Source of the DNA: Syntrophales bacterium
Lineage (GTDB): Bacteria > Desulfobacterota > Syntrophia > Syntrophales > UBA2210
DNA: 64,000 nucleotides
Assembly: GCA_963664485.1 (NCBI GenBank)
Contig: OY761459.1
Location: 581,275-645,274, forward strand
Direction: 5' to 3'
The translations under genes were made by a program, and so were the position numbers. Below the pieces are notes generated by a model, which worked only from the letters and a program-made list of their open reading frames with translations, did no database searches and was not told where the DNA came from. Below, in pieces: positions 1 through 64,000 of this stretch (its first letter is position 1; every line of letters starts with the position of its first letter).

Positions 1-1290
1 AACGGCACGTTTGTAACCCACCCCAAAAAAGAACTCGTTATGAACGAAACTATTTTCAGCCAGGCGGAAGCGCGGGGGGATGAAAACCTGAGAAAAATCG
101 GACGGGAGATGATACATGGAAAATCGGGTTTTGTTCAATTCCGCAGTATCCTGACGGGAAAGCTTTGCTGGATGGCCTATGCGCCGCTCTCCTCCAGTCA
201 ATGGTCTCTGGGTGTTCTCTTCCCGCAGGATGAACTGATGGCGGATGTGGTACGCCTCAACAAAATCGTGATAATTCTCGGCATATTCGGATTCCTGTTT
301 CTCCTGGTCGTCATTGTTTACATTGCCCGGTCGATAACACGGCCGTTGAGCGTCCTTGCCGGTGTAACCGAAAATATTGCGACCGGAGATCTCGATATAT
401 CGATTCCCGAGATCGAAACGGGAGATGAGGTCGGAAAGTTGGCCCGGTCTTTCGACTACATGAAACAGTCCTTGAAACAATATATTGCCGATCTGACGGA
501 AACAACGGCCGTAAAGGAAAGAATAGAGAGCGAGTTGCAGATTGCCCATGACATACAGATGGGAATCCTGCCCAAGACTTTTCCGGAGATGCCGGAGTTC
601 GATCTCCATGCCGCACTCGAACCGGCGCGGGAAGTGGGAGGGGATCTCTACGATTTCTTTTTCCTCGACGACGAAAATCTCTGTTTTAACGTGGGTGATG
701 TTTCGGGTAAGGGAGTACCCGCATCGCTCTTCATGGCAGTTACCAAGACACTGATAAAGACCAGGGCCGCCAGGGGCATGATGCCGGAAACCATCCTGAA
801 TCAGGTAAATCGGGATCTTTCCACGGACAACCCATCGCTTCTTTTTGTCACGCTCTTTCTCGGGATTCTGAACATCAAAAACGGAACCATTGAATACTGT
901 AACGGAGGCCATAATCCACCCTATATCATCCGCGCTAACGGAACAATCGAAGCGTTGAATGTCCCCGGCGGAATGGCGCTGGGTGTCATGGAAGATTTTT
1001 CATTCCGGTCGCAGCAGATCGTTTTACACAAGGGAGATGCCATCTTCATCTATTCCGATGGTGTTACCGAGGCCATGAACAGCAAGTACGAACTCTTCTC
1101 AGAAGAAAGACTTACGGATGAACTGGGCAGGCTCAAGGATCTGGCGGTCGGGGATATACTTACGGGGGTTATGAAAAAGATCCGAGAGTTCGCACAGGAC
1201 GAACCCCAGGCAGACGATATTACCATGATGGTTATAAAATATAACGGGGGCCGTAAAGCGCCGGGCATAGCTGCCGGCGGAGATGCGTAA
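1..1290 (+). CDS. HAMP domain / PP2C-type (SpoIIE, RsbU-like) serine phosphatase; 5' end truncated by the window edge
   Basis: The frame is open from nt 1, with no in-frame stop before the ATG at 40. The first ~80 aa look like the end of a Cache-type sensor. A TM segment follows (IVIILGIFGFLFLLVVIVYIA), then HAMP (RSITRPLSVLAGVTENIATGDLD). SpoIIE/PP2C motifs are present: GGDLYDFF, GDVSGKGVPASLFM, YSDGVTEA, DDITMM. Confidence 0.8.
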   Translation, partial: NGTFVTHPKKELVMNETIFSQAEARGDENLRKIGREMIHGKSGFVQFRSILTGKLCWMAYAPLSSSQWSLGVLFPQDELMADVVRLNKIVIILGIFGFLFLLVVIVYIARSITRPLSVLAGVTENIATGDLDISIPEIETGDEVGKLARSFDYMKQSLKQYIADLTETTAVKERIESELQIAHDIQMGILPKTFPEMPEFDLHAALEPAREVGGDLYDFFFLDDENLCFNVGDVSGKGVPASLFMAVTKTLIKTRAARGMMPETILNQVNRDLSTDNPSLLFVTLFLGILNIKNGTIEYCNGGHNPPYIIRANGTIEALNVPGGMALGVMEDFSFRSQQIVLHKGDAIFIYSDGVTEAMNSKYELFSEERLTDELGRLKDLAVGDILTGVMKKIREFAQDEPQADDITMMVIKYNGGRKAPGIAAGGDA

Positions 1291-1363
1291 GCCGGGCGAG
1301 ATTATCAGCCGGAAAGCGAAAGTGTCGAGCATGATTATGCTGTCAGTGGCTGCCGCATTCGTG

Positions 1364-1390
1364 TTCAACGGTGTTGCTCTCACCGTTGAA
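1364..1390. terminator. Perfect 10-bp stem hairpin between convergent genes (possible bidirectional terminator)
   Basis: TTCAACGGTG-ttgctct-CACCGTTGAA lies between the phosphatase stop (1290) and the nifS stop (1457). The flanking T/A runs are weak. Confidence 0.35.
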
Positions 1391-1456
1391 GCCGGTTTCT
1401 ATCCCGATCGATATTACGATTACGGGAGAAACAAACGGCATCGATACATTGTCCGT

Positions 1457-2608
1457 TCAACTTTGAATGGAAGATATGCCCCGTAACTTCTCGATGATTT
1501 CTTCCAGCGCCTGTATCGTTAAATCTATCTCTTCCTTTGTTGTCCCCCGTCCAAGGGAAAAGCGCAGCGTTCCCTGGGCATGCATTTTGCTCAGACCCAT
1601 CGAACACAGCACATGAGAAGGTTCGGGCGAACCGGTGGCACATGCAGAACCGCTCGACGCGCATATTCCCCTGAGATCGAGGTGAAGGAGTATGGATTCT
1701 CCATCGACAGCGTCGAATGTTATACTGGTCGTATTGGGAACACGGTCAGCGGCAGCACCGTTTATCCCGATATTGCCGATTCTCCCTTCGATCTGACTTT
1801 CAAAGTAATCCCGCAGAGAACCGGTGTGTTCCTTGTTTGTCTCAAGCGATGCGGTCGCGATCTCGGCGGCTTTTGCAAATCCCACGATAGCGGGGATATT
1901 TTCGGTTCCCGCTCTCCTGCCGTGCTCCTGTTCCCCGCCGGTTATAAATGGAGAAAGCTTTGCTCCGCTTCGAATGTACAACGCGCCGATACCTTTCGGC
2001 CCGTAAATCTTGTGAGCGGAAACCGTGAGGAGATCGACGCCAAGGTCGTGAACGTTTACCGGAATCTTTCCAAATGCCTGGACCGCATCGGTGTGAAAAA
2101 GTATTCCCTTATTCCGTGAGATCCTGCCGATCGCCTCGATCGGCTGTATCACCCCTGTTTCATTGTTCGCATACATGATACTGATGAGAACCGTATCGGG
2201 TGTAATGCTCTTGACAACATCTTCCGGGTCTACCCTGCCCTGTGAGTCCACGGGGAGCCGGGTGACCTTTATCCCCTGTAACCTGAGATCATCACACGTT
2301 TTTAATACCGCATGGTGTTCTACAGGAGAAGTAATTATATGACATGCCTTTCCCTGAAAAATCCTGCTTACACCCCTGAGCGCCAGATTGTCCGCTTCCG
2401 TACCGGAAGCCGTGAAGATAATTTCTTCGGCCGATGCGGCCATGGCCGATGCAATCGCGCGCCGTGCGTTTTCAAGGACAACCCGTACATCCCGGGCGGG
2501 CGCATAAAAACTCGAAGCATTACCAAACCGTTCACAGAAGAAAGGACGCATTGCTTCGAAAACTTCCGGCAATACGGGTGTTGTCGCATTGTAATCAAGA
2601 TAAACCAT
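1457..2608 (-). CDS. nifS: Cysteine desulfurase, NifS/IscS family (class V aminotransferase)
   Basis: 383 aa. N-terminus is MVYLDYNATTP. The PLP-Lys region is SAHKIYGPKG and the C-terminal active-site loop is SSGSAC. The start lies 1 nt after the stop of the upstream scaffold gene. Confidence 0.85.
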   Translation of the reverse strand: MVYLDYNATTPVLPEVFEAMRPFFCERFGNASSFYAPARDVRVVLENARRAIASAMAASAEEIIFTASGTEADNLALRGVSRIFQGKACHIITSPVEHHAVLKTCDDLRLQGIKVTRLPVDSQGRVDPEDVVKSITPDTVLISIMYANNETGVIQPIEAIGRISRNKGILFHTDAVQAFGKIPVNVHDLGVDLLTVSAHKIYGPKGIGALYIRSGAKLSPFITGGEQEHGRRAGTENIPAIVGFAKAAEIATASLETNKEHTGSLRDYFESQIEGRIGNIGINGAAADRVPNTTSITFDAVDGESILLHLDLRGICASSGSACATGSPEPSHVLCSMGLSKMHAQGTLRFSLGRGTTKEEIDLTIQALEEIIEKLRGISSIQS

Positions 2609-2609
2609 C

Positions 2610-3068
2610 TTACTTTACCAGCCCGATCTCCTTTTTAAACAAATAAATCTCAATGGCTTTATGCAGAGCGGTAATGCCCAGCAGCGAGCAATGTTTTTTC
2701 TCCTCCGGAATACCTCCAAGCGCATTGATGACATCGTCATCTGTAAGTCGGGCAGCTTCTTCCAATGTTTTGCCGAGGGCAAGTTTGGTTGTCATGCTGC
2801 TCGTGGCGATTGCCCCGGGGCACCCGAACGATTTGAACTTTATATCTGTTATTACACCAGATTGTACCTTGATCCACAGCTTCATCTGATCGCCGCATCC
2901 CGGGTCACCCACAATTGCAAATCCATCCGCCTCATCCCGAGACATTTCTCCCACATTGCAGGGATTGGTAAAATGTTCTATAACAACATCGTTATAGAAC
3001 AGCATGGGGGCTTCCTCACCACATACACATACGTGCGGATTTTCCTCGACAGACTTTTCCTTACTCAT
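2610..3068 (-). CDS. nifU: Fe-S cluster assembly scaffold, NifU N-terminal/IscU type
   Basis: 152 aa with the three conserved Cys contexts GDPGCGD, FGCPGAIATSS and KKHCSLLG. AGGAGA lies 11 nt upstream of the ATG. Adjacent to nifS. Confidence 0.8.
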   Translation of the reverse strand: MSKEKSVEENPHVCVCGEEAPMLFYNDVVIEHFTNPCNVGEMSRDEADGFAIVGDPGCGDQMKLWIKVQSGVITDIKFKSFGCPGAIATSSMTTKLALGKTLEEAARLTDDDVINALGGIPEEKKHCSLLGITALHKAIEIYLFKKEIGLVK

Positions 3069-3907
3069 CTTTCTTCAATTCTCCTGATTACCGGAACAAA
3101 GCACCGGCCCAAAAAAATCATATGCCTCATTTCCTACCGGTCATTGCCCGGCATTTAAACATTTCATACCGGGCCTGCGGTTGTCTCTAACCGCCCTGCT
3201 ATCCGGAGTTTCGAAACCTTCCTCCTCAAAAAACCGGACCCGGTCACTAAAGTCGGGAACAGCATTATAAAGGCCTGCGGCGGTAGAACGATCTTTCTTA
3301 ACATAACCGGGACAAAAGAGATAAATTATCAGACATAAGAACTACTATCTGCCCGCATGGCTGCCTTATAACCTTTTTAGCGAAGGCGCAGTATAAGAAA
3401 AGAGTTCTTGCAAGTCAATGGAATAATTGACCCCGATATCCGGAAATGCGTTTGATTATCGCGGAGAAGAATGGTTTCTAATCCGCACACACATAACCGG
3501 GAAACTCGTGAACCAATTAAAACTATAATACCAACAAAAAACAGATCATATCACTCACAGGCAGGTGAATCAGATTTGTTAGTTATGGTCAATCGTACTA
3601 CGCACCAACCCATTAAGAAAAAAATTGAAATACAGGCATGATTCTGCTAATGCAAAGGCAGTTTTCTGCCATCATCGACTCAGTATGAACGCTATGTTCA
3701 AGAGTCATTATCAGTCAGGGGGATGAATTTTCAGATGATGCAAAACTTCCCCGGCCCATAGAGCGAATTATTCTTTAACGCTATTAATGGTCGCATTGAC
3801 AGGTCAGGGTATCCGCTGTACGGATATCCGAAGATTATCCATAACAATAAGAAGTAAAATCCAAAATCCGGTTCGACCTCAACATCATAATATATACTTT
3901 GAAGTAA

Positions 3908-3945
3908 CCCCGCCGCGGACAGCGGGGAATATGCTTTTTGTTTAT
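3908..3945 (+). terminator. Orphan rho-independent-terminator-like hairpin in a ~1-kb non-coding region
   Basis: CCCCGC-cgcggaca-GCGGGG is followed by aatatgCTTTTTGTTTATTT. No convincing upstream + strand CDS. Confidence 0.35.
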
Positions 3946-4085
3946 TTCAACAATATATTTGATATCTTCTTGTGTCAGATTTTTTCATAGCCATAAAAAA
4001 TTTAATCACGTAACAAATATACAGCAGGGACCCTTTGCCACCTATTAAAGATGCTTGTTGAGCGTTTAAGAAAAGGAGCTGGACT

Positions 4086-5645
4086 ATGGGGAATATCATT
4101 AACCGTGATACGATCGGCGATATGGCCAGAAGGGCAGCAACGAAATACGGCAGAAAAACCGCCATTATATTTCGTGACCGGAAGCTTTCATTTTATGATC
4201 TCGAGCGCGAGGCTCGTCGTTTCGCTCTTCTCATGATGAAATACGGAATCGGGAAAGGGGACCGAGTTGCCATCTATGCCTACAATTCCCATTACTATCC
4301 GATAAGCATGATAGGACTGGCGAAAATCGGGGCTATCCAGGTCCCGATCAACTACATGTTGAATGCCGAAGAGATCGCATACATTCTCAACCATTCAGAA
4401 TCAAAGCTCTTTATTGTAGAAGACACACTGTATCCGATCATAGCGCAGGCTCAGGCAGCGTTTACCACATTGGAAAGAAAAGGTTTTATTCCCCTAGCGG
4501 GCTCAAAAACACCCGATGGTTATTTCGACTTGACAGCGGAAATGGAAACCATGCCCTACGATGAGCCGAACGTGGAGGTCAGCGCCGAGGATATTGTCCA
4601 GATACCTTACACCAGTGGTACGGAATCGAATCCGAAAGGGGCTATGCTTTCGCACCGGGCATTCATGTCCCAGTATCACAGTTGCATCTTCGACGGGCAT
4701 TACGAGACGGATGATGTCAGCCTGCATGCCCTGCCTCTTTTTCACTGCGCGCAGTTGCATTGTTTCCTCATGCCTTACCTGTATATCGGGGCAACCAATG
4801 TCATCATGCACAAGGCGGATTCTCTGGAAATGATCAGGTCCATCGAGAAGTTCCAGATAACTCACATGTTCGCCCCTCCGACAGTCTGGATCGGGATACT
4901 GAACCATCCGGAATTCAAAAATTATAATCACGGCAGTCTCAAAAAGGCCGCATACGGCGCCAGCATAATGCCGGTGGAGATTATCAAACGAATCTCCGTA
5001 ACGTTCCCCGGCCTCGAACTATGGAACTACTACGGGCAGACAGAAATGGGACCGGTCGCTACCATCCTGAAACCCCGCGATCAACTCCTGAAACCGGGAT
5101 CTGCCGGGAAACCCGTTCTGAACGTGGAAACCAGGCTGATGGATGATAACGGACGGTTCGTCCCAGTCGGCACGGCAGGAGAGATCGTCCACCGTTCCGG
5201 ACATGTTATGACCGGTTATCTGAACAATCAGGAAAAAACCGAAGAAGCCTTTGCATTCGGCTGGTTCCACAGCGGCGATCTTGGAAAGTTTGATGAAGAC
5301 GGCTATTTGTACATCGTAGACCGCAAGAAGGACATGATCAAGACCGGCGGAGAAAACGTGGCGTCCAGGGAAGTCGAAGAGGTCATATACGGACACCCCT
5401 CCATCGAGGAGGTGGCGGTTATAGGATTACCGGATCCGAAATGGATCGAGATCGTGGTTGCCGTAGTCGTCCCCAAAACAGGTAAATCGCTCGATGAGAA
5501 AGAGTTGATTGCCTACAGCAGGGAACGCCTGGCGGGATTCAAATGCCCTAAAAAGATCGTAATAACCGAAAAACTCCCGAAGAACCCGTCCGGCAAGATT
5601 CTCAAACGGGAACTTAAAGAGAACCTCGTGCGTGATGTACTTTAA
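4086..5645 (+). CDS. AMP-forming acyl-CoA synthetase / fatty-acid--CoA ligase (ANL superfamily)
   Basis: 519 aa. AMP-binding motif is YTSGTESNPKGAMLSH. Also YGQTE, GEIVHRSGHVMTGY, GDLGKFDEDGYLYIVDRKKDMIKTGGENV and C-terminal PSGKILKRELK. AAAGGAG lies 7 nt upstream of the ATG. Confidence 0.88.
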   Translation: MGNIINRDTIGDMARRAATKYGRKTAIIFRDRKLSFYDLEREARRFALLMMKYGIGKGDRVAIYAYNSHYYPISMIGLAKIGAIQVPINYMLNAEEIAYILNHSESKLFIVEDTLYPIIAQAQAAFTTLERKGFIPLAGSKTPDGYFDLTAEMETMPYDEPNVEVSAEDIVQIPYTSGTESNPKGAMLSHRAFMSQYHSCIFDGHYETDDVSLHALPLFHCAQLHCFLMPYLYIGATNVIMHKADSLEMIRSIEKFQITHMFAPPTVWIGILNHPEFKNYNHGSLKKAAYGASIMPVEIIKRISVTFPGLELWNYYGQTEMGPVATILKPRDQLLKPGSAGKPVLNVETRLMDDNGRFVPVGTAGEIVHRSGHVMTGYLNNQEKTEEAFAFGWFHSGDLGKFDEDGYLYIVDRKKDMIKTGGENVASREVEEVIYGHPSIEEVAVIGLPDPKWIEIVVAVVVPKTGKSLDEKELIAYSRERLAGFKCPKKIVITEKLPKNPSGKILKRELKENLVRDVL

Positions 5646-6120
5646 ATATTGGACTTTCACTGGAAATCATATGCTTTTCCGACGAGCACGATCACCGTTC
5701 CGCCCATCGGCAGAACAAACATAATTGTTACCGATTGCTATAGACGAGACTCTCGCCCCTTAAGCATATAAAATCCATGGTCATGCACAAAACAATATTT
5801 GTATTTCTAAGCCAGTTATCAAAGGCGAGGCCGAAAAGACTCTGGCAGAGGCAAAAGCTGTCGTCAAAGCGGATTTTTCAACCCAGATCAATCACCAGGT
5901 CCACTGGAACCGTAATATCCTCAGCGTATTTCGAAGGTCAGGGTGAAAACCCTCAGTTAATCGGCGGCGGCGGAAACATCAATATCCATTTCTGCTGTAA
6001 TCAGATCAAGTATTTAATCAATGCCCAATACATAAATCTGTACTTGAAAAGTTTTTTCAATCCTTTGGAGAAAATTCCGCGGATGAGGGAGGGGATTCAA
6101 AAGATTACAGCATTACCTAA

Positions 6121-6903
6121 TCACCGACGGTTTTTGGAGTATACGCGCATTGCCATGGCGGTTCTCAGGCAGTAGAATTGGCCAGGGTTTCCCCTTTTGA
6201 GGCGAATCAGATTTACAGGTTGAAGCGACATCCGTAACCATGGCACCGCCCGTTCATACTTGACAACCAATCGCCGAACGGTAGACATGTCCTGGTATTC
6301 GTCACAGAAAGCAGCTACAAGCCGTCTCACGAGATTCGGAGAGCAAACAGCCGTCAATCCGGCGCAGAATTGCCAGACCTCAGCGTCCTTGGCAGTTTGG
6401 AGGTTCTGACTGACATGCGGTTCCCCAAAATCAAACCAGGTCCAATCCTCAAAGATGTTGTGAGGGGCACCATCACTGTGGATTTCGAGAAGGGATGTGA
6501 CGCGTTGGTGGCGAATTCGGATTCTTCGAGCCGCTTCCCGGACAAGTGGTTCCGGATCGAGGGAGCAACCGATAATTTCCGCTTGTGTTAATTGTTTCAT
6601 AAGAGGGTAAATCAGGACATTCCTGAGCCTGAAGAGCCTGTTACCATCGGAGAGATCGAGTTTTTCCCTCGGCACATCAACGGGCGAAAGAACCTTGACT
6701 CCGAGTTGCTGGAACGCTTGTATTGATTGGAGTTCACGTTCCATGCAATCGGCTCCCCACTCTTTCTGGGCTTCCCTGAAAAACGATTTTACAAAAAATT
6801 TGCGGCTGTTTTGTTCAATGATGAATATTGTTTCCGGAAATCGGAACGATCCGGAAGTTAAAGGAGAAATTTTATAGTCAGAATTCTCATCAAATATCAG
6901 CAT
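6121..6903 (-). CDS. Small protein-kinase-like fold protein (Kdo/WaaP- or RIO-like); function unknown
   Basis: 260 aa. Catalytic-loop-like HSDGAPHNIF (HxDxxxxN), DFG-like WFDFGEP, and a candidate ATP-binding Lys in FFVKSF. The call rests on motifs only. Confidence 0.5.
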   Translation of the reverse strand: MLIFDENSDYKISPLTSGSFRFPETIFIIEQNSRKFFVKSFFREAQKEWGADCMERELQSIQAFQQLGVKVLSPVDVPREKLDLSDGNRLFRLRNVLIYPLMKQLTQAEIIGCSLDPEPLVREAARRIRIRHQRVTSLLEIHSDGAPHNIFEDWTWFDFGEPHVSQNLQTAKDAEVWQFCAGLTAVCSPNLVRRLVAAFCDEYQDMSTVRRLVVKYERAVPWLRMSLQPVNLIRLKRGNPGQFYCLRTAMAMRVYSKNRR

Positions 6904-7059
6904 AGATCACAATTTCTTCTTTTTTATACATTTAAAACGTTATTATTATAAACTTGAATCCGCAATAAAAAATTTAAGCCGACGTGATTTGTCGATTAAA
7001 TCAGATTACATTTAGAAGTGGTCCCGAAAATTTGAACACGCCTTTAGGTGGAAAATCTG

Positions 7060-7281
7060 CTACAAATAGTGCTCGATTAAGGGCGCAAATAAGGAGCAGA
7101 GAATGGCAAAAGGAACAAGGCGGAGACACTCAGCGGCATTCATGGCACCGGTGATCTCCGTTTCATCTGCTGCGCAGACACTCGTTACCGTTGTCGTTGC
7201 GAAGAACATCGATACCGCAAACAGGCAAAACACCGCTACCAGCACACCTAAATACTTCTTCATACTGCCACTTCTCTTCAT
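7060..7281 (-). CDS. Small hydrophobic protein (signal peptide or two TM segments), unknown function
   Basis: 73 aa. A strong SD, AAGGAGGAGG, lies ~8 nt upstream of the ATG at 7281. The N-terminus is hydrophobic (KKYLGVLVAVFCLFAVSMFFA) with a possible VCA/AD cleavage site. A second hydrophobic stretch is LRLVPFAILCSLFAPLI. Confidence 0.5.
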   Translation of the reverse strand: MKRSGSMKKYLGVLVAVFCLFAVSMFFATTTVTSVCAADETEITGAMNAAECLRLVPFAILCSLFAPLIEHYL

Positions 7282-7349
7282 ACCACTACCTCCTCCTTTT
7301 AAAAATTTTTGAGCACCATGCTCTTTTTTGTTTTACCGGTTCCATCATC

Positions 7350-7733
7350 TTACAGATCACCCGGTTTTCTCGTAATTTTGTATTGTTTTATATCTATATA
7401 GAGCTTGTCGTCATGTCTTCGCTCTATGATTCCCCAAACCTCCACATAACAACGGCAATGGGCTGTAAGTTCCCCGTTCTTCCCTGCTGGGACAGGGACG
7501 TATCTTTGTTCGTGCTGTGCATCGATGGCAACCTCACTAATTTTGCCGTTTTCATCCCATGACGACGGAACTATTATACCCCTCAGGCAGGCAAGCTCTT
7601 GTTGACGTCGACATTTTGTACCCTTAATCGCCATAGTGAGCCGTGATGACTTTTTGCGTTTCGGACCTTTCGTTATTCCCCAGGAACACAGGACAGGAAG
7701 CTTCTCCTTTTTATTCCGGGGGATCTCTCCCAT
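7350..7733 (-). CDS. Hypothetical small protein; start uncertain (7733 or 7634), the 163-aa ORF-track start is probably too long
   Basis: A candidate sigma-54 promoter sits inside the long ORF at 7775-7791, so translation most likely begins at a downstream in-frame ATG: 7763, 7733 or 7634. The conserved-looking core is ...CLRGIIVPSSWDENGKISEVAIDAQHEQRYVPVPAGKNGEL...VEVWGII.... No family is recognised with certainty. Confidence 0.4.
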   Translation of the reverse strand: MGEIPRNKKEKLPVLCSWGITKGPKRKKSSRLTMAIKGTKCRRQQELACLRGIIVPSSWDENGKISEVAIDAQHEQRYVPVPAGKNGELTAHCRCYVEVWGIIERRHDDKLYIDIKQYKITRKPGDL

Positions 7734-7774
7734 ATTTGCAATCCAACGGATTGCATGGTCCATGACAGAACACA

Positions 7775-7791
7775 TTGCACACACTGTGCCT
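7775..7791 (-). promoter_or_regulatory. Candidate sigma-54 (-24/-12) promoter
   Basis: The minus strand reads AGGCAC-AGTGTG-TGCAA. This keeps the consensus TGGCAC-N5-TTGCA spacing, with GG and GC separated by 10 nt. It lies 182 nt downstream of the sigma-54 activator gene stop. Confidence 0.5.
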
Positions 7792-7844
7792 GAATTGTAA
7801 CTAATTGAATTTACGGATATTTGGATTACAAGATTGGACAAGAC

Positions 7845-7869
7845 CGGAACGTTTGTTCCGCTTCCGGAA
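7845..7869. promoter_or_regulatory. Inverted repeats; candidate activator-binding site (UAS) for the adjacent sigma-54 activator
   Basis: CGGAAC-gttt-GTTCCG is a perfect 6-bp arm repeat at 7845-7860. It is followed by the palindrome TTCCGGAA at 7862-7869. Both lie ~55-85 nt upstream of the -24 element on the minus strand. Confidence 0.3.
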
Positions 7870-7972
7870 TTTCGGTACGGGAGAATGCCTCGACTATAAC
7901 ATTTGGTGATTATTTATAAAAAGATGATTATCGAAACTTTTGGTCTGATATATGTATCGGGAATGAAAGTTC

Positions 7973-9388
7973 CTATTTGAGCGGCAGATTCTCGTTCCTC
8001 TTAAAATGTTCCTTCTGAAGATCGTATTTTTTCATAAGTTTGTGTACCTGGCGGGTCGAGACATCGGCCTTCTCCGCCGTTTCCCGGATGTTTCCCCGGA
8101 ATTCGACAAGGAATGTCCGAAGATAATCTTTCGCTGCGCCATCCCTGGCCTCTGCCAGCGAACCGGCAGTTCGCGGAACACAATGCCCGTTATGATATTC
8201 AAGAGATAATTCCTTGGGGATGCTCTCAACAGTAATGACTTCGGATTTTTCAATAATAAAGGCCCGTCCGATTATATTCTTCAGCTCTCGTATATTCCCA
8301 GGCCAGGGGTAGTGCTGGAAAATTTCGATTACACGGGGGTCTATACTATTAATCATCTTCGTGTTGGCCCGGTTCAACTCCTTGAGAAAACCGTCGGCCA
8401 GCAGCGGTATGTCCTCGATTCGCTCCCGCAGGGGGGGAACCTCGATTGGGAACACACTGAGGCGATAGAACAGGTCATTCCGAAAGTTGCCTTCACTGAT
8501 CATCTGTTCCAGATCGGTATTAGCGGCCGCAATGACACGGATATCGACCGGAATATCCACTTCGCTGCCAACGCGTTGAAGGGTCTCTTCCTGGAGGGTC
8601 TGCAGCAGTTTGATTTGGGCCGAAGCGGTGAGCGTGCCGACCTCATCGAGGAATATGGTACCCTTGTCGGCAATTTCGAATTTTCCCAGTTTCCGGCGGT
8701 CCACTCCGGTAAAGGCACCCTTTTCATGACCAAATAATTCACTTTCGACCAATGTATCCTGAATGGCACCGCAGTGGACTTGTATGAACTGCTTATCGGC
8801 CCGGTTGCTGAACTGATGTATTATCCGGGCAAGAACACTTTTGCCGGTACCCGTTTCGCCGGTCAGAAGAACTGTTGTCTTCAGGGGAGCCACTGCCATA
8901 AGCTTATCGATCGCGCTCCGCATCGCAGGACTTCCCGTATGGATAATTTCGGCGCTCTTCTGCACGAATCTGTCTCGCAGGTAATGCAGCTCCGATTTCA
9001 TGAGAAAGGTCCGGTACACGCTCTCCGTAATATGTTTCACTTCGTCCCTGTTGATGGGACTGGTGATATAATTGCTGGCCCCCCCTTTTACGGCCATGAC
9101 GGCCTTTCGGATATTCTCGGCAGAGGAGATAATGATGATCTGCGCCGTGGGAAATATTCTCCAGAAATTCATCAGCGCCGTTTTGAAAAGCGGGTCTTCA
9201 CCATGCACCAGTTGCAGGTCCTCCATAAATTCGATATCGATGAAGAGGTACTCGCATCGTTTCCTCCCAAACATTTCGATGCATTGAGCCGGGCTTGCAG
9301 CCACATCGATCCGATATTCCGCCTGGAAGGATTCCCTGATGGCGTTAACAGTGTCTTTGCCGCTCGTTGCCACAAGAATGAGTTTCAT
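7973..9388 (-). CDS. Sigma-54-dependent transcriptional activator (bEBP) with degenerate receiver-like N-domain, AAA+ core and Fis-type HTH
   Basis: 471 aa. Walker A is GETGTGKS. The sigma-54 contact loop is EKGAFTGV. Also present are the Walker B-type FLDEVG and the sensor II region [12 protein letters not shown]. The C-terminal HTH is [23 protein letters not shown]. Confidence 0.9.
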
Positions 9389-9586
9389 AAACCTGTCCTT
9401 TAGTCTCCTCTATTCGCCGCACACCGTTATTGAAGCGCCTTTTTAGTCCTAGACACTTATAAATACAAGAGAATTTTTGAACACACCTGGAGGGAGAGAA
9501 AATTTGAAACAGGCACCCCAAAGAAGCAGGATTTCAGCAACGTGCCGGGTGGTTATAAAACTGTTACGACCACCCCTAAACCAGGA

Positions 9587-9619
9587 AAGGGGTTACATCT
9601 TCAAAAGCTGTAACCCCTT
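9587..9619 (-). terminator. Hairpin immediately downstream of tRNA-Leu (possible terminator)
   Basis: AAGGGGTTAC-13 nt-GTAACCCCTT forms a 10-bp perfect stem starting 10 nt after the tRNA 3' end. The T tract is weak. Confidence 0.35.
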
Positions 9620-9628
9620 GATATTAAT

Positions 9629-9715
9629 TGGTGCCGGAGCTCGGAATCGAACCGAGATGACCGTAAGGTCGGGGGATTTTGAGTCCCCTGCGTCTACCAG
9701 TTTCACCACTCCGGC
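9629..9715 (-). tRNA. tRNA-Leu (anticodon CAA)
   Basis: 87 nt. Acceptor stem GCCGGAG/CTCCGGC plus encoded CCA. Anticodon stem GGGGA/TCCCC with loop CTCAAAA. Long variable arm GACC-ttac-GGTC. T arm CTCGG-TTCGATT-CCGAG. Confidence 0.9.
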
Positions 9716-9809
9716 TTGGGGGTTGCATTATATATTCGAACGGCAAATTGTCAAGAAAATTGTATTGACATTTTGCTGAACTGCATGTTAGGTTTCCGCC
9801 GTTGTCAAC

Positions 9810-9885
<76 letters not shown>

Positions 9886-9895
9886 TGAAAATCAG

Positions 9896-9934
9896 GGAGG
9901 TTATAGAATTTTTCTCTAACCTCCTTCTTTTATC
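9896..9934 (+). terminator. Rho-independent terminator after tRNA-Ala
   Basis: GGAGGTTA-13 nt-TAACCTCC is followed by TTCTTTTAT. Confidence 0.6.
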
Positions 9935-10127
9935 AGCCAGCCTGTTCCGCCATATCACCGGCTTTGACACATAATGAAAAAAACGGGTTAGCATTACTGC
10001 CTGTCAGAGCACTTTCTTGTTTCCAAGGTATTTCTAAACCATTTTACCCTAAGAAAATCCTCATTGGCTCAATTTAATAAAATAACGTAAAATAAAGCGA
10101 TAAAAAATCTCATCTATAGACAGGACA

Positions 10128-12311
10128 ATGTTAAAGTTAATCAAATATACCGGCATTGGTTTAACCATATGCCTCATTGTGGTCGTTATTCTTATAAGTG
10201 CGGCTATTCTTACGCTGGAAACCGATCGGGTTCAGTCGGTTATCCAGAATCGCATTAGTGAGAATATCCCCGGTTCCGTTACCTGGGAACGCTTCCGTTT
10301 TTCTTTGATCGCCGGTGGGTTTGAAGTTACGAATTGTATCCTGAAGGGGCCTTCGGAAGAAGATCTTGCCCGCTTCGATCACCTTTCATGCAGCCTTTCG
10401 TGGGAGGCGTTACTTAAGAAAAAGATCCTCATTTCATCAATCACCATTGAAAAACCCCGGGTGGTAATTCATATCGAAAAAGACGGCAGCGTGAATCTCG
10501 CAAAAGTATTTCCTGCCGCAACGGGGCAGGAGAAAAAAATCGAAGGCCCCACTTTTGAGAGTGAAACTGTCGGTCTGCCTTTTCACATTGTTATTCAACA
10601 CCTTAAAATAAAAGAAGGTTCTATCAGATGTTCAATCGCCGAAAATAATTTCCAGACAGCAATCGACAATGTGAATCTTCTGGCCAATGCGGATCTCGTG
10701 GGCGAGTCCGGCGATCTTACCCTCAGAATAGGCAACGGGGTCATTCGCACACCCGGAGTCGATACCGGCTTTAACAATCTGGAACTCAAGATAAGGTTGG
10801 AAGACCGAGTGGTAACACTCGATACTTTTCAGGGGACGATCGCCGCCGGGAATTTCGAAATGCGGGGGTGGATGGACTTTCGCGAGGCCTTTCCCAAAGG
10901 GTTCCTTGATTCAGCCCCGGCCCTCGACACGACAGCTTACACCATATCATTTCAGGGAAAAGGCATCGATGTCGGTAAGATTCTTAAAGACAGCGCTCTG
11001 CAGGGCATCGCGACCTTGTCATTTTTCCTCGAAGGGAAAGGGCTCTCCCCCCAAACGCTTCTGGCGCGTCTTAAGGCGGAACTAAGCGTGGAGCAGGCTG
11101 CCGCCGGAACACACACTTCTCCTATTGATATTAAAGCGTCGGTTACAGCAAACCTTGGCAACGGTCTTGCCGCGATCGAACGGCTTGACGCCGGAGCAGG
11201 TGCGATAACAGTGAGCGCGGACGGCACGTTCGATCTCGTCTCGCTAGCCATCGCGGCGCATCTCGAACTGGACGCCCCGAATCTGTCGGATACCTTGTCA
11301 GCGCTGGGAGTGAAGGGGATCGAAGGAGGAACACACCTTACCGGAACCCTTTCGGGAACAGCTACACAGCCTGCCGTTGACTGCAGTATGGAGGGAAACC
11401 GGCTTCGTTATAAGGACTTTATAATCGGGGATGTACAGGCAACAGTCGCGCTTGATCATTCGGGGATGTTGCGGATTCGGGAACTCGCCATTAAAAACAG
11501 CAATTCGGCGTTGCGTATCTCCGGCACGATTCAGCTTCTTAAAGACGTCGCATTCATTAAAAATCCGTCTTTTCAGCTTGATCTCGACACCTCCGGTATT
11601 TACCTCGAAGACTTTGTGGATTACGCGAAAGGCAAGGTATCCCTTCGCGGCCGTTTAGAAGGAACTGTTGAAAAGCCCGGACTCGATTGCGATTTACAGA
11701 CCGATAATCTTCACCTGCGCGATTTCAGTATCGGGGATGTCCAAACAAAGGTCGTACTGGATCAATCAGGCCTTTTACGGCTGCGGGAATGTACCCTGCG
11801 CAATGGAAACTCTGATCTGTCAGCCTCGGGCACGGTTCAGCTTTTCGACGGCACAACGTTCCTCATGGACCCGCCCTTTCGATTGGATTTCCACAGTACA
11901 TCCATATTTCTGAACGACTTCACCGAGCGAGCCAAAGGGAATATCTCCTTCACCGGTCACTGTGAGGGCACCCCGGGCGCGCCACAGGGCACGATCGAAA
12001 TCCGGGGCAACGATATCGATTTTGGTGTCCAGCAGCTCAGTGGATTTGAATTATCCGCCAGGCTCGACGGGAAGAAACTCCACATTATGCCGCTCAGAGT
12101 CAGTGTCGCGCCGGGAGAAATTATAGAAGGATCGGGATGGCTCTCACGTGATAAAGCGTACCAATTCAAGCTCGCATCCAACGGCATTTCGCTCCGTTCC
12201 ATTGACAAGCTCAAAAATCAGAAAACCGCCGAAGGAACAATAACCTTTGATCTTTCCGGTGGAGGCTTGCTTGATAATCCCGCTCTGAGCGGAAGCAGTC
12301 ATGCTTCATGA
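10128..12311 (+). CDS. tamB: TamB/AsmA-like translocation-assembly protein, N-terminal fragment (frame-disrupted gene)
   Basis: 727 aa. N-terminal signal-anchor is IGLTICLIVVVILISAAILTL. A long beta-rich region follows, with repeated units of the form G(T/R)L.G....P.(L/V)......L....F.IGDVQ. It overlaps the next ORF by 11 nt in a different frame. Confidence 0.7.
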   Translation: MLKLIKYTGIGLTICLIVVVILISAAILTLETDRVQSVIQNRISENIPGSVTWERFRFSLIAGGFEVTNCILKGPSEEDLARFDHLSCSLSWEALLKKKILISSITIEKPRVVIHIEKDGSVNLAKVFPAATGQEKKIEGPTFESETVGLPFHIVIQHLKIKEGSIRCSIAENNFQTAIDNVNLLANADLVGESGDLTLRIGNGVIRTPGVDTGFNNLELKIRLEDRVVTLDTFQGTIAAGNFEMRGWMDFREAFPKGFLDSAPALDTTAYTISFQGKGIDVGKILKDSALQGIATLSFFLEGKGLSPQTLLARLKAELSVEQAAAGTHTSPIDIKASVTANLGNGLAAIERLDAGAGAITVSADGTFDLVSLAIAAHLELDAPNLSDTLSALGVKGIEGGTHLTGTLSGTATQPAVDCSMEGNRLRYKDFIIGDVQATVALDHSGMLRIRELAIKNSNSALRISGTIQLLKDVAFIKNPSFQLDLDTSGIYLEDFVDYAKGKVSLRGRLEGTVEKPGLDCDLQTDNLHLRDFSIGDVQTKVVLDQSGLLRLRECTLRNGNSDLSASGTVQLFDGTTFLMDPPFRLDFHSTSIFLNDFTERAKGNISFTGHCEGTPGAPQGTIEIRGNDIDFGVQQLSGFELSARLDGKKLHIMPLRVSVAPGEIIEGSGWLSRDKAYQFKLASNGISLRSIDKLKNQKTAEGTITFDLSGGGLLDNPALSGSSHAS

Positions 12312-14037
12312 CATTCAGATAGAGGGCAGGGAATTTGAAAATTTCAAAGTTAATCTTGACGTGCGCAACGGTCTCGCTAAAGCCTCTGGCACACTGAATT
12401 TCGATTTTGAAGGATCATACCACCTCACGAAAAAAGATTTCCAGGGTTCCGTGAATTTCAAGAAAAGCGATCTCACTCCATACTTCAAAATCGCAGGGAG
12501 AAACGACCTGACGGGGGTCGCCACAGGCATCCTGAACGTGAAAGGCAACTCGGATTTTCTTAACCGTATCGAGGCCTCCGCGGATTTCTCAGAATTCATA
12601 CTTTCTTTCGAGGGACTTCAACTGATCCGCACAGGAAACTTTAAGGCACTCTACGGGAACAATGAGTACATCATTTCCCCGTGTCGTTTCGAACTGCTCA
12701 GAGACGGATATCTCGAGATGGAAGGAAAGGGGGAACGTGGCGGTCCTGTCTCACTCAGAATCGACGGGAATCTTCCCCTGCGGCTCGCCCAGCCGTTTAT
12801 CGAAGACATTAACGACATGACGGGAAATGTACTGCTCTCGGCGCGGGTGGAAGGAACACAGTCCGCTCCCGACATCCGGATCTGGTTCACCCTGGAAGAA
12901 ATCGGGTTTACTGTACCCGTGCTCTTACATAAACTTCATAATGTAAATGGTCGTATTGAGGTTACTCCCCAGGCCGTGACCATTAACAATGTAGAGGGTA
13001 ATCTGGATTCCGGAAACTTTGACATGAGCGGTACAATTAATATCAAAGATTTTAAACCATCCCTGATAGATGTCACCGTTACAGCCTCCACGCTTCCTAT
13101 CCAGATTCCCGACACGATGGACGCGCTCTTGAACGCTAACCTGAAAGTCTCCGGGAATCTGGAACAATCCAAAGTTCAGGGAGAAATAGTTCTTCTTGAA
13201 GGAACTTATTACAGAGATGTTAATCTGAATCTTTTACAGCTTGTAAAAGAAAGGAAGCGGGAAGTGGCGCCGCCTCCCCGTGAAATCACCTGTTCTTTTG
13301 TAAAAAATATGGAACTGGATGTGTCGGTCAAACGGCGTAATCCCTTTGTCATCGACAACAATCTGGCCCGGCTTGAGGTCAGCCCCGACCTGCGATTTGT
13401 TGGTCCAATTAATAATCCCGTCATTAAAGGACGCACTGAGGTTGATTCGGGAACCATCATGTACAATAAAAGAACATTTGAAGTAAAAAGAGGGGTTATC
13501 GACTTCCTTAATCCCTATAAAATTGAGCCGGTCATCGATATCTCAGGCGAGGTCAAGGTAAGAAACTGGCAGATATCCCTTGATATATCGGGAACGCCGG
13601 ATCAGCTCGCGCTCAAACTCACTTCCGAACCGCCGGAAGAAGACGGCGATATTGTTTCGCTGCTGATCCTCGGCAAAACCACAAGGGAATTAGCGGAGCT
13701 GGAGGGAAGTTCAACCCGTTCGACAAAAGAAATACTGGCGGAAATGATAGCAACGACCTTCGGGGAAGATATCAAGAAGACAACAGGCCTGGATATTTTC
13801 GAACTTGAAACAGGAACACAGGAGAATGAAACGGTATCGGAGAGCATCGAGGTTACGCTCGGCAAAAAGCTTACAAAGAGAATGACATTGAAGTATAACG
13901 CGGAAACAAAAGACGGGGAAATGATCCAGCGCGCCATAGCCGAATATAAACTTCTTGAAAATATATTGCTGAGTGGTTTTCAGGATTCAGAGGGAATTTT
14001 CGGCGGAGAACTGCTGTTCAGGCTGGAATTTCGTTAA
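12301..14037 (+). CDS. tamB: TamB-like protein, C-terminal fragment with DUF490-type end
   Basis: 578 aa. It continues the repeat architecture of the upstream ORF. The conserved TamB-type C-terminus is ...VTLGKKLTKRMTLKYNAE...AIAEYKLLENILLSGFQDSEGIFGGELLFRLEFR. There is no independent RBS or signal sequence. Confidence 0.7.
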   Translation: MLHDIQIEGREFENFKVNLDVRNGLAKASGTLNFDFEGSYHLTKKDFQGSVNFKKSDLTPYFKIAGRNDLTGVATGILNVKGNSDFLNRIEASADFSEFILSFEGLQLIRTGNFKALYGNNEYIISPCRFELLRDGYLEMEGKGERGGPVSLRIDGNLPLRLAQPFIEDINDMTGNVLLSARVEGTQSAPDIRIWFTLEEIGFTVPVLLHKLHNVNGRIEVTPQAVTINNVEGNLDSGNFDMSGTINIKDFKPSLIDVTVTASTLPIQIPDTMDALLNANLKVSGNLEQSKVQGEIVLLEGTYYRDVNLNLLQLVKERKREVAPPPREITCSFVKNMELDVSVKRRNPFVIDNNLARLEVSPDLRFVGPINNPVIKGRTEVDSGTIMYNKRTFEVKRGVIDFLNPYKIEPVIDISGEVKVRNWQISLDISGTPDQLALKLTSEPPEEDGDIVSLLILGKTTRELAELEGSSTRSTKEILAEMIATTFGEDIKKTTGLDIFELETGTQENETVSESIEVTLGKKLTKRMTLKYNAETKDGEMIQRAIAEYKLLENILLSGFQDSEGIFGGELLFRLEFR

Positions 14038-14048
14038 CAACGCCGGGA

Positions 14049-16880
14049 TTGAAAATGCTTAAAAAAAGGAAATCGATTTTTTTAACCTGCTTTGTATGTT
14101 TCGTCCTGCTGGGCACCATACCCGGCCCATCCGTATGCGCAAGTCCCCAGGATAATGCAGGTTTTACGTTGCCTGGAACCGGGCCTGTCATATCGGAGAT
14201 TGTCGTACGGATTGTTGACTATCGCGGAGATCCCGAAAAACCGGCCGGAATGGCGCGGGATTTTATTTTTCTTAAAGAAGGTGATCATTTCTCCCCGGAT
14301 AAAATGGCCCAGTCGATCGAAGCGCTGAAATTGTCGAAGCTGTTCCAGGAAATCAACATTGATTCCGACGAAGAAACTGACCGCATGGTTCTCAGGTTTC
14401 ACTTGAAACCTTTTCGACACATTAAAAACATTTCCCTTGAAGGGGTATATCCGCTTTTTGAACGTGACGTTTTCAATGTCATGACACTGTATCCCGGTGA
14501 CGTATATGATCAGGGCGAGCTTTCCCGGCAGGCACAGCTTATCGAAGACCGTTATAAACAGGAAGGATTCATAGAACCCCGTGTTTCTGTTTCGTCAGAT
14601 GAAGACAGGAAGGACGGCACCTTCATTGTACATGTAAAGATAGAAAAAGGCTGTTGCTACCGGATTGACAGAATCGACATTAATGGAAATCAGGCATATT
14701 CCGACGCCACTGTCATGATAAAAATGAAGGTCTGGCGGGATAAATTGTTTCCCGGGAGTGCGGGACGTTTCATCGAAAGCGATTTAAAACAGGATATCAA
14801 AAATCTTGTCCAATTGTACCGGGACAAGGGTTATTTCGACGTTAAGATCAGCCACACCGTATCAAAAGACCCGGAGTCCGGCAACGTTATCGTTACACTG
14901 ACGATTGCTGAGGGATTGCGATACGAAATTGATTTCTCAGGCAATGAGGAATTCCGGGATCCCGTCTTGAGAAAAGAACTCGTTTTCTTCTCAGAGGGAA
15001 ACATCAATAACCGGGGGCTGAAGAAAAGTATTAAAAAGATCAAAGAAATATATAGGAAGGCAGGATACCTGGAAGCGACTGTCGCAACCGACGACCGCCG
15101 ATCTACTTATCATACTGAGCAGGTCAGATTGATACGGTTTATCATCGATGAGGGACCCCGTTCAATTGTGAAATCGATTCAGATCACCGGAAACCACTCT
15201 ATCAAGGAAGAAAGAATTCTTAAACAAATGCTGACCCGCGTCGCGGGTGTCCGTGACAAGGGCTTGTACGAGCCGAAAGTTCTGCAGGAAGATCTCTTTG
15301 CCATAAAATCGCTGTATCTCAAGGAAGGATACATGAATACGGAGGTAAAGGAGGATGTCAGCCTGAGTGAAGACAAACAGGATGTCGCGATTATCATTAC
15401 CATCGATGAAGGTGTCCGGACCATCGTGTCGGAATTACGGATTAAGGGGCTCAGCACCGTAGAAGAAGGGACGGCCCTGAAGGCCATTACCTTGAAACAG
15501 GGAGAACCTTTCCGGAAATATATTATGAAAGGTGATGAAAATGCCATCTCGGCCCTGGTTGCCGAACAGGGATATCCTCACGTCACCGTCAAAGGTGAAG
15601 CGCTGATAAGTCCTGACGAATTCAAAGCCCGGGTCGTATACCATGTGACTGAGGGTCCCTATGTCGAAATGGGTAATGTCTATTACACAGGAAATTTCAG
15701 GACCCGCGAATCGATTCTGAGAAACGAGCTTGAACTGGAAACCGGAAGCCCTTTCTCACTGGTAAGAATGCTTGAAGGACAGCGTAATGTCAGAAACATG
15801 AACATCTTTCAGAGCGTTCGTTTCAAGACAATGGGGCTCAAGGAAGAGGAAGCGCGCGTGAATCTTCTAGTGGAAGTTGAGGAAAAGAAACCCTACTTCA
15901 TACAGGCAGGCGGGGGTTATGAATCTGAAAGAGGCTTCTTTGCCCATACAAAGGCGGGCGATCAGAACCTCTTCGGAACAAACAAAAACATCTGGATAGG
16001 CGGCGAAATAAGCCAGATCGGGTATCGTATGGACACCGGGCTGAACGAACCAAGACTCTTAGGCTCACACACTTCCGCCACGGCAGCCCTGTTTACAGAA
16101 CGGAGGGAGGAATTCAACCAGGATTTTGGAACGCAGGTTTACGGCGGGTCACTGGCATTCTCACGCAAATTCTATAAGAGCATAACGACGGGTCTGGGGC
16201 TTCGTTACGAGAGTCGGGAACAGTTTCTTCGTGACGGGGCAGAAAGCACCCCCCAGGCAGATGAAGACGAATTCGCGCCCAGAAGTATCCTTGTTACCAC
16301 ACCGTCCATACGTTACGACAACAGGAATTCCTTTATCCGCCCGCAGACAGGATCGGTCTCCGCGTTTTCCGTCGATGTATCAAAAGGCATTCAGAACTCT
16401 CTGGATGACTTTTTACGGTACCGTCTCGATGTACGCTATTTTTTTACACCATTTAAACGAGTGACGTTTGCCCTGCTTGGCCGGGGTGGCTATATACAAA
16501 CATATGGTTCAGCAGGAAAGGTTCCCGATGATCAGCTTTTCTTTCTTGGAGGTACCATGGATGTGCGGGGTTTCAGTGAAAATATGCTCCGGTTCGACGA
16601 AAGCGGCAACCCCCTTGGGGGGAGAGCGGCCCTCTCGGGCAGCGTGGAAGTGCGAATCGACCTTGGCAGTAATTTCGAACTTCCGTGCTTTTTTGACACG
16701 GGAGCAGTCGAAGACTCTTTTGGAGCAATCAGCCCGGATTCATTCCGTTCCTCTGCAGGGACCGGATTGCGGTACGTCACCCCCATCGGCCCCATCAGTA
16801 TATTATACGGAATCAAACTCGATCCCAGGGAAGGCGAAAGCCGCGACAGGCTTCACTTTTCAATAGGCTATACCTTCTAG
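14049..16880 (+). CDS. Omp85-family outer-membrane protein (BamA/TamA-like) with multiple POTRA repeats and a C-terminal beta-barrel
   Basis: 943 aa. Signal peptide is FLTCFVCFVLLGTIPGPSVCA. There are repeated POTRA-like units (I..I.I.GN...S...I...). The barrel end is typical: GGYESERGF...FFLGG...VRGF...GTGLRY.TPIGPI...YG...HFSIGYTF. The start may be the ATG at 14055 rather than the TTG at 14049. Confidence 0.85.
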   Translation: MKMLKKRKSIFLTCFVCFVLLGTIPGPSVCASPQDNAGFTLPGTGPVISEIVVRIVDYRGDPEKPAGMARDFIFLKEGDHFSPDKMAQSIEALKLSKLFQEINIDSDEETDRMVLRFHLKPFRHIKNISLEGVYPLFERDVFNVMTLYPGDVYDQGELSRQAQLIEDRYKQEGFIEPRVSVSSDEDRKDGTFIVHVKIEKGCCYRIDRIDINGNQAYSDATVMIKMKVWRDKLFPGSAGRFIESDLKQDIKNLVQLYRDKGYFDVKISHTVSKDPESGNVIVTLTIAEGLRYEIDFSGNEEFRDPVLRKELVFFSEGNINNRGLKKSIKKIKEIYRKAGYLEATVATDDRRSTYHTEQVRLIRFIIDEGPRSIVKSIQITGNHSIKEERILKQMLTRVAGVRDKGLYEPKVLQEDLFAIKSLYLKEGYMNTEVKEDVSLSEDKQDVAIIITIDEGVRTIVSELRIKGLSTVEEGTALKAITLKQGEPFRKYIMKGDENAISALVAEQGYPHVTVKGEALISPDEFKARVVYHVTEGPYVEMGNVYYTGNFRTRESILRNELELETGSPFSLVRMLEGQRNVRNMNIFQSVRFKTMGLKEEEARVNLLVEVEEKKPYFIQAGGGYESERGFFAHTKAGDQNLFGTNKNIWIGGEISQIGYRMDTGLNEPRLLGSHTSATAALFTERREEFNQDFGTQVYGGSLAFSRKFYKSITTGLGLRYESREQFLRDGAESTPQADEDEFAPRSILVTTPSIRYDNRNSFIRPQTGSVSAFSVDVSKGIQNSLDDFLRYRLDVRYFFTPFKRVTFALLGRGGYIQTYGSAGKVPDDQLFFLGGTMDVRGFSENMLRFDESGNPLGGRAALSGSVEVRIDLGSNFELPCFFDTGAVEDSFGAISPDSFRSSAGTGLRYVTPIGPISILYGIKLDPREGESRDRLHFSIGYTF

Positions 16881-17078
16881 CCAGCCGGATGGGATCTATA
16901 AACGAAAGCGGAAAGGATAGTTTGTAAGCGATGCTTACATCATATAACACATTCTTATTAATACAACAGGAGGCTCAAAGGGTCAGGGGTTTGTCCCCCG
17001 AGCTCTACCAAAGGAATCAAGGGATTGCGGGTACAGGCATTAACCCGTGATATTTTTCCCATGTGGTGTGTTTCACCC

Positions 17079-18128
17079 TTATTCCATGGCGTCGGAAATT
17101 CTTTTCTGCGAATCTTTTGCTTCCTTTACCATTCGTTCGAACAGTTCGGATATTGTCGGGACGTCGTGGAGAAGACCGGTCGACTGCCCGACAGTAAGAA
17201 CTCCCTTTTTCATATCTCCCTTTTCGGTTGCCAGGCTTATAGCTTTGAAGGCATTCGCAAGATAGGCCATCATCACCGAGTTTTTGATCCCGGAAAGAAG
17301 CACACCGGCAAGCAGCCTGGAGTACGGAAGATTAAGCATCTTTGCAATATCTCTGGAATTAATCAGCGCAGCGAGAAAATCGGGCATGCCGAGAAAGCCC
17401 TTTCTGTATGCCTTTACAGCGGCCGGTGTTTTCAGGGAACGACAGCCCAGACCGTCAAAATAATTCCCGTAAATCGTATCGGTCACCCCTTTTTCGAGAG
17501 AAAGTTTTTTGTAATTCTCGTGGAGCCCGCTCTCCTGTGTGGTCATCAGGCGTGTACCCATGGATATCCCTTCGGCCCCAAGCGCCAGCGCTGCGGCAAG
17601 TCCTCTTCCATCCGCGAAACCGCCGGCGGCAATTACCGGAATATCTACCGCATCCACAATGCTGGGAACCAGCAGCAAAGATGTTACGTCGCCGCCGTGA
17701 GCGGCTGCTTCATATCCGGTGGCTACAAGACCATCCGCGCCCTGTTTTTGCGCCGCAATCCCATGGCGTTCATTAACGACCGTAGCGATAACCTTTCCCC
17801 CGTATCTGTGCGCGGCCTCCGCTATCCAGTCCCCCTTGCCGAGAGAAAAGTTGATAACAGGGACTTTCTCTTCAAGAAGTACTTTCGCGTTCTCTTTCGC
17901 TCCGGGAAAAAGCAATGTCGCGTTCGCACCGAACGGTTTATCCGTAAGTTCCCGGATTTTGAGGATAGATTTTCGCGTCTCCTGGACACTCAAAGGCCCC
18001 GTGGCAAGAATGCCCAGTCCACCAGCGTTCGATACCGCGGCAACCATTTCAGGGACACTTATCCAACTCATTCCCGCCAGCATAATGGGATATCTGATGC
18101 CGAAAAGCTCGGTGATACGCGTTTTCAT
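17079..18128 (-). CDS. Nitronate monooxygenase / FabK-like FMN-dependent enoyl reductase family protein
   Basis: 349 aa. N-terminus is ITELFGIRYPIMLAGMSWISVPEMVAAVSNAGGLGILA. The FMN-binding region is IPVIAAGGFADGRGLAAALALGAEGISMGTR. Confidence 0.8.
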   Translation of the reverse strand: MKTRITELFGIRYPIMLAGMSWISVPEMVAAVSNAGGLGILATGPLSVQETRKSILKIRELTDKPFGANATLLFPGAKENAKVLLEEKVPVINFSLGKGDWIAEAAHRYGGKVIATVVNERHGIAAQKQGADGLVATGYEAAAHGGDVTSLLLVPSIVDAVDIPVIAAGGFADGRGLAAALALGAEGISMGTRLMTTQESGLHENYKKLSLEKGVTDTIYGNYFDGLGCRSLKTPAAVKAYRKGFLGMPDFLAALINSRDIAKMLNLPYSRLLAGVLLSGIKNSVMMAYLANAFKAISLATEKGDMKKGVLTVGQSTGLLHDVPTISELFERMVKEAKDSQKRISDAME

Positions 18129-18289
18129 ACTACCCCCTTTCTTCTGTTTTTATTGAATAAACAAGGATACTTCCTATATGTTCAGGAAATCCGTGTCAAT
18201 CAGATTTTTATTACGAATACACGGGAATCATACGAAAAGTCTTTAAATTGAATTTCAGGGTGGAAAATCCTGAAAATTGAAACTCCAAC

Positions 18290-18336
18290 GGGCTCGATAT
18301 CTCCAGGAGGTAAAGACATCGAGCCCGCCGTTTTTT
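18290..18336 (+). terminator. Orphan terminator-like hairpin (9-bp stem + T6) with no upstream + strand CDS
   Basis: GGGCTCGAT-19 nt-ATCGAGCCC-gccg-TTTTTT. It lies in the 560-nt gap between the divergent fabK-like and histidine kinase genes. Confidence 0.4.
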
Positions 18337-18691
18337 GTCCAGGGTTTAAACCGAAAAAGGGAATTTTTTTCCGGAGTAGTTAGCCGTTTGTATGAGCACT
18401 TTCCATGCCAATTCATGTAACCCTTCGATATATAAGGATATAAAGAAAGTGATTCCCGAAAGAGAAATATACTTTACAGATCGAAATGTCGAGACTCCAA
18501 TAATGCCCTCCCCAAAAGCAAAAGATTACAATCTGTTACCGAAAACGTCATTAACGGTAGCCATCGACAAAATTGTCGGTCCGGGGCATTTCCGGGAATG
18601 ACTATTCCTGATTTTCAAACTATTATACAGGGATAAGTTGTGATATAAACGCGACATGTGACCGAAGTGATACTTATTCGAAAGAAACCAT

Positions 18692-20494
18692 ATGAAACTT
18701 CCAAAATACGCAGAGTGGAACAGCTCATCAACAGGACATAAAAGGGCCTTTCTCAGTCCTCTGTTCGTAACGCTTATCATAGGACTTTTCCTCTCTCTCA
18801 TACTTTTTATGGGGATAATGGACCTGGGGCGTCTTGATAAAACGCTGGTGGGTTTTATGGAAAGCAGGGGACTCGACATTATAACAACCGTGGAAAACGT
18901 GGCTCAGGAGAATCTCGACTATCTTCGTCAGGCACTCAAGAAAGGCGTGAAAGATGATGACGCCATTGTCCCGCTCAGCAAAAAAGTATTTTCTCCACAG
19001 GAAGCTCTCGTGAAAAGTCTTGTCGTTCTGGCGCGTGAGATCGACGCCGAATGGCGGTCCGGGCATTTGGGTGAAAAAGATCTGGAAGCGATTGCCGACC
19101 GTGAAAGATTATGGTTTGTCGCTGTTCTCAACGGATCAGGCGATGTTGTCTTTAAAAGCGGTGAGTTTCTGAAAGAATTCCCGGCGGGAACGAATGTTGA
19201 TGTAATCTGGAACGAGGCAACGATTCTGGATATCTTTGACAAATTCGGAAAACTCAACGAGATGGGATATATTACGCTACGCCGAAAGGACGGAAGCGGC
19301 TCCGTATTGATAGCACTCAACGACGAAGGGCTCCGCAGCTGGTGGGGCCCCAGAATCGTAATAAATAAAGCTATTGAAGAGGTCGGATGGGATCAGCAGG
19401 GATTGGATCATCTTGTAGTAATAAACAGGGCCGGCAGGGTGCTGGGTCAGGCAGGCAACGTTCAGGAACAGTTTAAAAACATCGACGCGGTCACCCTTGC
19501 CGTACTGGAAGGAAAGATTAAAAAATCGAGCCGGAAGATAACATCAGGAACATCCGGGCTTCTCGAAATTACGGTTCCGGTCTATCTCGACGAAAAGATC
19601 GTGGGATTCGCTCGCCTGGGCCTTAACCGCACAAACAGTGACAAGATATTGAAAGAAAACAGGAACAGAATGATCATCTCAATGATCTTCGTTATGGCGA
19701 TAGGTCTGCTTTCGATGTTCGCCCTTTACCGCAGCCAGAAAAGGTACCTGCTGAGAGTGGAAGATATGGGAAAGCGCCTTCAAAAGGCTGAGAAGTTGTC
19801 AGCACTGGGCAAACTCGCAGCCGGAGTCGCCCATGAAATTCGCAATCCCCTTAACGCGATCAGCATGGCCAGCCAGAGAGTACGCCGCGAATATGCTCCT
19901 GATGATACGGAGAAAAACAAGGATTTTCAGTACATCACCGGAATTATCAGTGAAGAGATCAAGCGTTTGAACAGAATTGTAGAAGAATTCGTCATATTTT
20001 CCCGAAGTCGCCGCCTGGAACTGAAAAATCATTCCGTAACGTATTTATTGGAGAGAATTGTCGGACTTATAAGAGAAGAGGCCAGTCTGAGAAAAATCGA
20101 CATAAAAACCGAATGGAAAGATGGTAACTCTTTCATAATACCCATGGATATGGATAAGCTCAGACAGGCATTCTATAATATTTTCAAGAACGCGATGGAG
20201 GCGATCCCCGGCAAGGGTACCATAACCATCTCTGTTGAGCCGAATGGGAAAGATATGGTAGGCATAAAGATATCGGACACCGGCTGCGGGCTGACGCCAG
20301 GGGAAATAGATCACATATTCGATCCGGAATATACAACCAAGGAGAAGGGGCTGGGGCTGGGGCTTTCCCTGGCACACGAGATAATACGGGGGCACGGCGG
20401 AGAAATCCACGTTGAGAGTGCAGTGGGTGCTCATACAACCTTTACGGTCCTGCTCCCGGTTAAAAAGAGCGAGAAGGAAATGGTGGATGGATAA
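18692..20494 (+). CDS. Membrane sensor histidine kinase (NtrB/AtoS-like)
   Basis: 600 aa with two TM segments flanking a ~280-aa periplasmic region. H-box is AAGVAHEIRNPLNAI. N box is FKNAMEA. G boxes are DTGCGL and GLGLGLSLA. The stop overlaps the start of the response regulator gene by 8 nt. Confidence 0.9.
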   Translation: MKLPKYAEWNSSSTGHKRAFLSPLFVTLIIGLFLSLILFMGIMDLGRLDKTLVGFMESRGLDIITTVENVAQENLDYLRQALKKGVKDDDAIVPLSKKVFSPQEALVKSLVVLAREIDAEWRSGHLGEKDLEAIADRERLWFVAVLNGSGDVVFKSGEFLKEFPAGTNVDVIWNEATILDIFDKFGKLNEMGYITLRRKDGSGSVLIALNDEGLRSWWGPRIVINKAIEEVGWDQQGLDHLVVINRAGRVLGQAGNVQEQFKNIDAVTLAVLEGKIKKSSRKITSGTSGLLEITVPVYLDEKIVGFARLGLNRTNSDKILKENRNRMIISMIFVMAIGLLSMFALYRSQKRYLLRVEDMGKRLQKAEKLSALGKLAAGVAHEIRNPLNAISMASQRVRREYAPDDTEKNKDFQYITGIISEEIKRLNRIVEEFVIFSRSRRLELKNHSVTYLLERIVGLIREEASLRKIDIKTEWKDGNSFIIPMDMDKLRQAFYNIFKNAMEAIPGKGTITISVEPNGKDMVGIKISDTGCGLTPGEIDHIFDPEYTTKEKGLGLGLSLAHEIIRGHGGEIHVESAVGAHTTFTVLLPVKKSEKEMVDG

Positions 20495-21845
20495 ATTGAA
20501 TATATTGATCGTTGAAGATGGGCGCTCTCAAAGGGAAATGCTTAAAGATTTTCTCGCCCGGGAAGGACACCGTGTGACCGAAGCGGAAGAAGGGAACACG
20601 GCTATCCGGCAGGTGCAGAGTTCTTACTTCGACCTGCTTCTCCTCGACTTCAAGATGCCTGGGATGAACGGGATAGAAGTGCTCGAGAAGATAAAAAAGA
20701 TCAATCCCAAGATCAATGTCATCATGATGACAGCTCACGGAACAATAGAGACGGCGGTAGATGCGATGAAGCTTGGCGCCGTGGATTACATTACCAAGCC
20801 CATCGACCTGGATCAGCTGCTTACCCTCGTTAACAGAATTTCAGAACGGCAAACGCTTATCAGAGAAAATGAAATACTCCGCCAGAAAGTATGGAAAAAA
20901 GGACTGGCTCAGGAACAGATTATTTACAAAGATCCCGGTATGGAAACTATCGTCAACATGGTCGGGAGAGTCGCTTCGAGTCGTGCCACCGTATTAATCA
21001 TGGGAGAAAGCGGAACGGGCAAAGAACTGTTTGCGAATCTGGTTCACGCGACGAGCCCCCGTTCAGGTAAACCCATGATAGTGGTGAATTGCAGTGCCTT
21101 GCCCGAAACCCTGCTGGAAAGTGAACTGTTCGGACATGAGAAGGGTGCTTTTACGGGAGCAACAGCGCGAAGAATCGGCCGCTTTGAAGAAGCGGACGGA
21201 GGGACTCTTTTTCTCGATGAGATTGGAGAACTATCACCCCCCGTTCAGGTGAAACTGCTGAGATTTCTTCAGGAGCGCGAATTTCAGCGGCTGGGGGGAA
21301 ATCAGACCATACGGTCGGATGTCAGGATTATCAGCGCGACAAACAGGGATCTCGAAGAAAAGGTAAGAGAGGGAGTGTTCAGAGAAGACCTTTACTACAG
21401 GTTAAACGTGGTTTCCATAACAATCCCCCCGCTCAGGGACAGGCGGGGTGATATCCCGGTATTGACAGAATATTTCCTCAAGCGATTTGCCTCGGAAAAT
21501 AATAAGGATATAGAAGGATTAAGTAATGAAGCCATGGATATTCTCATGAAATACGATTATCCCGGCAACGTTCGGGAACTTGAGAATATTATCGAGAGAG
21601 CGGTTGTCATAACTAGAGACAGGGTCATATCCATACGGGATTTGCCTTTTGAGGACATTTCCTCCAACCACTTTGCCGATTACCATGAGGGAGGGGCTCT
21701 CAAGGATGAGATCGAATCCCTGGAACGCAGGAGGATAGAACAGTCATTGGAAGAGACCGGGAATAATCAGACAAAGGCCGCCGAGCTGCTTGGAATCACT
21801 GAAAGGACTCTCAGGTACAAGCTCAAGAAGTACAATCTCAAATAG
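20487..21845 (+). CDS. Sigma-54-dependent response regulator (NtrC/AtoC family)
   Basis: Start chosen at the ATG at 20487 ([12 protein letters not shown]). The receiver is canonical: ED pair, [14 protein letters not shown] and YITKP. Also [14 protein letters not shown] and a C-terminal HTH ([23 protein letters not shown]). Confidence 0.9.
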
Positions 21846-21868
21846 ATAACACATACGGAGGACAATGG

Positions 21869-22645
21869 ATGGTCAATGGTAATCACAAAGCGGAAATCGC
21901 GGCGGCGGAGATGATTCTGCGTTCCCGGAAACTTGTCGTATTCACAGGCGCCGGTATCAGCACCGAGTCCGGCATTCCGGATTTCCGGGGAAGGAACGGC
22001 ATCTGGACAAAATTCGACCCCGAAGATTTCACTATACAGAAATTCCTGGAAAGCGAAGAAGCTCGAAGAAAACAATGGAAGTTATTGCTGGATGGGGGTC
22101 TCCTCTCAAACATAAAGCCTAACAAGGCACATCTCGCCATCGCCGAATTGGAGGACATGGGAAAGCTCGACTGTATCATCACGCAGAATATCGACAATCT
22201 TCACCAGAAAGCCGGAAATTCCGCGGACAGGATTTTCGAACTTCACGGTAATATGCAGTGGGCCAGATGTCTCGATTGCGGTCGGCGATATCCGATGGAA
22301 TATATCAGGGAAAAGCTGCGGAACGGCGTCGATATACCCGAATGCGAAACATGCCATGGCATTCTTAAACCCGATGTCGTGTTCTTCGGAGAAATGCTTC
22401 CTTCCGAAGTGCTGGATGCAGCGACGGAACATGCGATGCATTGCGACCTGTTCATGGTTGTCGGGTCTTCTCTGGTCGTCTATCCCGCAGCTCGCATGCC
22501 CGAATACGCCAGGGAAACGGGCGCACGACTTATTATAATCAATATCGGCGAAACGCCGTACGATTCGCGTGCCGACATATGCATCGAAGGAAAGGCGGGG
22601 GACATACTGTCGGGCATAATGGAGAAAGTCAGGGAAAAATTGTAG
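21869..22645 (+). CDS. cobB: NAD-dependent protein deacylase, Sir2 family
   Basis: 258 aa with GAGISTESGIPDFRG and TQNIDNLH. The Zn ribbon is CLDCG...CETC. Also GSSLVVYPA. GGAGGA lies 6 nt upstream of the ATG. Confidence 0.9.
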   Translation: MVNGNHKAEIAAAEMILRSRKLVVFTGAGISTESGIPDFRGRNGIWTKFDPEDFTIQKFLESEEARRKQWKLLLDGGLLSNIKPNKAHLAIAELEDMGKLDCIITQNIDNLHQKAGNSADRIFELHGNMQWARCLDCGRRYPMEYIREKLRNGVDIPECETCHGILKPDVVFFGEMLPSEVLDAATEHAMHCDLFMVVGSSLVVYPAARMPEYARETGARLIIINIGETPYDSRADICIEGKAGDILSGIMEKVREKL

Positions 22646-22658
22646 TCTGGAATAACAC

Positions 22659-23441
22659 ATGTGCCTGATAATTTTCTCATACAGGTCTCATCCCGTATAT
22701 CCGCTGATCCTCGCGGCAAACCGTGACGAATTTTACGAAAGGCCGACCGCACAAGCCGCTTTCTGGAAAGACTACCCCTATATACTGGCAGGGAAAGACC
22801 TGAAGGCGGGCGGAACATGGCTCGGGATAACGAAATCCGGACGTGTGGCAGCCATAACAAACTTTCGATCCCCCTTAAGCATGAAGGACAGCGCGCCGTC
22901 CCGGGGAGAACTGGTAAACGGGTTTCTCCGCGGCATTGAAGATCCGTACGAATACATTCATGACGTGCGGCATGGCTCGCGCATGTATAACGGGTTCAGC
23001 ATAATCCTGGGCGACAGGAGCGGCCTTTTTTATTTCTCAAACGCCGGCGGCGACCCGTTCCGCAAAATATCCCCCGGAACATACGGGCTCAGCAATCACT
23101 TTATGGGAACTCCCTGGCCGAAGGTGGAACGCGGCAGGAGACTGTTGGATAAAATCGTATCGGGAACCGGAGGACTTCAACAGGACAAAATATTTCACAT
23201 ACTCGCCGACACATTAACACCCGACGACAAATCCCTCCCCGACACGGGGGTAGGACTCGAATGGGAAAGAATTCTTTCTCCGATTTTCATACAGAGCGAA
23301 ATATACGGCACACGTTCCTCAACCGTAATCCTTGTCGACAGGGTAAATAACGTCACATTCACCGAAAGGACTTTCATCCCGGGATCCGGCGGATATAAGA
23401 CAGTGGATTTCAGTTTCAGAATGAACCCGGGATTGTTCTAG
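22659..23441 (+). CDS. NRDE family protein (TANGO2/DUF833-like)
   Basis: 260 aa. The N-terminus MCLIIFSY...LILAANRDEFYERPT carries the family-defining NRDE motif, followed by GGTWLG. Confidence 0.8.
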   Translation: MCLIIFSYRSHPVYPLILAANRDEFYERPTAQAAFWKDYPYILAGKDLKAGGTWLGITKSGRVAAITNFRSPLSMKDSAPSRGELVNGFLRGIEDPYEYIHDVRHGSRMYNGFSIILGDRSGLFYFSNAGGDPFRKISPGTYGLSNHFMGTPWPKVERGRRLLDKIVSGTGGLQQDKIFHILADTLTPDDKSLPDTGVGLEWERILSPIFIQSEIYGTRSSTVILVDRVNNVTFTERTFIPGSGGYKTVDFSFRMNPGLF

Positions 23442-23473
23442 ACATATCAACACATCGCGGGAGTCATGAGAAA

Positions 23474-24700
23474 TCACTGCTTACACGAAGGCACGATATC
23501 AAGGGATTCTCTCATAATCTCGTCGACTACGGTTTGAAGCCACGCGGTACCGGCGGATACGGTATTATCGTCCAGCGAACGAATGGTTTCCACGTAATCT
23601 TTCCCGGTTTTTCTTACCGCATCAAGAGCGCCGATGAACAGATTTCTCTTCTCCACTGCGATGGCCTCTTCCGACCCTTTCGTGAAACACGCTTCAAGCC
23701 GCTGCCGGTTATCATATACTTCCGCACCCTTCAAGATGCCGTCCTCTGCAACATCCCTTATTTTCTCGGAAAACGTTCTGAAACGGTTCACTCTCTCTCC
23801 AATGGCCATATCCAGTTTTTTTATCGCTCCTTCGTATAATTCCCGGCCGAATTCATGGGTAAAAAAGAAAGAAGAGCGCACATGCATATACCATTGCCGC
23901 AAGGCGAGAAGGTTTGCGATATACCACATGTTATTACGGACCTTCCTTGCCAGGCCGGGATAAAGTCCCCGGTTGAAATCCCGTTCGGCGGCAAATCCTC
24001 CTTCTTCCGTCAGAAGCTTTTCTTTTTCGAGACAATCTTTTTTATAGATAGTGCCCGCTGCTATCACGGTACCATGTGCGATCCTCACAGGCCCGATCAG
24101 TCCTCCCTGACCGCCGAGAAATATGGGAGGCTGATTCAGCATCACACCCGCGGGCACATCCCCTATCAACGATGCGGTTGCCTTGTCCTGATGAGGCGTA
24201 TAGTTGAAATGAACGTAAGAACTTCCCACTTCACTGTGATTTTCGGTGTCCGTGCCGCCGGACATGAGACAATCACAGAAATTTATAAGACTGCCCAGGG
24301 TTACGAAGGGAAAAAGAATGGTCTGCTTCAGACCGACCGCGTGCGCCGCCCTCACTTTTTCTTCGAGGATGCATCCTTCTCTCACATGCGCTCCGTACGC
24401 CACTTCCACGCCATCAAGAAAAACCGATCCTTTGAAGAACCCGCCGTGCAACTCCACTCCCCTTCCCAGCTGACAGTCGACCAGCGTAACCGGCGCTTCA
24501 TAACCCAGCCTGGCGCCGGCACAGACGAGTGTATCGGATCCGTAAAGCTTTGTTCCGCTGTGCAGGACAACGCCGCTGCCGGATATTCTTCCCGTATCGA
24601 CATCCTCTCCGATTTCGACACAGCAGGGATTGGGAATCCCGACCCCCTTCTCCATCAGTTCAATAACTTTATCCGGTACCATAAATCCCTCGTTCATCAT
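23474..24700 (-). CDS. Left-handed beta-helix (hexapeptide-repeat) protein with a C-terminal helical domain; GlmU C-domain-like, function unknown
   Basis: 408 aa. Repeated [LIV]-G-x-x-x-x hexapeptide-like turns occupy the first ~230 aa. The start overlaps the mnmG stop by 4 nt. Confidence 0.55.
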   Translation of the reverse strand: MMNEGFMVPDKVIELMEKGVGIPNPCCVEIGEDVDTGRISGSGVVLHSGTKLYGSDTLVCAGARLGYEAPVTLVDCQLGRGVELHGGFFKGSVFLDGVEVAYGAHVREGCILEEKVRAAHAVGLKQTILFPFVTLGSLINFCDCLMSGGTDTENHSEVGSSYVHFNYTPHQDKATASLIGDVPAGVMLNQPPIFLGGQGGLIGPVRIAHGTVIAAGTIYKKDCLEKEKLLTEEGGFAAERDFNRGLYPGLARKVRNNMWYIANLLALRQWYMHVRSSFFFTHEFGRELYEGAIKKLDMAIGERVNRFRTFSEKIRDVAEDGILKGAEVYDNRQRLEACFTKGSEEAIAVEKRNLFIGALDAVRKTGKDYVETIRSLDDNTVSAGTAWLQTVVDEIMRESLDIVPSCKQ

Positions 24701-26604
24701 CGATCGCTATTATGTACCCCAATCTTTTTTTCACTGCCTTTTTCAAATTTCTTCATCGATACAAGTACGGCGGTAAGCGCCGCCTGCGTCATGCCCGGTA
24801 TCCGCTGAGCCTGGCCTATGGAAACGGGCTTTATCGATGAGAGTTTTTTCCTCAATTCGTTTGAGAGACCGGAAACAGTCGAATAGTCGAACTCATCGGG
24901 TATTTTTTTACTTTCCAGTCCCTTGAATCTTTCTACGGATTCGCGTTGTCTTTTGATGTATCCCTCATATTTTATCTCTATCTCTACCTGCCTTTTTACT
25001 TCCCTGTCGGGAATCTCCTCCCATCCGTCCAGTACACGCAGGTCATCATATGTAAGTTCGGGTCTTTTCAGCAGATTATGAAATGTAACGGGGTTTTTGA
25101 CCGGAGCCGTATGCAGTTCACTCAGAGTCTGATTTATCGTCGGAGAAGGATATATCCTCCTGTTCGAAAGATCCTTGATGCGCATATCGATTTCTCTGAC
25201 CCTCTCTTTCAGATCGTTATAATGATCACGGGAGATCAGACCCAGGTCGTACCCCTTCCCCATAAGACGAATGGTCGCGTTATCCTCCCGCAGGATCAGC
25301 CGGTATTCCGCCCTGGAGGTAAACATCCGGTACGGTTCATCGACGCCCAGAGTAATCAGGTCGTCAACTAGCACTCCCATATAGCCGTCACACCTGTCGA
25401 GCACGAACGGAGGCCTTTTCTGCACCGCTGAAGCGGCGTTGATGCCGGCCCACATACCCTGGGCGGCGGCCTCCTCATAGCCCGATGTCCCGTTTATCTG
25501 TCCGGCGAGATACAACCCCCTTACAAGTTTTGTCTCAAGGGTCTGTAAAAGCTGGGTAGGCTGCACGAAATCGTATTCTATGGCATAGGCACTGCGCATT
25601 ATCTCCGCGCGTTCGAGTCCCGGAACGGAATGAACCAGCCGTTCCTGAAGTTCGAGTGGAAGGCTGTTGCCCAGACCTTTGGCATATATCTCTTCGGTCT
25701 TGAGACCCTCGAACTCCAGTACTACGGGATGACTCTTCTTATCGGCAAATCGCATCACCTTGTCTTCCAGCGAAGGACAGTAGCGTGCACTGATTCCAGT
25801 TATGGCACCGGAATAAAGCGGCGACTTTTTTATGTTGTCGTTTATAATCCTGTGCGTTTCACCGGTGGTGCCGGAAAAATAGGAGGGGAGTCTATCCTCC
25901 CGCAATTTGTCCGTTGTAAAGGAAAAAGGATGCGGGTAGGGATCGCTGTCCTGTCTTTCAAGAACCGAGAAGTCGATGGAAGAAGCCCTCAATCGCGGTG
26001 GAGTCCCCGTCTTCATGCGCCCCATTTCGAAGCCGAGCTGTCTGAGAGAACCGGCCAGGCCTATGGATGCTATCTCTCCGGCCCTTCCCGCGGACTGGCG
26101 GGATGAACCCACATGAATAAGACCATTGAGAAATGTGCCGATGGTTACCACCACCGTCTCACCGCCATAGAAAAAACCTGTGTTATCAAGCACTCCTGTC
26201 GTTCTTCCCCCTTCGACAACGATTTCGTCCACGAGCGCCTGCCTGACATGAAGGTTCTGCTCCTTTTCGACTACCTCCTTCATGGCAAGCCGGTAGAGCT
26301 GTTTGTCGCACTGCACACGGGAAGACTGAACAGCGGGCCCCTTGGAACTGTTCAACAGTCTGAAATGGCAGGCCGTTTTGTCGGCTGTTTTCCCCATTTC
26401 ACCCCCAAGGGCATCGACCTCTTTTACGAGCTGGCCCTTGGCGAGTCCTCCTATGGCAGGGTTACAGGACATCAGTGCGATCGAATCGAGGCTGATGTTA
26501 AAAAGCAACGTCCGGCAACCCATTCTAGCGGCGGCAAGCGCCGCTTCACAACCCGCATGTCCGGCACCGACAACGATAACATCGAATTTTTCCGGGAAGG
26601 CCAT
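24697..26604 (-). CDS. mnmG: tRNA uridine 5-carboxymethylaminomethyl modification enzyme MnmG (GidA)
   Basis: 635 aa with FDVIVVGAGHAGCEAALAAARMG, GGLAKGQLVKEVDALGG, LAGQINGTSGYEEAAAQG and a C-terminal GidA-associated domain. Confidence 0.95.
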   Translation of the reverse strand: MAFPEKFDVIVVGAGHAGCEAALAAARMGCRTLLFNISLDSIALMSCNPAIGGLAKGQLVKEVDALGGEMGKTADKTACHFRLLNSSKGPAVQSSRVQCDKQLYRLAMKEVVEKEQNLHVRQALVDEIVVEGGRTTGVLDNTGFFYGGETVVVTIGTFLNGLIHVGSSRQSAGRAGEIASIGLAGSLRQLGFEMGRMKTGTPPRLRASSIDFSVLERQDSDPYPHPFSFTTDKLREDRLPSYFSGTTGETHRIINDNIKKSPLYSGAITGISARYCPSLEDKVMRFADKKSHPVVLEFEGLKTEEIYAKGLGNSLPLELQERLVHSVPGLERAEIMRSAYAIEYDFVQPTQLLQTLETKLVRGLYLAGQINGTSGYEEAAAQGMWAGINAASAVQKRPPFVLDRCDGYMGVLVDDLITLGVDEPYRMFTSRAEYRLILREDNATIRLMGKGYDLGLISRDHYNDLKERVREIDMRIKDLSNRRIYPSPTINQTLSELHTAPVKNPVTFHNLLKRPELTYDDLRVLDGWEEIPDREVKRQVEIEIKYEGYIKRQRESVERFKGLESKKIPDEFDYSTVSGLSNELRKKLSSIKPVSIGQAQRIPGMTQAALTAVLVSMKKFEKGSEKKIGVHNSDR

Positions 26605-26679
26605 TCTCTCACCTGGATATAATAGCTTGAATTAACAAGAACACTCTAATATCATTAATTGTTAAAAGACAATAAAAAA

Positions 26680-27657
26680 ATGAGAGATACAATATCGAGA
26701 GAGCGAATGATGCCCAAACCGGATTTCTGGAACAATGCAAAACGGTACTATGATCTGAAAAGTTTTTTTATTAACACATTCGGCTGCAAGGTTTACAAAC
26801 TGCCGATAGACGCCGGGTTTACCTGTCCGAACCGCGACGGAACGGTAGCTGAAGGCGGTTGTATTTACTGCGACGGTCGTTTTTCAAAACTACGGCAAAG
26901 AGGTCCTCTTCCATCCGTAACCGAACAGATAGAAACGGGGAAAGCATTCTACAGAGAAAAACGGGGAGCGGGCAAGTTCATCGCCTACTTTCAAACCGGC
27001 ACGAATACATACGCTCCCCGCGACAGGCTCAAGATTCTTTACGATGAAGCACTGTCTGCGGATAATGTGGCCGGCATATCCGTGGGCACCAGGCCGGATT
27101 GCGTGCCGGATGACATAATCTACCTGTTCGAGGAGTACGCGAAAAACTATCACGTATGGCTGGAATACGGGCTTCAGTCTATTCATGACAGTACGTTGAA
27201 GTTGATAAACCGGGGGCATAACGCGAAAACTTTTCTGGACGCCGTGGAACGAACCGCAAACAGAGGCATCAACATCTGCGTTCATATCATTATCGGACTG
27301 CCCGGAGAAACGAAACAGGATATCATGCAGACGGCACATACCGTCGCATCTCTTCCGATCCAGGGCATAAAGATACACCTGCTGCTGGCACTCCGGGGAA
27401 CCCCTCTCGGCACCCTTTACGAAAAGGGCGCCATCGGTATGATAACAAAGGATGAATACGTCTCGACTGTCTGCGATATCCTAGAGATCCTGCCTCCGGA
27501 AATGGTCATACAGCGGCTGACAGCCGATGGATACCAGGATATCTACCTGGCCCCAGACTGGGGCACCAACAAAATGTCGGTCCTGAACGCTATCGACAGA
27601 GAACTGGAACAGAGAAATTCATGGCAGGGCAACAAACTGGTTATAGATAATCACTAA
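26680..27657 (+). CDS. TIGR01212-family radical SAM protein
   Basis: The Cys motif is CPNRDGTVAEGGCIYC, and ISVGTRPDC is also present. Overall length and order match the YhcC/TIGR01212 family. The start is uncertain: TTG 26659, ATG 26680 or ATG 26707. Confidence 0.8.
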   Translation: MRDTISRERMMPKPDFWNNAKRYYDLKSFFINTFGCKVYKLPIDAGFTCPNRDGTVAEGGCIYCDGRFSKLRQRGPLPSVTEQIETGKAFYREKRGAGKFIAYFQTGTNTYAPRDRLKILYDEALSADNVAGISVGTRPDCVPDDIIYLFEEYAKNYHVWLEYGLQSIHDSTLKLINRGHNAKTFLDAVERTANRGINICVHIIIGLPGETKQDIMQTAHTVASLPIQGIKIHLLLALRGTPLGTLYEKGAIGMITKDEYVSTVCDILEILPPEMVIQRLTADGYQDIYLAPDWGTNKMSVLNAIDRELEQRNSWQGNKLVIDNH

Positions 27658-27736
27658 AATCATACAAATAATAGATGCCGAAGCAGGTTGTGGAATTGAT
27701 TCCCGACCCCTGTGAGTCGATGCCCTCTGCTCCGCC

Positions 27737-28957
27737 CTAATCTATTCCATAATCCTTCCCATACGTCTCAACCACATAATCTATATCCTTGTCTCCCCTG
27801 CCTGAAAGATTTACCAGTATTGTTTTGTCGCTGTCGAGCGTTTTTGCCAGTTTCGTAGCGTAGGCGACAGCGTGGGCACTTTCCAGTGCGGGAATTATTC
27901 CTTCAACCCTTGAGAGTTCGAAAAACGCGTCGAGTGCTTCCCGATCGTTTGCTATGACATAGGTAACTCGCTCAATATCCTTGAGAAGACTGTGCTGGGG
28001 ACCAACGCTCGGATAGTCAAGACCACTGGCAACGGAGTATACCGGGAGGGGCTCTCCCGCATTGTCTTGAAGCAGGTAAGAATTGAACCCATGGAGTACG
28101 CCGGGTTTGCCTAGGGTCAGGGTTGCTGCATGTTCACCATCTTTAAGGCTGAGGCCCGAAGGTTCCACTCCGTATATGGCAACATCTTCGTCATCCAGAA
28201 ATGCAGTAAAGAGACCTATCGCGTTGGACCCGCCTCCGACACATGCCACAAGATTGTCAGGCAGTCCACCTGTCATCTCTTCAAATTGTTTCCTTGCCTC
28301 TATACCGACCACTGCCTGAAAATCCCTGACCATCATTGGAAAGGGATGGGGACCCACAACGGAACCGATTGCGTAAAGCTGGGTTATGGGATCTTCAAGG
28401 TACGCTTCAAATGCCGCGTCAACCGCGTCCTTTAGTGTTTTTGTACCGCGTGACACCGGGATAACGTCCGCGCCGACAATTTTCATCCGGATGACGTTGG
28501 GATACTGTTTGGCTATATCAACCTCACCCATGTAAATATCGCACTCAAGCCCCACAAAGGCAGCGGCAGTCGCAAGCGCGACCCCATGCTGGCCCGCCCC
28601 CGTCTCCGCGATAATCTTTTTTTTGCCCATCTTTTTCGCGAGCAGAGCCTCTCCGAGGCAATGATTTATCTTATGCGCTCCGGTATGATTCAAGTCTTCT
28701 CGCTTAAAATATATTCGCGCTCCGCCATACTTTTCCGAAAGACTCTTCGCGTAGAAGATGGGGCTGGGTCTCCCTACATAGTTTTTATACAATGCTGACA
28801 GTTCTTCCTTAAAATACGCATCGTCTTTTATTTGTCCGTATGCTGCCGTGATTTCATCCAGTACTTTCTGTATCTGCGGCGGGACAAAACTCCCACCATA
28901 TGAGCCGAAGTATCCCGCCTTATCGGGCATTTCCACTAATCCTGAACTCGTGTTCAT
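27737..28957 (-). CDS. trpB: Tryptophan synthase beta subunit
   Basis: [19 protein letters not shown] (PLP-Lys), GAGQHG and GGGSNAIG. The start is set at the ATG at 28957 (MNTSSG...), with GAGAGGAA ~10 nt upstream. It lies 1 nt after the stop of the upstream regulator gene. No trpA is adjacent. Confidence 0.9.
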
Positions 28958-28958
28958 T

Positions 28959-29237
28959 CTATTTGGTTCCTCTCTGGTACTTATCAAGTATTTTTTTTGT
29001 GATCGAATTATCTTTCTTCAATATCTTCGACCCCCTGGTGATTTTGCAAAGGCTTATCCCATACTTTGCCGCTATGCTCCGTTGAGTGTAACCGGCATTA
29101 AGCTCTTGCAAAAGCTTCCAGCGAAGGGAAAAATCTTCAATTTCCTTAGGAGTGAGAATCTCTTCGATAAATGCCTTCATTTCCTCGAAATCAGATATCC
29201 CGGCAAAGATCTCTATAAGCTCGTTTCCAGAAGCCAT
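28959..29237 (-). CDS. TrpR-like DNA-binding protein (YerC/YecD family)
   Basis: 92 aa from the ATG at 29237, with GGAGGGG just upstream. The sequence is ...[49 protein letters not shown].... Confidence 0.75.
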
Positions 29238-29249
29238 TTTCCCCTCCAC

Positions 29250-29293
29250 GTTTCTGCGGACAGAAACATATAAAAAGAGATTACAAATAGCAA
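29250..29293 (-). promoter_or_regulatory. Candidate sigma-70 promoter with an overlapping palindromic operator upstream of the trpR-like/trpB pair
   Basis: The minus strand reads TTGCTA-17 nt-TATGTT. The perfect inverted repeat GTTTCTG-tccg-CAGAAAC (29250-29267) starts within the -10 hexamer and ends 2 nt before the SD. Confidence 0.35.
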
Positions 29294-29475
29294 GTTATTT
29301 CTTAGGAATGAGGAGGTCAGGCTGAATGACCTGATCCTGACCGGACAGATTCGATAATCGGCACGTTTTTAAATGCCTAAACCCCGGGGAGGGGGAAGAG
29401 GGGTATGGTTTGTAAGCATGCGGCTCCTTGAAACGACCCGGCGGGAGTAACGGTAACAGGGAATTCAGTATAATA

Positions 29476-30246
29476 CTACAGGTCCTTGTCTATCACCTCT
29501 CTGACGCGTTTTATAAGTTCTTCCCTCGTTTCATAACTGTATTCCGTAACGGGAATAGGCTCGTGTATTATCAGCTTCATACTGCCGGGCATTATCCGGA
29601 GACTCTTTTTAGGCAATATGCTTCTCCCTCCCACCACAGTTACCGGCAGTATCGGCACCTTTGCCTCCAGCGCCATAACAAAACCGCCTTTCTTAAATGG
29701 CTGGAGTCTCCCATCCGGGCTTCTTGTACCTTCGGGGAAAAAAACTATCGAAGAACCGGACCGTATCTTTTCACCCGCCGTTTTCAGGCTCTCCCTAGCC
29801 TTTTCAGAACTTCCCCTGTCGATATAAATATGGCCGACCCTTTCGCACGCTGCCCCGAATACGGGCGTTTTACGGAGTTCGATTTTCATCACCCATTGCA
29901 AACGCATGGGAAGATAACCTATCAGGGCAAGCACATCATAATAGCTCTGATGATTTGCCATAACTATATATGGCTGATTTTTATCTATGAATTCGTTCCC
30001 GCTTACTGCCACATCGACGCCCGACATCCAGAGATTGAACCTGGCCCAGCATGAACTCAGAAAGGCAACCCAATTCCCCCGGGAATCAAGATATGCGGAA
30101 ATTACGCACAAAATACAGGTAATAAAAGTGCTCAGCGCAATCAGAGCGAGAAGGATAGGACGATATACAGAAAAGATGAGATCGATTGCTTTCTTTCTTG
30201 TCTGCTCCCCTGTAAATTTACAAGCGGCAAAATTAATATTCGGCAT
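29476..30246 (-). CDS. plsC: 1-acyl-sn-glycerol-3-phosphate acyltransferase (LPLAT family)
   Basis: 256 aa. N-terminal TM helix, HX4D motif NHQSYYD, and FPEGTRS. Confidence 0.85.
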   Translation of the reverse strand: MPNINFAACKFTGEQTRKKAIDLIFSVYRPILLALIALSTFITCILCVISAYLDSRGNWVAFLSSCWARFNLWMSGVDVAVSGNEFIDKNQPYIVMANHQSYYDVLALIGYLPMRLQWVMKIELRKTPVFGAACERVGHIYIDRGSSEKARESLKTAGEKIRSGSSIVFFPEGTRSPDGRLQPFKKGGFVMALEAKVPILPVTVVGGRSILPKKSLRIMPGSMKLIIHEPIPVTEYSYETREELIKRVREVIDKDL

Positions 30247-30437
30247 GAAGTAACTCCTTTTTCTTCAACAAATTCCTTCGCGCGTCTATCGCTTCATTTT
30301 CCTCCGGAATCCCTTAAAGTATCAAATGCTTTTCTATATAATCCTAAATCCATGAACAAGGCAAGACATATTGCGGAATAGTTGTGCCCCGGCAATGGTG
30401 AGCCCTCTATGCCTTGGCTAACTTCGATCGAAAACCG

Positions 30438-31352
30438 CTATGGACAGCCCTTCAGATGCCATAGAATAAGCCTGGAATAGACGATCCATTTACCCCTGAT
30501 TTTCCTGCTCATGCCCACCGTCAGTACGTACGCTATAGAGGTTAAAACCCAGTTTATAATCAGTCGAAAATAAATAATACTTCTGATCGCGATATCATAA
30601 ACATGTCCTCTCCATTTAGCGAAAAACCTGTACCGTGATCGATAAAATTCTATTCGAGACCGGATATTTGTCCCGATACTTTTGCCCTGCAGATGGTAGA
30701 TCATGGCCGAAGGGACGTGGTAGACGCGCCAGCCGGCGACTCGCATTTGAAGGGCCCAGTCCGTCTCTTCGAAGAAAAAAAAGTAGCGTTCGTCAAACAC
30801 CCCTACCTCATCCATGGCTTTCTTCCGTACCATGACACAGGCACCGATAACCGATTCAACCGCCAGCGGTTTTTCATGCTTATATCTCTTGCTCGGGTAT
30901 TTACGGGGAAACAGATATTCGAGAAAAGATATATTAAAAAGAAACGTGAAGATCGTGGGGAAATTCGCTATTGAATTCTGTCTGCTTCCGTCCCGGTCCA
31001 AAAGCTGTCCGCCGGCCATGGCTGCCTCTTCATGATTTTCCATAAAGGTGAACAGTTCGTGCACTGCGTTCTCAGTCAGGACGGCGTCTGTATTGAGCAA
31101 AAGGGCATAACGCCCTTTCATGACGGCGAATGCCTGGTTGTTGGCTGCTCCGAATCCCCGGTTTTCACTGTTTTCTATGATAACGACATCGGTGAACTCT
31201 TCTGTTACCATGGCGACACTGCCGTCATTAGACGCATTATCCACCACGATAACTTCAAACTTTACATCTTTAACTGTTTGATAAACGGATTTCAGACAAT
31301 CACGTAGAAGATCTTTTGTGTTCCAGTTTACTATAACGATTGAAATATCCAT
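30438..31352 (-). CDS. Glycosyltransferase family 2
   Basis: 304 aa with MDISIVIVNWN, VVDNASNDGS and LLNTDA. C-terminal hydrophobic tail. Confidence 0.85.
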   Translation of the reverse strand: MDISIVIVNWNTKDLLRDCLKSVYQTVKDVKFEVIVVDNASNDGSVAMVTEEFTDVVIIENSENRGFGAANNQAFAVMKGRYALLLNTDAVLTENAVHELFTFMENHEEAAMAGGQLLDRDGSRQNSIANFPTIFTFLFNISFLEYLFPRKYPSKRYKHEKPLAVESVIGACVMVRKKAMDEVGVFDERYFFFFEETDWALQMRVAGWRVYHVPSAMIYHLQGKSIGTNIRSRIEFYRSRYRFFAKWRGHVYDIAIRSIIYFRLIINWVLTSIAYVLTVGMSRKIRGKWIVYSRLILWHLKGCP

Positions 31353-31364
31353 GCGACCGGGGTC

Positions 31365-32144
31365 CTAACGAATCTTACCGGTAAACCCGGCCTGCTTGCA
31401 AAGTGCGCTCAACTTGGCATATTTAAAAAATTTGTTAACCGCATCGGTAACAGAAATAGTAAACCCCTGCGTTCCGTCGAGAACACCGAGCTTCAGGAAG
31501 TAGCTCTGAATAAACGCCAGGGCTGCCCTGCACGAAGCCGACCAGACTGTTGCCCTCCGGCCTTCACGAAAGGCCTCCCAGGCTCCCAGTGTCGAATAAT
31601 GATTGATCTTGATCAGAATCCTGCTCAGATCGCTTTCGGTGAAATGCTCTATGGGTACATCCAGCGCTTTTACCGTACCGTCGATTTCCACCGATTCATG
31701 AACCGCTGCGGCAGTCATCCGCCCGCGCTCTTTCAGAAAAAGCCGGATAATTCTGTCCCCTCCCCAGATATGTTTAAGCCGGCGACCCTGAAACCAGTTG
31801 TTCCTTGGAAAACTGTACCCTGCTATATCGTTATTATCCTGTGATACGATATCTCCGATAACGAGAGCTGTCTCGGGCGCGATCCGTTCATCGGCATCCA
31901 GCACCAGTATCCACCGGTTCTTACATCTGTCTATGGCAGACTGTTTCTGAGGACCGAACCCCCGCCACTTTTCGACAAACACCTCGCACCCGAAGGAAGA
32001 GGCAATATTCACAGTGTCATCCGTACTGCCCGAATCCACGACAACAATCTGATCCGCGAACCGCACACTCTCGAGACAGGCGGATATATTCTTCGCCTCA
32101 TCTTTTGTGATAATGGCCACTGAAAGAGGTTTTTTTTCATTCAT
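31365..32144 (-). CDS. Glycosyltransferase family 2 (WaaE/KdtX-like LPS core type)
   Basis: 259 aa with LSVAIITKDEAKNI, VVVDSGSTDDT and LDADE. It is a paralog of 55571-56341. Confidence 0.85.
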   Translation of the reverse strand: MNEKKPLSVAIITKDEAKNISACLESVRFADQIVVVDSGSTDDTVNIASSFGCEVFVEKWRGFGPQKQSAIDRCKNRWILVLDADERIAPETALVIGDIVSQDNNDIAGYSFPRNNWFQGRRLKHIWGGDRIIRLFLKERGRMTAAAVHESVEIDGTVKALDVPIEHFTESDLSRILIKINHYSTLGAWEAFREGRRATVWSASCRAALAFIQSYFLKLGVLDGTQGFTISVTDAVNKFFKYAKLSALCKQAGFTGKIR

Positions 32145-32264
32145 TGTTTGATAAAATCACCTGAATCATGCTAGAGGTGATACCTACATATCACAGTTAT
32201 AACTCGATTAAAACAATGATTTTTCTGTTAATCCGCTGTGATATCTTTCCCGTCCGGAGAGTAC

Positions 32265-33125
32265 ATGATAGTAGACATAATTATTCCGACTTATAACAGG
32301 CCAGCCCTTTTAAAGGAAACACTCGAAAGCGTCGCCGGGCAGACATACCCGAACTGGGTATGCTGGATTGTTGAAGACGGGGATACGCAGGATACATGTG
32401 AAGCCGTAAAACCCTTTCTGGAAGACGACCGATTCAGATATCTGACGGGAGAACACTACGGATTCCCGTCCGCTCCTCGAAATCGCGGCATCAGCAAGGG
32501 AAATGCCGGTTATATTGCGTTTCTGGACGACGATGATCTCTGGTTGCCGGAGAAACTGGAAAAACAGGTGGCGTTCCTGGACGGTCATCCGGAATGCGTA
32601 CTGCTGGGATGCAATGCTTTCTACTGGTCTAATAAAGATCACTGGGGAAAATGTCCCCTGTACTTCAAAAAAAATGTACTGGGAAAAATCGGATATGAAA
32701 AGATGATTGAGCAAGATTATCTGATTCATTCTTCCGTGATACTGCGGCGAACAGCCCTCGAAAAGGCAGGGTTGTATAACGAAACACTCGATTCTCCATT
32801 GGGAGAGGATTATGAAGTATGGCTACGGGTCGGAGCCCTGGGGGAAATATGGGCACTGCCGGAACCTTACGTTGTGTACCGGGCAACTCCTCAGACATAT
32901 TATCCAAAACTGGACCGCGAACAACGTTACCGGGCGGCGGCGAATATCCTGGAATCCGCCTTGAATGGTGTAGGAGGTGTTCCGAGCCCTCTTTCTTATC
33001 CGGGAAACGAGCACCTCGCGATTGCGTGCCGCAGTGAAATAGATTTTTATCGTGCCGGCCCCCGTTTCCTGGGCAGATTCCGGCATGGGATATCGTCTAA
33101 GATCAAAGCCCTGCTTCATCCTTAA
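32265..33125 (+). CDS. Glycosyltransferase family 2
   Basis: Start at ATG 32265 (MIVDIIIPTYN), with GGAGAG 5 nt upstream. Also IVEDGDTQDT and FLDDDD. Confidence 0.85.
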   Translation: MIVDIIIPTYNRPALLKETLESVAGQTYPNWVCWIVEDGDTQDTCEAVKPFLEDDRFRYLTGEHYGFPSAPRNRGISKGNAGYIAFLDDDDLWLPEKLEKQVAFLDGHPECVLLGCNAFYWSNKDHWGKCPLYFKKNVLGKIGYEKMIEQDYLIHSSVILRRTALEKAGLYNETLDSPLGEDYEVWLRVGALGEIWALPEPYVVYRATPQTYYPKLDREQRYRAAANILESALNGVGGVPSPLSYPGNEHLAIACRSEIDFYRAGPRFLGRFRHGISSKIKALLHP

Positions 33126-33136
33126 GGTGAAAACAG

Positions 33137-34108
33137 TTGCAACGGTTTCTCAATTCGGTTTTTAACCTTGTCATGCTGCGTTTCGATCGTACACTCCGGA
33201 GAGTGAAAAACATCCGGAAACGGGATGCGTCTGCGGAGCTGCACGAGCCACGTATGAGAAATGTATCCCGGCACAACGAGTTTCCCGCCGAATGCATTGT
33301 TTTTTCAAAAGACAGGGCATTCCAGCTTCATGCGCTCCTGTCCTCCTGCACGGAAATGGTTACGCCGGGTATTCCGATACACGTCTTGTATCACACTTCG
33401 GCTCATAAACATCGACAGGCATACGACGAAGTGATAAAAATATTTCTTGATAACAGTAATATCTCGTTTACAAAGCAGCATTCGGACACGTCGTTCCGCC
33501 ATGATCTCATGTTATTATTGCGATCCGTAGAATCGGAAAATATTTTCTTTCTGGTAGACGACGTGGTTTTTATAGAAGATTTTGATATAAAAGATTTTGC
33601 GCAGTTCAACACCGATACATTCGTCCCGACACTGCGAATGGGACTGAACCTGACAGACTGCTATACACTTCGGGGAAAACAGCCTTTGCCCGTATTCACA
33701 CCCGGCATTATAAAGGATAAAGACAAGATAACATGGCAGTGGCATCGCGGCTCCTGCGATTGGGCTTATCCCGTCTCCCTGGACGGGCATCTATTTTCAA
33801 CGCGTGAGATAACCACCATGATACGATCGATTGATTTTTCAGCCCCGAACACCCTGGAGGACCGGCTCCAAAAATTCCGCAGGTTTTTCCTGTCCCGCAT
33901 GGGTGTGGGTTACAAAAAATCAAAGATCGTGAACATTCCATGTAATAAAGTTCAGACAGAGAATAAAAACCTGTGCGGGGATATACATCAGGATTACCTG
34001 CTGGAACAGTGGAACAGGGGGCTGCAAATGGATTATCGAAGCTTGTATGGCTTTTACAATGTCAGCGCGCATCAGGAGATACCTTTTAAATATAAAAAAC
34101 GATCCTGA
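33137..34108 (+). CDS. Hypothetical protein, possible GT-A-like glycosyltransferase
   Basis: 323 aa. TTG start with AAGGTGA 6 nt upstream. FFLVDDVVFIEDFD is DxD-like. It sits inside the glycosyltransferase cluster. No family recognised with certainty. Confidence 0.4.
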   Translation: MQRFLNSVFNLVMLRFDRTLRRVKNIRKRDASAELHEPRMRNVSRHNEFPAECIVFSKDRAFQLHALLSSCTEMVTPGIPIHVLYHTSAHKHRQAYDEVIKIFLDNSNISFTKQHSDTSFRHDLMLLLRSVESENIFFLVDDVVFIEDFDIKDFAQFNTDTFVPTLRMGLNLTDCYTLRGKQPLPVFTPGIIKDKDKITWQWHRGSCDWAYPVSLDGHLFSTREITTMIRSIDFSAPNTLEDRLQKFRRFFLSRMGVGYKKSKIVNIPCNKVQTENKNLCGDIHQDYLLEQWNRGLQMDYRSLYGFYNVSAHQEIPFKYKKRS

Positions 34109-34155
34109 TAAAAACCTGTTACGCCCGCATCCATCCGGCGTCATTATCACGGATA

Positions 34156-34971
34156 ATGGATCAATCTCCTGGAAATACAGTGAAGAGAACAGTCACAGAG
34201 AAAGAACCGATGATCGACGTTTTTATAACATTCCACAAAAAGGACAGTCTTGCATTGCCTCTGTGCCTCCGATCCATATCACGATATCTGACCCCCAAAC
34301 CGGGCAGGATAACCATCGTATCGGATGATATCCCAGGAGATTTATTAACTAAATACGGACTAAATCATATTCATGAATCATCTGTGTTCAAGGGTTTGCC
34401 CCGCACGGCGATGCCAAAGATATGCTGTAACGGCGAAGACCGCACCGGCTGGTATTTTCAGCAATTCCTGAAGTGGGGAGTAAGCAGATATTCCGGAACA
34501 GAAGACTATGCCGTTATCGACGCCGACACGATATTTATTAAACCGGTGACGTTAATCGAAAGCGGTAAATACGTTTTTTACAGACGCGATAACTACCACC
34601 GGCCATATTTCAACACATATGAAAAACTGTTCGGGTATTTTCCTGAGAAGCAGTTGTCATACATAGCCGATTTTATGGTTTTTAACACAGGAATCATAAA
34701 CGAAATCATAACCCGGATCGAAACAGCAGACAACGCCTCAAAATGGTATGAGATCATATTAAACACAATAGACAGGAAAGAACTAAGCTCGTTTTCGGAA
34801 TTCGAAACATACGGCTATTACATGAGCAGATATCACCCCGGCCTCTTCAAATCGGCGGGTTACCGTAACAAGATATTACAGAAAGAAACAATACCCTGCC
34901 ATATCTTCAACACAATCCGTTGCAGACTCGGAGGATATACATCGATTTCTTACCACTGTTACGAGAGATGA
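34156..34971 (+). CDS. Hypothetical nucleotide-diphospho-sugar-transferase-like protein
   Basis: 271 aa. GWYFQQFLKWG and AVIDADTIFIKP (DxD) resemble uncharacterised sugar-transferase families. The start may be ATG 34210 (MIDVFITFHKKD). Confidence 0.4.
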   Translation: MDQSPGNTVKRTVTEKEPMIDVFITFHKKDSLALPLCLRSISRYLTPKPGRITIVSDDIPGDLLTKYGLNHIHESSVFKGLPRTAMPKICCNGEDRTGWYFQQFLKWGVSRYSGTEDYAVIDADTIFIKPVTLIESGKYVFYRRDNYHRPYFNTYEKLFGYFPEKQLSYIADFMVFNTGIINEIITRIETADNASKWYEIILNTIDRKELSSFSEFETYGYYMSRYHPGLFKSAGYRNKILQKETIPCHIFNTIRCRLGGYTSISYHCYER

Positions 34972-35111
34972 ACACCGATCGGAACGCAGCATTAATTTCC
35001 TGTATGCAGCGGGATCATGTCCCGGGGCAGGACCGTTGAAAGGTCGCACACACCCCGGCGGGTAATCTACCTTCCAGTCGAATCCCGATATAACCGGGTT
35101 TATGAGAATCA

Positions 35112-35765
35112 TTAATCAGGAAAAGCCTTCTCGTATTCTTTCCGGACGTAATCGAGCAGGTATTTCCCGAAATCGGAAGCGACCACCGCTTCCGACGGGT
35201 TGATTTTCACATTGTTTAGGTACTCGAGCCGCAGAACATCCCCGTTATCGAGTTCGGGAACCAAACCGGCAAAGAAAAACCCCAGCATCTCCGCCATTGC
35301 ACAGCCGCGCACCGTCGCCGGATTTGAAAGCGGCAGATCCAGGAATATGCAGTCGATCTTCTGCAGGCACATGTCACGAAGATGGTACCGGATGCAATCC
35401 TGAAAGTCCTTTCCGTATAGTATCAGGCTGAAGCACGCCACTCCCATGTCGCGGTTTACGTTGATCTCCAGGTGCGAAAGCTCATCCATACCCTCCGGCC
35501 ATTCGGTATCGTCGCCGAAGGTACGGTTGAGAACACCGTAATCATATATCTTCTCGATAATGGCCCGGTGCCGGCAGGGTGGATAGACCGTGCGGTCCGG
35601 TTCCGGGTTGAGTCTGTTGTACATCAGGACAGCCGTGTGACGCTGTTTTATTACTTTAGCGATTTTCTTAAAGTTAAATCTCGCCGGAATTAAACCCGGA
35701 AGGATTCCCGTTTCTATGGCACCCGCCGCCAGGCTTGTCTTCTGAGAGTAAGAATGCACCGCCAC
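35112..35765 (-). CDS. C-terminal fragment of a frame-disrupted RsbW-like/GNAT fusion gene (end of GNAT 1 plus a second GNAT-like domain)
   Basis: The frame is open upstream to 35861 and reads ...GDFERSAKIITDYAREQGLYGLFIEAVAVHSYSQK.... This continues the GNAT motif A that ends the upstream ORF. The ORF-track start is only a GTG inside this continuation. Confidence 0.6.
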   Translation of the reverse strand: MAVHSYSQKTSLAAGAIETGILPGLIPARFNFKKIAKVIKQRHTAVLMYNRLNPEPDRTVYPPCRHRAIIEKIYDYGVLNRTFGDDTEWPEGMDELSHLEINVNRDMGVACFSLILYGKDFQDCIRYHLRDMCLQKIDCIFLDLPLSNPATVRGCAMAEMLGFFFAGLVPELDNGDVLRLEYLNNVKINPSEAVVASDFGKYLLDYVRKEYEKAFPD

Positions 35766-35815
35766 GGCTTCAATAAATAATCCATACAGACCCTGTTCGC
35801 GGGCGTAATCGGTTA

Positions 35816-36595
35816 TTATCTTCGCCGATCTTTCAAAATCCCCCGGCCCCTGTATCGGGGATCAACGATCCCGGCCTCCAATTCCGCCACGAAAGCACCG
35901 GGATGTCTTTTCACATAGCTCTGGTAGGCAATAATTTCATTATCCTGATTCAATGCCACCACAGAAACCTGGAGCCCGCTTTTGATCAGATCTCTGATCT
36001 TTTCCGGAAAGTACGCATACTCAAAGTATGAGTATTCATAGACGCGATAAAGGCACCGGGCGAGAGCGGCCCCTTCTTCGGGAAACATCAATCTGATTGT
36101 AATCGGAATATCTTCGTTGACAACAGCATCGCAGGGCACACTGTCATCGTGTTCCTCACCCCTTGCTTTCAGGCTATTCTCGCATGAAAAATCCTTGATG
36201 AATTCTATTCTTTTCCCCTGATGGCCCTGATTAATATAAAGTACCTCGTCTGTAAAGGCCCTGATGAGCCGTATGCCGAATCCTGTCCGTCCATCTTCTT
36301 CGATTTTTTTCCAGTCCATCGGCAGTCCCCGGTCCTCTACTGCTACGACGAAACAGGCAGGACGGGTTTCGACGATGATATCGAAGTGTTCATCGGGTCT
36401 GTTTTCGAAGGCATGTTGAATGACGTTCAGACACGCTTCTTCCGTGACGATCTCCAAATGTCCGGCCTCTTCTTTGGTCAGCCCTTCCCGCAGGGCGTAG
36501 TCGCGTACCAGGCTGCAGATAGCAGGCAGGTATTTCTTTCTGGTGGCGACGGTCACTTTCGCAATAATATTAGACAGGTTTTCGTCCGAGTTCAT
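35816..36595 (-). CDS. N-terminal fragment: RsbW/SpoIIAB-like HATPase (anti-sigma-factor kinase-like) domain fused to a GNAT acetyltransferase domain
   Basis: 259 aa. GAAGGAGGG lies 7 nt upstream of the ATG. The HATPase_c_2-like part is LEIVTEEACLNVIQHAF...VAVEDRGLP...GFGIRLIRAFTDEV. The GNAT part ends at IVDPRYRGRGI, where the frame breaks. Confidence 0.65.
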   Translation of the reverse strand: MNSDENLSNIIAKVTVATRKKYLPAICSLVRDYALREGLTKEEAGHLEIVTEEACLNVIQHAFENRPDEHFDIIVETRPACFVVAVEDRGLPMDWKKIEEDGRTGFGIRLIRAFTDEVLYINQGHQGKRIEFIKDFSCENSLKARGEEHDDSVPCDAVVNEDIPITIRLMFPEEGAALARCLYRVYEYSYFEYAYFPEKIRDLIKSGLQVSVVALNQDNEIIAYQSYVKRHPGAFVAELEAGIVDPRYRGRGILKDRRR

Positions 36596-36778
36596 GAAGA
36601 ACCCTCCTTCAATTTTTACCCGTCAACCACGCCGGGGATATATTAAGTGCCCGGTTCGGAGACACTCATGAATCCAGATGTGATGAAGACGTAACTGAAG
36701 CTCTGCGTAAAGACTGCCGACGTGAAACGAAAAACTCGACGGCCACTGATTTTAATCCCTGAACTGCAGGGAAAGTGT

Positions 36779-37723
36779 TTAATTTTTATATCTTATAAAA
36801 GCCCAATATTTTTTCGTCTTATATAAAATATGATTGAGCTGAGCTCTTTTACTCCTCTTATAGGCCGGAATTTTGATAGATATCGTATCACTCTTCGTTT
36901 CCGGCTGAGAGTTGATTATATCCGACAGGTAAGGAAAAATCTGGTAACGTTTCAATATAAGATTCCTGGCCTCCTGGAGAGCAGGGATGTGTTTCTCCCA
37001 GTTGTCTTCTTTAACAACGTGCTTTATTCCGGCAAGGCTTTCTTTAATCTGCTCTATGTCAATTCTGATAAACGAGTCTTCGGGGAAATATTTTTCCAGA
37101 TTGGTACATCCGTAATAAATGGGTACCGTCCATGACAGAAAACAATCAGCGATTTTTTCGGTCCAATAATCAGAACCACTGGTATTTTCTATGGCAAGAG
37201 AGTATTCATATGGAGCCGGAGCATCCCATTTATCTTCGATAAAATTAATCTTCCTGCCGTATAAATTAAATTCCAATTGTTTATCATGTTGAATATATTG
37301 TAGAAATTTCTTTCTCTTGATATGCCCCGGCACATCCATGGCATCACCTGCTATCGCTGATAGTTTTTTTGATTTCACGGGGACCGCGGCCGACACCAGT
37401 TCATCGAAAGTTTTATTAACATGCCAGGGAACCGCAGGCTGGGAAAGAACATATTTACTGTCATTTTCAGGTATATAATGTGTGAAAACCCTGGAAAATA
37501 ATCCATGATTTTCAACCATCCAGTCATTATGACCCTTCACATATGGTTCCTGCATAATAGCCCATATATTTTCTCCGGGGCATTTTACCTGTGTTTCGGT
37601 TCTCATATTATTGTTGAGCATAACCAGAAAATCGCAATCCTCGCGGGACCGACAGTAAATTTTATCCCATCCCATATACCCTTTTGACCGGGTGTCTGGC
37701 GCATAAGGTCCGGCCAGTCCCAA
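36779..37723 (-). CDS. GT10-like (fucosyltransferase-type) glycosyltransferase; 5' end probably frame-disrupted
   Basis: The C-terminal catalytic-type motif is YEYSLAIENTSGSDYWTEKIADCFLSWTVPIYYG. The ORF-track start is a TTG with no SD. A 38-codon N-terminus-like reading (from ATG 37764) lies in another frame. Confidence 0.6.
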   Translation of the reverse strand: MGLAGPYAPDTRSKGYMGWDKIYCRSREDCDFLVMLNNNMRTETQVKCPGENIWAIMQEPYVKGHNDWMVENHGLFSRVFTHYIPENDSKYVLSQPAVPWHVNKTFDELVSAAVPVKSKKLSAIAGDAMDVPGHIKRKKFLQYIQHDKQLEFNLYGRKINFIEDKWDAPAPYEYSLAIENTSGSDYWTEKIADCFLSWTVPIYYGCTNLEKYFPEDSFIRIDIEQIKESLAGIKHVVKEDNWEKHIPALQEARNLILKRYQIFPYLSDIINSQPETKSDTISIKIPAYKRSKRAQLNHILYKTKKYWAFIRYKN

Positions 37724-38018
37724 TTTTTGACGATCCTTACATGTTTCACATCACTATCATTCATATCAGAATTTCGTAATTTATCCTGCCGGATACCGGA
37801 ACATTCTGCTGCCTCTGTTCGTTACCGGTTCACCCGAAACTACATGTTTCCGATATTGCTGACTAATTTTATCATCTGCTTATCTTCTTTGAAAACTTCA
37901 GATGTGAGTTAAAAGGGCTTTATCTACCTTTGTACAAAACCGTTTTCATTAAAAAACAGCACGTCTGAAAATGTTTGCCATAACCAAAACAAGGTCCCGA
38001 TATCTAAAGCTTAATCAG

Positions 38019-38852
38019 CTATGAAATAATTCCAGGGTGTTTGTTTACATCTGTCCTGACCAACCCGTTTTCACAAAACCGGCTAATATGTTTTCTTCTT
38101 ATGTATTCTATATTGGGTCCATGTTCCCAATCTCTGTTTTCTATCTCACTCGGATGCCACAGATGCAATGCCTTCGCTTCCCTCATTACGGACTTTCCCT
38201 GGAATCCCGCTTTAGCGAATCTGATAGCAAGATCCTCATCTTCCCCTCCCCACCCGACAAAATTTTCGTCGTAGCCGTTTACATATTCCATATCGGCGCG
38301 ATGAATGGAAAAATGGCTGCTGCAACGCTGCTTCCGTGCGCCGGCAAGATGAAGCCTGTAAAGAATCCTGTGCCTGATAAAACTCCGATGATCCCTGAGA
38401 ACCGGTTTATCCGGCATGGATCTGTAGGCCTGTTCAAGTAAAGAACTGGAAACACCCTCCCGAAAAATCACATGTGTCTGCTGTTCGTTCAAATACTTAT
38501 GAAAGCCGGCTACAAATCTGCCACGCCTGGCGGCATTCAAATGGCATTCAATCGTACCGGGCAGAACCAGAAAATCACAGTCAAGAAAAATCAGGTAATC
38601 CCCACTGGCGTGTCTGATACCGTTATTTCGGGAAGCCGCAAGCCTGAATCCTTCATCGGGATGCCAGGCGTGGACAACAGGAAAATCGTACAATGAGATC
38701 AACTCTTTCAGTTTTCTGACGCAAGGCTCACTGGAACCGTCATCGGCGATTACTACCTCATCGAAATTCCCGGCATTGAGTTGCAGGGAATCGAGGCATG
38801 CTTTCAGATATTGCCACCTTTCATAAAAACAGACGATAATTGAAGATTTCAT
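38019..38852 (-). CDS. Glycosyltransferase family 2 (galactosyltransferase-like C-terminus)
   Basis: Start at ATG 38852 (MKSSIIVCFYER), with GGAGGGGGG upstream. Also VIADDGSSE, FLDCDF and GWGGEDEDLAIRF. Confidence 0.8.
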   Translation of the reverse strand: MKSSIIVCFYERWQYLKACLDSLQLNAGNFDEVVIADDGSSEPCVRKLKELISLYDFPVVHAWHPDEGFRLAASRNNGIRHASGDYLIFLDCDFLVLPGTIECHLNAARRGRFVAGFHKYLNEQQTHVIFREGVSSSLLEQAYRSMPDKPVLRDHRSFIRHRILYRLHLAGARKQRCSSHFSIHRADMEYVNGYDENFVGWGGEDEDLAIRFAKAGFQGKSVMREAKALHLWHPSEIENRDWEHGPNIEYIRRKHISRFCENGLVRTDVNKHPGIIS

Positions 38853-39075
38853 CACAGTGGCCCCCCTCCACATATGATTTATGTATCCTGTCGGTCACAA
38901 ACGCCGCAATGTTATACGATCAGATACGATCTATTGTTTCATTTTTCAATCCGGCCAGCTGAATATCCTTACTTTCAAAAAAAGTGGTGTTCCTTTGCTC
39001 CCAGTTGCATGCTGACCCTGACCGGTCCGTCATCGTTTTTCTTCCGAAACGATTTTATGCTCAGTGTCCCGGCTC

Positions 39076-40185
39076 TCATATCACACTCTCCTGCGATCCG
39101 GCCGGAGGCATCAACTTCGACATCCGGTCCCGTACCACGGCCTGCACTTCTTCGAATGTCAATTCATCGAGGCAGCGGCTGATTTCGCTGTCTTTGCATC
39201 CTTTGTCTCTGCAGGGCACACAGGGCAGATCCTTGTGAACCACGAAGTGTTGCGCGCCCCGCGGCGCCCAGGTTATATAAGACGAAGGACCGAATATGGA
39301 CACGGTAGGCAGGCCTACCGCGGCGGCGATATGAACACCGGCGCTGTCGACACCGACAAATAATCTGCATGCCTTGAAAACAGCGGACAGCATCCCTATG
39401 GAAGTTTTACCCGCCAGGTTATAAGTATACCGGGGACAGTGCTTTATTATCTCATCCGCTCGCTCCCTTTCATCGAGAGAACCGGTGACGATAACGGATA
39501 CACCATATTCCGACACGAGCCAGTTGATCAGCCGGATATATTTATCCACCCCCCATTCCTTGTATTTCCAGAGGGAAAAAGGTTGAACGGCGATTATAGG
39601 TCGATCCGGCGGAATATTTTCCATTTCCAAAAGGGCCTTTGCCGCCTGATACCGGCCATCGGGAACATCGTGCTCAGGGAAAGTATGTTCCGTCTTTATA
39701 TCATACGCCCCGAGAAGACCCTGATAGTATTGGGCTATATGTTGCCCCGGAGCGGATTCGGGGACAACCAGGTGGGTAAATACCCTGTTCCGCCATAGCT
39801 TTCCGTCTTTGGCGAAAAAACCCACCCTCTGCCGCGCTCCGGAAAGAAGCGCGATGAACGCCCCCCTGTCCCCGGTTCTCAAATCGACAGCGAGATCGAA
39901 ACGGAATCTTCGCAAGCTCAAAAAAAATCTTTTCTGGTATCGTAATTCTTCCTGCCAGGTTCTTTTTTTCTCATTAATGGAAATAACCGATGAAACCCAC
40001 CTGCAATCTTCCATCAATTCCCTGGCTTTTTCCCTGACAGCGACAACAATATCCGCCTGTGGGAAATTCTCACGCAAAGCTCTGACAGCGGGAAAGGAGA
40101 GAACAACGTCTCCGATATCACCAAGCTGTATAAGAAGAACATTACAAATGTCTTTTCCGGATATGCCGCTTCCCTTTACAAACAT
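39076..40185 (-). CDS. Glycosyltransferase family 9 (heptosyltransferase-like)
   Basis: 369 aa with LLIQLGDIGDVVLSFPAVRALRE and the C-terminal VGVDSAGVHIAAAVGLPTVSIFGPS. Confidence 0.8.
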   Translation of the reverse strand: MFVKGSGISGKDICNVLLIQLGDIGDVVLSFPAVRALRENFPQADIVVAVREKARELMEDCRWVSSVISINEKKRTWQEELRYQKRFFLSLRRFRFDLAVDLRTGDRGAFIALLSGARQRVGFFAKDGKLWRNRVFTHLVVPESAPGQHIAQYYQGLLGAYDIKTEHTFPEHDVPDGRYQAAKALLEMENIPPDRPIIAVQPFSLWKYKEWGVDKYIRLINWLVSEYGVSVIVTGSLDERERADEIIKHCPRYTYNLAGKTSIGMLSAVFKACRLFVGVDSAGVHIAAAVGLPTVSIFGPSSYITWAPRGAQHFVVHKDLPCVPCRDKGCKDSEISRCLDELTFEEVQAVVRDRMSKLMPPAGSQESVI

Positions 40186-40189
40186 CTTT

Positions 40190-41335
40190 TCAGCCTTCTG
40201 TTATTTCGTCATAAATCCTGAGTACTTTTTCGACCACGATATCCCAGGTATGTTCTCCGGCGGTCTCATAGGCCGCTTCCGCCATTCTTTCCCTGTTGTT
40301 TCCATCCAGCATGAATTCGAGCCTGGAACTTATTGAAGTTATATCCTCCCTGTCGACGATAAACCCGTTGATTCCGTCTCTTACAAAATCTTTCGCCCCC
40401 ACGGTACCGCTTATGATCACGGGGAGTGAAGCGGACATGGCCTCCAGTACTACTATGCCGAATGTATCAAATCCCGAAGGCATCGCGAATATATCCGACG
40501 CCATGTACACACGTTCGATGTTATTATCCCAGACACCCCCGAAAATAACATCGTTCCCCAAACCCGATTTTTCAGCCAGTTTTTTGTACTTTTTTATATT
40601 TCCCTTGCCGACAACCAGCAATTTGATCCGTCCCGACGGACAGCGTGATTTCGTAACAGCCATCGAAGCGATGATATTGTCCAGGCCTTTCAGCTCGAAG
40701 TTCATACCGACGAACAGGAGCACCGTATCGGTCATGCCTATACCGAATCGTTTTCTTATCTCGTCGCGGCACGTATCCCTGCCAAGCGCGCTGAATCTGT
40801 CTACATCGACACCGGGATGAACAAGCCGTATCCTGGCCGTTTCCATTTGAAATTCACGGGTGAATGTATCTTTCGCCATGTTCGAAACAGGGAGAAACAT
40901 CCGGCAACCGCCATTGTTAATCAAACTCTTTTCAACCCAGACCGTGCCATAATCAAAAAGGCTCATCCTCTTTTTACGAACCTGCTCGACCCAGAATCGA
41001 TGCGGAACTCCGTGCATGGTAAATACATCGGCACGAAAAATCCTGTCGTGTGTATGAATGATATCAAAGTTCATCGCCGCTATCCTGCGATTCGCGAACC
41101 AGGCGAAACTGATGGTTGTCAGGAATTTGGGAAATGATATGACCGGTACTTTATGGAACGTGATGCAATCGGAGCAGGATTCCCATTTATTCGCAAAGAC
41201 ATGAACATCATAGTGCCGGTTCGCGGCAATACGCTCCGTCAATTCCCGGACAAAGTTCTCTCCGCCGCCCACCAGTCCATACCTGGGAATCACAACTGCT
41301 ATCCTGCGTTTTCTAAGAGTCATATTTCTCAACAT
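40190..41335 (-). CDS. Glycosyltransferase family 4 (GT-B, group 1)
   Basis: 381 aa with GGGENFVRELT, and the EX7E region FAMPSGFDTFGIVVLEAMSASLPVI. Confidence 0.85.
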   Translation of the reverse strand: MLRNMTLRKRRIAVVIPRYGLVGGGENFVRELTERIAANRHYDVHVFANKWESCSDCITFHKVPVISFPKFLTTISFAWFANRRIAAMNFDIIHTHDRIFRADVFTMHGVPHRFWVEQVRKKRMSLFDYGTVWVEKSLINNGGCRMFLPVSNMAKDTFTREFQMETARIRLVHPGVDVDRFSALGRDTCRDEIRKRFGIGMTDTVLLFVGMNFELKGLDNIIASMAVTKSRCPSGRIKLLVVGKGNIKKYKKLAEKSGLGNDVIFGGVWDNNIERVYMASDIFAMPSGFDTFGIVVLEAMSASLPVIISGTVGAKDFVRDGINGFIVDREDITSISSRLEFMLDGNNRERMAEAAYETAGEHTWDIVVEKVLRIYDEITEG

Positions 41336-41379
41336 GATTTGCGGTAAAGACGTGTCTTCCGCTTCATCACCAGATGGTT

Positions 41380-42375
41380 TCAGCGTACATTATACAAAAT
41401 CCATTTTCCGTTCCAGGATTTACTTATGATGCCTTCGTGAACCAGTTCTACCAGGTGTACATATGTTTCGTTGAGAGCGAGAAAAAGATCAAAGTCGGAG
41501 AGATTCTCTCCGAATATATCTACGGAGATTTCAAAAGCCGTTCTGGAACATTTTTCAGCGGAACGCAGGATACGGTTTTTCCTGTCCTCGTGATGTTTTA
41601 TCATTTCGTCGACTCTATCTCTCAGGTTTGAGAACGGCGCCCCGTGAGCCGGCAGGATCATCGCAATGGGAATTTCCCGGATAACGGACAGTGAATCCAG
41701 AAAACTGCGCAAAGATCGGAAACCCGGGCAGAAAATGTCGGGAGCCAGATTCGGTGTGATAGCCTGCAGCACATGATCACCCGAAAGGAGAATACCCTCT
41801 TTACGAAAGAAAAAACAGACATGATCCCGTGAATGTCCCGGGGTAGGGAGCACTTCAAACGATGTTCCACCAATGGAATATTTCTTGTCACAATTCAGAT
41901 ACTCATCAACCTCGAAAGGGAAAATCGCCCTTCTGAAACGTTGAATAACAGACGCCATGGCATCGACTTTTTCTTCCCCTATTCCCTGTTCCAGGTAAAA
42001 TCTCCTTCTCTCGTCATCGAGAAGTTCTTCATTCTCGATCCTTTGCAGTATCTGCCTGCCAGCTTCGGACATGTGGATGACTGCTCCCGATTTCTCTTTG
42101 ATCCTGCCCGCCATACCGCAGTGATCGGCATGATAGTGCGTGATGAATACATGATCTACATCGCAAACGGATCTTCCGATAGCCTTCAGAGAATCCTCAA
42201 GCATCAAGAAGGAATCTTTCAGGTTAAACCCGGTATCGAAAAGGGTCACACCATCTTCATGAGCAAAAACGATGACATTGACCTGTTCGAGGCGGGAGGG
42301 CATGGGCAGTATCACCCGGTAAAAGTTCTCTGCGACCTCTTTTATCGATTTTTCAGAGATTCTCAAGTTCGGCAT
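41380..42375 (-). CDS. MBL-fold metallo-hydrolase
   Basis: 331 aa. HxHxDH motif is ITHYHADHCG, with later PGHSRDH and PAHG. The start overlaps the msbA copy-1 stop (TGATG). Confidence 0.8.
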   Translation of the reverse strand: MPNLRISEKSIKEVAENFYRVILPMPSRLEQVNVIVFAHEDGVTLFDTGFNLKDSFLMLEDSLKAIGRSVCDVDHVFITHYHADHCGMAGRIKEKSGAVIHMSEAGRQILQRIENEELLDDERRRFYLEQGIGEEKVDAMASVIQRFRRAIFPFEVDEYLNCDKKYSIGGTSFEVLPTPGHSRDHVCFFFRKEGILLSGDHVLQAITPNLAPDIFCPGFRSLRSFLDSLSVIREIPIAMILPAHGAPFSNLRDRVDEMIKHHEDRKNRILRSAEKCSRTAFEISVDIFGENLSDFDLFLALNETYVHLVELVHEGIISKSWNGKWILYNVR

Positions 42376-44102
42376 CAGGCGTTATTGTTTTTGAACTGCA
42401 TGTTGTACAGTTTGTAATATTCACCCTTCTTTGCAATGAGCGCATCGTGTGTTCCTTCTTCGACTATCCTCCCCTTCACTATCACGATTATCCGGTCCGC
42501 GTGGCTTATCGTCGAAAGGCGGTGCGCGATGACGAAGGTTGTCCTTCCCTTCATGAGATTCTCGAGGGCGCCCTGTACCTCCATCTCGGCCTCGGTGTCG
42601 AGCGACGATGTCGCCTCGTCCAGAATGAGAATGGGCGCATCCTTGAGAAGAGCCCTGGCTATCGATAACCGCTGACGCTCACCCCCGGACAGCCTCGTTC
42701 CCTGCTCTCCGATAACGGTCTCAAATCCATTCGGCAGGTTCAGGATAAATTTATACGCGTTGGCCGATTTCGCCGCGCTGATTATCTCTTCGTCGCTCTT
42801 CTTTATATCACCATACGCAATGTTATTCCTGACGGTATCGTTAAATAATATAGTCTGCTGTGTCACGATACCTATCTGACTCCTGAGTGATTCGATCGTT
42901 ACATCACGAATATCGTGACCGTCGATCAGTATCTCTCCTTCAGTTACATCGTAAAACCTGGGTATCAGGTTGACCAGCGTCGTCTTGCCTCCGCCGCTCA
43001 TCCCGACAAAGGCAACCACTTCTCCCGATCTTATATCCAGGTTTATGTCTCTCAGAACGGGTTCGTCGCCGTAGCTGAAGGTAACGTTCCTGATCTCGAT
43101 CCCGTCCGAAATCTTCGGCAGTTCCACCGCGCCTTCCCGGTTCCCTATCTCGGGCACGATATCCATAATACCGAAGACACGGATGGCGGCGGATATACCG
43201 TGCTGGATCGTATTATTCACGTTCGTCAGTCTCTTCACGGGCTCGTAAAGCATGATGAGAGCGGCAAGAAAGGAGAAAAACGTACCCGGGGTGGATGTGC
43301 CTTTTATAACCTGGTAACCCCCGTAAAAAACAATCGCGGCAATCCCGATACCCCCGAGAAATTCCATGAACGGAGACGACATCGCGCGTATGGACACGGC
43401 CTTCATGTGAAAACGGAAAAGCTTCTCGTTCTCTTTCGAGAATCTCCCGCCTTCGTAATCTTCCATCCCGAAGGCTTTTACGATCCTTGTCCCCGATATG
43501 GTCTCCTGCAGCAGGCTGGTGAGGCTCCCCATCGTAACCTGGGTGCTCGTGGCTACCTTCCTCATCTTCCTGCCGAATTTGACTATAGGGTATATCGTCA
43601 GTGGAAAAACAACCATGGCAATCAGCGCCAGCTTCCAGTCACGATAAAAAATCACGAAAATAAGACCGATCAGTGTAAACGAATCTTTAAAAAGACTGGT
43701 CACCGCCTCGGAAACAGCCCCCTGGATAAGATTTACATCGTTCGTGATGCGGGACATCAGCACCCCGGTATGACTCTTGTTGAAAAAAGAAAGGGATTGC
43801 TTCTGAATGTGATTGTAAAGCTCACACCGCAGATCCGCGACCACACGCTGACCTGCAAAACTCATCAGAACGGTCTGACCGTAATTGCACACGCCTTTGA
43901 CAAGGTATATCAGAATGATTACCACAGGTATCCACTTCAGCATGGAGGCGTTACGGTTGAGGAATATCCCATCCAGGGCGGGTTTGACGAGAAAGGCAAG
44001 CGAAGAAGTGGTAGCTCCGACAAACAGCATGCACAGCATCGCAAGAATGAATTTCGGAATATGAGGCTTCGACAGTCTTAAGATTCGTCTGAATATATTC
44101 AT
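42375..44102 (-). CDS. msbA: Lipid A export ABC transporter permease/ATPase MsbA (copy 1)
   Basis: 575 aa with six predicted TM helices. Walker A is GMSGGGKTT, the signature is LSGGERQR and Walker B is ILILDEATS. Confidence 0.9.
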   Translation of the reverse strand: MNIFRRILRLSKPHIPKFILAMLCMLFVGATTSSLAFLVKPALDGIFLNRNASMLKWIPVVIILIYLVKGVCNYGQTVLMSFAGQRVVADLRCELYNHIQKQSLSFFNKSHTGVLMSRITNDVNLIQGAVSEAVTSLFKDSFTLIGLIFVIFYRDWKLALIAMVVFPLTIYPIVKFGRKMRKVATSTQVTMGSLTSLLQETISGTRIVKAFGMEDYEGGRFSKENEKLFRFHMKAVSIRAMSSPFMEFLGGIGIAAIVFYGGYQVIKGTSTPGTFFSFLAALIMLYEPVKRLTNVNNTIQHGISAAIRVFGIMDIVPEIGNREGAVELPKISDGIEIRNVTFSYGDEPVLRDINLDIRSGEVVAFVGMSGGGKTTLVNLIPRFYDVTEGEILIDGHDIRDVTIESLRSQIGIVTQQTILFNDTVRNNIAYGDIKKSDEEIISAAKSANAYKFILNLPNGFETVIGEQGTRLSGGERQRLSIARALLKDAPILILDEATSSLDTEAEMEVQGALENLMKGRTTFVIAHRLSTISHADRIIVIVKGRIVEEGTHDALIAKKGEYYKLYNMQFKNNNA

Positions 44103-44380
44103 AACACCACGGTCAACGGCCGATCACGATCCTATGGCCGTCGCCTCTTCTATCAGCATCACGGGAATCCCGTCCCGTATCTCGTACATCAATTTGCATG
44201 CATCGCATATCAGCCCGCTCTCGTCTTCGTTCAGACGAATATGCCCTCTGCACCTCGGACACACCAGAATCTCCAGCAGTTCCCTGTCAATATCCATAAA
44301 CCGCTCACCTCTCCATACCTTACCCGGCCTCTATATCACTCACAGGCCTCCTTGTAAAACCCTTAACCGGATAGATTAAA
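42382..44380. repeat. Direct repeat copy 1 (~2.0 kb; most of msbA + trm112-like + 83 nt upstream)
   Basis: Aligns base for base with 56505-58503 at an offset of 14,123 nt. About 17 mismatches were counted by eye and no indels were seen. Confidence 0.9.
44124..44297 (-). CDS. Trm112/YcaR-family small zinc-ribbon protein (copy 1); below the ORF-track length cutoff
   Basis: Manual translation gives 57 aa: MDIDRELLEILVCPRCRGHIRLNEDESGLICDACKLMYEIRDGIPVMLIEEATAIGS. It ends 21 nt upstream of the msbA start. Confidence 0.75.
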   Translation of the reverse strand: MDIDRELLEILVCPRCRGHIRLNEDESGLICDACKLMYEIRDGIPVMLIEEATAIGS

Positions 44381-44745
44381 CGTAAAATTTTCGGAGAGCC
44401 CTTTTCCCCGGTGTGACGGTTTACGCTGCCGCCGTGAAACTGCCGGCCGAAATCATCCCGGGGTTCTCCCGAAAATACCGCCGGCAATCACGAAACCTAT
44501 CACCTTATATGCCGAGATTTCGACATGCTTCAGTTATATTCCGAAATCTTTCAGTTAATTATGGCACTGTGAGTCCCTCATGTGTTATCTTCCTTTCGAC
44601 AGTTGTCCTTTTCCTCTTTTGGTTTATTGGCATCTGTCGCCTGCCGGTTTTTTAGTCAGGAAAATGGATATGTTTTATTACAGGCTTGCACATATACGCC
44701 CAATATATAGGGCAAAACGGCAGAATAAAAACCCACATTAGGATA

Positions 44746-45714
44746 ATGAATTCCAAAGTAAGCATAATTATTCCGGTTTATAATGCTGAGCAGTATCTGG
44801 AGCAGTGTCTGGCTTCCGTTTGCAACCAGACATTGGAAGACATCGAAATAATTATCGTTAATGACGGCTCTACCGACGGGTCGAGAAGTATACTAGAAAG
44901 ATATCTTCGAAAACATTCTAATATTAATATTATAGATAAAGAAAAAGCGGGAGTGGCTATCGCAAGAAATACGGGCATTGAATTTGCCGGAGGCGAATAT
45001 ATCGGATTTGCGGACGCAGATGACTGGATAGAACCTGTAATGTTCGAAGAAATGTATTATTCAGCGACTGGAGTAAATGCCGATATCGCAGTAGGGTGCG
45101 TAAAACGATACTCGGATCAGAGAAAAACCTTTGGAGGGATGAACCTGTCTTTTTTCGAACAATTCCCGAAAGGTTTCCATTGGCGAGACGTTATAGAGAA
45201 AATTCCTTCTTTGCGCGCCTATTCATATAATAAAATTTATCGGAGAAAGCTTTTAATAGATAATAACATCACCTTCCCCGACTGCCGCATACATTCGGAT
45301 AATCTCTTTATGTATGCATCACTTACATCGGCAAAAAAGATAATATGTATTAACAAGGATTTTTACTATTATAGAATTCACGAAGACGGTCAACTGACAA
45401 AGCTGGCCGATGAACGAGTATTCGATGTCTTCAAAGTATACGGACTCCTCGAAGACTATTTAAGGAATAAAGGCATTTACACAGAGCTTAAAGAGCAGGT
45501 GACAAAACGGAAACTGGAAGAATATTTAAGGGATTTCGGAAAAATAAGGAACAATAAAAATATGCGGAGATCCTATTTTGAAAAAATGCACAGAGCATTG
45601 CAGGAAACAGAACTAAGCAATGATATTTTATCAACATTTTCCAGACGTCAAAGACACATACTGAAACTGGCAAAGAAAAAGGATCATACCGTATTCTGGC
45701 AACCATTCTTATAA
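44746..45714 (+). CDS. Glycosyltransferase family 2
   Basis: Start at ATG 44746 (MNSKVSIIIPVYNAEQYLEQCL). Also IVNDGSTDGS and FADADD. Confidence 0.85.
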   Translation: MNSKVSIIIPVYNAEQYLEQCLASVCNQTLEDIEIIIVNDGSTDGSRSILERYLRKHSNINIIDKEKAGVAIARNTGIEFAGGEYIGFADADDWIEPVMFEEMYYSATGVNADIAVGCVKRYSDQRKTFGGMNLSFFEQFPKGFHWRDVIEKIPSLRAYSYNKIYRRKLLIDNNITFPDCRIHSDNLFMYASLTSAKKIICINKDFYYYRIHEDGQLTKLADERVFDVFKVYGLLEDYLRNKGIYTELKEQVTKRKLEEYLRDFGKIRNNKNMRRSYFEKMHRALQETELSNDILSTFSRRQRHILKLAKKKDHTVFWQPFL

Positions 45715-45810
45715 AATGAAACTTCGATGCTTACGCTCCTCTTATTAGGCATAAAGAAACGGCAGTATGCAGCGCAGAGCACTTAAATAGTTACCAATTG
45801 TGTTAATATA

Positions 45811-47106
45811 TTACGAACTCCTTATAACCTCCGCAACGAGATCGAACGTTGAGTCCACATCCCTTTGAATAGCAGGAATAATTTCAGCAATACGATGTTT
45901 GTCATCTTTTCGTTTTTTCCATGCTTGCTTCAGAATATCGATTACAACTATTTGATCCAACCGATCATGTCGGCAAACATACCCGTCCATTCCGAAAGTT
46001 GTCATCAATTCCGAATATTTATGAGACCATCCCAAGGCAATGACCGGTATTTTGGAAGAAAGGGCAAACACCAGGCTATGAAAACGTGAGGCTATCAGCA
46101 AATCAAGGTGACTTATTACAGACTTTATTGTTTCGCTCTGATGATAATTACGGATTGTAAAGCAATATTTATTGTTTGTAACCAGTGACTCAATAATACC
46201 GCAGAGAAACCGATCATCCCTACCGGTTTTCCCAGGCACTTTGATCTCATTAGGCAATAAAAGAACGGCCGCGCCCAAATTATTGATGCAATAATTAGCC
46301 GCTTCGACTAACAACTGTATGTACTTATTATTGGAACCGGTCCCCAAGGTTCGTCCGTAAATACGCATATTGGGTACTATGCCAATCAAAGGTTTTGTCC
46401 CGAATTCATATCCGACATCGCGGAGAATGGATGCCCCAATGTTCGAATGCGCCCCCTGAAATCGGAAAGCAATATCCGGCGCTATGTGTATCTTATCTGA
46501 TGGTTTATCAAGAAGTGAAGAAAGATGATTAAAAGATTCCTTGTCGCGGGCGAAAAGAAGTGAAGCATCTTCACAAAGTCTTCGTGTCCATTCAGCGATA
46601 TCCCCTTTTTCGAAAGGGCCCCATGCCTGTGGTAAAAATATATATGGCTTATGATGGTTTTTACAGTAATCAATCCATGTCCATGCATCTTTACAGCGAT
46701 CCACATTCCATGCATCGCCATAAGCGTAACCACTGGTATCGATTATCGCATCGACAGATTTAATCTTTAGCATTTTACGAGCCTCGCCACTGCTCGTCAT
46801 CATGGCCCGCCTGAAATCGGAATTATGCAGAAAGGTTAATGCACGTCGCACTCGTATGGGCAAGTTTGATCCCAGAAGTTCTTCCCGGTTTGAAGAACAC
46901 AATACAGGGAAAAGGCCTGAGATATTTGCAAGCTGTGCCTCCAGTGAAGATACAAAGATATGGAAGCATACATATGGAATTCTTCTACCCAATTCCCGCT
47001 GTGCGGTACGCAACATCGCTTCCGCACCCTTGTTGTCAAAATCGGCGCCCCTAATCAATATATCCATCAGCGTAAACTCCGAAGTAATATATTCTGATTT
47101 AATCAA
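45811..47106 (-). CDS. Polysaccharide pyruvyl transferase family protein
   Basis: N-terminus is ILIRGADFDNKGAEAM. The C-terminus is LLIASRFHSLVFALSSKIPVIALGWSHKYSELM. The true start is probably ATG 47067. Confidence 0.75.
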   Translation of the reverse strand: MIKSEYITSEFTLMDILIRGADFDNKGAEAMLRTAQRELGRRIPYVCFHIFVSSLEAQLANISGLFPVLCSSNREELLGSNLPIRVRRALTFLHNSDFRRAMMTSSGEARKMLKIKSVDAIIDTSGYAYGDAWNVDRCKDAWTWIDYCKNHHKPYIFLPQAWGPFEKGDIAEWTRRLCEDASLLFARDKESFNHLSSLLDKPSDKIHIAPDIAFRFQGAHSNIGASILRDVGYEFGTKPLIGIVPNMRIYGRTLGTGSNNKYIQLLVEAANYCINNLGAAVLLLPNEIKVPGKTGRDDRFLCGIIESLVTNNKYCFTIRNYHQSETIKSVISHLDLLIASRFHSLVFALSSKIPVIALGWSHKYSELMTTFGMDGYVCRHDRLDQIVVIDILKQAWKKRKDDKHRIAEIIPAIQRDVDSTFDLVAEVIRSS

Positions 47107-47194
47107 TCTTGCGCTAACTAATAATCATGGCATTGTTGATCCGCAATAACCCGCATATTACGTATTAAATTTACGATTGGAACCGTTTATTCAA

Positions 47195-48631
47195 CTATTT
47201 CGAATCGTTCCTGCTTGTTATTGTCAGTCGTGTACTACGAGCGTATCGTACCCATTCAACCCTTTTCCGGCATTTAGCGTCCAGCTTACCCAGCACTCTG
47301 TGAGGAATCCTTTTCATTACCCATCGCACGGTGGCATATTGCATTAAAACAAACATAACGTAGTACTGAAGTGAATAAGCGATATCCCATATTTTATGAA
47401 ACTGCCACTTCCGAGAACGCTTGAGGTGGGGGTTCTCGAATCGCACCCCATACTCAGGTACTCCAACGCGTAAAATCTTCGCTACCCGGCTAAACGTGTC
47501 CAGTCCGAGTTTTTTACCCGCCACCTTAAGAGAACTTGCAACGGAGTCCTCATCGACCCGGTGTACAACTAACTTTCCCTCCTCTATTGCCCGGGAAACG
47601 ACCTTGTGCCCTCGCTCGGTACGAATAACGAACTCGGAAAGCCCATTTTTAAGATCAAAACCCTGCTCCTCGAAAAATCCGTGCTCACGGGAAATCCTGC
47701 AATCCCCGCACGAGATATCGGAGAATTCGTTTGCCTTGTCAAAACAATTCAGACACCGCCAATTAGTGAAGTAGGGTCTTGGCCAGAGACGACTATTTTT
47801 CGAATCAAAATTACAAGTGTGACCATGCTTGTTTTTTAATCTCATATCGCAGGGCCAACCGCGCCATATTTTGTCGCGGTAACGGAAATAAGTCAGATCC
47901 TCTCTTTTAAATCCGCACTTATGGAGTACCTGCTCGTGGAAATGGTATGTAAAGACACCCAGGCAGTGTAATCCGATGTATAGAAATATCTTTTCCGTCA
48001 AATTGGGCAATGCCTCCTCAGCCTTGCGCATCCCCTGTATCTGGCAGGGTGTACCTACAAACGCAAATCTGCCGGGCTTTTCAAGTATTTCCTTAATAAT
48101 TAGGGAAGCTGGGATCGGATTGTACTTTGACCCCACCGCAGCAAGTATTTCCTGTCGGTTACGAGCGATATAAGTTTTTGGTTTCAACGGAGAATTCTCT
48201 CGCCAACAGGTAACAACCGCTCCGTCGATCAACTCTCTTTCCAAGCAGTAAAGAAGAATCGTGGAGACAAACCCGCCGCTCTGCGACAGCCGTAGTATTT
48301 CTTCATCGGTCGTATATCCGGAATAGGCGATGAGACAGGCGCCAAGTGCGGTATGCCCGGGTAGCGAACCATGCAACCTTTTATACTGTTTGACGTAATC
48401 AAAACCATGACCGGGACATACACTCACGCACAGGCCGCAATGATTGCACAAATTATAATTGATAAAGGGAACATAAACTCCGAATCGATTTACGCGCATC
48501 TCAATTGCTTTAGTGCCGCACACTCCGGCGCATGTACCACAACTCGTGCAAAGATGTTGTTTAACAACAAAGTCCACATTAAACTGCCTGGATTTGATTA
48601 CACTATCTTCGTAAGTCATAGCCGGAACCAT
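47195..48631 (-). CDS. FrhB/FdhB-like (coenzyme F420 hydrogenase beta-subunit family) protein with an N-terminal 2x[4Fe-4S] ferredoxin domain
   Basis: 478 aa with CTSCGTCAGVCG and CNHCGLCVSVCPG, followed by an FrhB_FdhB-type region (SQSGGFVSTIL...FVGTPCQIQG). Confidence 0.7.
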   Translation of the reverse strand: MVPAMTYEDSVIKSRQFNVDFVVKQHLCTSCGTCAGVCGTKAIEMRVNRFGVYVPFINYNLCNHCGLCVSVCPGHGFDYVKQYKRLHGSLPGHTALGACLIAYSGYTTDEEILRLSQSGGFVSTILLYCLERELIDGAVVTCWRENSPLKPKTYIARNRQEILAAVGSKYNPIPASLIIKEILEKPGRFAFVGTPCQIQGMRKAEEALPNLTEKIFLYIGLHCLGVFTYHFHEQVLHKCGFKREDLTYFRYRDKIWRGWPCDMRLKNKHGHTCNFDSKNSRLWPRPYFTNWRCLNCFDKANEFSDISCGDCRISREHGFFEEQGFDLKNGLSEFVIRTERGHKVVSRAIEEGKLVVHRVDEDSVASSLKVAGKKLGLDTFSRVAKILRVGVPEYGVRFENPHLKRSRKWQFHKIWDIAYSLQYYVMFVLMQYATVRWVMKRIPHRVLGKLDAKCRKRVEWVRYARSTRLTITSRNDSK

Positions 48632-49775
48632 TATTGCTCGTTATGTTTCGATAAACTTCATTAAGCTGTCTACCTATATTTTCATGACTGAAATTATCCT
48701 GAACATACCGTGAAATCTCCCGGATGGAATAATCCCGATAATGATCCAGCATGTAATTGACCGCCTTTGTCAGGGCTCCGACATCCCCCGGGGGAACCAG
48801 TATACCTTTGCTTTTATCAATTTTTTCCTGCAACGCCGGGATATTGGAAGCCACAACCGGTTTCCCGCACGCCATCGCTTCAAAATAGGTTACACCGAAG
48901 GTCTCGTACAAGCTCGGTTGCACGTAAACTGTGCAGTTCCTCATAAATTCGGCTACTTCCCGCTTTGATCTCGCTCCATGAAAAGTTACTGTTTCCTCAA
49001 GCCCCAGGCTGTTTGCCATCTGTTGAAGCTCCGCGTGTTTTTTCCCTTCGCCGATAATATCCAGAACGAAATCATTTCTTTCGGACTTCAGACGGGCCAT
49101 CGATTCAAGAAGATAGTTAATCCCTTTTTTCGGTGAAAGTGTAGCGACGCACAGGATCATTTTCTTCCCGATTTTATTTTCATTATGATCGGGATAAAAG
49201 AGATTAATATCGATTACATTCGGTACAACTTCCTGATTGTTTCTTATACCGTGAGCGCTGATCGCATCTCGTAACGATTTACTTACGGGGAGAACAACAG
49301 CCGCCTCATTCATCGCGAATCGAGCTTTCAAACGATCCTTTCTGCTCAGGGTACTGACTAAAGCAGTCCAGTGTTCGGAGATAACGAACGGGATCCCGAA
49401 ACGCCTTTTTAACGCAACAGCCGTTGCGCCGGCAAGAAATACATGCGCATTAACGACATCCGGCTTCCACCCTTCAAGAAGTAATTTTTTAAAAGCGGCT
49501 AATACGCTCCATCGATATATTATGTTCGGCATTACATCTCTGTGTTTCACTCTGATTGTGCGTATTCCGTCTTCTATCCTGTCTGAAGATAACTCGTAAA
49601 GTCCTCTGACGCCTTTCTTCTCACGATCACTATATATTATCGTAACATCGTTATAAATAGCGGCCGCTTTTGCGTGTTCCTTTACAAAGAGCGCTTTACA
49701 GGGATTTTTGTCGCTCGGATACCATCCTGAAGACGGCAAAAAGAGGATTTTCAATTTATTGTCTTCTCTATTCAT
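48603..49775 (-). CDS. Glycosyltransferase family 4
   Basis: 390 aa with a GT-B C-terminal EX7E region, VQPSLYETFGVTYFEAMACGKPVV. Confidence 0.85.
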   Translation of the reverse strand: MNREDNKLKILFLPSSGWYPSDKNPCKALFVKEHAKAAAIYNDVTIIYSDREKKGVRGLYELSSDRIEDGIRTIRVKHRDVMPNIIYRWSVLAAFKKLLLEGWKPDVVNAHVFLAGATAVALKRRFGIPFVISEHWTALVSTLSRKDRLKARFAMNEAAVVLPVSKSLRDAISAHGIRNNQEVVPNVIDINLFYPDHNENKIGKKMILCVATLSPKKGINYLLESMARLKSERNDFVLDIIGEGKKHAELQQMANSLGLEETVTFHGARSKREVAEFMRNCTVYVQPSLYETFGVTYFEAMACGKPVVASNIPALQEKIDKSKGILVPPGDVGALTKAVNYMLDHYRDYSIREISRYVQDNFSHENIGRQLNEVYRNITSNNGSGYDLRR

Positions 49776-50794
49776 GAGTTATGAATCAACGCCTCAGGAG
49801 AATTTTCGTCCACCCAGTCGAATATTTTCCCCATCTGTTCCTTGTACGTATAATGTTTCAGAACCTTTTCCTGTCCCGCCTTTGCAATCCTTTTCCGTTC
49901 ATCTTCATTCTTCAGATAGTACCGGATCTTTTCCACCATCTCATCGTCCGTTTCGTAAACTTCCACCTCAGTGCCGATCTCGAATGCATGTTCGATTCCG
50001 GGAGTTTTTCTGCACAGGTAAAAACCCCCGCATCCCATAACCGCAAAGCTTCGGTTGCTTAAATATCTGCCTGCAAAAGGTTTATCGGCGTCTTCGCCGA
50101 TAACAATCTTTGTATGACGTATAACATCCGCGAAATCTTTCATATATACCTGCCTGCCTGCCCATACGTGATGTACACCTCCCAGAAAGTAGCGGATATG
50201 TCTTAACTGACGGGACAGACGTCTTCCCCACCACTTCACGTCGATACCTTCACGTATCATTCTCATAGCCAGCTCGCATCTTCTGTTATAGGTCAGGCCT
50301 TCCATAGCCTTCCCCATCGAACCGATCATGGCTACATCCGCGTAATATTCGCTTACAGGTTCCGCATCGGGGAATTCAATTCCAAAAAATTCCTGCGAGA
50401 ATCCCTGGTGCATCCATTTGACATTTTTAACCCCCTGCTTACGAAGGTAATCGACATGGTCCTCCACATTGGTGAGAACAAAGTCATGAGGCCTGGCGAT
50501 CGGAACATACCAGTCACTTATCGGAACATCCAGACACCAGAAGATTGTAATACAACCGAAGTTCTTTATCTTATGTATCAGCGACGGAGAAAGAGATTCG
50601 CCTTTCTGGGTAAAAAAATAGGTGGGATTTTCCTTCTTCAGGATTCTGAAGATATCTTCTTCGTGATTTTTATTTGTCCTGTAATCATAACCGATTACCG
50701 ACAGACCAGCCTGCTCCATCCCCTTAATTATGTACCTGCCCGAGTTACCGGGTTGATCGATGGGAGCACAGTAAAGAACGGTTTTCCCCCGCAT
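49772..50794 (-). CDS. CgeB-like glycosyltransferase-fold protein (Glyco_trans_1_2 type)
   Basis: 340 aa. The C-terminus is GCGGFYLCRKTPGIEHAFEIGTEVEVYETDDEMVEKIRYYLKNEDERKRIAKAGQEKVLKHYTY. There is a 4-nt overlap with the downstream gene. Confidence 0.6.
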   Translation of the reverse strand: MRGKTVLYCAPIDQPGNSGRYIIKGMEQAGLSVIGYDYRTNKNHEEDIFRILKKENPTYFFTQKGESLSPSLIHKIKNFGCITIFWCLDVPISDWYVPIARPHDFVLTNVEDHVDYLRKQGVKNVKWMHQGFSQEFFGIEFPDAEPVSEYYADVAMIGSMGKAMEGLTYNRRCELAMRMIREGIDVKWWGRRLSRQLRHIRYFLGGVHHVWAGRQVYMKDFADVIRHTKIVIGEDADKPFAGRYLSNRSFAVMGCGGFYLCRKTPGIEHAFEIGTEVEVYETDDEMVEKIRYYLKNEDERKRIAKAGQEKVLKHYTYKEQMGKIFDWVDENSPEALIHNS

Positions 50795-50908
50795 CGTAGA
50801 TATCCTTTCACAACATATATTGCTTACGATTATATTCCTGCAACCTGAATTAAAAACAAATCGTGTTCAAACTAATACCAGTGAAGAAATGTTCCGCACA
50901 AAGGATAT

Positions 50909-52066
50909 TTACCCCTTATGGCCCCGTTTTTCGCCAAGCAGTGTCCTGTAGAGTTCTGCGTATCGTGAAGCAACAACTTTAACATCATATTGTGGAATCA
51001 TTTTATTTATGTGAGGTACAAAGCTCGCCTCCAGCTTCTGCCTGTTTCGTAGACCTAAAAGCAACTTATGCGCTAAATCTTCAGGAGAATTTCTTTTGTA
51101 TATGATACCTGTTTCACCATCTTTAATAAGTGTTTTTATAGTGCTGTAGTCATTTGCTATTATGATTTTTCTACACGCCAGGGCTTCCAGCAGGACACCC
51201 GGCAAACCCTCCCCGGCCGATGAAGGGAACACGAACAGTTCCGCATTTTGCAACAGTCTTATTTTTTCATCACCGGACTTAACCCCCGGAAAATATACCT
51301 TATCGTCGATATTCAGTGACCGGGCAAGAAGTTTTAACTTATCAAGGTCCGAACCGCTGCCTACAATGTAGAGAAATACTTCGGGACAATCCCGCCTCAA
51401 CAGGGAAAAGGCATTGATAAGTACATCCAGACGCTTATTCCCCGTAAGTCTTCCGAGATACATAATATATCTGTCCTCACCGGTTGCTACGGAAGGGATG
51501 GATTCGTAAAGTCTCTGGTCAAATCCGAGAGGAATTTCCACAATCTTCTTTTCAAGCGTCGGGTCCTGACTCAAGAGGATATTTGTAATTTCCGGATTTA
51601 TGGAAATGATTTTATCCATAAATGGAAGACTTGCCTTGAATCTCTTGAGCTGCCTCCTGCCGCCTTTGAGCATCCTGTCATTCCGAAACATTCCCAAGAG
51701 CACAACCGACGGCACAAACTTTCTGAAAAGTGTTCCGAAATACATCTGGTCCACGCCATGGCAATGAAGGATATCGAAGCGTTCCTTACGATAAAGAGAA
51801 AACAGCTGGCATAGAATAAATAAAGAATCCAAAAAATTTTTTGAAGGACTTTTCACGTATCGGACAATCCGGTATGGACTTTCTCCCACAGGCACGTCGA
51901 ATTTCTTTTCATGCGGTCCGAAAACAACACATTCAATACCATCAAACTTTGCAAGTTCCGTCAATATTGCATGCGTGTTAATCGCAACCCCGCTCAACCT
52001 GGGGATATAAGTATGCAAGAGGTGCATTACCTTAATTTTTACTGAATCTTCTTCTCCCGAATACAT
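50909..52066 (-). CDS. Glycosyltransferase family 4
   Basis: 385 aa with VFPSSAGEGLPGVLLEALACRKIII. Confidence 0.85.
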   Translation of the reverse strand: MYSGEEDSVKIKVMHLLHTYIPRLSGVAINTHAILTELAKFDGIECVVFGPHEKKFDVPVGESPYRIVRYVKSPSKNFLDSLFILCQLFSLYRKERFDILHCHGVDQMYFGTLFRKFVPSVVLLGMFRNDRMLKGGRRQLKRFKASLPFMDKIISINPEITNILLSQDPTLEKKIVEIPLGFDQRLYESIPSVATGEDRYIMYLGRLTGNKRLDVLINAFSLLRRDCPEVFLYIVGSGSDLDKLKLLARSLNIDDKVYFPGVKSGDEKIRLLQNAELFVFPSSAGEGLPGVLLEALACRKIIIANDYSTIKTLIKDGETGIIYKRNSPEDLAHKLLLGLRNRQKLEASFVPHINKMIPQYDVKVVASRYAELYRTLLGEKRGHKG

Positions 52067-52130
52067 TCAATCTCCTTGTAATACACCATCCATATCATGG
52101 TATCCGTAATATGTTTTTAAAACCGGGTTG

Positions 52131-53336
52131 TTATTTTGTTATCTCGTCTATCAACTCTTTAAACCGCTCTTCCCTTTTCTTTATTGAAAATTCTCTTTCC
52201 ACCCTTTCTTTCAGACGTATGGCCTTTGTTCCCGCCGCTTCCGGCTCCTTTTCAAGAACAAGCGATATTGTACCGGCCAGCTCTTCAGGATCAAGAAACT
52301 TTGGATTCGTCAACTCCAGCGTATCGGGATTTACCACATATTCGGGCATCGACAATGTTTCCAGATATGAATAACCGGATGGTTCTATTTTCGGCGTCAG
52401 CAGATAACCGAAACTATTATCGGGTATAATCTCAGGAATACCATCAACCTTTGAGGCAATCACGGGAGTTCCGGCGAGGGCCGCCTCTATATTAACGTTA
52501 CCGAAAGGTTCTCTCGCGGACGGCACAACCGTTACATCGGCCATTTTATAGAAGGGTGCCGTATCCGTCTGCATTCCGGTGAAGATTACCCTGTCTTCCT
52601 TCTTTCTCTCCTTGACCAGATTTTCTAATGTTTTTCTGACCTTACCGTCGCCTACCAGAACGAGTTTTATATCCTTTGCCGAAAGAAAATCGAGTGCCTC
52701 TATCAACGTATGAACACCTTTCAGTGTTATGAATCTCCCGACATAAAGAATCACTCTTTCGCCGGTCAGTCCATATTTCTTTCTCAAACCTTCTATTTCC
52801 TTTTTGCCTGTCTGTTTTATTCTCTCGGCATAGTCCGGCAGAAAAGAGTTATAGATTACTTTGATCCTTTCTTCGGGAATGTTCCATCTCTTATGAAGCA
52901 TGATCTTTGATGCCACAGTATTGGAAAAGAAAAAATCGAATTTGTCTATCCAGTCGGACTCTTCCGAATTGAGAAACCAGGAATGCCCTCCGTCATAGAA
53001 GACTTTTTTACCTTTTGCAAAACGGGCGAACAAATCCATCAATCGAACGTCCTGTATTTCATAAAACAGGTTCACATCGTGGGAGAAATCGATTTTTCTA
53101 CGGAGCAGATGCGCTCGCATAGATTTGGGAATTCTGACTCCATGCCAGTTTTTATATTCATACACTCGATAGTTTTTCTGTAGAAAGTCTCTGAATTTTT
53201 CATGTATCCTGGTTCCTGTATGGAGAATCTCATGATTCCATATACCGTCCCTTACAGACTCGGCCTTTAGAAAACGATATAAACGGTTTTCTTTACCTGC
53301 CGGAACTTCAAGATGAATGCAGTGCAATATTCTCAT
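52131..53336 (-). CDS. Glycosyltransferase family 4
   Basis: 401 aa with VVPSAREPFGNVNIEAALAGTPVI. Confidence 0.85.
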   Translation of the reverse strand: MRILHCIHLEVPAGKENRLYRFLKAESVRDGIWNHEILHTGTRIHEKFRDFLQKNYRVYEYKNWHGVRIPKSMRAHLLRRKIDFSHDVNLFYEIQDVRLMDLFARFAKGKKVFYDGGHSWFLNSEESDWIDKFDFFFSNTVASKIMLHKRWNIPEERIKVIYNSFLPDYAERIKQTGKKEIEGLRKKYGLTGERVILYVGRFITLKGVHTLIEALDFLSAKDIKLVLVGDGKVRKTLENLVKERKKEDRVIFTGMQTDTAPFYKMADVTVVPSAREPFGNVNIEAALAGTPVIASKVDGIPEIIPDNSFGYLLTPKIEPSGYSYLETLSMPEYVVNPDTLELTNPKFLDPEELAGTISLVLEKEPEAAGTKAIRLKERVEREFSIKKREERFKELIDEITK

Positions 53337-53359
53337 GGAATTACCGTCGTCCTTGCTTG

Positions 53360-54445
53360 TTATGTGCGTTCCAGAATAGTTCTTAATCTTGAACCGGCGA
53401 CTCCGATAACGTCCTCACAGGACAGTTCGTCCAGACAGCGGCTTTTACCGCTGTTATTGCATCCTTCTTTTATACAGGGTATACATTCCCATTCTTTTTG
53501 AACGATCGTATGATTTTCCCCCCATGGCGCCCACGTCTTTTTTTCAGTGGGCCCGAAGATCGCCACCACCGGTGTCTTCACCGCGGCCGCCATATGCATG
53601 GGACCCGAATCGATTCCGACAAACATCGTTGCGTTTGCAAGAAGAACGACCAAATGCCTCAATGACAGCCGCCCCCCCAGGTTGACGGGACAACTTCGGG
53701 ATAACCCGGCTATTTTATTAGTGAAATCGACCTCATCCCGACTGTCGCCACACACTAAAACCGTAGTAATATCGAATTCGTCTTTGAGATGATCACACAG
53801 CTTCGCGTATCCCTCAATCCTCCAGGCCCTGTATTTTGATTTCAGGATCGGATGCAGGACGACAAATTCACTGTCGAGCGACAAGCCCTCTTGTAATAAA
53901 ATCTCCTCACATGAAAGCGATTCTTCTTTATCCCAGTAAAGGACAGGGGACCGTGAAGGAGGAACATGGCCCAGTTGCTCTATCATTTGCAGATGCCGGT
54001 CCACCATGTGCGTACCCTTCGGTATTACTATCAAATCGGTAAATAATAAGTGCCTGTCAAAGCGCCGGATATTTTCCGGTTTAGATTTATATCCCAACCT
54101 TTTTTTCGCGCCGCTCAGAAAGCTGTAGGCGGCACCCCGATCATTCTTCGTCAATTCCAGTGCCATATCGAAATGCAATCTTCTCAGCTTCAGTATCAGA
54201 TCAATTTGTTTCTTCAGATCGGTGAGAGGGTTTTCATCTCTTTCCACTACAAATATCCTGTCGACATTCGGATTGTTTATCAACATGGCATCCGTACCCT
54301 TATTGACGAGAGCCGTTATGGATGCCTCAGGATAGTAATACCTTAATGCCTCGAAAACAGGGGTTGTAAGCACTACGTCTCCCAGATATCTGAGTTTTAT
54401 GACGAGGATATTGTTAATTTCCTTCCGAGTATCTTTGGTTACCAC
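53360..54445 (-). CDS. Glycosyltransferase family 9 (heptosyltransferase-like)
   Basis: 361 aa with ILVIKLRYLGDVVLTTPVFEALR and VGIDSGPMHMAAAVKTPVVAIFGPT. Confidence 0.8.
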   Translation of the reverse strand: MVTKDTRKEINNILVIKLRYLGDVVLTTPVFEALRYYYPEASITALVNKGTDAMLINNPNVDRIFVVERDENPLTDLKKQIDLILKLRRLHFDMALELTKNDRGAAYSFLSGAKKRLGYKSKPENIRRFDRHLLFTDLIVIPKGTHMVDRHLQMIEQLGHVPPSRSPVLYWDKEESLSCEEILLQEGLSLDSEFVVLHPILKSKYRAWRIEGYAKLCDHLKDEFDITTVLVCGDSRDEVDFTNKIAGLSRSCPVNLGGRLSLRHLVVLLANATMFVGIDSGPMHMAAAVKTPVVAIFGPTEKKTWAPWGENHTIVQKEWECIPCIKEGCNNSGKSRCLDELSCEDVIGVAGSRLRTILERT

Positions 54446-55574
54446 ACATCTCTCCGTATATAACAGACAGTTGCTCCAGATACCGTTTCCATGTGTGAAG
54501 GCTGAGAGCTTCCTCGTTAAAACACTGCACGGATTCCGAATCGATATCGAGACCCATTCGAATCTTTACGGCGATTTCATCGTGGTCCGTCGGGTCATCT
54601 ATAATATAACCGTTTCTGCCGTCAGCCAGCACCTCTGAAGCCCCGCATATTCTTGATGTGATTACCGGCAGACCGGCCGCCATGGCCTCCAGGCAAACAT
54701 TTCCAAAGGGTTCATAAATCGTCGGAAAAATGAAAAGATCACCGGCAGAATAATATTTTTCCACATCGACCACCGGACCCATGAATAGTATACGATTTTC
54801 CACACCTTCTTTTTTCGCAAGGCGTAGATAATACCCTGTCCTGTCCCTGCCTATTACCATTAACATGATATTTGGATCCAATTTTGCCAGGGCTTTGATA
54901 ACGGCTTTAAGTCCTTTCCTCTTGAACCCTGAACCGACAAATATGAGAAGAGAAGCGGCGTCGGGAATTCCGATCGATTTCCTGACGTTTGCCCTTGCCT
55001 CTGTCCTGTTCTTTAGGCGGAAACGGCTCACATCTATCGCATTGTACAGGACTTTGATCTTTTCCGGAGGAACTTTGTAGTGTTTTATAATTTCTTCTTT
55101 TCCTCTCTTTGATATCGCGATTATCATCCTGTAATTTCCGTCCTGAAAGATGTTTCGTTCCATACCGAGCAGGACAAGGTGCAGGGGGTTGATCCTGTTT
55201 ACGAATATTTTGTACCAGGGATCTATCTTCCGCCGCTGTATGAGCCATTCCCGGTGACATCCGTCTCCCGCACGGTAGATATCCTGATATATCGTTCTTT
55301 CGAAGCTGTGTATTATATCGAACCGTTCCTTTTTCATCATGTTTCTGGCGTTGATGGCAAAGCTCAGTGCTTCGAGAACCGAAAGTCCCTTAAACATCGG
55401 TACTTGATGGAATATCATCCGGTTTTCCCAGGCCGTTTCTCTTTCGGTTTTCCAGTTGTTTGCGAAGACATGAACTTCATGACCTATACCCAGCAGATGT
55501 TCGGCAAGCGCGGACGTATATCGCTCGGCACCTCCGAAATCGGTATAATATTTCCTGATTAATGCGATTTTCAC
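54414..55574 (-). CDS. Glycosyltransferase family 4 (WaaG-like architecture)
   Basis: 386 aa with FGGAERYTSALAEHL and IFPTIYEPFGNVCLEAMAAGLPVI. Confidence 0.85.
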   Translation of the reverse strand: MKIALIRKYYTDFGGAERYTSALAEHLLGIGHEVHVFANNWKTERETAWENRMIFHQVPMFKGLSVLEALSFAINARNMMKKERFDIIHSFERTIYQDIYRAGDGCHREWLIQRRKIDPWYKIFVNRINPLHLVLLGMERNIFQDGNYRMIIAISKRGKEEIIKHYKVPPEKIKVLYNAIDVSRFRLKNRTEARANVRKSIGIPDAASLLIFVGSGFKRKGLKAVIKALAKLDPNIMLMVIGRDRTGYYLRLAKKEGVENRILFMGPVVDVEKYYSAGDLFIFPTIYEPFGNVCLEAMAAGLPVITSRICGASEVLADGRNGYIIDDPTDHDEIAVKIRMGLDIDSESVQCFNEEALSLHTWKRYLEQLSVIYGEMCGNQRYSEGN

Positions 55575-56341
55575 TTCGTATCCTTCTGAAGTTCATGAAG
55601 TTTTGCGTATTTCAGAAAAGTATAGCACGCATAGAGAGCGGAAAGTATGAATCCGTAATATCCTTCAAGGAAACCTATCCTTACCACATACATATTGATG
55701 AACGTATAGATAGGACGGAATAACATATGGCGGATTCCGTAAATTTTCTTCTCCTTTAACAGTTCGTATGCCGCAAGCGTGGAATAACGGTCGAGTCTCG
55801 TCATGAAACCGTCCAGTGATCTGTATGTGTGATGCTCCATCGGATTTTTAAGATGGTCGGCAGTGCCGTTAAGATCGATTGCTTCGTGCACTTCCCTTAT
55901 CCCGAACAATCCTTTCCCCCTTTTAAAAAGACGCAACGTATAGTCGGGATACCATCCGCAACGTTTTATCCACCGTCCCAGGAAAAAATTTTTTCTTGCG
56001 ATAAAATAACCGTCTTTAGAATTACCGCTGTCGATTACGTTTTCAATCTCGCCTCTTAAGGCGGGCGTAATTCTTTCATCGGCATCAAGACTAAGCACCC
56101 AGTCCCTGGTTGCCTTCTCTATAGCGCTGTTTTTCTGTATCGAAAAACCTTTCCACGGTTCCACGTAAAAACCGGCTCCGAACTCTCTGCATATCTCCTC
56201 TGTCTTGTCTACGCTTCCGCAATCGACCACGATAATTTCGTCCGCCCATACGACACTTGCGAGACATTCCCTGATATTGGCTTCTTCATTATGGGTAATG
56301 ATTACAACAGACAAACCATTTGAAGATTTTTTATCAGTCAC
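55571..56341 (-). CDS. Glycosyltransferase family 2 (WaaE/KdtX-like LPS core type)
   Basis: 256 aa from a GTG start. LSVVIITHNEEANI, IVVDCGSVDKT and LDADE. It is a paralog of 31365-32144. Confidence 0.85.
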   Translation of the reverse strand: MTDKKSSNGLSVVIITHNEEANIRECLASVVWADEIIVVDCGSVDKTEEICREFGAGFYVEPWKGFSIQKNSAIEKATRDWVLSLDADERITPALRGEIENVIDSGNSKDGYFIARKNFFLGRWIKRCGWYPDYTLRLFKRGKGLFGIREVHEAIDLNGTADHLKNPMEHHTYRSLDGFMTRLDRYSTLAAYELLKEKKIYGIRHMLFRPIYTFINMYVVRIGFLEGYYGFILSALYACYTFLKYAKLHELQKDTK

Positions 56342-56497
56342 GGCTGCATTGCCTCTTTTTATAGTGTGTTTATTTGGTAATCACTGCTATTTCCATCACG
56401 GCCGGGAGAACTCGACCATCCCATGCAACCACATTTCTCCGGAAGACCTCTCCGGCCAGATAATCTCAAAACTTGGGGAATCAAGAACAAATATAAT

Positions 56498-58225
56498 TCA
56501 GATATTATTGTTTTTGAACTGCATGTTGTACAGTTTGTAATATTCACCCTTCTTTGCAATGAGCGCATCGTGTGTTCCTTCTTCGACTATCCTCCCCTTC
56601 ACTATCACGATTATCCGGTCCGCGTGGCTTATCGTCGAAAGGCGGTGCGCGATGACGAAGGTTGTCCTTCCCTTCATGAGATTCTCGAGGGCGCCCTGTA
56701 CCTCCATCTCGGCCTCGGTGTCGAGCGACGATGTCGCCTCGTCCAGAATGAGAATGGGCGCATCCTTGAGAAGAGCCCTGGCTATCGATACCCGCTGACG
56801 CTCACCGCCGGACAGCCTCGTTCCCTGCTCTCCGATAACGGTCTCAAATCCCTTTGGCAGGTTCAGGATAAATTTATACGCGTTGGCCGATTTCGCCGCG
56901 CTGATTATCTCTTCGTCGCTCTTCTTTATATCACCATACGCAATGTTATTCCTGACGGTATCATTGAATAATATCGTCTGCTGTGTCACGATACCTATCT
57001 GACTTCTGAGTGATTCGACCGTTACATCACGAATATCGTGACCGTCGATCAGTATCTCTCCTTCAGTTACATCGTAAAACCTGGGTATCAGGTTGACCAG
57101 CGTCGTCTTGCCTCCGCCGCTCATCCCGACAAAGGCAACCACTTCTCCCGATCTTATATCCAGGTTTATGTCTCTCAGAACGGGTTCGTCGCCGTAGCTG
57201 AAGGTAACGTTCCTGATCTCTATCCTGTCCGAAATCTTCGGCAGTTCCACCGCGCCTTCCCGGTTCCCTATCTCGGGCACGATATCCATAATACCGAAGA
57301 CACGGATGGCCGCGGATATACCGTGCTGGATCTTATTATTCACATTCGTCAGTCTCTTCACGGGCTCGTAAAGCATGATGAGAGCGGCAAGAAAGGAGAA
57401 AAACGTACCCGGGGTGGATGTGCCTTTTATAACCTGGTAACCCCCGTAAAAAACAATCGCGGCAATCCCGATACCCCCGAGAAATTCCATGAACGGAGAC
57501 GACATCGCGCGTATGGACACGGCCTTCATGTGAAAACGGAAAAGCTTCTCGTTCTCTTTCGAGAATCTCCCGCCTTCGTAATCTTCCATCCCGAAGGCTT
57601 TTACGATCCTTGTCCCCGATATGGTCTCCTGCAGCAGGCTGGTGAGGCTCCCCATCGTAACCTGGGTGCTCGTGGCTACCTTCCTCATCTTCCTGCCGAA
57701 TTTGACTATAGGGTATATCGTCAGTGGAAAAACAACCATGGCAATCAGCGCCAGCTTCCAGTCACGATAAAAAATCACGAAAATAAGACCGATCAGTGTA
57801 AACGAATCTTTAAAAAGACTGGTCACCGCCTCGGAAACAGCCCCCTGGATAAGATTTACATCGTTCGTGATGCGGGACATCAGCACCCCGGTATGACTCT
57901 TGTTGAAAAAAGAAAGGGATTGCTTCTGAATGTGATTGTAAAGCTCACACCGCAGATCCGCGACCACACGCTGACCTGCAAAACTCATCAGAACGGTCTG
58001 ACCGTAATTGCACACGCCTTTGACAAGGTATATCAGAATGATTACCACAGGTATCCACTTCAGCATGGAGGCGTTACGGTTGAGGAATATCCCATCCAGG
58101 GCGGGTTTGACGAGAAAGGCAAGCGAGGAAGTGGTAGCTCCGACAAACAGCATGCACAGCATCGCAAGAATGAATTTCGGAATATGAGGCTTCGACAGTC
58201 TTAAGATTCGTCTGAATATATTCAT
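56498..58225 (-). CDS. msbA: Lipid A export ABC transporter MsbA (copy 2)
   Basis: 575 aa. It differs from copy 1 at 6 residues: T/K, G/R, I/V, N/K, L/V and the C-terminal A/I. Confidence 0.9.
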   Translation of the reverse strand: MNIFRRILRLSKPHIPKFILAMLCMLFVGATTSSLAFLVKPALDGIFLNRNASMLKWIPVVIILIYLVKGVCNYGQTVLMSFAGQRVVADLRCELYNHIQKQSLSFFNKSHTGVLMSRITNDVNLIQGAVSEAVTSLFKDSFTLIGLIFVIFYRDWKLALIAMVVFPLTIYPIVKFGRKMRKVATSTQVTMGSLTSLLQETISGTRIVKAFGMEDYEGGRFSKENEKLFRFHMKAVSIRAMSSPFMEFLGGIGIAAIVFYGGYQVIKGTSTPGTFFSFLAALIMLYEPVKRLTNVNNKIQHGISAAIRVFGIMDIVPEIGNREGAVELPKISDRIEIRNVTFSYGDEPVLRDINLDIRSGEVVAFVGMSGGGKTTLVNLIPRFYDVTEGEILIDGHDIRDVTVESLRSQIGIVTQQTILFNDTVRNNIAYGDIKKSDEEIISAAKSANAYKFILNLPKGFETVIGEQGTRLSGGERQRVSIARALLKDAPILILDEATSSLDTEAEMEVQGALENLMKGRTTFVIAHRLSTISHADRIIVIVKGRIVEEGTHDALIAKKGEYYKLYNMQFKNNNI

Positions 58226-58503
58226 AACACCACGGTCAACGGCCGATCACGATCCTATGGCCGTCGCTTCTTCTATCAGCATCACGGGAATCCCGTCCCG
58301 TATCTCGTACATCAATTTGCATGCATCGCATATCAGCCCGCTCTCGTCTTCGTTCAGACGAATATGCCCTCTGCACCTCGGACACACCAGAATCTCCAGC
58401 AGTTCCCTGTCAATATCCATAACCCGCTCACCTCTCCATACCTTACCCGGCCTCTATATCACTCACAGGCCTCCTTGTAAAACCCTTAACCGGATAGATT
58501 AAA
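56505..58503. repeat. Direct repeat copy 2 (~2.0 kb)
   Basis: Counterpart of 42382-44380. The right boundary (58503) falls 2 nt beyond the stop codon (58499-58501) of the pagL-like gene. Confidence 0.9.
58247..58420 (-). CDS. Trm112/YcaR-family small protein (copy 2)
   Basis: The 57-aa product is the same as copy 1, with one synonymous difference (GAG/GAA). Confidence 0.75.
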   Translation of the reverse strand: MDIDRELLEILVCPRCRGHIRLNEDESGLICDACKLMYEIRDGIPVMLIEEATAIGS

Positions 58504-59089
58504 AGAATATCGAATATCCAATCGTACCGAAACAGGTTTCGATGCCTCCGTTTGGTTTGCTTAAATTGGCATTTGAAAGATGTCTTGCCCGAAATCCAAA
58601 GCTGATTGCGGAATTGTCCGTTACAAAGACCGAGATGCCCGCCCCGATTGTACTGGAAAAAACAAAACCCTTGGCCTGACTCTCCGTGTTAACGGTGATC
58701 CAGTGCGGGCCGAAGGACGCCATGAGATGGGCTGATACGGTGTTAGTCAGATAATGCATATATTTGAGTCCCGTACTAATACCGAATTCCACGTCTGATA
58801 CGGGGTTTACTACCGGATTTATCTGGGGTTCGATGCATAAAGTGACTATATTTTTATGATCCCGTGACTGTTCTGAGGAGAATTCCTTCAAACGAAACCC
58901 GATATGCCATACAAGAAGCAGAGGTTCATAGTGTCCCCCTTCTATATTTCCCGTTCCATAACCGAGTATGATTCCCGATTCCGTAACAGGGAAACCGGTA
59001 TCACCGGCAACAGCATTATCAACCGTTACAAGGAACGCAAGCATTATCAGCACTGTCAGCGTTCCTTTTGCAATTTTTTTACAATTCAC
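58499..59089 (-). CDS. PagL-like acyloxyacyl hydrolase (lipid A deacylase family) outer-membrane beta-barrel
   Basis: 196 aa with a signal peptide. The C-terminal region FRARHLSNANLSKPNGGIE carries the H-x-S-N catalytic-type motif, and the protein ends in an aromatic residue (SIFF). Confidence 0.6.
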   Translation of the reverse strand: MNCKKIAKGTLTVLIMLAFLVTVDNAVAGDTGFPVTESGIILGYGTGNIEGGHYEPLLLVWHIGFRLKEFSSEQSRDHKNIVTLCIEPQINPVVNPVSDVEFGISTGLKYMHYLTNTVSAHLMASFGPHWITVNTESQAKGFVFSSTIGAGISVFVTDNSAISFGFRARHLSNANLSKPNGGIETCFGTIGYSIFF

Positions 59090-60152
59090 GAAGAGCCCTT
59101 CCGCATTTTTTAGCTACAGCTTGAAATACCGAATCAACAGAGATCTTGCTCATACACTCTTTTGTCGCACACTTCTTCAGGAAACAGGGACTGCACGGCA
59201 GGTTCTCGCGAATAACCATATGACCCTCGCCGTATGGCCCCGTACGCGCGGGATCCGTAGGGCCGAACAATGCAACCGTCGGTGTTCCTGCCGCCGCGGA
59301 TATATGCATGGGACCGGAATCGGTCGTTATGACAAGAGTCGACAATTTATACAAATACGACAGCTCCTTCAAGGTGGTTTCTCCCGATAGATCTACGGAC
59401 GGAGATTTCATAAGCGCCCTGATGCGCCCCACCGTATCTCGATTGGGGCCACCTGTAAATACGACTTTCATTTTCAATTCCGCCGTTATTCTGTCACACA
59501 ACCGGGCGAATTTATCATCTTCCCACAGTTTTGTATCCCACAGCGCCACCGGATTTACCGAAACAAATGAGTCTTCCGCACCGATTCCGTTTTCGCTGAG
59601 GAGCTTGTATACCCTATTTTTATTTTCTGTTTCAATATGAATAGCAAATTCAGGTTTTCCGATATCAGCTCCAAGGTAACGAGGAATATCCAGATACCGG
59701 TCCACGGCATGTTTATCCATATCTTCATAAATTTTTTCACTCAGAAAAAGACCGGAGAGTTCCTGCATGCTGTCATACCCGATCTTCCTCCTGCCTCCAC
59801 TGAGCAGGACAATGAGAGAACTTTTGAACAAGCCGTGAAAATCCAGGACAATATCATATTCCCTGTCTCTGAGTTCTTTTATAAAGGATATCATTTCACC
59901 TATGGTTTTCCTCACGGTATGTATCCTTTTGAAATTATCCATCCACTTTTTTCTGTGTGAGACGATAATTCTGTCGAGACATGGGTGTCCCATTATAATA
60001 TCCGAAGCGTCCTCCTCTATCACCCATGTGATATGGGCATCGGTATACAGTTTTCTCAACGCGGCAAGCGACGGTAGTGTGTGCACCACATCGCCTACGG
60101 CACTTAATTTTACTATCAGTATATTCAACGGTTTTCGTCCTTTATGATCCAA
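59079..60152 (-). CDS. waaC: Glycosyltransferase family 9, heptosyltransferase I-like
   Basis: 357 aa with ILIVKLSAVGDVVHTLPSLAALR, ITWVIEE and VITTDSGPMHISAAAGTPTVALFGPT. Confidence 0.65.
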   Translation of the reverse strand: MDHKGRKPLNILIVKLSAVGDVVHTLPSLAALRKLYTDAHITWVIEEDASDIIMGHPCLDRIIVSHRKKWMDNFKRIHTVRKTIGEMISFIKELRDREYDIVLDFHGLFKSSLIVLLSGGRRKIGYDSMQELSGLFLSEKIYEDMDKHAVDRYLDIPRYLGADIGKPEFAIHIETENKNRVYKLLSENGIGAEDSFVSVNPVALWDTKLWEDDKFARLCDRITAELKMKVVFTGGPNRDTVGRIRALMKSPSVDLSGETTLKELSYLYKLSTLVITTDSGPMHISAAAGTPTVALFGPTDPARTGPYGEGHMVIRENLPCSPCFLKKCATKECMSKISVDSVFQAVAKKCGRALREL

Positions 60153-60694
60153 TTCGCCGCATCGAGGATATCCCGGGCCACATAAACAGGTTTTATATCG
60201 GAAACGTCAACGTTATTCCCATAACCCGTTCGTACGAGTATTCCGCCGGCCCCGACATTATTCGCAAGTATAATGTCTTTTGCCATATCCCCCACCACAT
60301 AGGAACCCGCCAGATCGATGCTGAGTTCTTCGGATGCCTTTATAAGCATCCCCGGAGCCGGTTTCCTGCAATCGCATAAGATCCGGTATCTTCCGATCCC
60401 CTCTGTCGGGTGATGGGGACAATAGTAGAAACGGTCGATGATCGCTCCCTTTTCCCGGAATATTTCATCCATCCTTGCATGGACGGTATCGACGAACTCC
60501 TCATCGAAGAATCCCCTGGCCACACCCGATTGATTCGTTACCACTACTACTTTAAACCCTGCCTCATTAAGCATCCGCACCGCATCAAATGCCGCAGGGA
60601 ATATTACAAGCCGGTCCAGGCTGTCAAGATAGCCGACTTCTTCATTGATTGTTCCGTCCCTGTCCAGGAATACCGCCCTGTTATTTTTTTTCAT
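60125..60694 (-). CDS. gmhB: D-glycero-D-manno-heptose 1,7-bisphosphate phosphatase (HAD-IIIA)
   Basis: 189 aa with AVFLDRDGTIN, VVTNQSG, CDCRKPAPGM and VGDMAKD. Confidence 0.85.
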   Translation of the reverse strand: MKKNNRAVFLDRDGTINEEVGYLDSLDRLVIFPAAFDAVRMLNEAGFKVVVVTNQSGVARGFFDEEFVDTVHARMDEIFREKGAIIDRFYYCPHHPTEGIGRYRILCDCRKPAPGMLIKASEELSIDLAGSYVVGDMAKDIILANNVGAGGILVRTGYGNNVDVSDIKPVYVARDILDAANWIIKDENR

Positions 60695-61791
60695 AGTTCG
60701 TCTTTCATGGACATTCGTTTGAACTCACGGCTGTTTCGCAACAACTCCTTCGCTTCATTGAAGACATCGTCTACTCCGATCATATCCATGCATCTGAAAT
60801 CGGTCGGGCATTCTTTCTTAAGGCAGGGGCTGCAGGCAACATTCTTATAGATGATGACGCTCCTGTCGCCCGCCGGGGCGGTTGCCGTGGGATTCGTGGA
60901 ACCGAATATGGCGATCAGCGGGATATCGAGAGCCCCCGCAAGATGCATCAGGCCCGAATCGTTGGAAATAAAAAGATCACACTCTTTTACCAGCCCTATT
61001 ACTTCTTTGAGCGTAGTCTCACCTGCTAGGTTTATCATAGGGCTCTTTGCGTTTTTCTGAATCAGGTCGGTTCTTTTTCTGTCTCCCGGGCTACCCAGGA
61101 GAACGAACCTGGCCTTGCAATCACCCGCGAGTTTGTCAGCCACGGCCGCGAAACGCTCCGGAAACCACATCTTGGCAGGCCCGTAACTTGCCCCCGGGGC
61201 GATACCGATCAGGATGTCTCCATCCTGAACACCATGCTCGGCGAGTATCCGCCTGGCGGCCATTGAATAATCATCTCCCGGCACTATATTGATATTTCTC
61301 CCCGATGATCCCAATCCCAGTGATGTTACCATTTCCAGGTAATAACCGATCTGGTGAATCTTTCTTACGGCTCTGGTTCGTTTAACCGAATGGGTCAGGA
61401 GAAGGCCCCTGCAGTCGGAGTTGTATCCGGCCCTCAACGGTATTCGAGCCAGACGGGCTATAATAGCCGCCTCTATTGCGTTCTGCAGGAGAAAAGCAAT
61501 ATCGAAATGTTCCTCCTTCAGTTGTGAGGCAAGCCGTATTTTCCCGCCGATGCCGTCATGTACGCCGGGGCTTTGAAAAACGATGACATCGTCAATATCG
61601 GGGCACGCCCTGTAGAGATCCGCTACCCAGGGTTTTGCCAGGACCGCTATACGGGAACGGGGAAAGGTATACCTGATAGAGGATACCGCGGGGAGACTCA
61701 TGATTACGTCTCCGATCCAGTTGGTTCCCCTGATCAGTATGTTGTGTATTTCCGAGGGAACTATTCTCCTTGTTTCTCTTACCGTCAGCAT
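60691..61791 (-). CDS. waaF: Glycosyltransferase family 9, heptosyltransferase II-like
   Basis: 366 aa with ILIRGTNWIGDVIMSLPAV and FISNDSGLMHLAGALDIPLIAIFGST. Confidence 0.7.
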   Translation of the reverse strand: MLTVRETRRIVPSEIHNILIRGTNWIGDVIMSLPAVSSIRYTFPRSRIAVLAKPWVADLYRACPDIDDVIVFQSPGVHDGIGGKIRLASQLKEEHFDIAFLLQNAIEAAIIARLARIPLRAGYNSDCRGLLLTHSVKRTRAVRKIHQIGYYLEMVTSLGLGSSGRNINIVPGDDYSMAARRILAEHGVQDGDILIGIAPGASYGPAKMWFPERFAAVADKLAGDCKARFVLLGSPGDRKRTDLIQKNAKSPMINLAGETTLKEVIGLVKECDLFISNDSGLMHLAGALDIPLIAIFGSTNPTATAPAGDRSVIIYKNVACSPCLKKECPTDFRCMDMIGVDDVFNEAKELLRNSREFKRMSMKDEL

Positions 61792-61912
61792 ATCGTACTT
61801 CCTGAAAGAACTACTCCGGTTTCAAAAATTCCGTCGGGACAGATCAAGAAAGTAGAAAGAAGACATGGCACTTTTCCCCATTACCCCGGCGATCAGGTTC
61901 TTGTTTTTTAAT

Positions 61913-62794
61913 TTATCGGACCTGCGACATCTTCGTTTTCCATCGCTGATGAAGCCAGAACCATTGTTCGGGATATTTTCTCACATTGTCCTCAACAATC
62001 TTCGTGAACCGTTGCGTGTTTTCAAAGATATCCCGCTCATAATCACCGGTTCTTGAAATCTCGACCTCCGGCCCGATAACAAGCCGGTATCTGCCGTTTT
62101 TCATTCTGAATATAAAACCCGGCAGTACGGGTGCTCCGGTTTGGAGAGCCAGAGCTGCAAGCCCTTTGGTGGTTGATGCCGGTCTTCCGAAAAAATCAAC
62201 GAATACACCTTCCCTCCATGAAACATTCTGGTCTACAAGAATGCCTATGCTCTCATTCTCCGCGAGAAGCCGGATTATCTTCCTGGCAGCGCCTCCCTTG
62301 GGGATCAGCTTGTTCCCTGTATGGCTCCTTACCTTGTCAACGATGCCTCCGAGAACAGGATCATCCAGTGACCTGTATATAATGTTAATCGGCTGACAAA
62401 GTAAGGCAAAAGCGGCCGCGGCGATTTCCCAGTTACCGAAATGACCGGTAAAAAAGAGGATCCCTCTATTCTTTTCGCGCGCTTTGAGATAAGCATCTCT
62501 TCCTTCAAATTCCAGCCAGTCGGATACGTTTTCTCTCGTCATGGAAATAATATCAAAAAACTCGGCGACAACAATTCCCAGGTTCCGATAACAATCCCTG
62601 GCGATCCGGGTCAGTTCGGTCATATCTTTCTCCGGAAACGACCGCGCCAGATTATTCAGAACAATTAATCTGTGCTTCCCCGAGAACTGATAAAAGAGCA
62701 TCATCAGTGCTTTGAAGACGATTTTCCGTACTCCGGGAGGAATGCTCCTGAACAGGGCAAAAATTATTCTCGTTGTCCATGTTTCTTTTTTCAT
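61913..62794 (-). CDS. lpxL: Lipid A biosynthesis (Kdo)2-lipid IVA acyltransferase family protein (LpxL/HtrB-like)
   Basis: 293 aa with an N-terminal TM segment. The catalytic-dyad region is GHFGNWE. Also ILVDQN. Confidence 0.7.
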   Translation of the reverse strand: MKKETWTTRIIFALFRSIPPGVRKIVFKALMMLFYQFSGKHRLIVLNNLARSFPEKDMTELTRIARDCYRNLGIVVAEFFDIISMTRENVSDWLEFEGRDAYLKAREKNRGILFFTGHFGNWEIAAAAFALLCQPINIIYRSLDDPVLGGIVDKVRSHTGNKLIPKGGAARKIIRLLAENESIGILVDQNVSWREGVFVDFFGRPASTTKGLAALALQTGAPVLPGFIFRMKNGRYRLVIGPEVEISRTGDYERDIFENTQRFTKIVEDNVRKYPEQWFWLHQRWKTKMSQVR

Positions 62795-63879
62795 GTTTCT
62801 AACCGCGTCAGGATATACTCCTCAAAATTCAGACCGGAACGGACTATATCCATTTCCATTCTCAGCCGGTACAGATCCCGAAAGAAATCGGGAAACGTGA
62901 CCAGTTTGATCCCGTCTTTTTCGGTGGTCAATATAAGCTCCGCGCCGGACTCGCTGCAAACCTTCCGGATATGCTCGATATCCTTTCCCGTGTAGATATG
63001 ATGATCGGGGAAAGGCATAAAAGCTGCAATCTCTCCACAGAGAGGCGCAACTATTTTTCTGAAACTTTCGGGTTCGGCGATGCCCGAAAAAGCGCATATC
63101 CTTTTCCCCTCGAGATAATGAAGGAGAGAGCTGTCTTTTGCTTCGCCCCTGACAATATCCCGTGCCTTTCGATAACCACTGAAAGTCGGCACATGAGGAA
63201 GTTCAGCCGGGGGTAAAGTGCCCTGTCCTGAATCAGTGTCCCCTTCCGTCGATGTAAAGATTATCGCATCCGCCCTCTTAAGAGCCTTAACCGGTTCGCG
63301 CAACCCCCCTCTCGGAAGCATAAACCCGTTTCCGAATGGTTTTTCTCTGTCCAGCAGAACAATGTCGATGTCTCTGAAAAGGCGGCGATGCTGAAACGCG
63401 TCGTCGAGTATCAGCACATCGGCACCGAAACGTTCAACCGCCAGTTTTCCCGAGCGTGATCGTTCCTTCCCGATAATGACCGGTACACCCTCCAGGTTCT
63501 CAGCTATCAGCACGGGCTCATCCCCCGCATCGGAGGTGCCCATCAGTATTTCATGACCATCGGATACCACACTGGTACGCCCTTCCCGCTTGCCTCCGTA
63601 CCCCCTGCTCAGAACGGCCGGTTTGTACCCATGCTTCCTGAGCATGCCGGCCAGCATAATAACTACCGGCGTCTTCCCGGTACCCCCTACAACAATATTT
63701 CCCACACTGATAACCCCGCATTTCATCTTACGCGCACGGGGCAGGCCCGCATCATAGGAATAATTGCGGAGTGTTACGGCACCACGATACACAAAGGAGG
63801 CCAGGAGCAGCGGAGAGAAGCGCAATTGCCTGCTGTCATCACGTAATATCCTGGAAACAATGCTTTTCAGCTTAAACAT
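62791..63879 (-). CDS. lpxK: Tetraacyldisaccharide 4'-kinase
   Basis: 362 aa. The P-loop is VISVGNIVVGGTGKTP. Also LSRGYGG and ILDDAFQH. Confidence 0.9.
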   Translation of the reverse strand: MFKLKSIVSRILRDDSRQLRFSPLLLASFVYRGAVTLRNYSYDAGLPRARKMKCGVISVGNIVVGGTGKTPVVIMLAGMLRKHGYKPAVLSRGYGGKREGRTSVVSDGHEILMGTSDAGDEPVLIAENLEGVPVIIGKERSRSGKLAVERFGADVLILDDAFQHRRLFRDIDIVLLDREKPFGNGFMLPRGGLREPVKALKRADAIIFTSTEGDTDSGQGTLPPAELPHVPTFSGYRKARDIVRGEAKDSSLLHYLEGKRICAFSGIAEPESFRKIVAPLCGEIAAFMPFPDHHIYTGKDIEHIRKVCSESGAELILTTEKDGIKLVTFPDFFRDLYRLRMEMDIVRSGLNFEEYILTRLET

Positions 63880-63880
63880 G

Positions 63881-64000
63881 TCATATCATTTCGCACGCCA
63901 TCCGGGCCGCTCTTCCGGACGCTCCCGGACCGCCCAGCATTTCGCCCACGGCACGCAGGTCCCGCTTCATTTCATCCATCCTGGGCGTACTATCGAGAAT
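63881..64000 (-). CDS. waaA: 3' end (39 codons) of an upstream gene, probably Kdo transferase WaaA/KdtA; truncated by the window edge
   Basis: Manual translation is ILDSTPRMDEMKRDLRAVGEMLGGPGASGRAARMACEMI*. A GA(S/T)xR-type C-terminus and the position directly upstream of lpxK fit KdtA. Only a fragment is visible. Confidence 0.4.
   Translation of the reverse strand: MLDSTPRMDEMKRDLRAVGEMLGGPGASGRAARMACEMI

Follow-up and report, generated by a model that had tools for sequence, protein, structure and literature searches.

Gene content and repeats of the locus

The locus described here is a lipid A/LPS-core operon of an uncultured Syntrophales bacterium, contained in a 64-kb stretch of DNA (the window) that belongs to a source contig of 2,586,994 bp. 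The native gene order is lpxK-lpxL-GT9-gmhB-GT9-pagL-trm112-msbA-MBL-GT4-GT9…, and the trm112-msbA segment is present in two copies (R1 and R2), both MsbA proteins being called in the public annotation, with a glycan cassette (X) between them. The features are as follows, in the direction of the operon.

58499-59089, minus strand: pagL-like lipid A deacylase gene, native upstream flank (PF09411)
56505-58503, minus: R2, promoter-proximal copy in the operon, from alignment; trm112/ycaR-like gene, msbA copy 2 and an 83-nt leader
58247-58420, minus: trm112/ycaR-like gene of R2 (Trm112p, PF03966)
56498-58225, minus: msbA copy 2, of R2; MsbA identity via the near-identical copy 1
44381-56504, minus: inserted cassette X (length 12,124 nt), not present in L001, L086 and L088, the relatives with an empty site
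56342-56504, minus: J2 spacer, from msbA copy 2 to the first X gene
55571-56341, minus: GT2a glycosyltransferase (PF00535), with at least 90% identical relatives in other samples
54414-55574, minus: GT4a glycosyltransferase (PF00534/PF13439)
53360-54445, minus: GT9, LPS heptosyltransferase III-like (PF01075; TIGR02201, 188.7 bits against a cutoff of 170.2)
52131-53336, minus: GT4b glycosyltransferase (Pfam)
50909-52066, minus: GT4c glycosyltransferase (Pfam)
49772-50794, minus: Glyco_trans_1_2 (CgeB-like) protein (PF13524)
48603-49775, minus: GT4d glycosyltransferase (Pfam)
47195-48631, minus: FrhB-like Fe-S/flavoprotein gene (Pfam)
45811-47106, minus: polysaccharide pyruvyltransferase gene (Pfam)
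45756-48515, minus: sub-module of X with the FrhB-like and pyruvyltransferase genes, precisely missing from the X haplotype in two other samples
44686-45714, plus: GT2b glycosyltransferase (PF00535), 99% identical in L087 and L089
44381-44685, no strand: J3 spacer, from GT2b to R1, the only junction without an independent contig
42382-44380, minus: R1, from alignment; trm112/ycaR-like gene and msbA copy 1
44124-44297, minus: trm112/ycaR-like gene of R1
42375-44102, minus: msbA copy 1, of R1 (equivalog TIGR02203, 637 bits against a cutoff of 602)
41380-42375, minus: MBL-fold hydrolase gene, native downstream flank (PF00753)

R1 and R2 align without gaps at an offset of 14,123 nt, with exactly 17 mismatches and no indels (99.15% identity); identity falls to about 25%, the random level, immediately beyond either edge, and the pair is the sole long repeat within the window. 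The 57-aa Trm112-like ORF is intact and identical in both copies, and the 575-aa MsbA ORF is likewise intact but differs at six residues, five of them inside the repeat and the sixth being the last residue, at the junction. An earlier reading of the sequence only had described a direct repeat with about 17 mismatches and no indels (about 99.1%), intact MsbA (575 aa) and Trm112-like (57 aa) proteins in both copies and unrelated flanks, all of which is borne out: TIGR02203 identifies MsbA, msbA copy 1 is translationally coupled (TGATG) to the MBL-fold gene, R2 starts 2 nt ahead of the pagL stop codon, and a spacer of 156-163 nt leads from copy 2 to a GT2 gene. Stop codons coincide with both repeat ends, a feature predicted by none of the recombination routes discussed below.

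For the segment between the repeats, Pfam assignments agree with the ten-gene glycan content proposed by the sequence-only reading, giving two GT2, four GT4, one GT9, one Glyco_trans_1_2 (CgeB-like), one PS_pyruv_trans and one FrhB_FdhB protein, the last with a 4Fe-4S domain. GT2b is the only plus-strand gene of X and is divergent from trm112 copy 1; the J3 spacer between them contains no gene remnant and has no similarity elsewhere. The X proteins are at most 33% identical to neighbouring paralogues, GT4a sharing 31% identity with the native GT4 (40190-41335). The X genes have a GC content of 43.8% and a GC3 of 46.2%, against 48.4% and 53.3% for the other 39 genes (Mann-Whitney p~2e-4), and their codon usage deviates more than that of 99.9% of random 10-gene sets. 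The AT-richness previously noticed by eye is thus real and, with the low identity to neighbours, speaks for a foreign character of X, but the shift is a modest one, of the kind that glycan loci generally show; the other glycan genes in the window lie about as far from the housekeeping genes as X lies from them. As the sequence-only reading had stated, there is no integrase or transposase: a Pfam scan of long ORFs covering most of the window detected none at E<=1e-5; nor was there a nearby tRNA, an Rfam family or a plasmid or phage match, and no circular form or donor replicon of X was found.

Empty sites, cassette variants and junctions in related strains

In a blastn comparison with the window, the match to the related strain L001 breaks at 56505 and resumes at 44380; the flanks are 98% and 96.8% identical, and what the strain lacks is exactly 44381-56504 and one copy of the repeat. 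The single-copy form (pagL-R-MBL or R-MBL) is likewise found in L086 and L088, and homology to the single-copy strains ends exactly at the repeat ends; the deleted form pagL-trm112-msbA-MBL, predicted earlier, exists in related strains with the expected breakpoints. More distant relatives (L002-L005, about 78-80% nucleotide identity across the repeat region) carry a single trm112-msbA followed by MBL or GT4, with no X; two msbA genes within +/-10 kb were found in 0 of 80 loci, and a tandem R-R form in no relative. The proposed synteny comparison at a single msbA thus reveals heterogeneous relatives, not a uniform two-copy arrangement. One trm112-msbA, with MBL or GT4 after it, is the ancestral state, and X is derived.

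The cassette also occurs in other samples, namely on L087 (Logan SRR16297625), where X differs by 1.2-1.6% from that of the window, and on L089 (JGI); in both, the sub-module is deleted at boundaries 45755/48516, the FrhB ORF keeping its initial ~115 nt. Further relatives of X proteins, at least 90% identical, are present on ENA and JGI contigs. X is therefore carried by only some strains, in at least two structural variants.

The junction J1 (pagL/R) is seen also in L001, L086 and L091-93, the last three passing from pagL across the R boundary without a graph break, and J4 (msbA/MBL) also in L001, L086 and L088. The novel junction J2, which alters the last MsbA residue from A to I (…NNI stop, then the spacer), recurs independently in L087, a contig that starts 30 nt inside R and spans the msbA-3'/X join at 98.4% identity. 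Because both X and J2 are found independently there, the msbA/X join is not peculiar to the source assembly. L089 carries the opposite end of X, matching the J3 spacer from 44406 and stopping 25 nt before R1.

The differences between R1 and R2 are clustered, 14 of the 17 lying within 554 nt (42668-43221; P~5e-5 under uniformity), in two putative patches.

42668-42896, minus strand: recombination patch 1, within msbA, holding 9 of the 17 mismatches
43098-43221, minus: recombination patch 2, within msbA, holding 5 of the 17 mismatches

At six sites of patch 1, R1 has the L086/L088 allele and R2 the L001 allele. Outside the patches R1 and R2 differ at 3 of 1,646 sites (0.18%), against 2.7-4.5% to other strains, and the empty-site strains differ from R1 and R2 alike at about 50 sites (2.6-2.9%). 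Because several R1/R2 differences already segregate among other strains and the copies are so close outside the patches, the pattern speaks for recombination and gene conversion rather than for slow divergence (pN/pS = 0.15), and the alleles show a contribution of other strains' DNA to the repeats.

Probable origin and function of the cassette

It is probable that R-X-R represents a strain-variable LPS-core extension cassette, acquired by a homology-driven event with a 2.0-kb target duplication (trm112-msbA). The best reading of the pattern is an "insertion with long target duplication", that is, a real but fairly ordinary strain-specific insertion and not a new kind of element. X would have come from a closely related donor strain that presumably already had X after msbA, through RecA-type homologous recombination in which msbA served as homology arm. 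This donor order is inferred from the shared J2 and from the native GT4-GT9 pair, which the GT4a-GT9 genes of X distantly parallel; a donor having X next to a single msbA was not recovered. Two routes of entry fit R-X-R: an R+X fragment may have circularised and integrated by a single crossover, or linear DNA may have been anchored by homology, with an illegitimate join immediately upstream of the resident trm112. Gene conversion would then have kept the copies near-identical, with short patches taken from other strains' alleles.

The divergence of X between strains, compared with that of R1 and R2 outside the patches, needs an extra assumption under this target duplication, either gene conversion or very recent re-integration. 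The same disparity is in line with the alternative that R-X-R is old in the species and kept by concerted evolution, the single-copy strains being secondary R1xR2 deletions; such recombination would leave precise empty sites, and the X-bearing short-read contigs of other samples end at or near repeat edges. We nevertheless consider this unlikely, since L091-93 run unbroken from pagL over the R boundary, contrary to a second identical upstream boundary of R there, and since the empty, X-less arrangement of L002-L005 makes the empty state ancestral for the clade. Also improbable, and to a greater degree, is a purely intragenomic origin, in which the 2-kb trm112-msbA was duplicated in the lineage (in tandem or by template switching), X arrived separately at or between the copies, and the patches were imported later. 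The private haplotype shared by R1 and R2 outside the patches is what a recent in-lineage duplication predicts, and plasmid and phage comparison yielded no donor replicon; however, two independent events at exactly one point are needed, no relative has the tandem form, and the duplication appears younger than the linkage of msbA to X, because J2 is shared with L087, whose X has diverged from that of the window.

The sequence-only reading had further proposed that R-X-R, as a Campbell-type or duplication product, could serve as a reversible switch. The structure and the empty form have been recovered, but a dedicated high-frequency ON/OFF or copy-number switch of the outer core, by excision and re-integration or tandem amplification via the repeats, is very doubtful. 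X is indeed polymorphic in presence, and RecA acts well on 2-kb repeats of 99% identity, but the empty-site strains are separate lineages (2.6-4% diverged), not excisants, and a recombinase was not detected; a circle released by excision would have no identifiable replication genes, so that loss of X would be one-way within a clone unless it is re-acquired. Finally, a false joining of X+ and X- strain haplotypes through the shared msbA during metagenome assembly is scarcely credible, even though the source contig is metagenome-derived, strains of both kinds exist and J3 has no independent confirmation, because a chimera through R gives pagL-R-X or pagL-R-MBL and never an X-to-R edge (J3 must exist in the reads), a 2.59 Mb contig implies long reads that easily span 2 kb, the 17 distinguishing SNPs were kept apart without collapse of the copies, and J1, J2 and J4 are each seen independently.

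As for function, assigned from family membership only, X is most likely concerned with core oligosaccharide extension and pyruvylation on lipid A-core, a role suggested by its gene families together with the absence of Wzx/Wzy/WaaL or an ABC-2 exporter near X. Both steps would take place directly on lipid A-core at the cytoplasmic face, before MsbA flips the product. With regard to core-linked chemistry, TIGR02201 (GT9 of X) and TIGR02203 (MsbA) both score above cutoff; the FrhB-like and pyruvyltransferase pair is also found in Wzx/Wza-type loci elsewhere. The insertion gave rise to the second msbA as a by-product, and recombination of R1 with R2 would remove X precisely and restore the form of the other strains, making X an unstable strain-level surface-glycan polymorphism, not a programmed switch.

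Comparison with known systems

Loci for LPS, O-antigen and capsule, such as galF-gnd of Enterobacteriaceae and dexB-aliA of pneumococcus, are exchanged by homologous recombination in conserved flanks. They resemble X as strain-variable, low-GC glycosyltransferase cassettes with conserved flanking arms and mosaic flank alleles; however, those exchanges are double-crossover replacements without a duplicated flank, whereas here the conserved arm is duplicated on both sides. The cap locus of Haemophilus influenzae type b lies between direct IS1016 repeats (a compound-transposon structure) and is lost or amplified by homologous recombination. It is likewise a surface-polysaccharide locus between direct repeats, but the repeats of X are housekeeping genes, with no IS. 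Campbell-type integration shares the R-X-R topology, the repeats as homology segment and reversal by repeat recombination, whereas X has no replicon, conjugation or phage functions and no plasmid or phage similarity, the circular intermediate being hypothetical.

Insertions with long target duplication are inserts of <20 kb, flanked by long direct repeats that are single-copy in an insert-less related genome (Nobusato et al. 2000; Furuta, Abe & Kobayashi 2010, PMC2853133). Found by intraspecific comparison, they differ in GC and have no integrase, transposase or other mobile-element genes; their cargo is a restriction-modification system and their repeats measure 46-423 bp (PMC2853133). The link with RM-induced DNA breakage proposed by those authors cannot apply to X, whose cargo is instead LPS-core glycosylation and whose 2.0-kb repeat comprises two complete genes, including that of the lipid A flippase. 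In agreement with them, however, are the size class of the insert, the repeats being single-copy in a relative, the absence of mobility genes and the GC shift.

The repeat and its single-copy relatives

Features of the window discussed in the text
39076-41335: native GT4-GT9 gene pair, after msbA and the MBL-fold hydrolase gene (MBL)
42382-44380: repeat copy R1, trm112-like gene and msbA copy 1
42988-43045 (window-equivalent): ends of contigs L091-L093, at msbA codons ~352-372
44381-56504: glycan cassette X, lying between the repeat copies
45756-48515: FrhB-like and pyruvyltransferase genes of X
53360-54445: GT9 gene of X
53360-55574: GT4a-GT9 gene pair of X
56505-58503: repeat copy R2, with msbA copy 2

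When R2 is set against R1 with a shift of 14,123 nt, exactly 17 mismatches and zero gaps appear over 1,999 bp, bearing out the approximate count of the sequence-only reading, and identity falls to ~25% directly beyond either end; the pair, enclosing an insert of 12,124 bp, is the sole long repeat within the 64-kb window. The 57-aa Trm112/YcaR-like ORF is intact and identical in both copies, and each also carries an intact 575-aa ABC exporter ORF, identified as MsbA by the equivalog TIGR02203 (637 bits against a cutoff of 602, model positions 1-571 of 572), so that both copies are predicted to code for the MsbA lipid A flippase. The two MsbA proteins differ at six residues, five inside the repeat and the final residue at the junction. 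Two MsbA genes are present in the public annotation (NCBI, ENA) of the source contig, the single contig on which identical proteins are recorded, with a different start that gives 551-aa products. Among species representatives, those closest in MsbA (84-89% amino-acid identity) are MAGs of Syntrophales/Syntrophaceae, and an exact-protein look-up in an index without the source contig returned no match for either MsbA copy or for the FrhB-like, GT4c, LpxL-like, and GT9a products. The ends of the repeat are gene-exact, starting 2 nt ahead of the pagL stop codon and ending at the msbA stop codon, and the final two sense codons of the msbA copies differ by three transitions. Selection demands intact genes within the repeat, but not the exclusion of neighbour-gene fragments.

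The single msbA without the cassette, envisaged in the sequence-only reading, is found in three relatives with the order pagL-R-MBL or R-MBL, R being the single repeat copy. One of them is L001, a 21-kb ENA contig with the gene order lpxB-lpxK-…-pagL-trm112-msbA-MBL-GT4-GT9-GT2 and flanks 98.5% and 96.9% identical to those of the window; it aligns with window 64000-56505 and then with 44380-38051, thereby lacking exactly X and one repeat copy. Contigs L086 and L088 show the single-copy arrangement at about 96-97% identity, and the more distant loci L002-L005 (about 78-80% nucleotide identity over the repeat region) have one trm112-msbA followed by MBL or GT4, again without X. Because L002-L005 are single-copy without X, and two msbA genes within ±10 kb occur in none of the 80 fetched loci, the empty arrangement is ancestral and X derived. 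The msbA of L001 (7093-8748) is split into three ORFs by -1 and +1 indels (window-equivalent 43766 and 43351), each located at a G-run. A pseudogene was therefore rejected in favour of probable homopolymer errors of long reads.

Other parts of the same alignment also vary. Homology between the window and L001 stops at window 38051 (L001 13071 onward), past which the glycosyltransferase genes differ, and the non-homologous stretch of ~36700-38051 and below includes a GT10 fucosyltransferase-like gene (36779-37723, 39.8% GC). This stretch appears to be a second strain-variable glycan segment of the same operon. In the GT9/pagL overlap (59000-59500), 22 substitutions per 500 nt separate the window from L001, the other 500-nt bins of the upstream flank having 2-12 each; this peak of divergence may be another recombination patch.

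Content and recurrence of the cassette

According to Pfam, the genes of X are, in order, GT2, GT4, GT9, GT4, GT4, a CgeB-like Glyco_trans_1_2 gene, GT4, an FrhB-like gene, a pyruvyltransferase gene, and an opposite-strand GT2. The FrhB-like product is an Fe-S/flavoprotein, its partner gene encoding a polysaccharide pyruvyltransferase, and such a pair is found in other genomes within Wzx/Wza-type loci. The GT9 product of X passes the cutoff for LPS core heptosyltransferase III (TIGR02201, 188.7 bits against 170.2) and is therefore predicted to be heptosyltransferase III-like. The surrounding operon comprises lpxK, genes for an LpxL-like acyltransferase, GT9, a GmhB-like HAD phosphatase, and GT9, then pagL, the R2-X-R1 structure, the MBL-fold hydrolase gene, GT4, GT9, GT2, and more glycosyltransferase genes; window 30438-64000 has ~24 glycosyltransferase genes in all. 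Among these ~24 genes at 30-64 kb, Pfam detected neither Wzx, Wzy, or WaaL nor an ABC-2 exporter. In or near the same stretch, three ORFs without family match (33137-34108, 35112-35765, and 23474-24700) could conceal a ligase or polymerase. A SIR2-family gene beside a TANGO2-family gene, upstream of mnmG (21869-23441, plus strand), is unrelated to the repeat structure. As X holds only transferases and the pyruvylation pair, one transferase being heptosyltransferase III-like, with none of the above export and ligation functions detected nearby, the simplest reading of the gene families is that the X products would act in the cytoplasm on lipid A-core, whose core oligosaccharide they would extend and pyruvylate before the result is flipped by MsbA.

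The AT-richness noticed by eye is confirmed by computation, the X genes having 43.8% GC and 46.2% GC3 as compared with 48.4% and 53.3% for the other 39 genes of the window (p ~ 2e-4). The codon usage of X deviates beyond 99.9% of random 10-gene sets and beyond every contiguous 10-gene block; the distance of X to other glycan genes in codon usage is no larger than that of glycan genes to housekeeping genes. The composition shift is real, yet modest. A local paralogous duplication was ruled out as the source of X by its identity of ≤33% to the neighboring genes. The GT4a-GT9 pair of X and the native GT4-GT9 pair have the same order, with 31% and 32% identity, which hints that the region natively located 3' of msbA may exist in alternative, divergent versions, X being one of them. 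The noncoding spacers at the two ends of X gave only chance-level matches to pagL, MBL, other gene remnants, or the fetched loci; no junction microhomology above 2-4 nt was found, and promoter and terminator scans remained at shuffle expectation.

X is also present in other samples, so that relatives both with and without it have been found, in accordance with the strain heterogeneity expected previously. Contig L087 (Logan SRR16297625, 9.1 kb) starts 30 nt inside the repeat, crosses the end of msbA (…NNI-stop) into the spacer, and runs from GT2a to GT4d at 98.4% identity, while the JGI contig L089 (sample Ga0172382) covers the GT2b end of X at 99%. Both lack window 45756-48515 with identical breakpoints (compare 7991-8026 in L087 and 1350-1385 in L089), the initial ~115 nt of the FrhB ORF being kept; they represent a 2.76-kb deletion variant, so that X itself is modular. 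Further relatives of X proteins at ≥90% are found on short ENA and JGI contigs. Since X is found in L087, L089, and these other contigs, it is a recurrent accessory segment in the population, with an msbA-X junction that predates the window strain. The 30-nt overlap in L087 equals k-1 for Logan k=31 graphs. In that sample the graph must therefore branch precisely where the repeat ends, which fits either R-X-R or a mixture of strains with and without X.

Recombination within, and possibly around, msbA

The mismatches between R1 and R2 are clustered, 14 of the 17 falling within 554 nt (P ~ 5e-5), and the successive segments of the repeat contain 3/1159, 5/124, 0/201, 9/229, and 0/286 differences, two of them thus forming mismatch patches in msbA. 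At six sites in 42729-42882, R1 has the allele of L086 and L088, and R2 that of L001. Because these alleles occur in other strains, the differences at the six sites are polymorphisms already segregating and imported by recombination, rather than mutations arisen after the duplication; the pN/pS of 0.15 between R1 and R2 is consistent with alleles shaped by purifying selection. Allele exchange with other strains has thus taken place inside msbA. Outside the patches, R1 and R2 differ by only 0.18%, whereas each differs from all other strains by 2.7-4.5%, and X of the window diverges from that of L087 by 1.2-1.6%. Together, these values imply either ongoing homogenization of the copies through gene conversion or a very recent origin of the present R-X-R from DNA of a very close relative.

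Contigs L091, L092, and L093 come from three samples/assemblies but belong to one strain, with 100% identity over 1.4 kb; they cross the pagL-R junction and end within 57 nt of one another inside msbA. A graph branch at the pagL-R junction would have spoken for R-X-R in that strain, and the contigs give no such support, since they pass the junction and stop only further on. Their ends suggest that the 3' half of msbA contains a branch or recombination boundary at population level. The position of msbA itself also varies among the compared loci (L002-L081, against window 42375-63879): in 45 Syntrophales loci it precedes lpxK (msbA-lpxK…pagL-trm112), and in the window, L001-L005, and L010 it follows trm112. 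The distance of L010 is similar to that of the type-B loci L006-L009. Such a circular permutation of the lpx block would be expected after an msbA-block-msbA intermediate had lost one copy, and the move may have occurred more than once.

Mechanism and comparison with known systems

The results described above reveal an insertion into a conserved operon, accompanied by a 2.0-kb duplication of the target, without site-specific machinery and with a presence that varies between strains. In agreement with the sequence-only reading, a Pfam scan of long ORFs over most of the window found no integrase or transposase. Neither replication nor transfer genes were found by Pfam in the R+X region, megablast of R+X against plasmids and phages gave zero matches, no Rfam family was found in the window, and no tRNA lies near the structure, the only tRNAs being at 9.6-9.9 kb, 33 kb off. 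We propose that X was acquired by homologous recombination with msbA as an arm, from a close relative already carrying X after msbA. Two routes, a circular single crossover or a linear homology-anchored event with an illegitimate end just upstream of the resident trm112, would lead to one product and are not distinguishable here; the second msbA would most simply be a by-product of the insertion. RecA-mediated recombination between R1 and R2 would delete X precisely, and the long target duplication leaves X inherently unstable. The reversible switch of outer core/LOS structure proposed earlier is not supported, since the strains with an empty site belong to diverged lineages, and the excised circle, without replication genes, would make the loss of X one-way unless it were re-acquired. 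Such an acquisition adds a whole glycosylation cassette beside the lipid A flippase gene without mobile-element machinery, creating strain-level diversity of the LPS core in an uncultured syntrophic anaerobe.

An alternative that we consider unlikely treats R+X as a mobile glycan module, self-contained and free of any recombinase, cycling between the integrated R-X-R and an excised R+X circle and spreading between strains, with homology to the essential and highly conserved msbA serving universally for "attachment" and gene conversion keeping the repeats identical and hence the module excisable. If this were true, repeated rounds of the cycle would have left their mark in the stop-codon-exact repeat ends and in the placement of msbA, which lies at one end of the lpx block or the other depending on the Syntrophales lineage.

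An assembly artefact is highly improbable, because a strain chimera through R cannot make the edge from X to R, the 17 SNPs still separating R1 from R2 exclude a collapse, and a source contig of 2,586,994 bp implies long reads that easily cross a 2-kb repeat. Independent assemblies confirm all junctions but one: pagL-R by L001, L086, and L091-L093, R-MBL by L001, L086, and L088, and msbA-X by L087. The fourth, between the X spacer and R1, is seen in the source contig only; a metagenome scan with GT2b returned L089 as the sole close match, which fits the spacer at 99% and stops 25 nt before R1. In this population, assemblies of short reads are interrupted at the repeats and inside msbA, and the arrangement is visible only in long-read contigs; MAG gene-content comparisons will accordingly mis-score the msbA copy number and the presence of X.

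The acquisition of X by insertion with target duplication is worth comparing with known systems. The structure is not an integrase island, for which a tyrosine or serine recombinase gene and short att repeats at a tRNA or another specific site would be expected, and its flanking repeats are Trm112-like and MsbA genes, not the insertion sequences that bound IS composites and the H. influenzae cap locus. The classic exchange of LPS and capsule cassettes, which it resembles, runs through conserved flanks; the flank is shared there, but duplicated here. A Campbell merodiploid fits in its R-X-R topology with the repeat as the shared homology, although a donor plasmid, phage, or ICE was not found. 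The closest likeness is to insertion with long target duplication, in which a repeat-insert-repeat without mobility genes, often with a GC shift, is contrasted with a single-copy target, as found by intraspecific genome comparison of restriction-modification (RM) genes (PMC2853133). In the definition of Furuta et al. 2010 (repeat >30 bp, insert <20 kb, no mobile-element genes, no tRNA att site), R-X-R agrees on every structural point, both repeats aligning to one single-copy sequence in L001, L086, and L088. The RM cargo there was a screen criterion, not a structural one, whereas the cargo here consists of glycosyltransferase, pyruvyltransferase, and FrhB-like genes, and the repeats were 46-423 bp in the RM cases, as against 2.0 kb covering two genes here. 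The pattern of insertion with long target duplication is thereby widened from RM genes to surface-glycan genes, with a much longer, gene-sized duplication.
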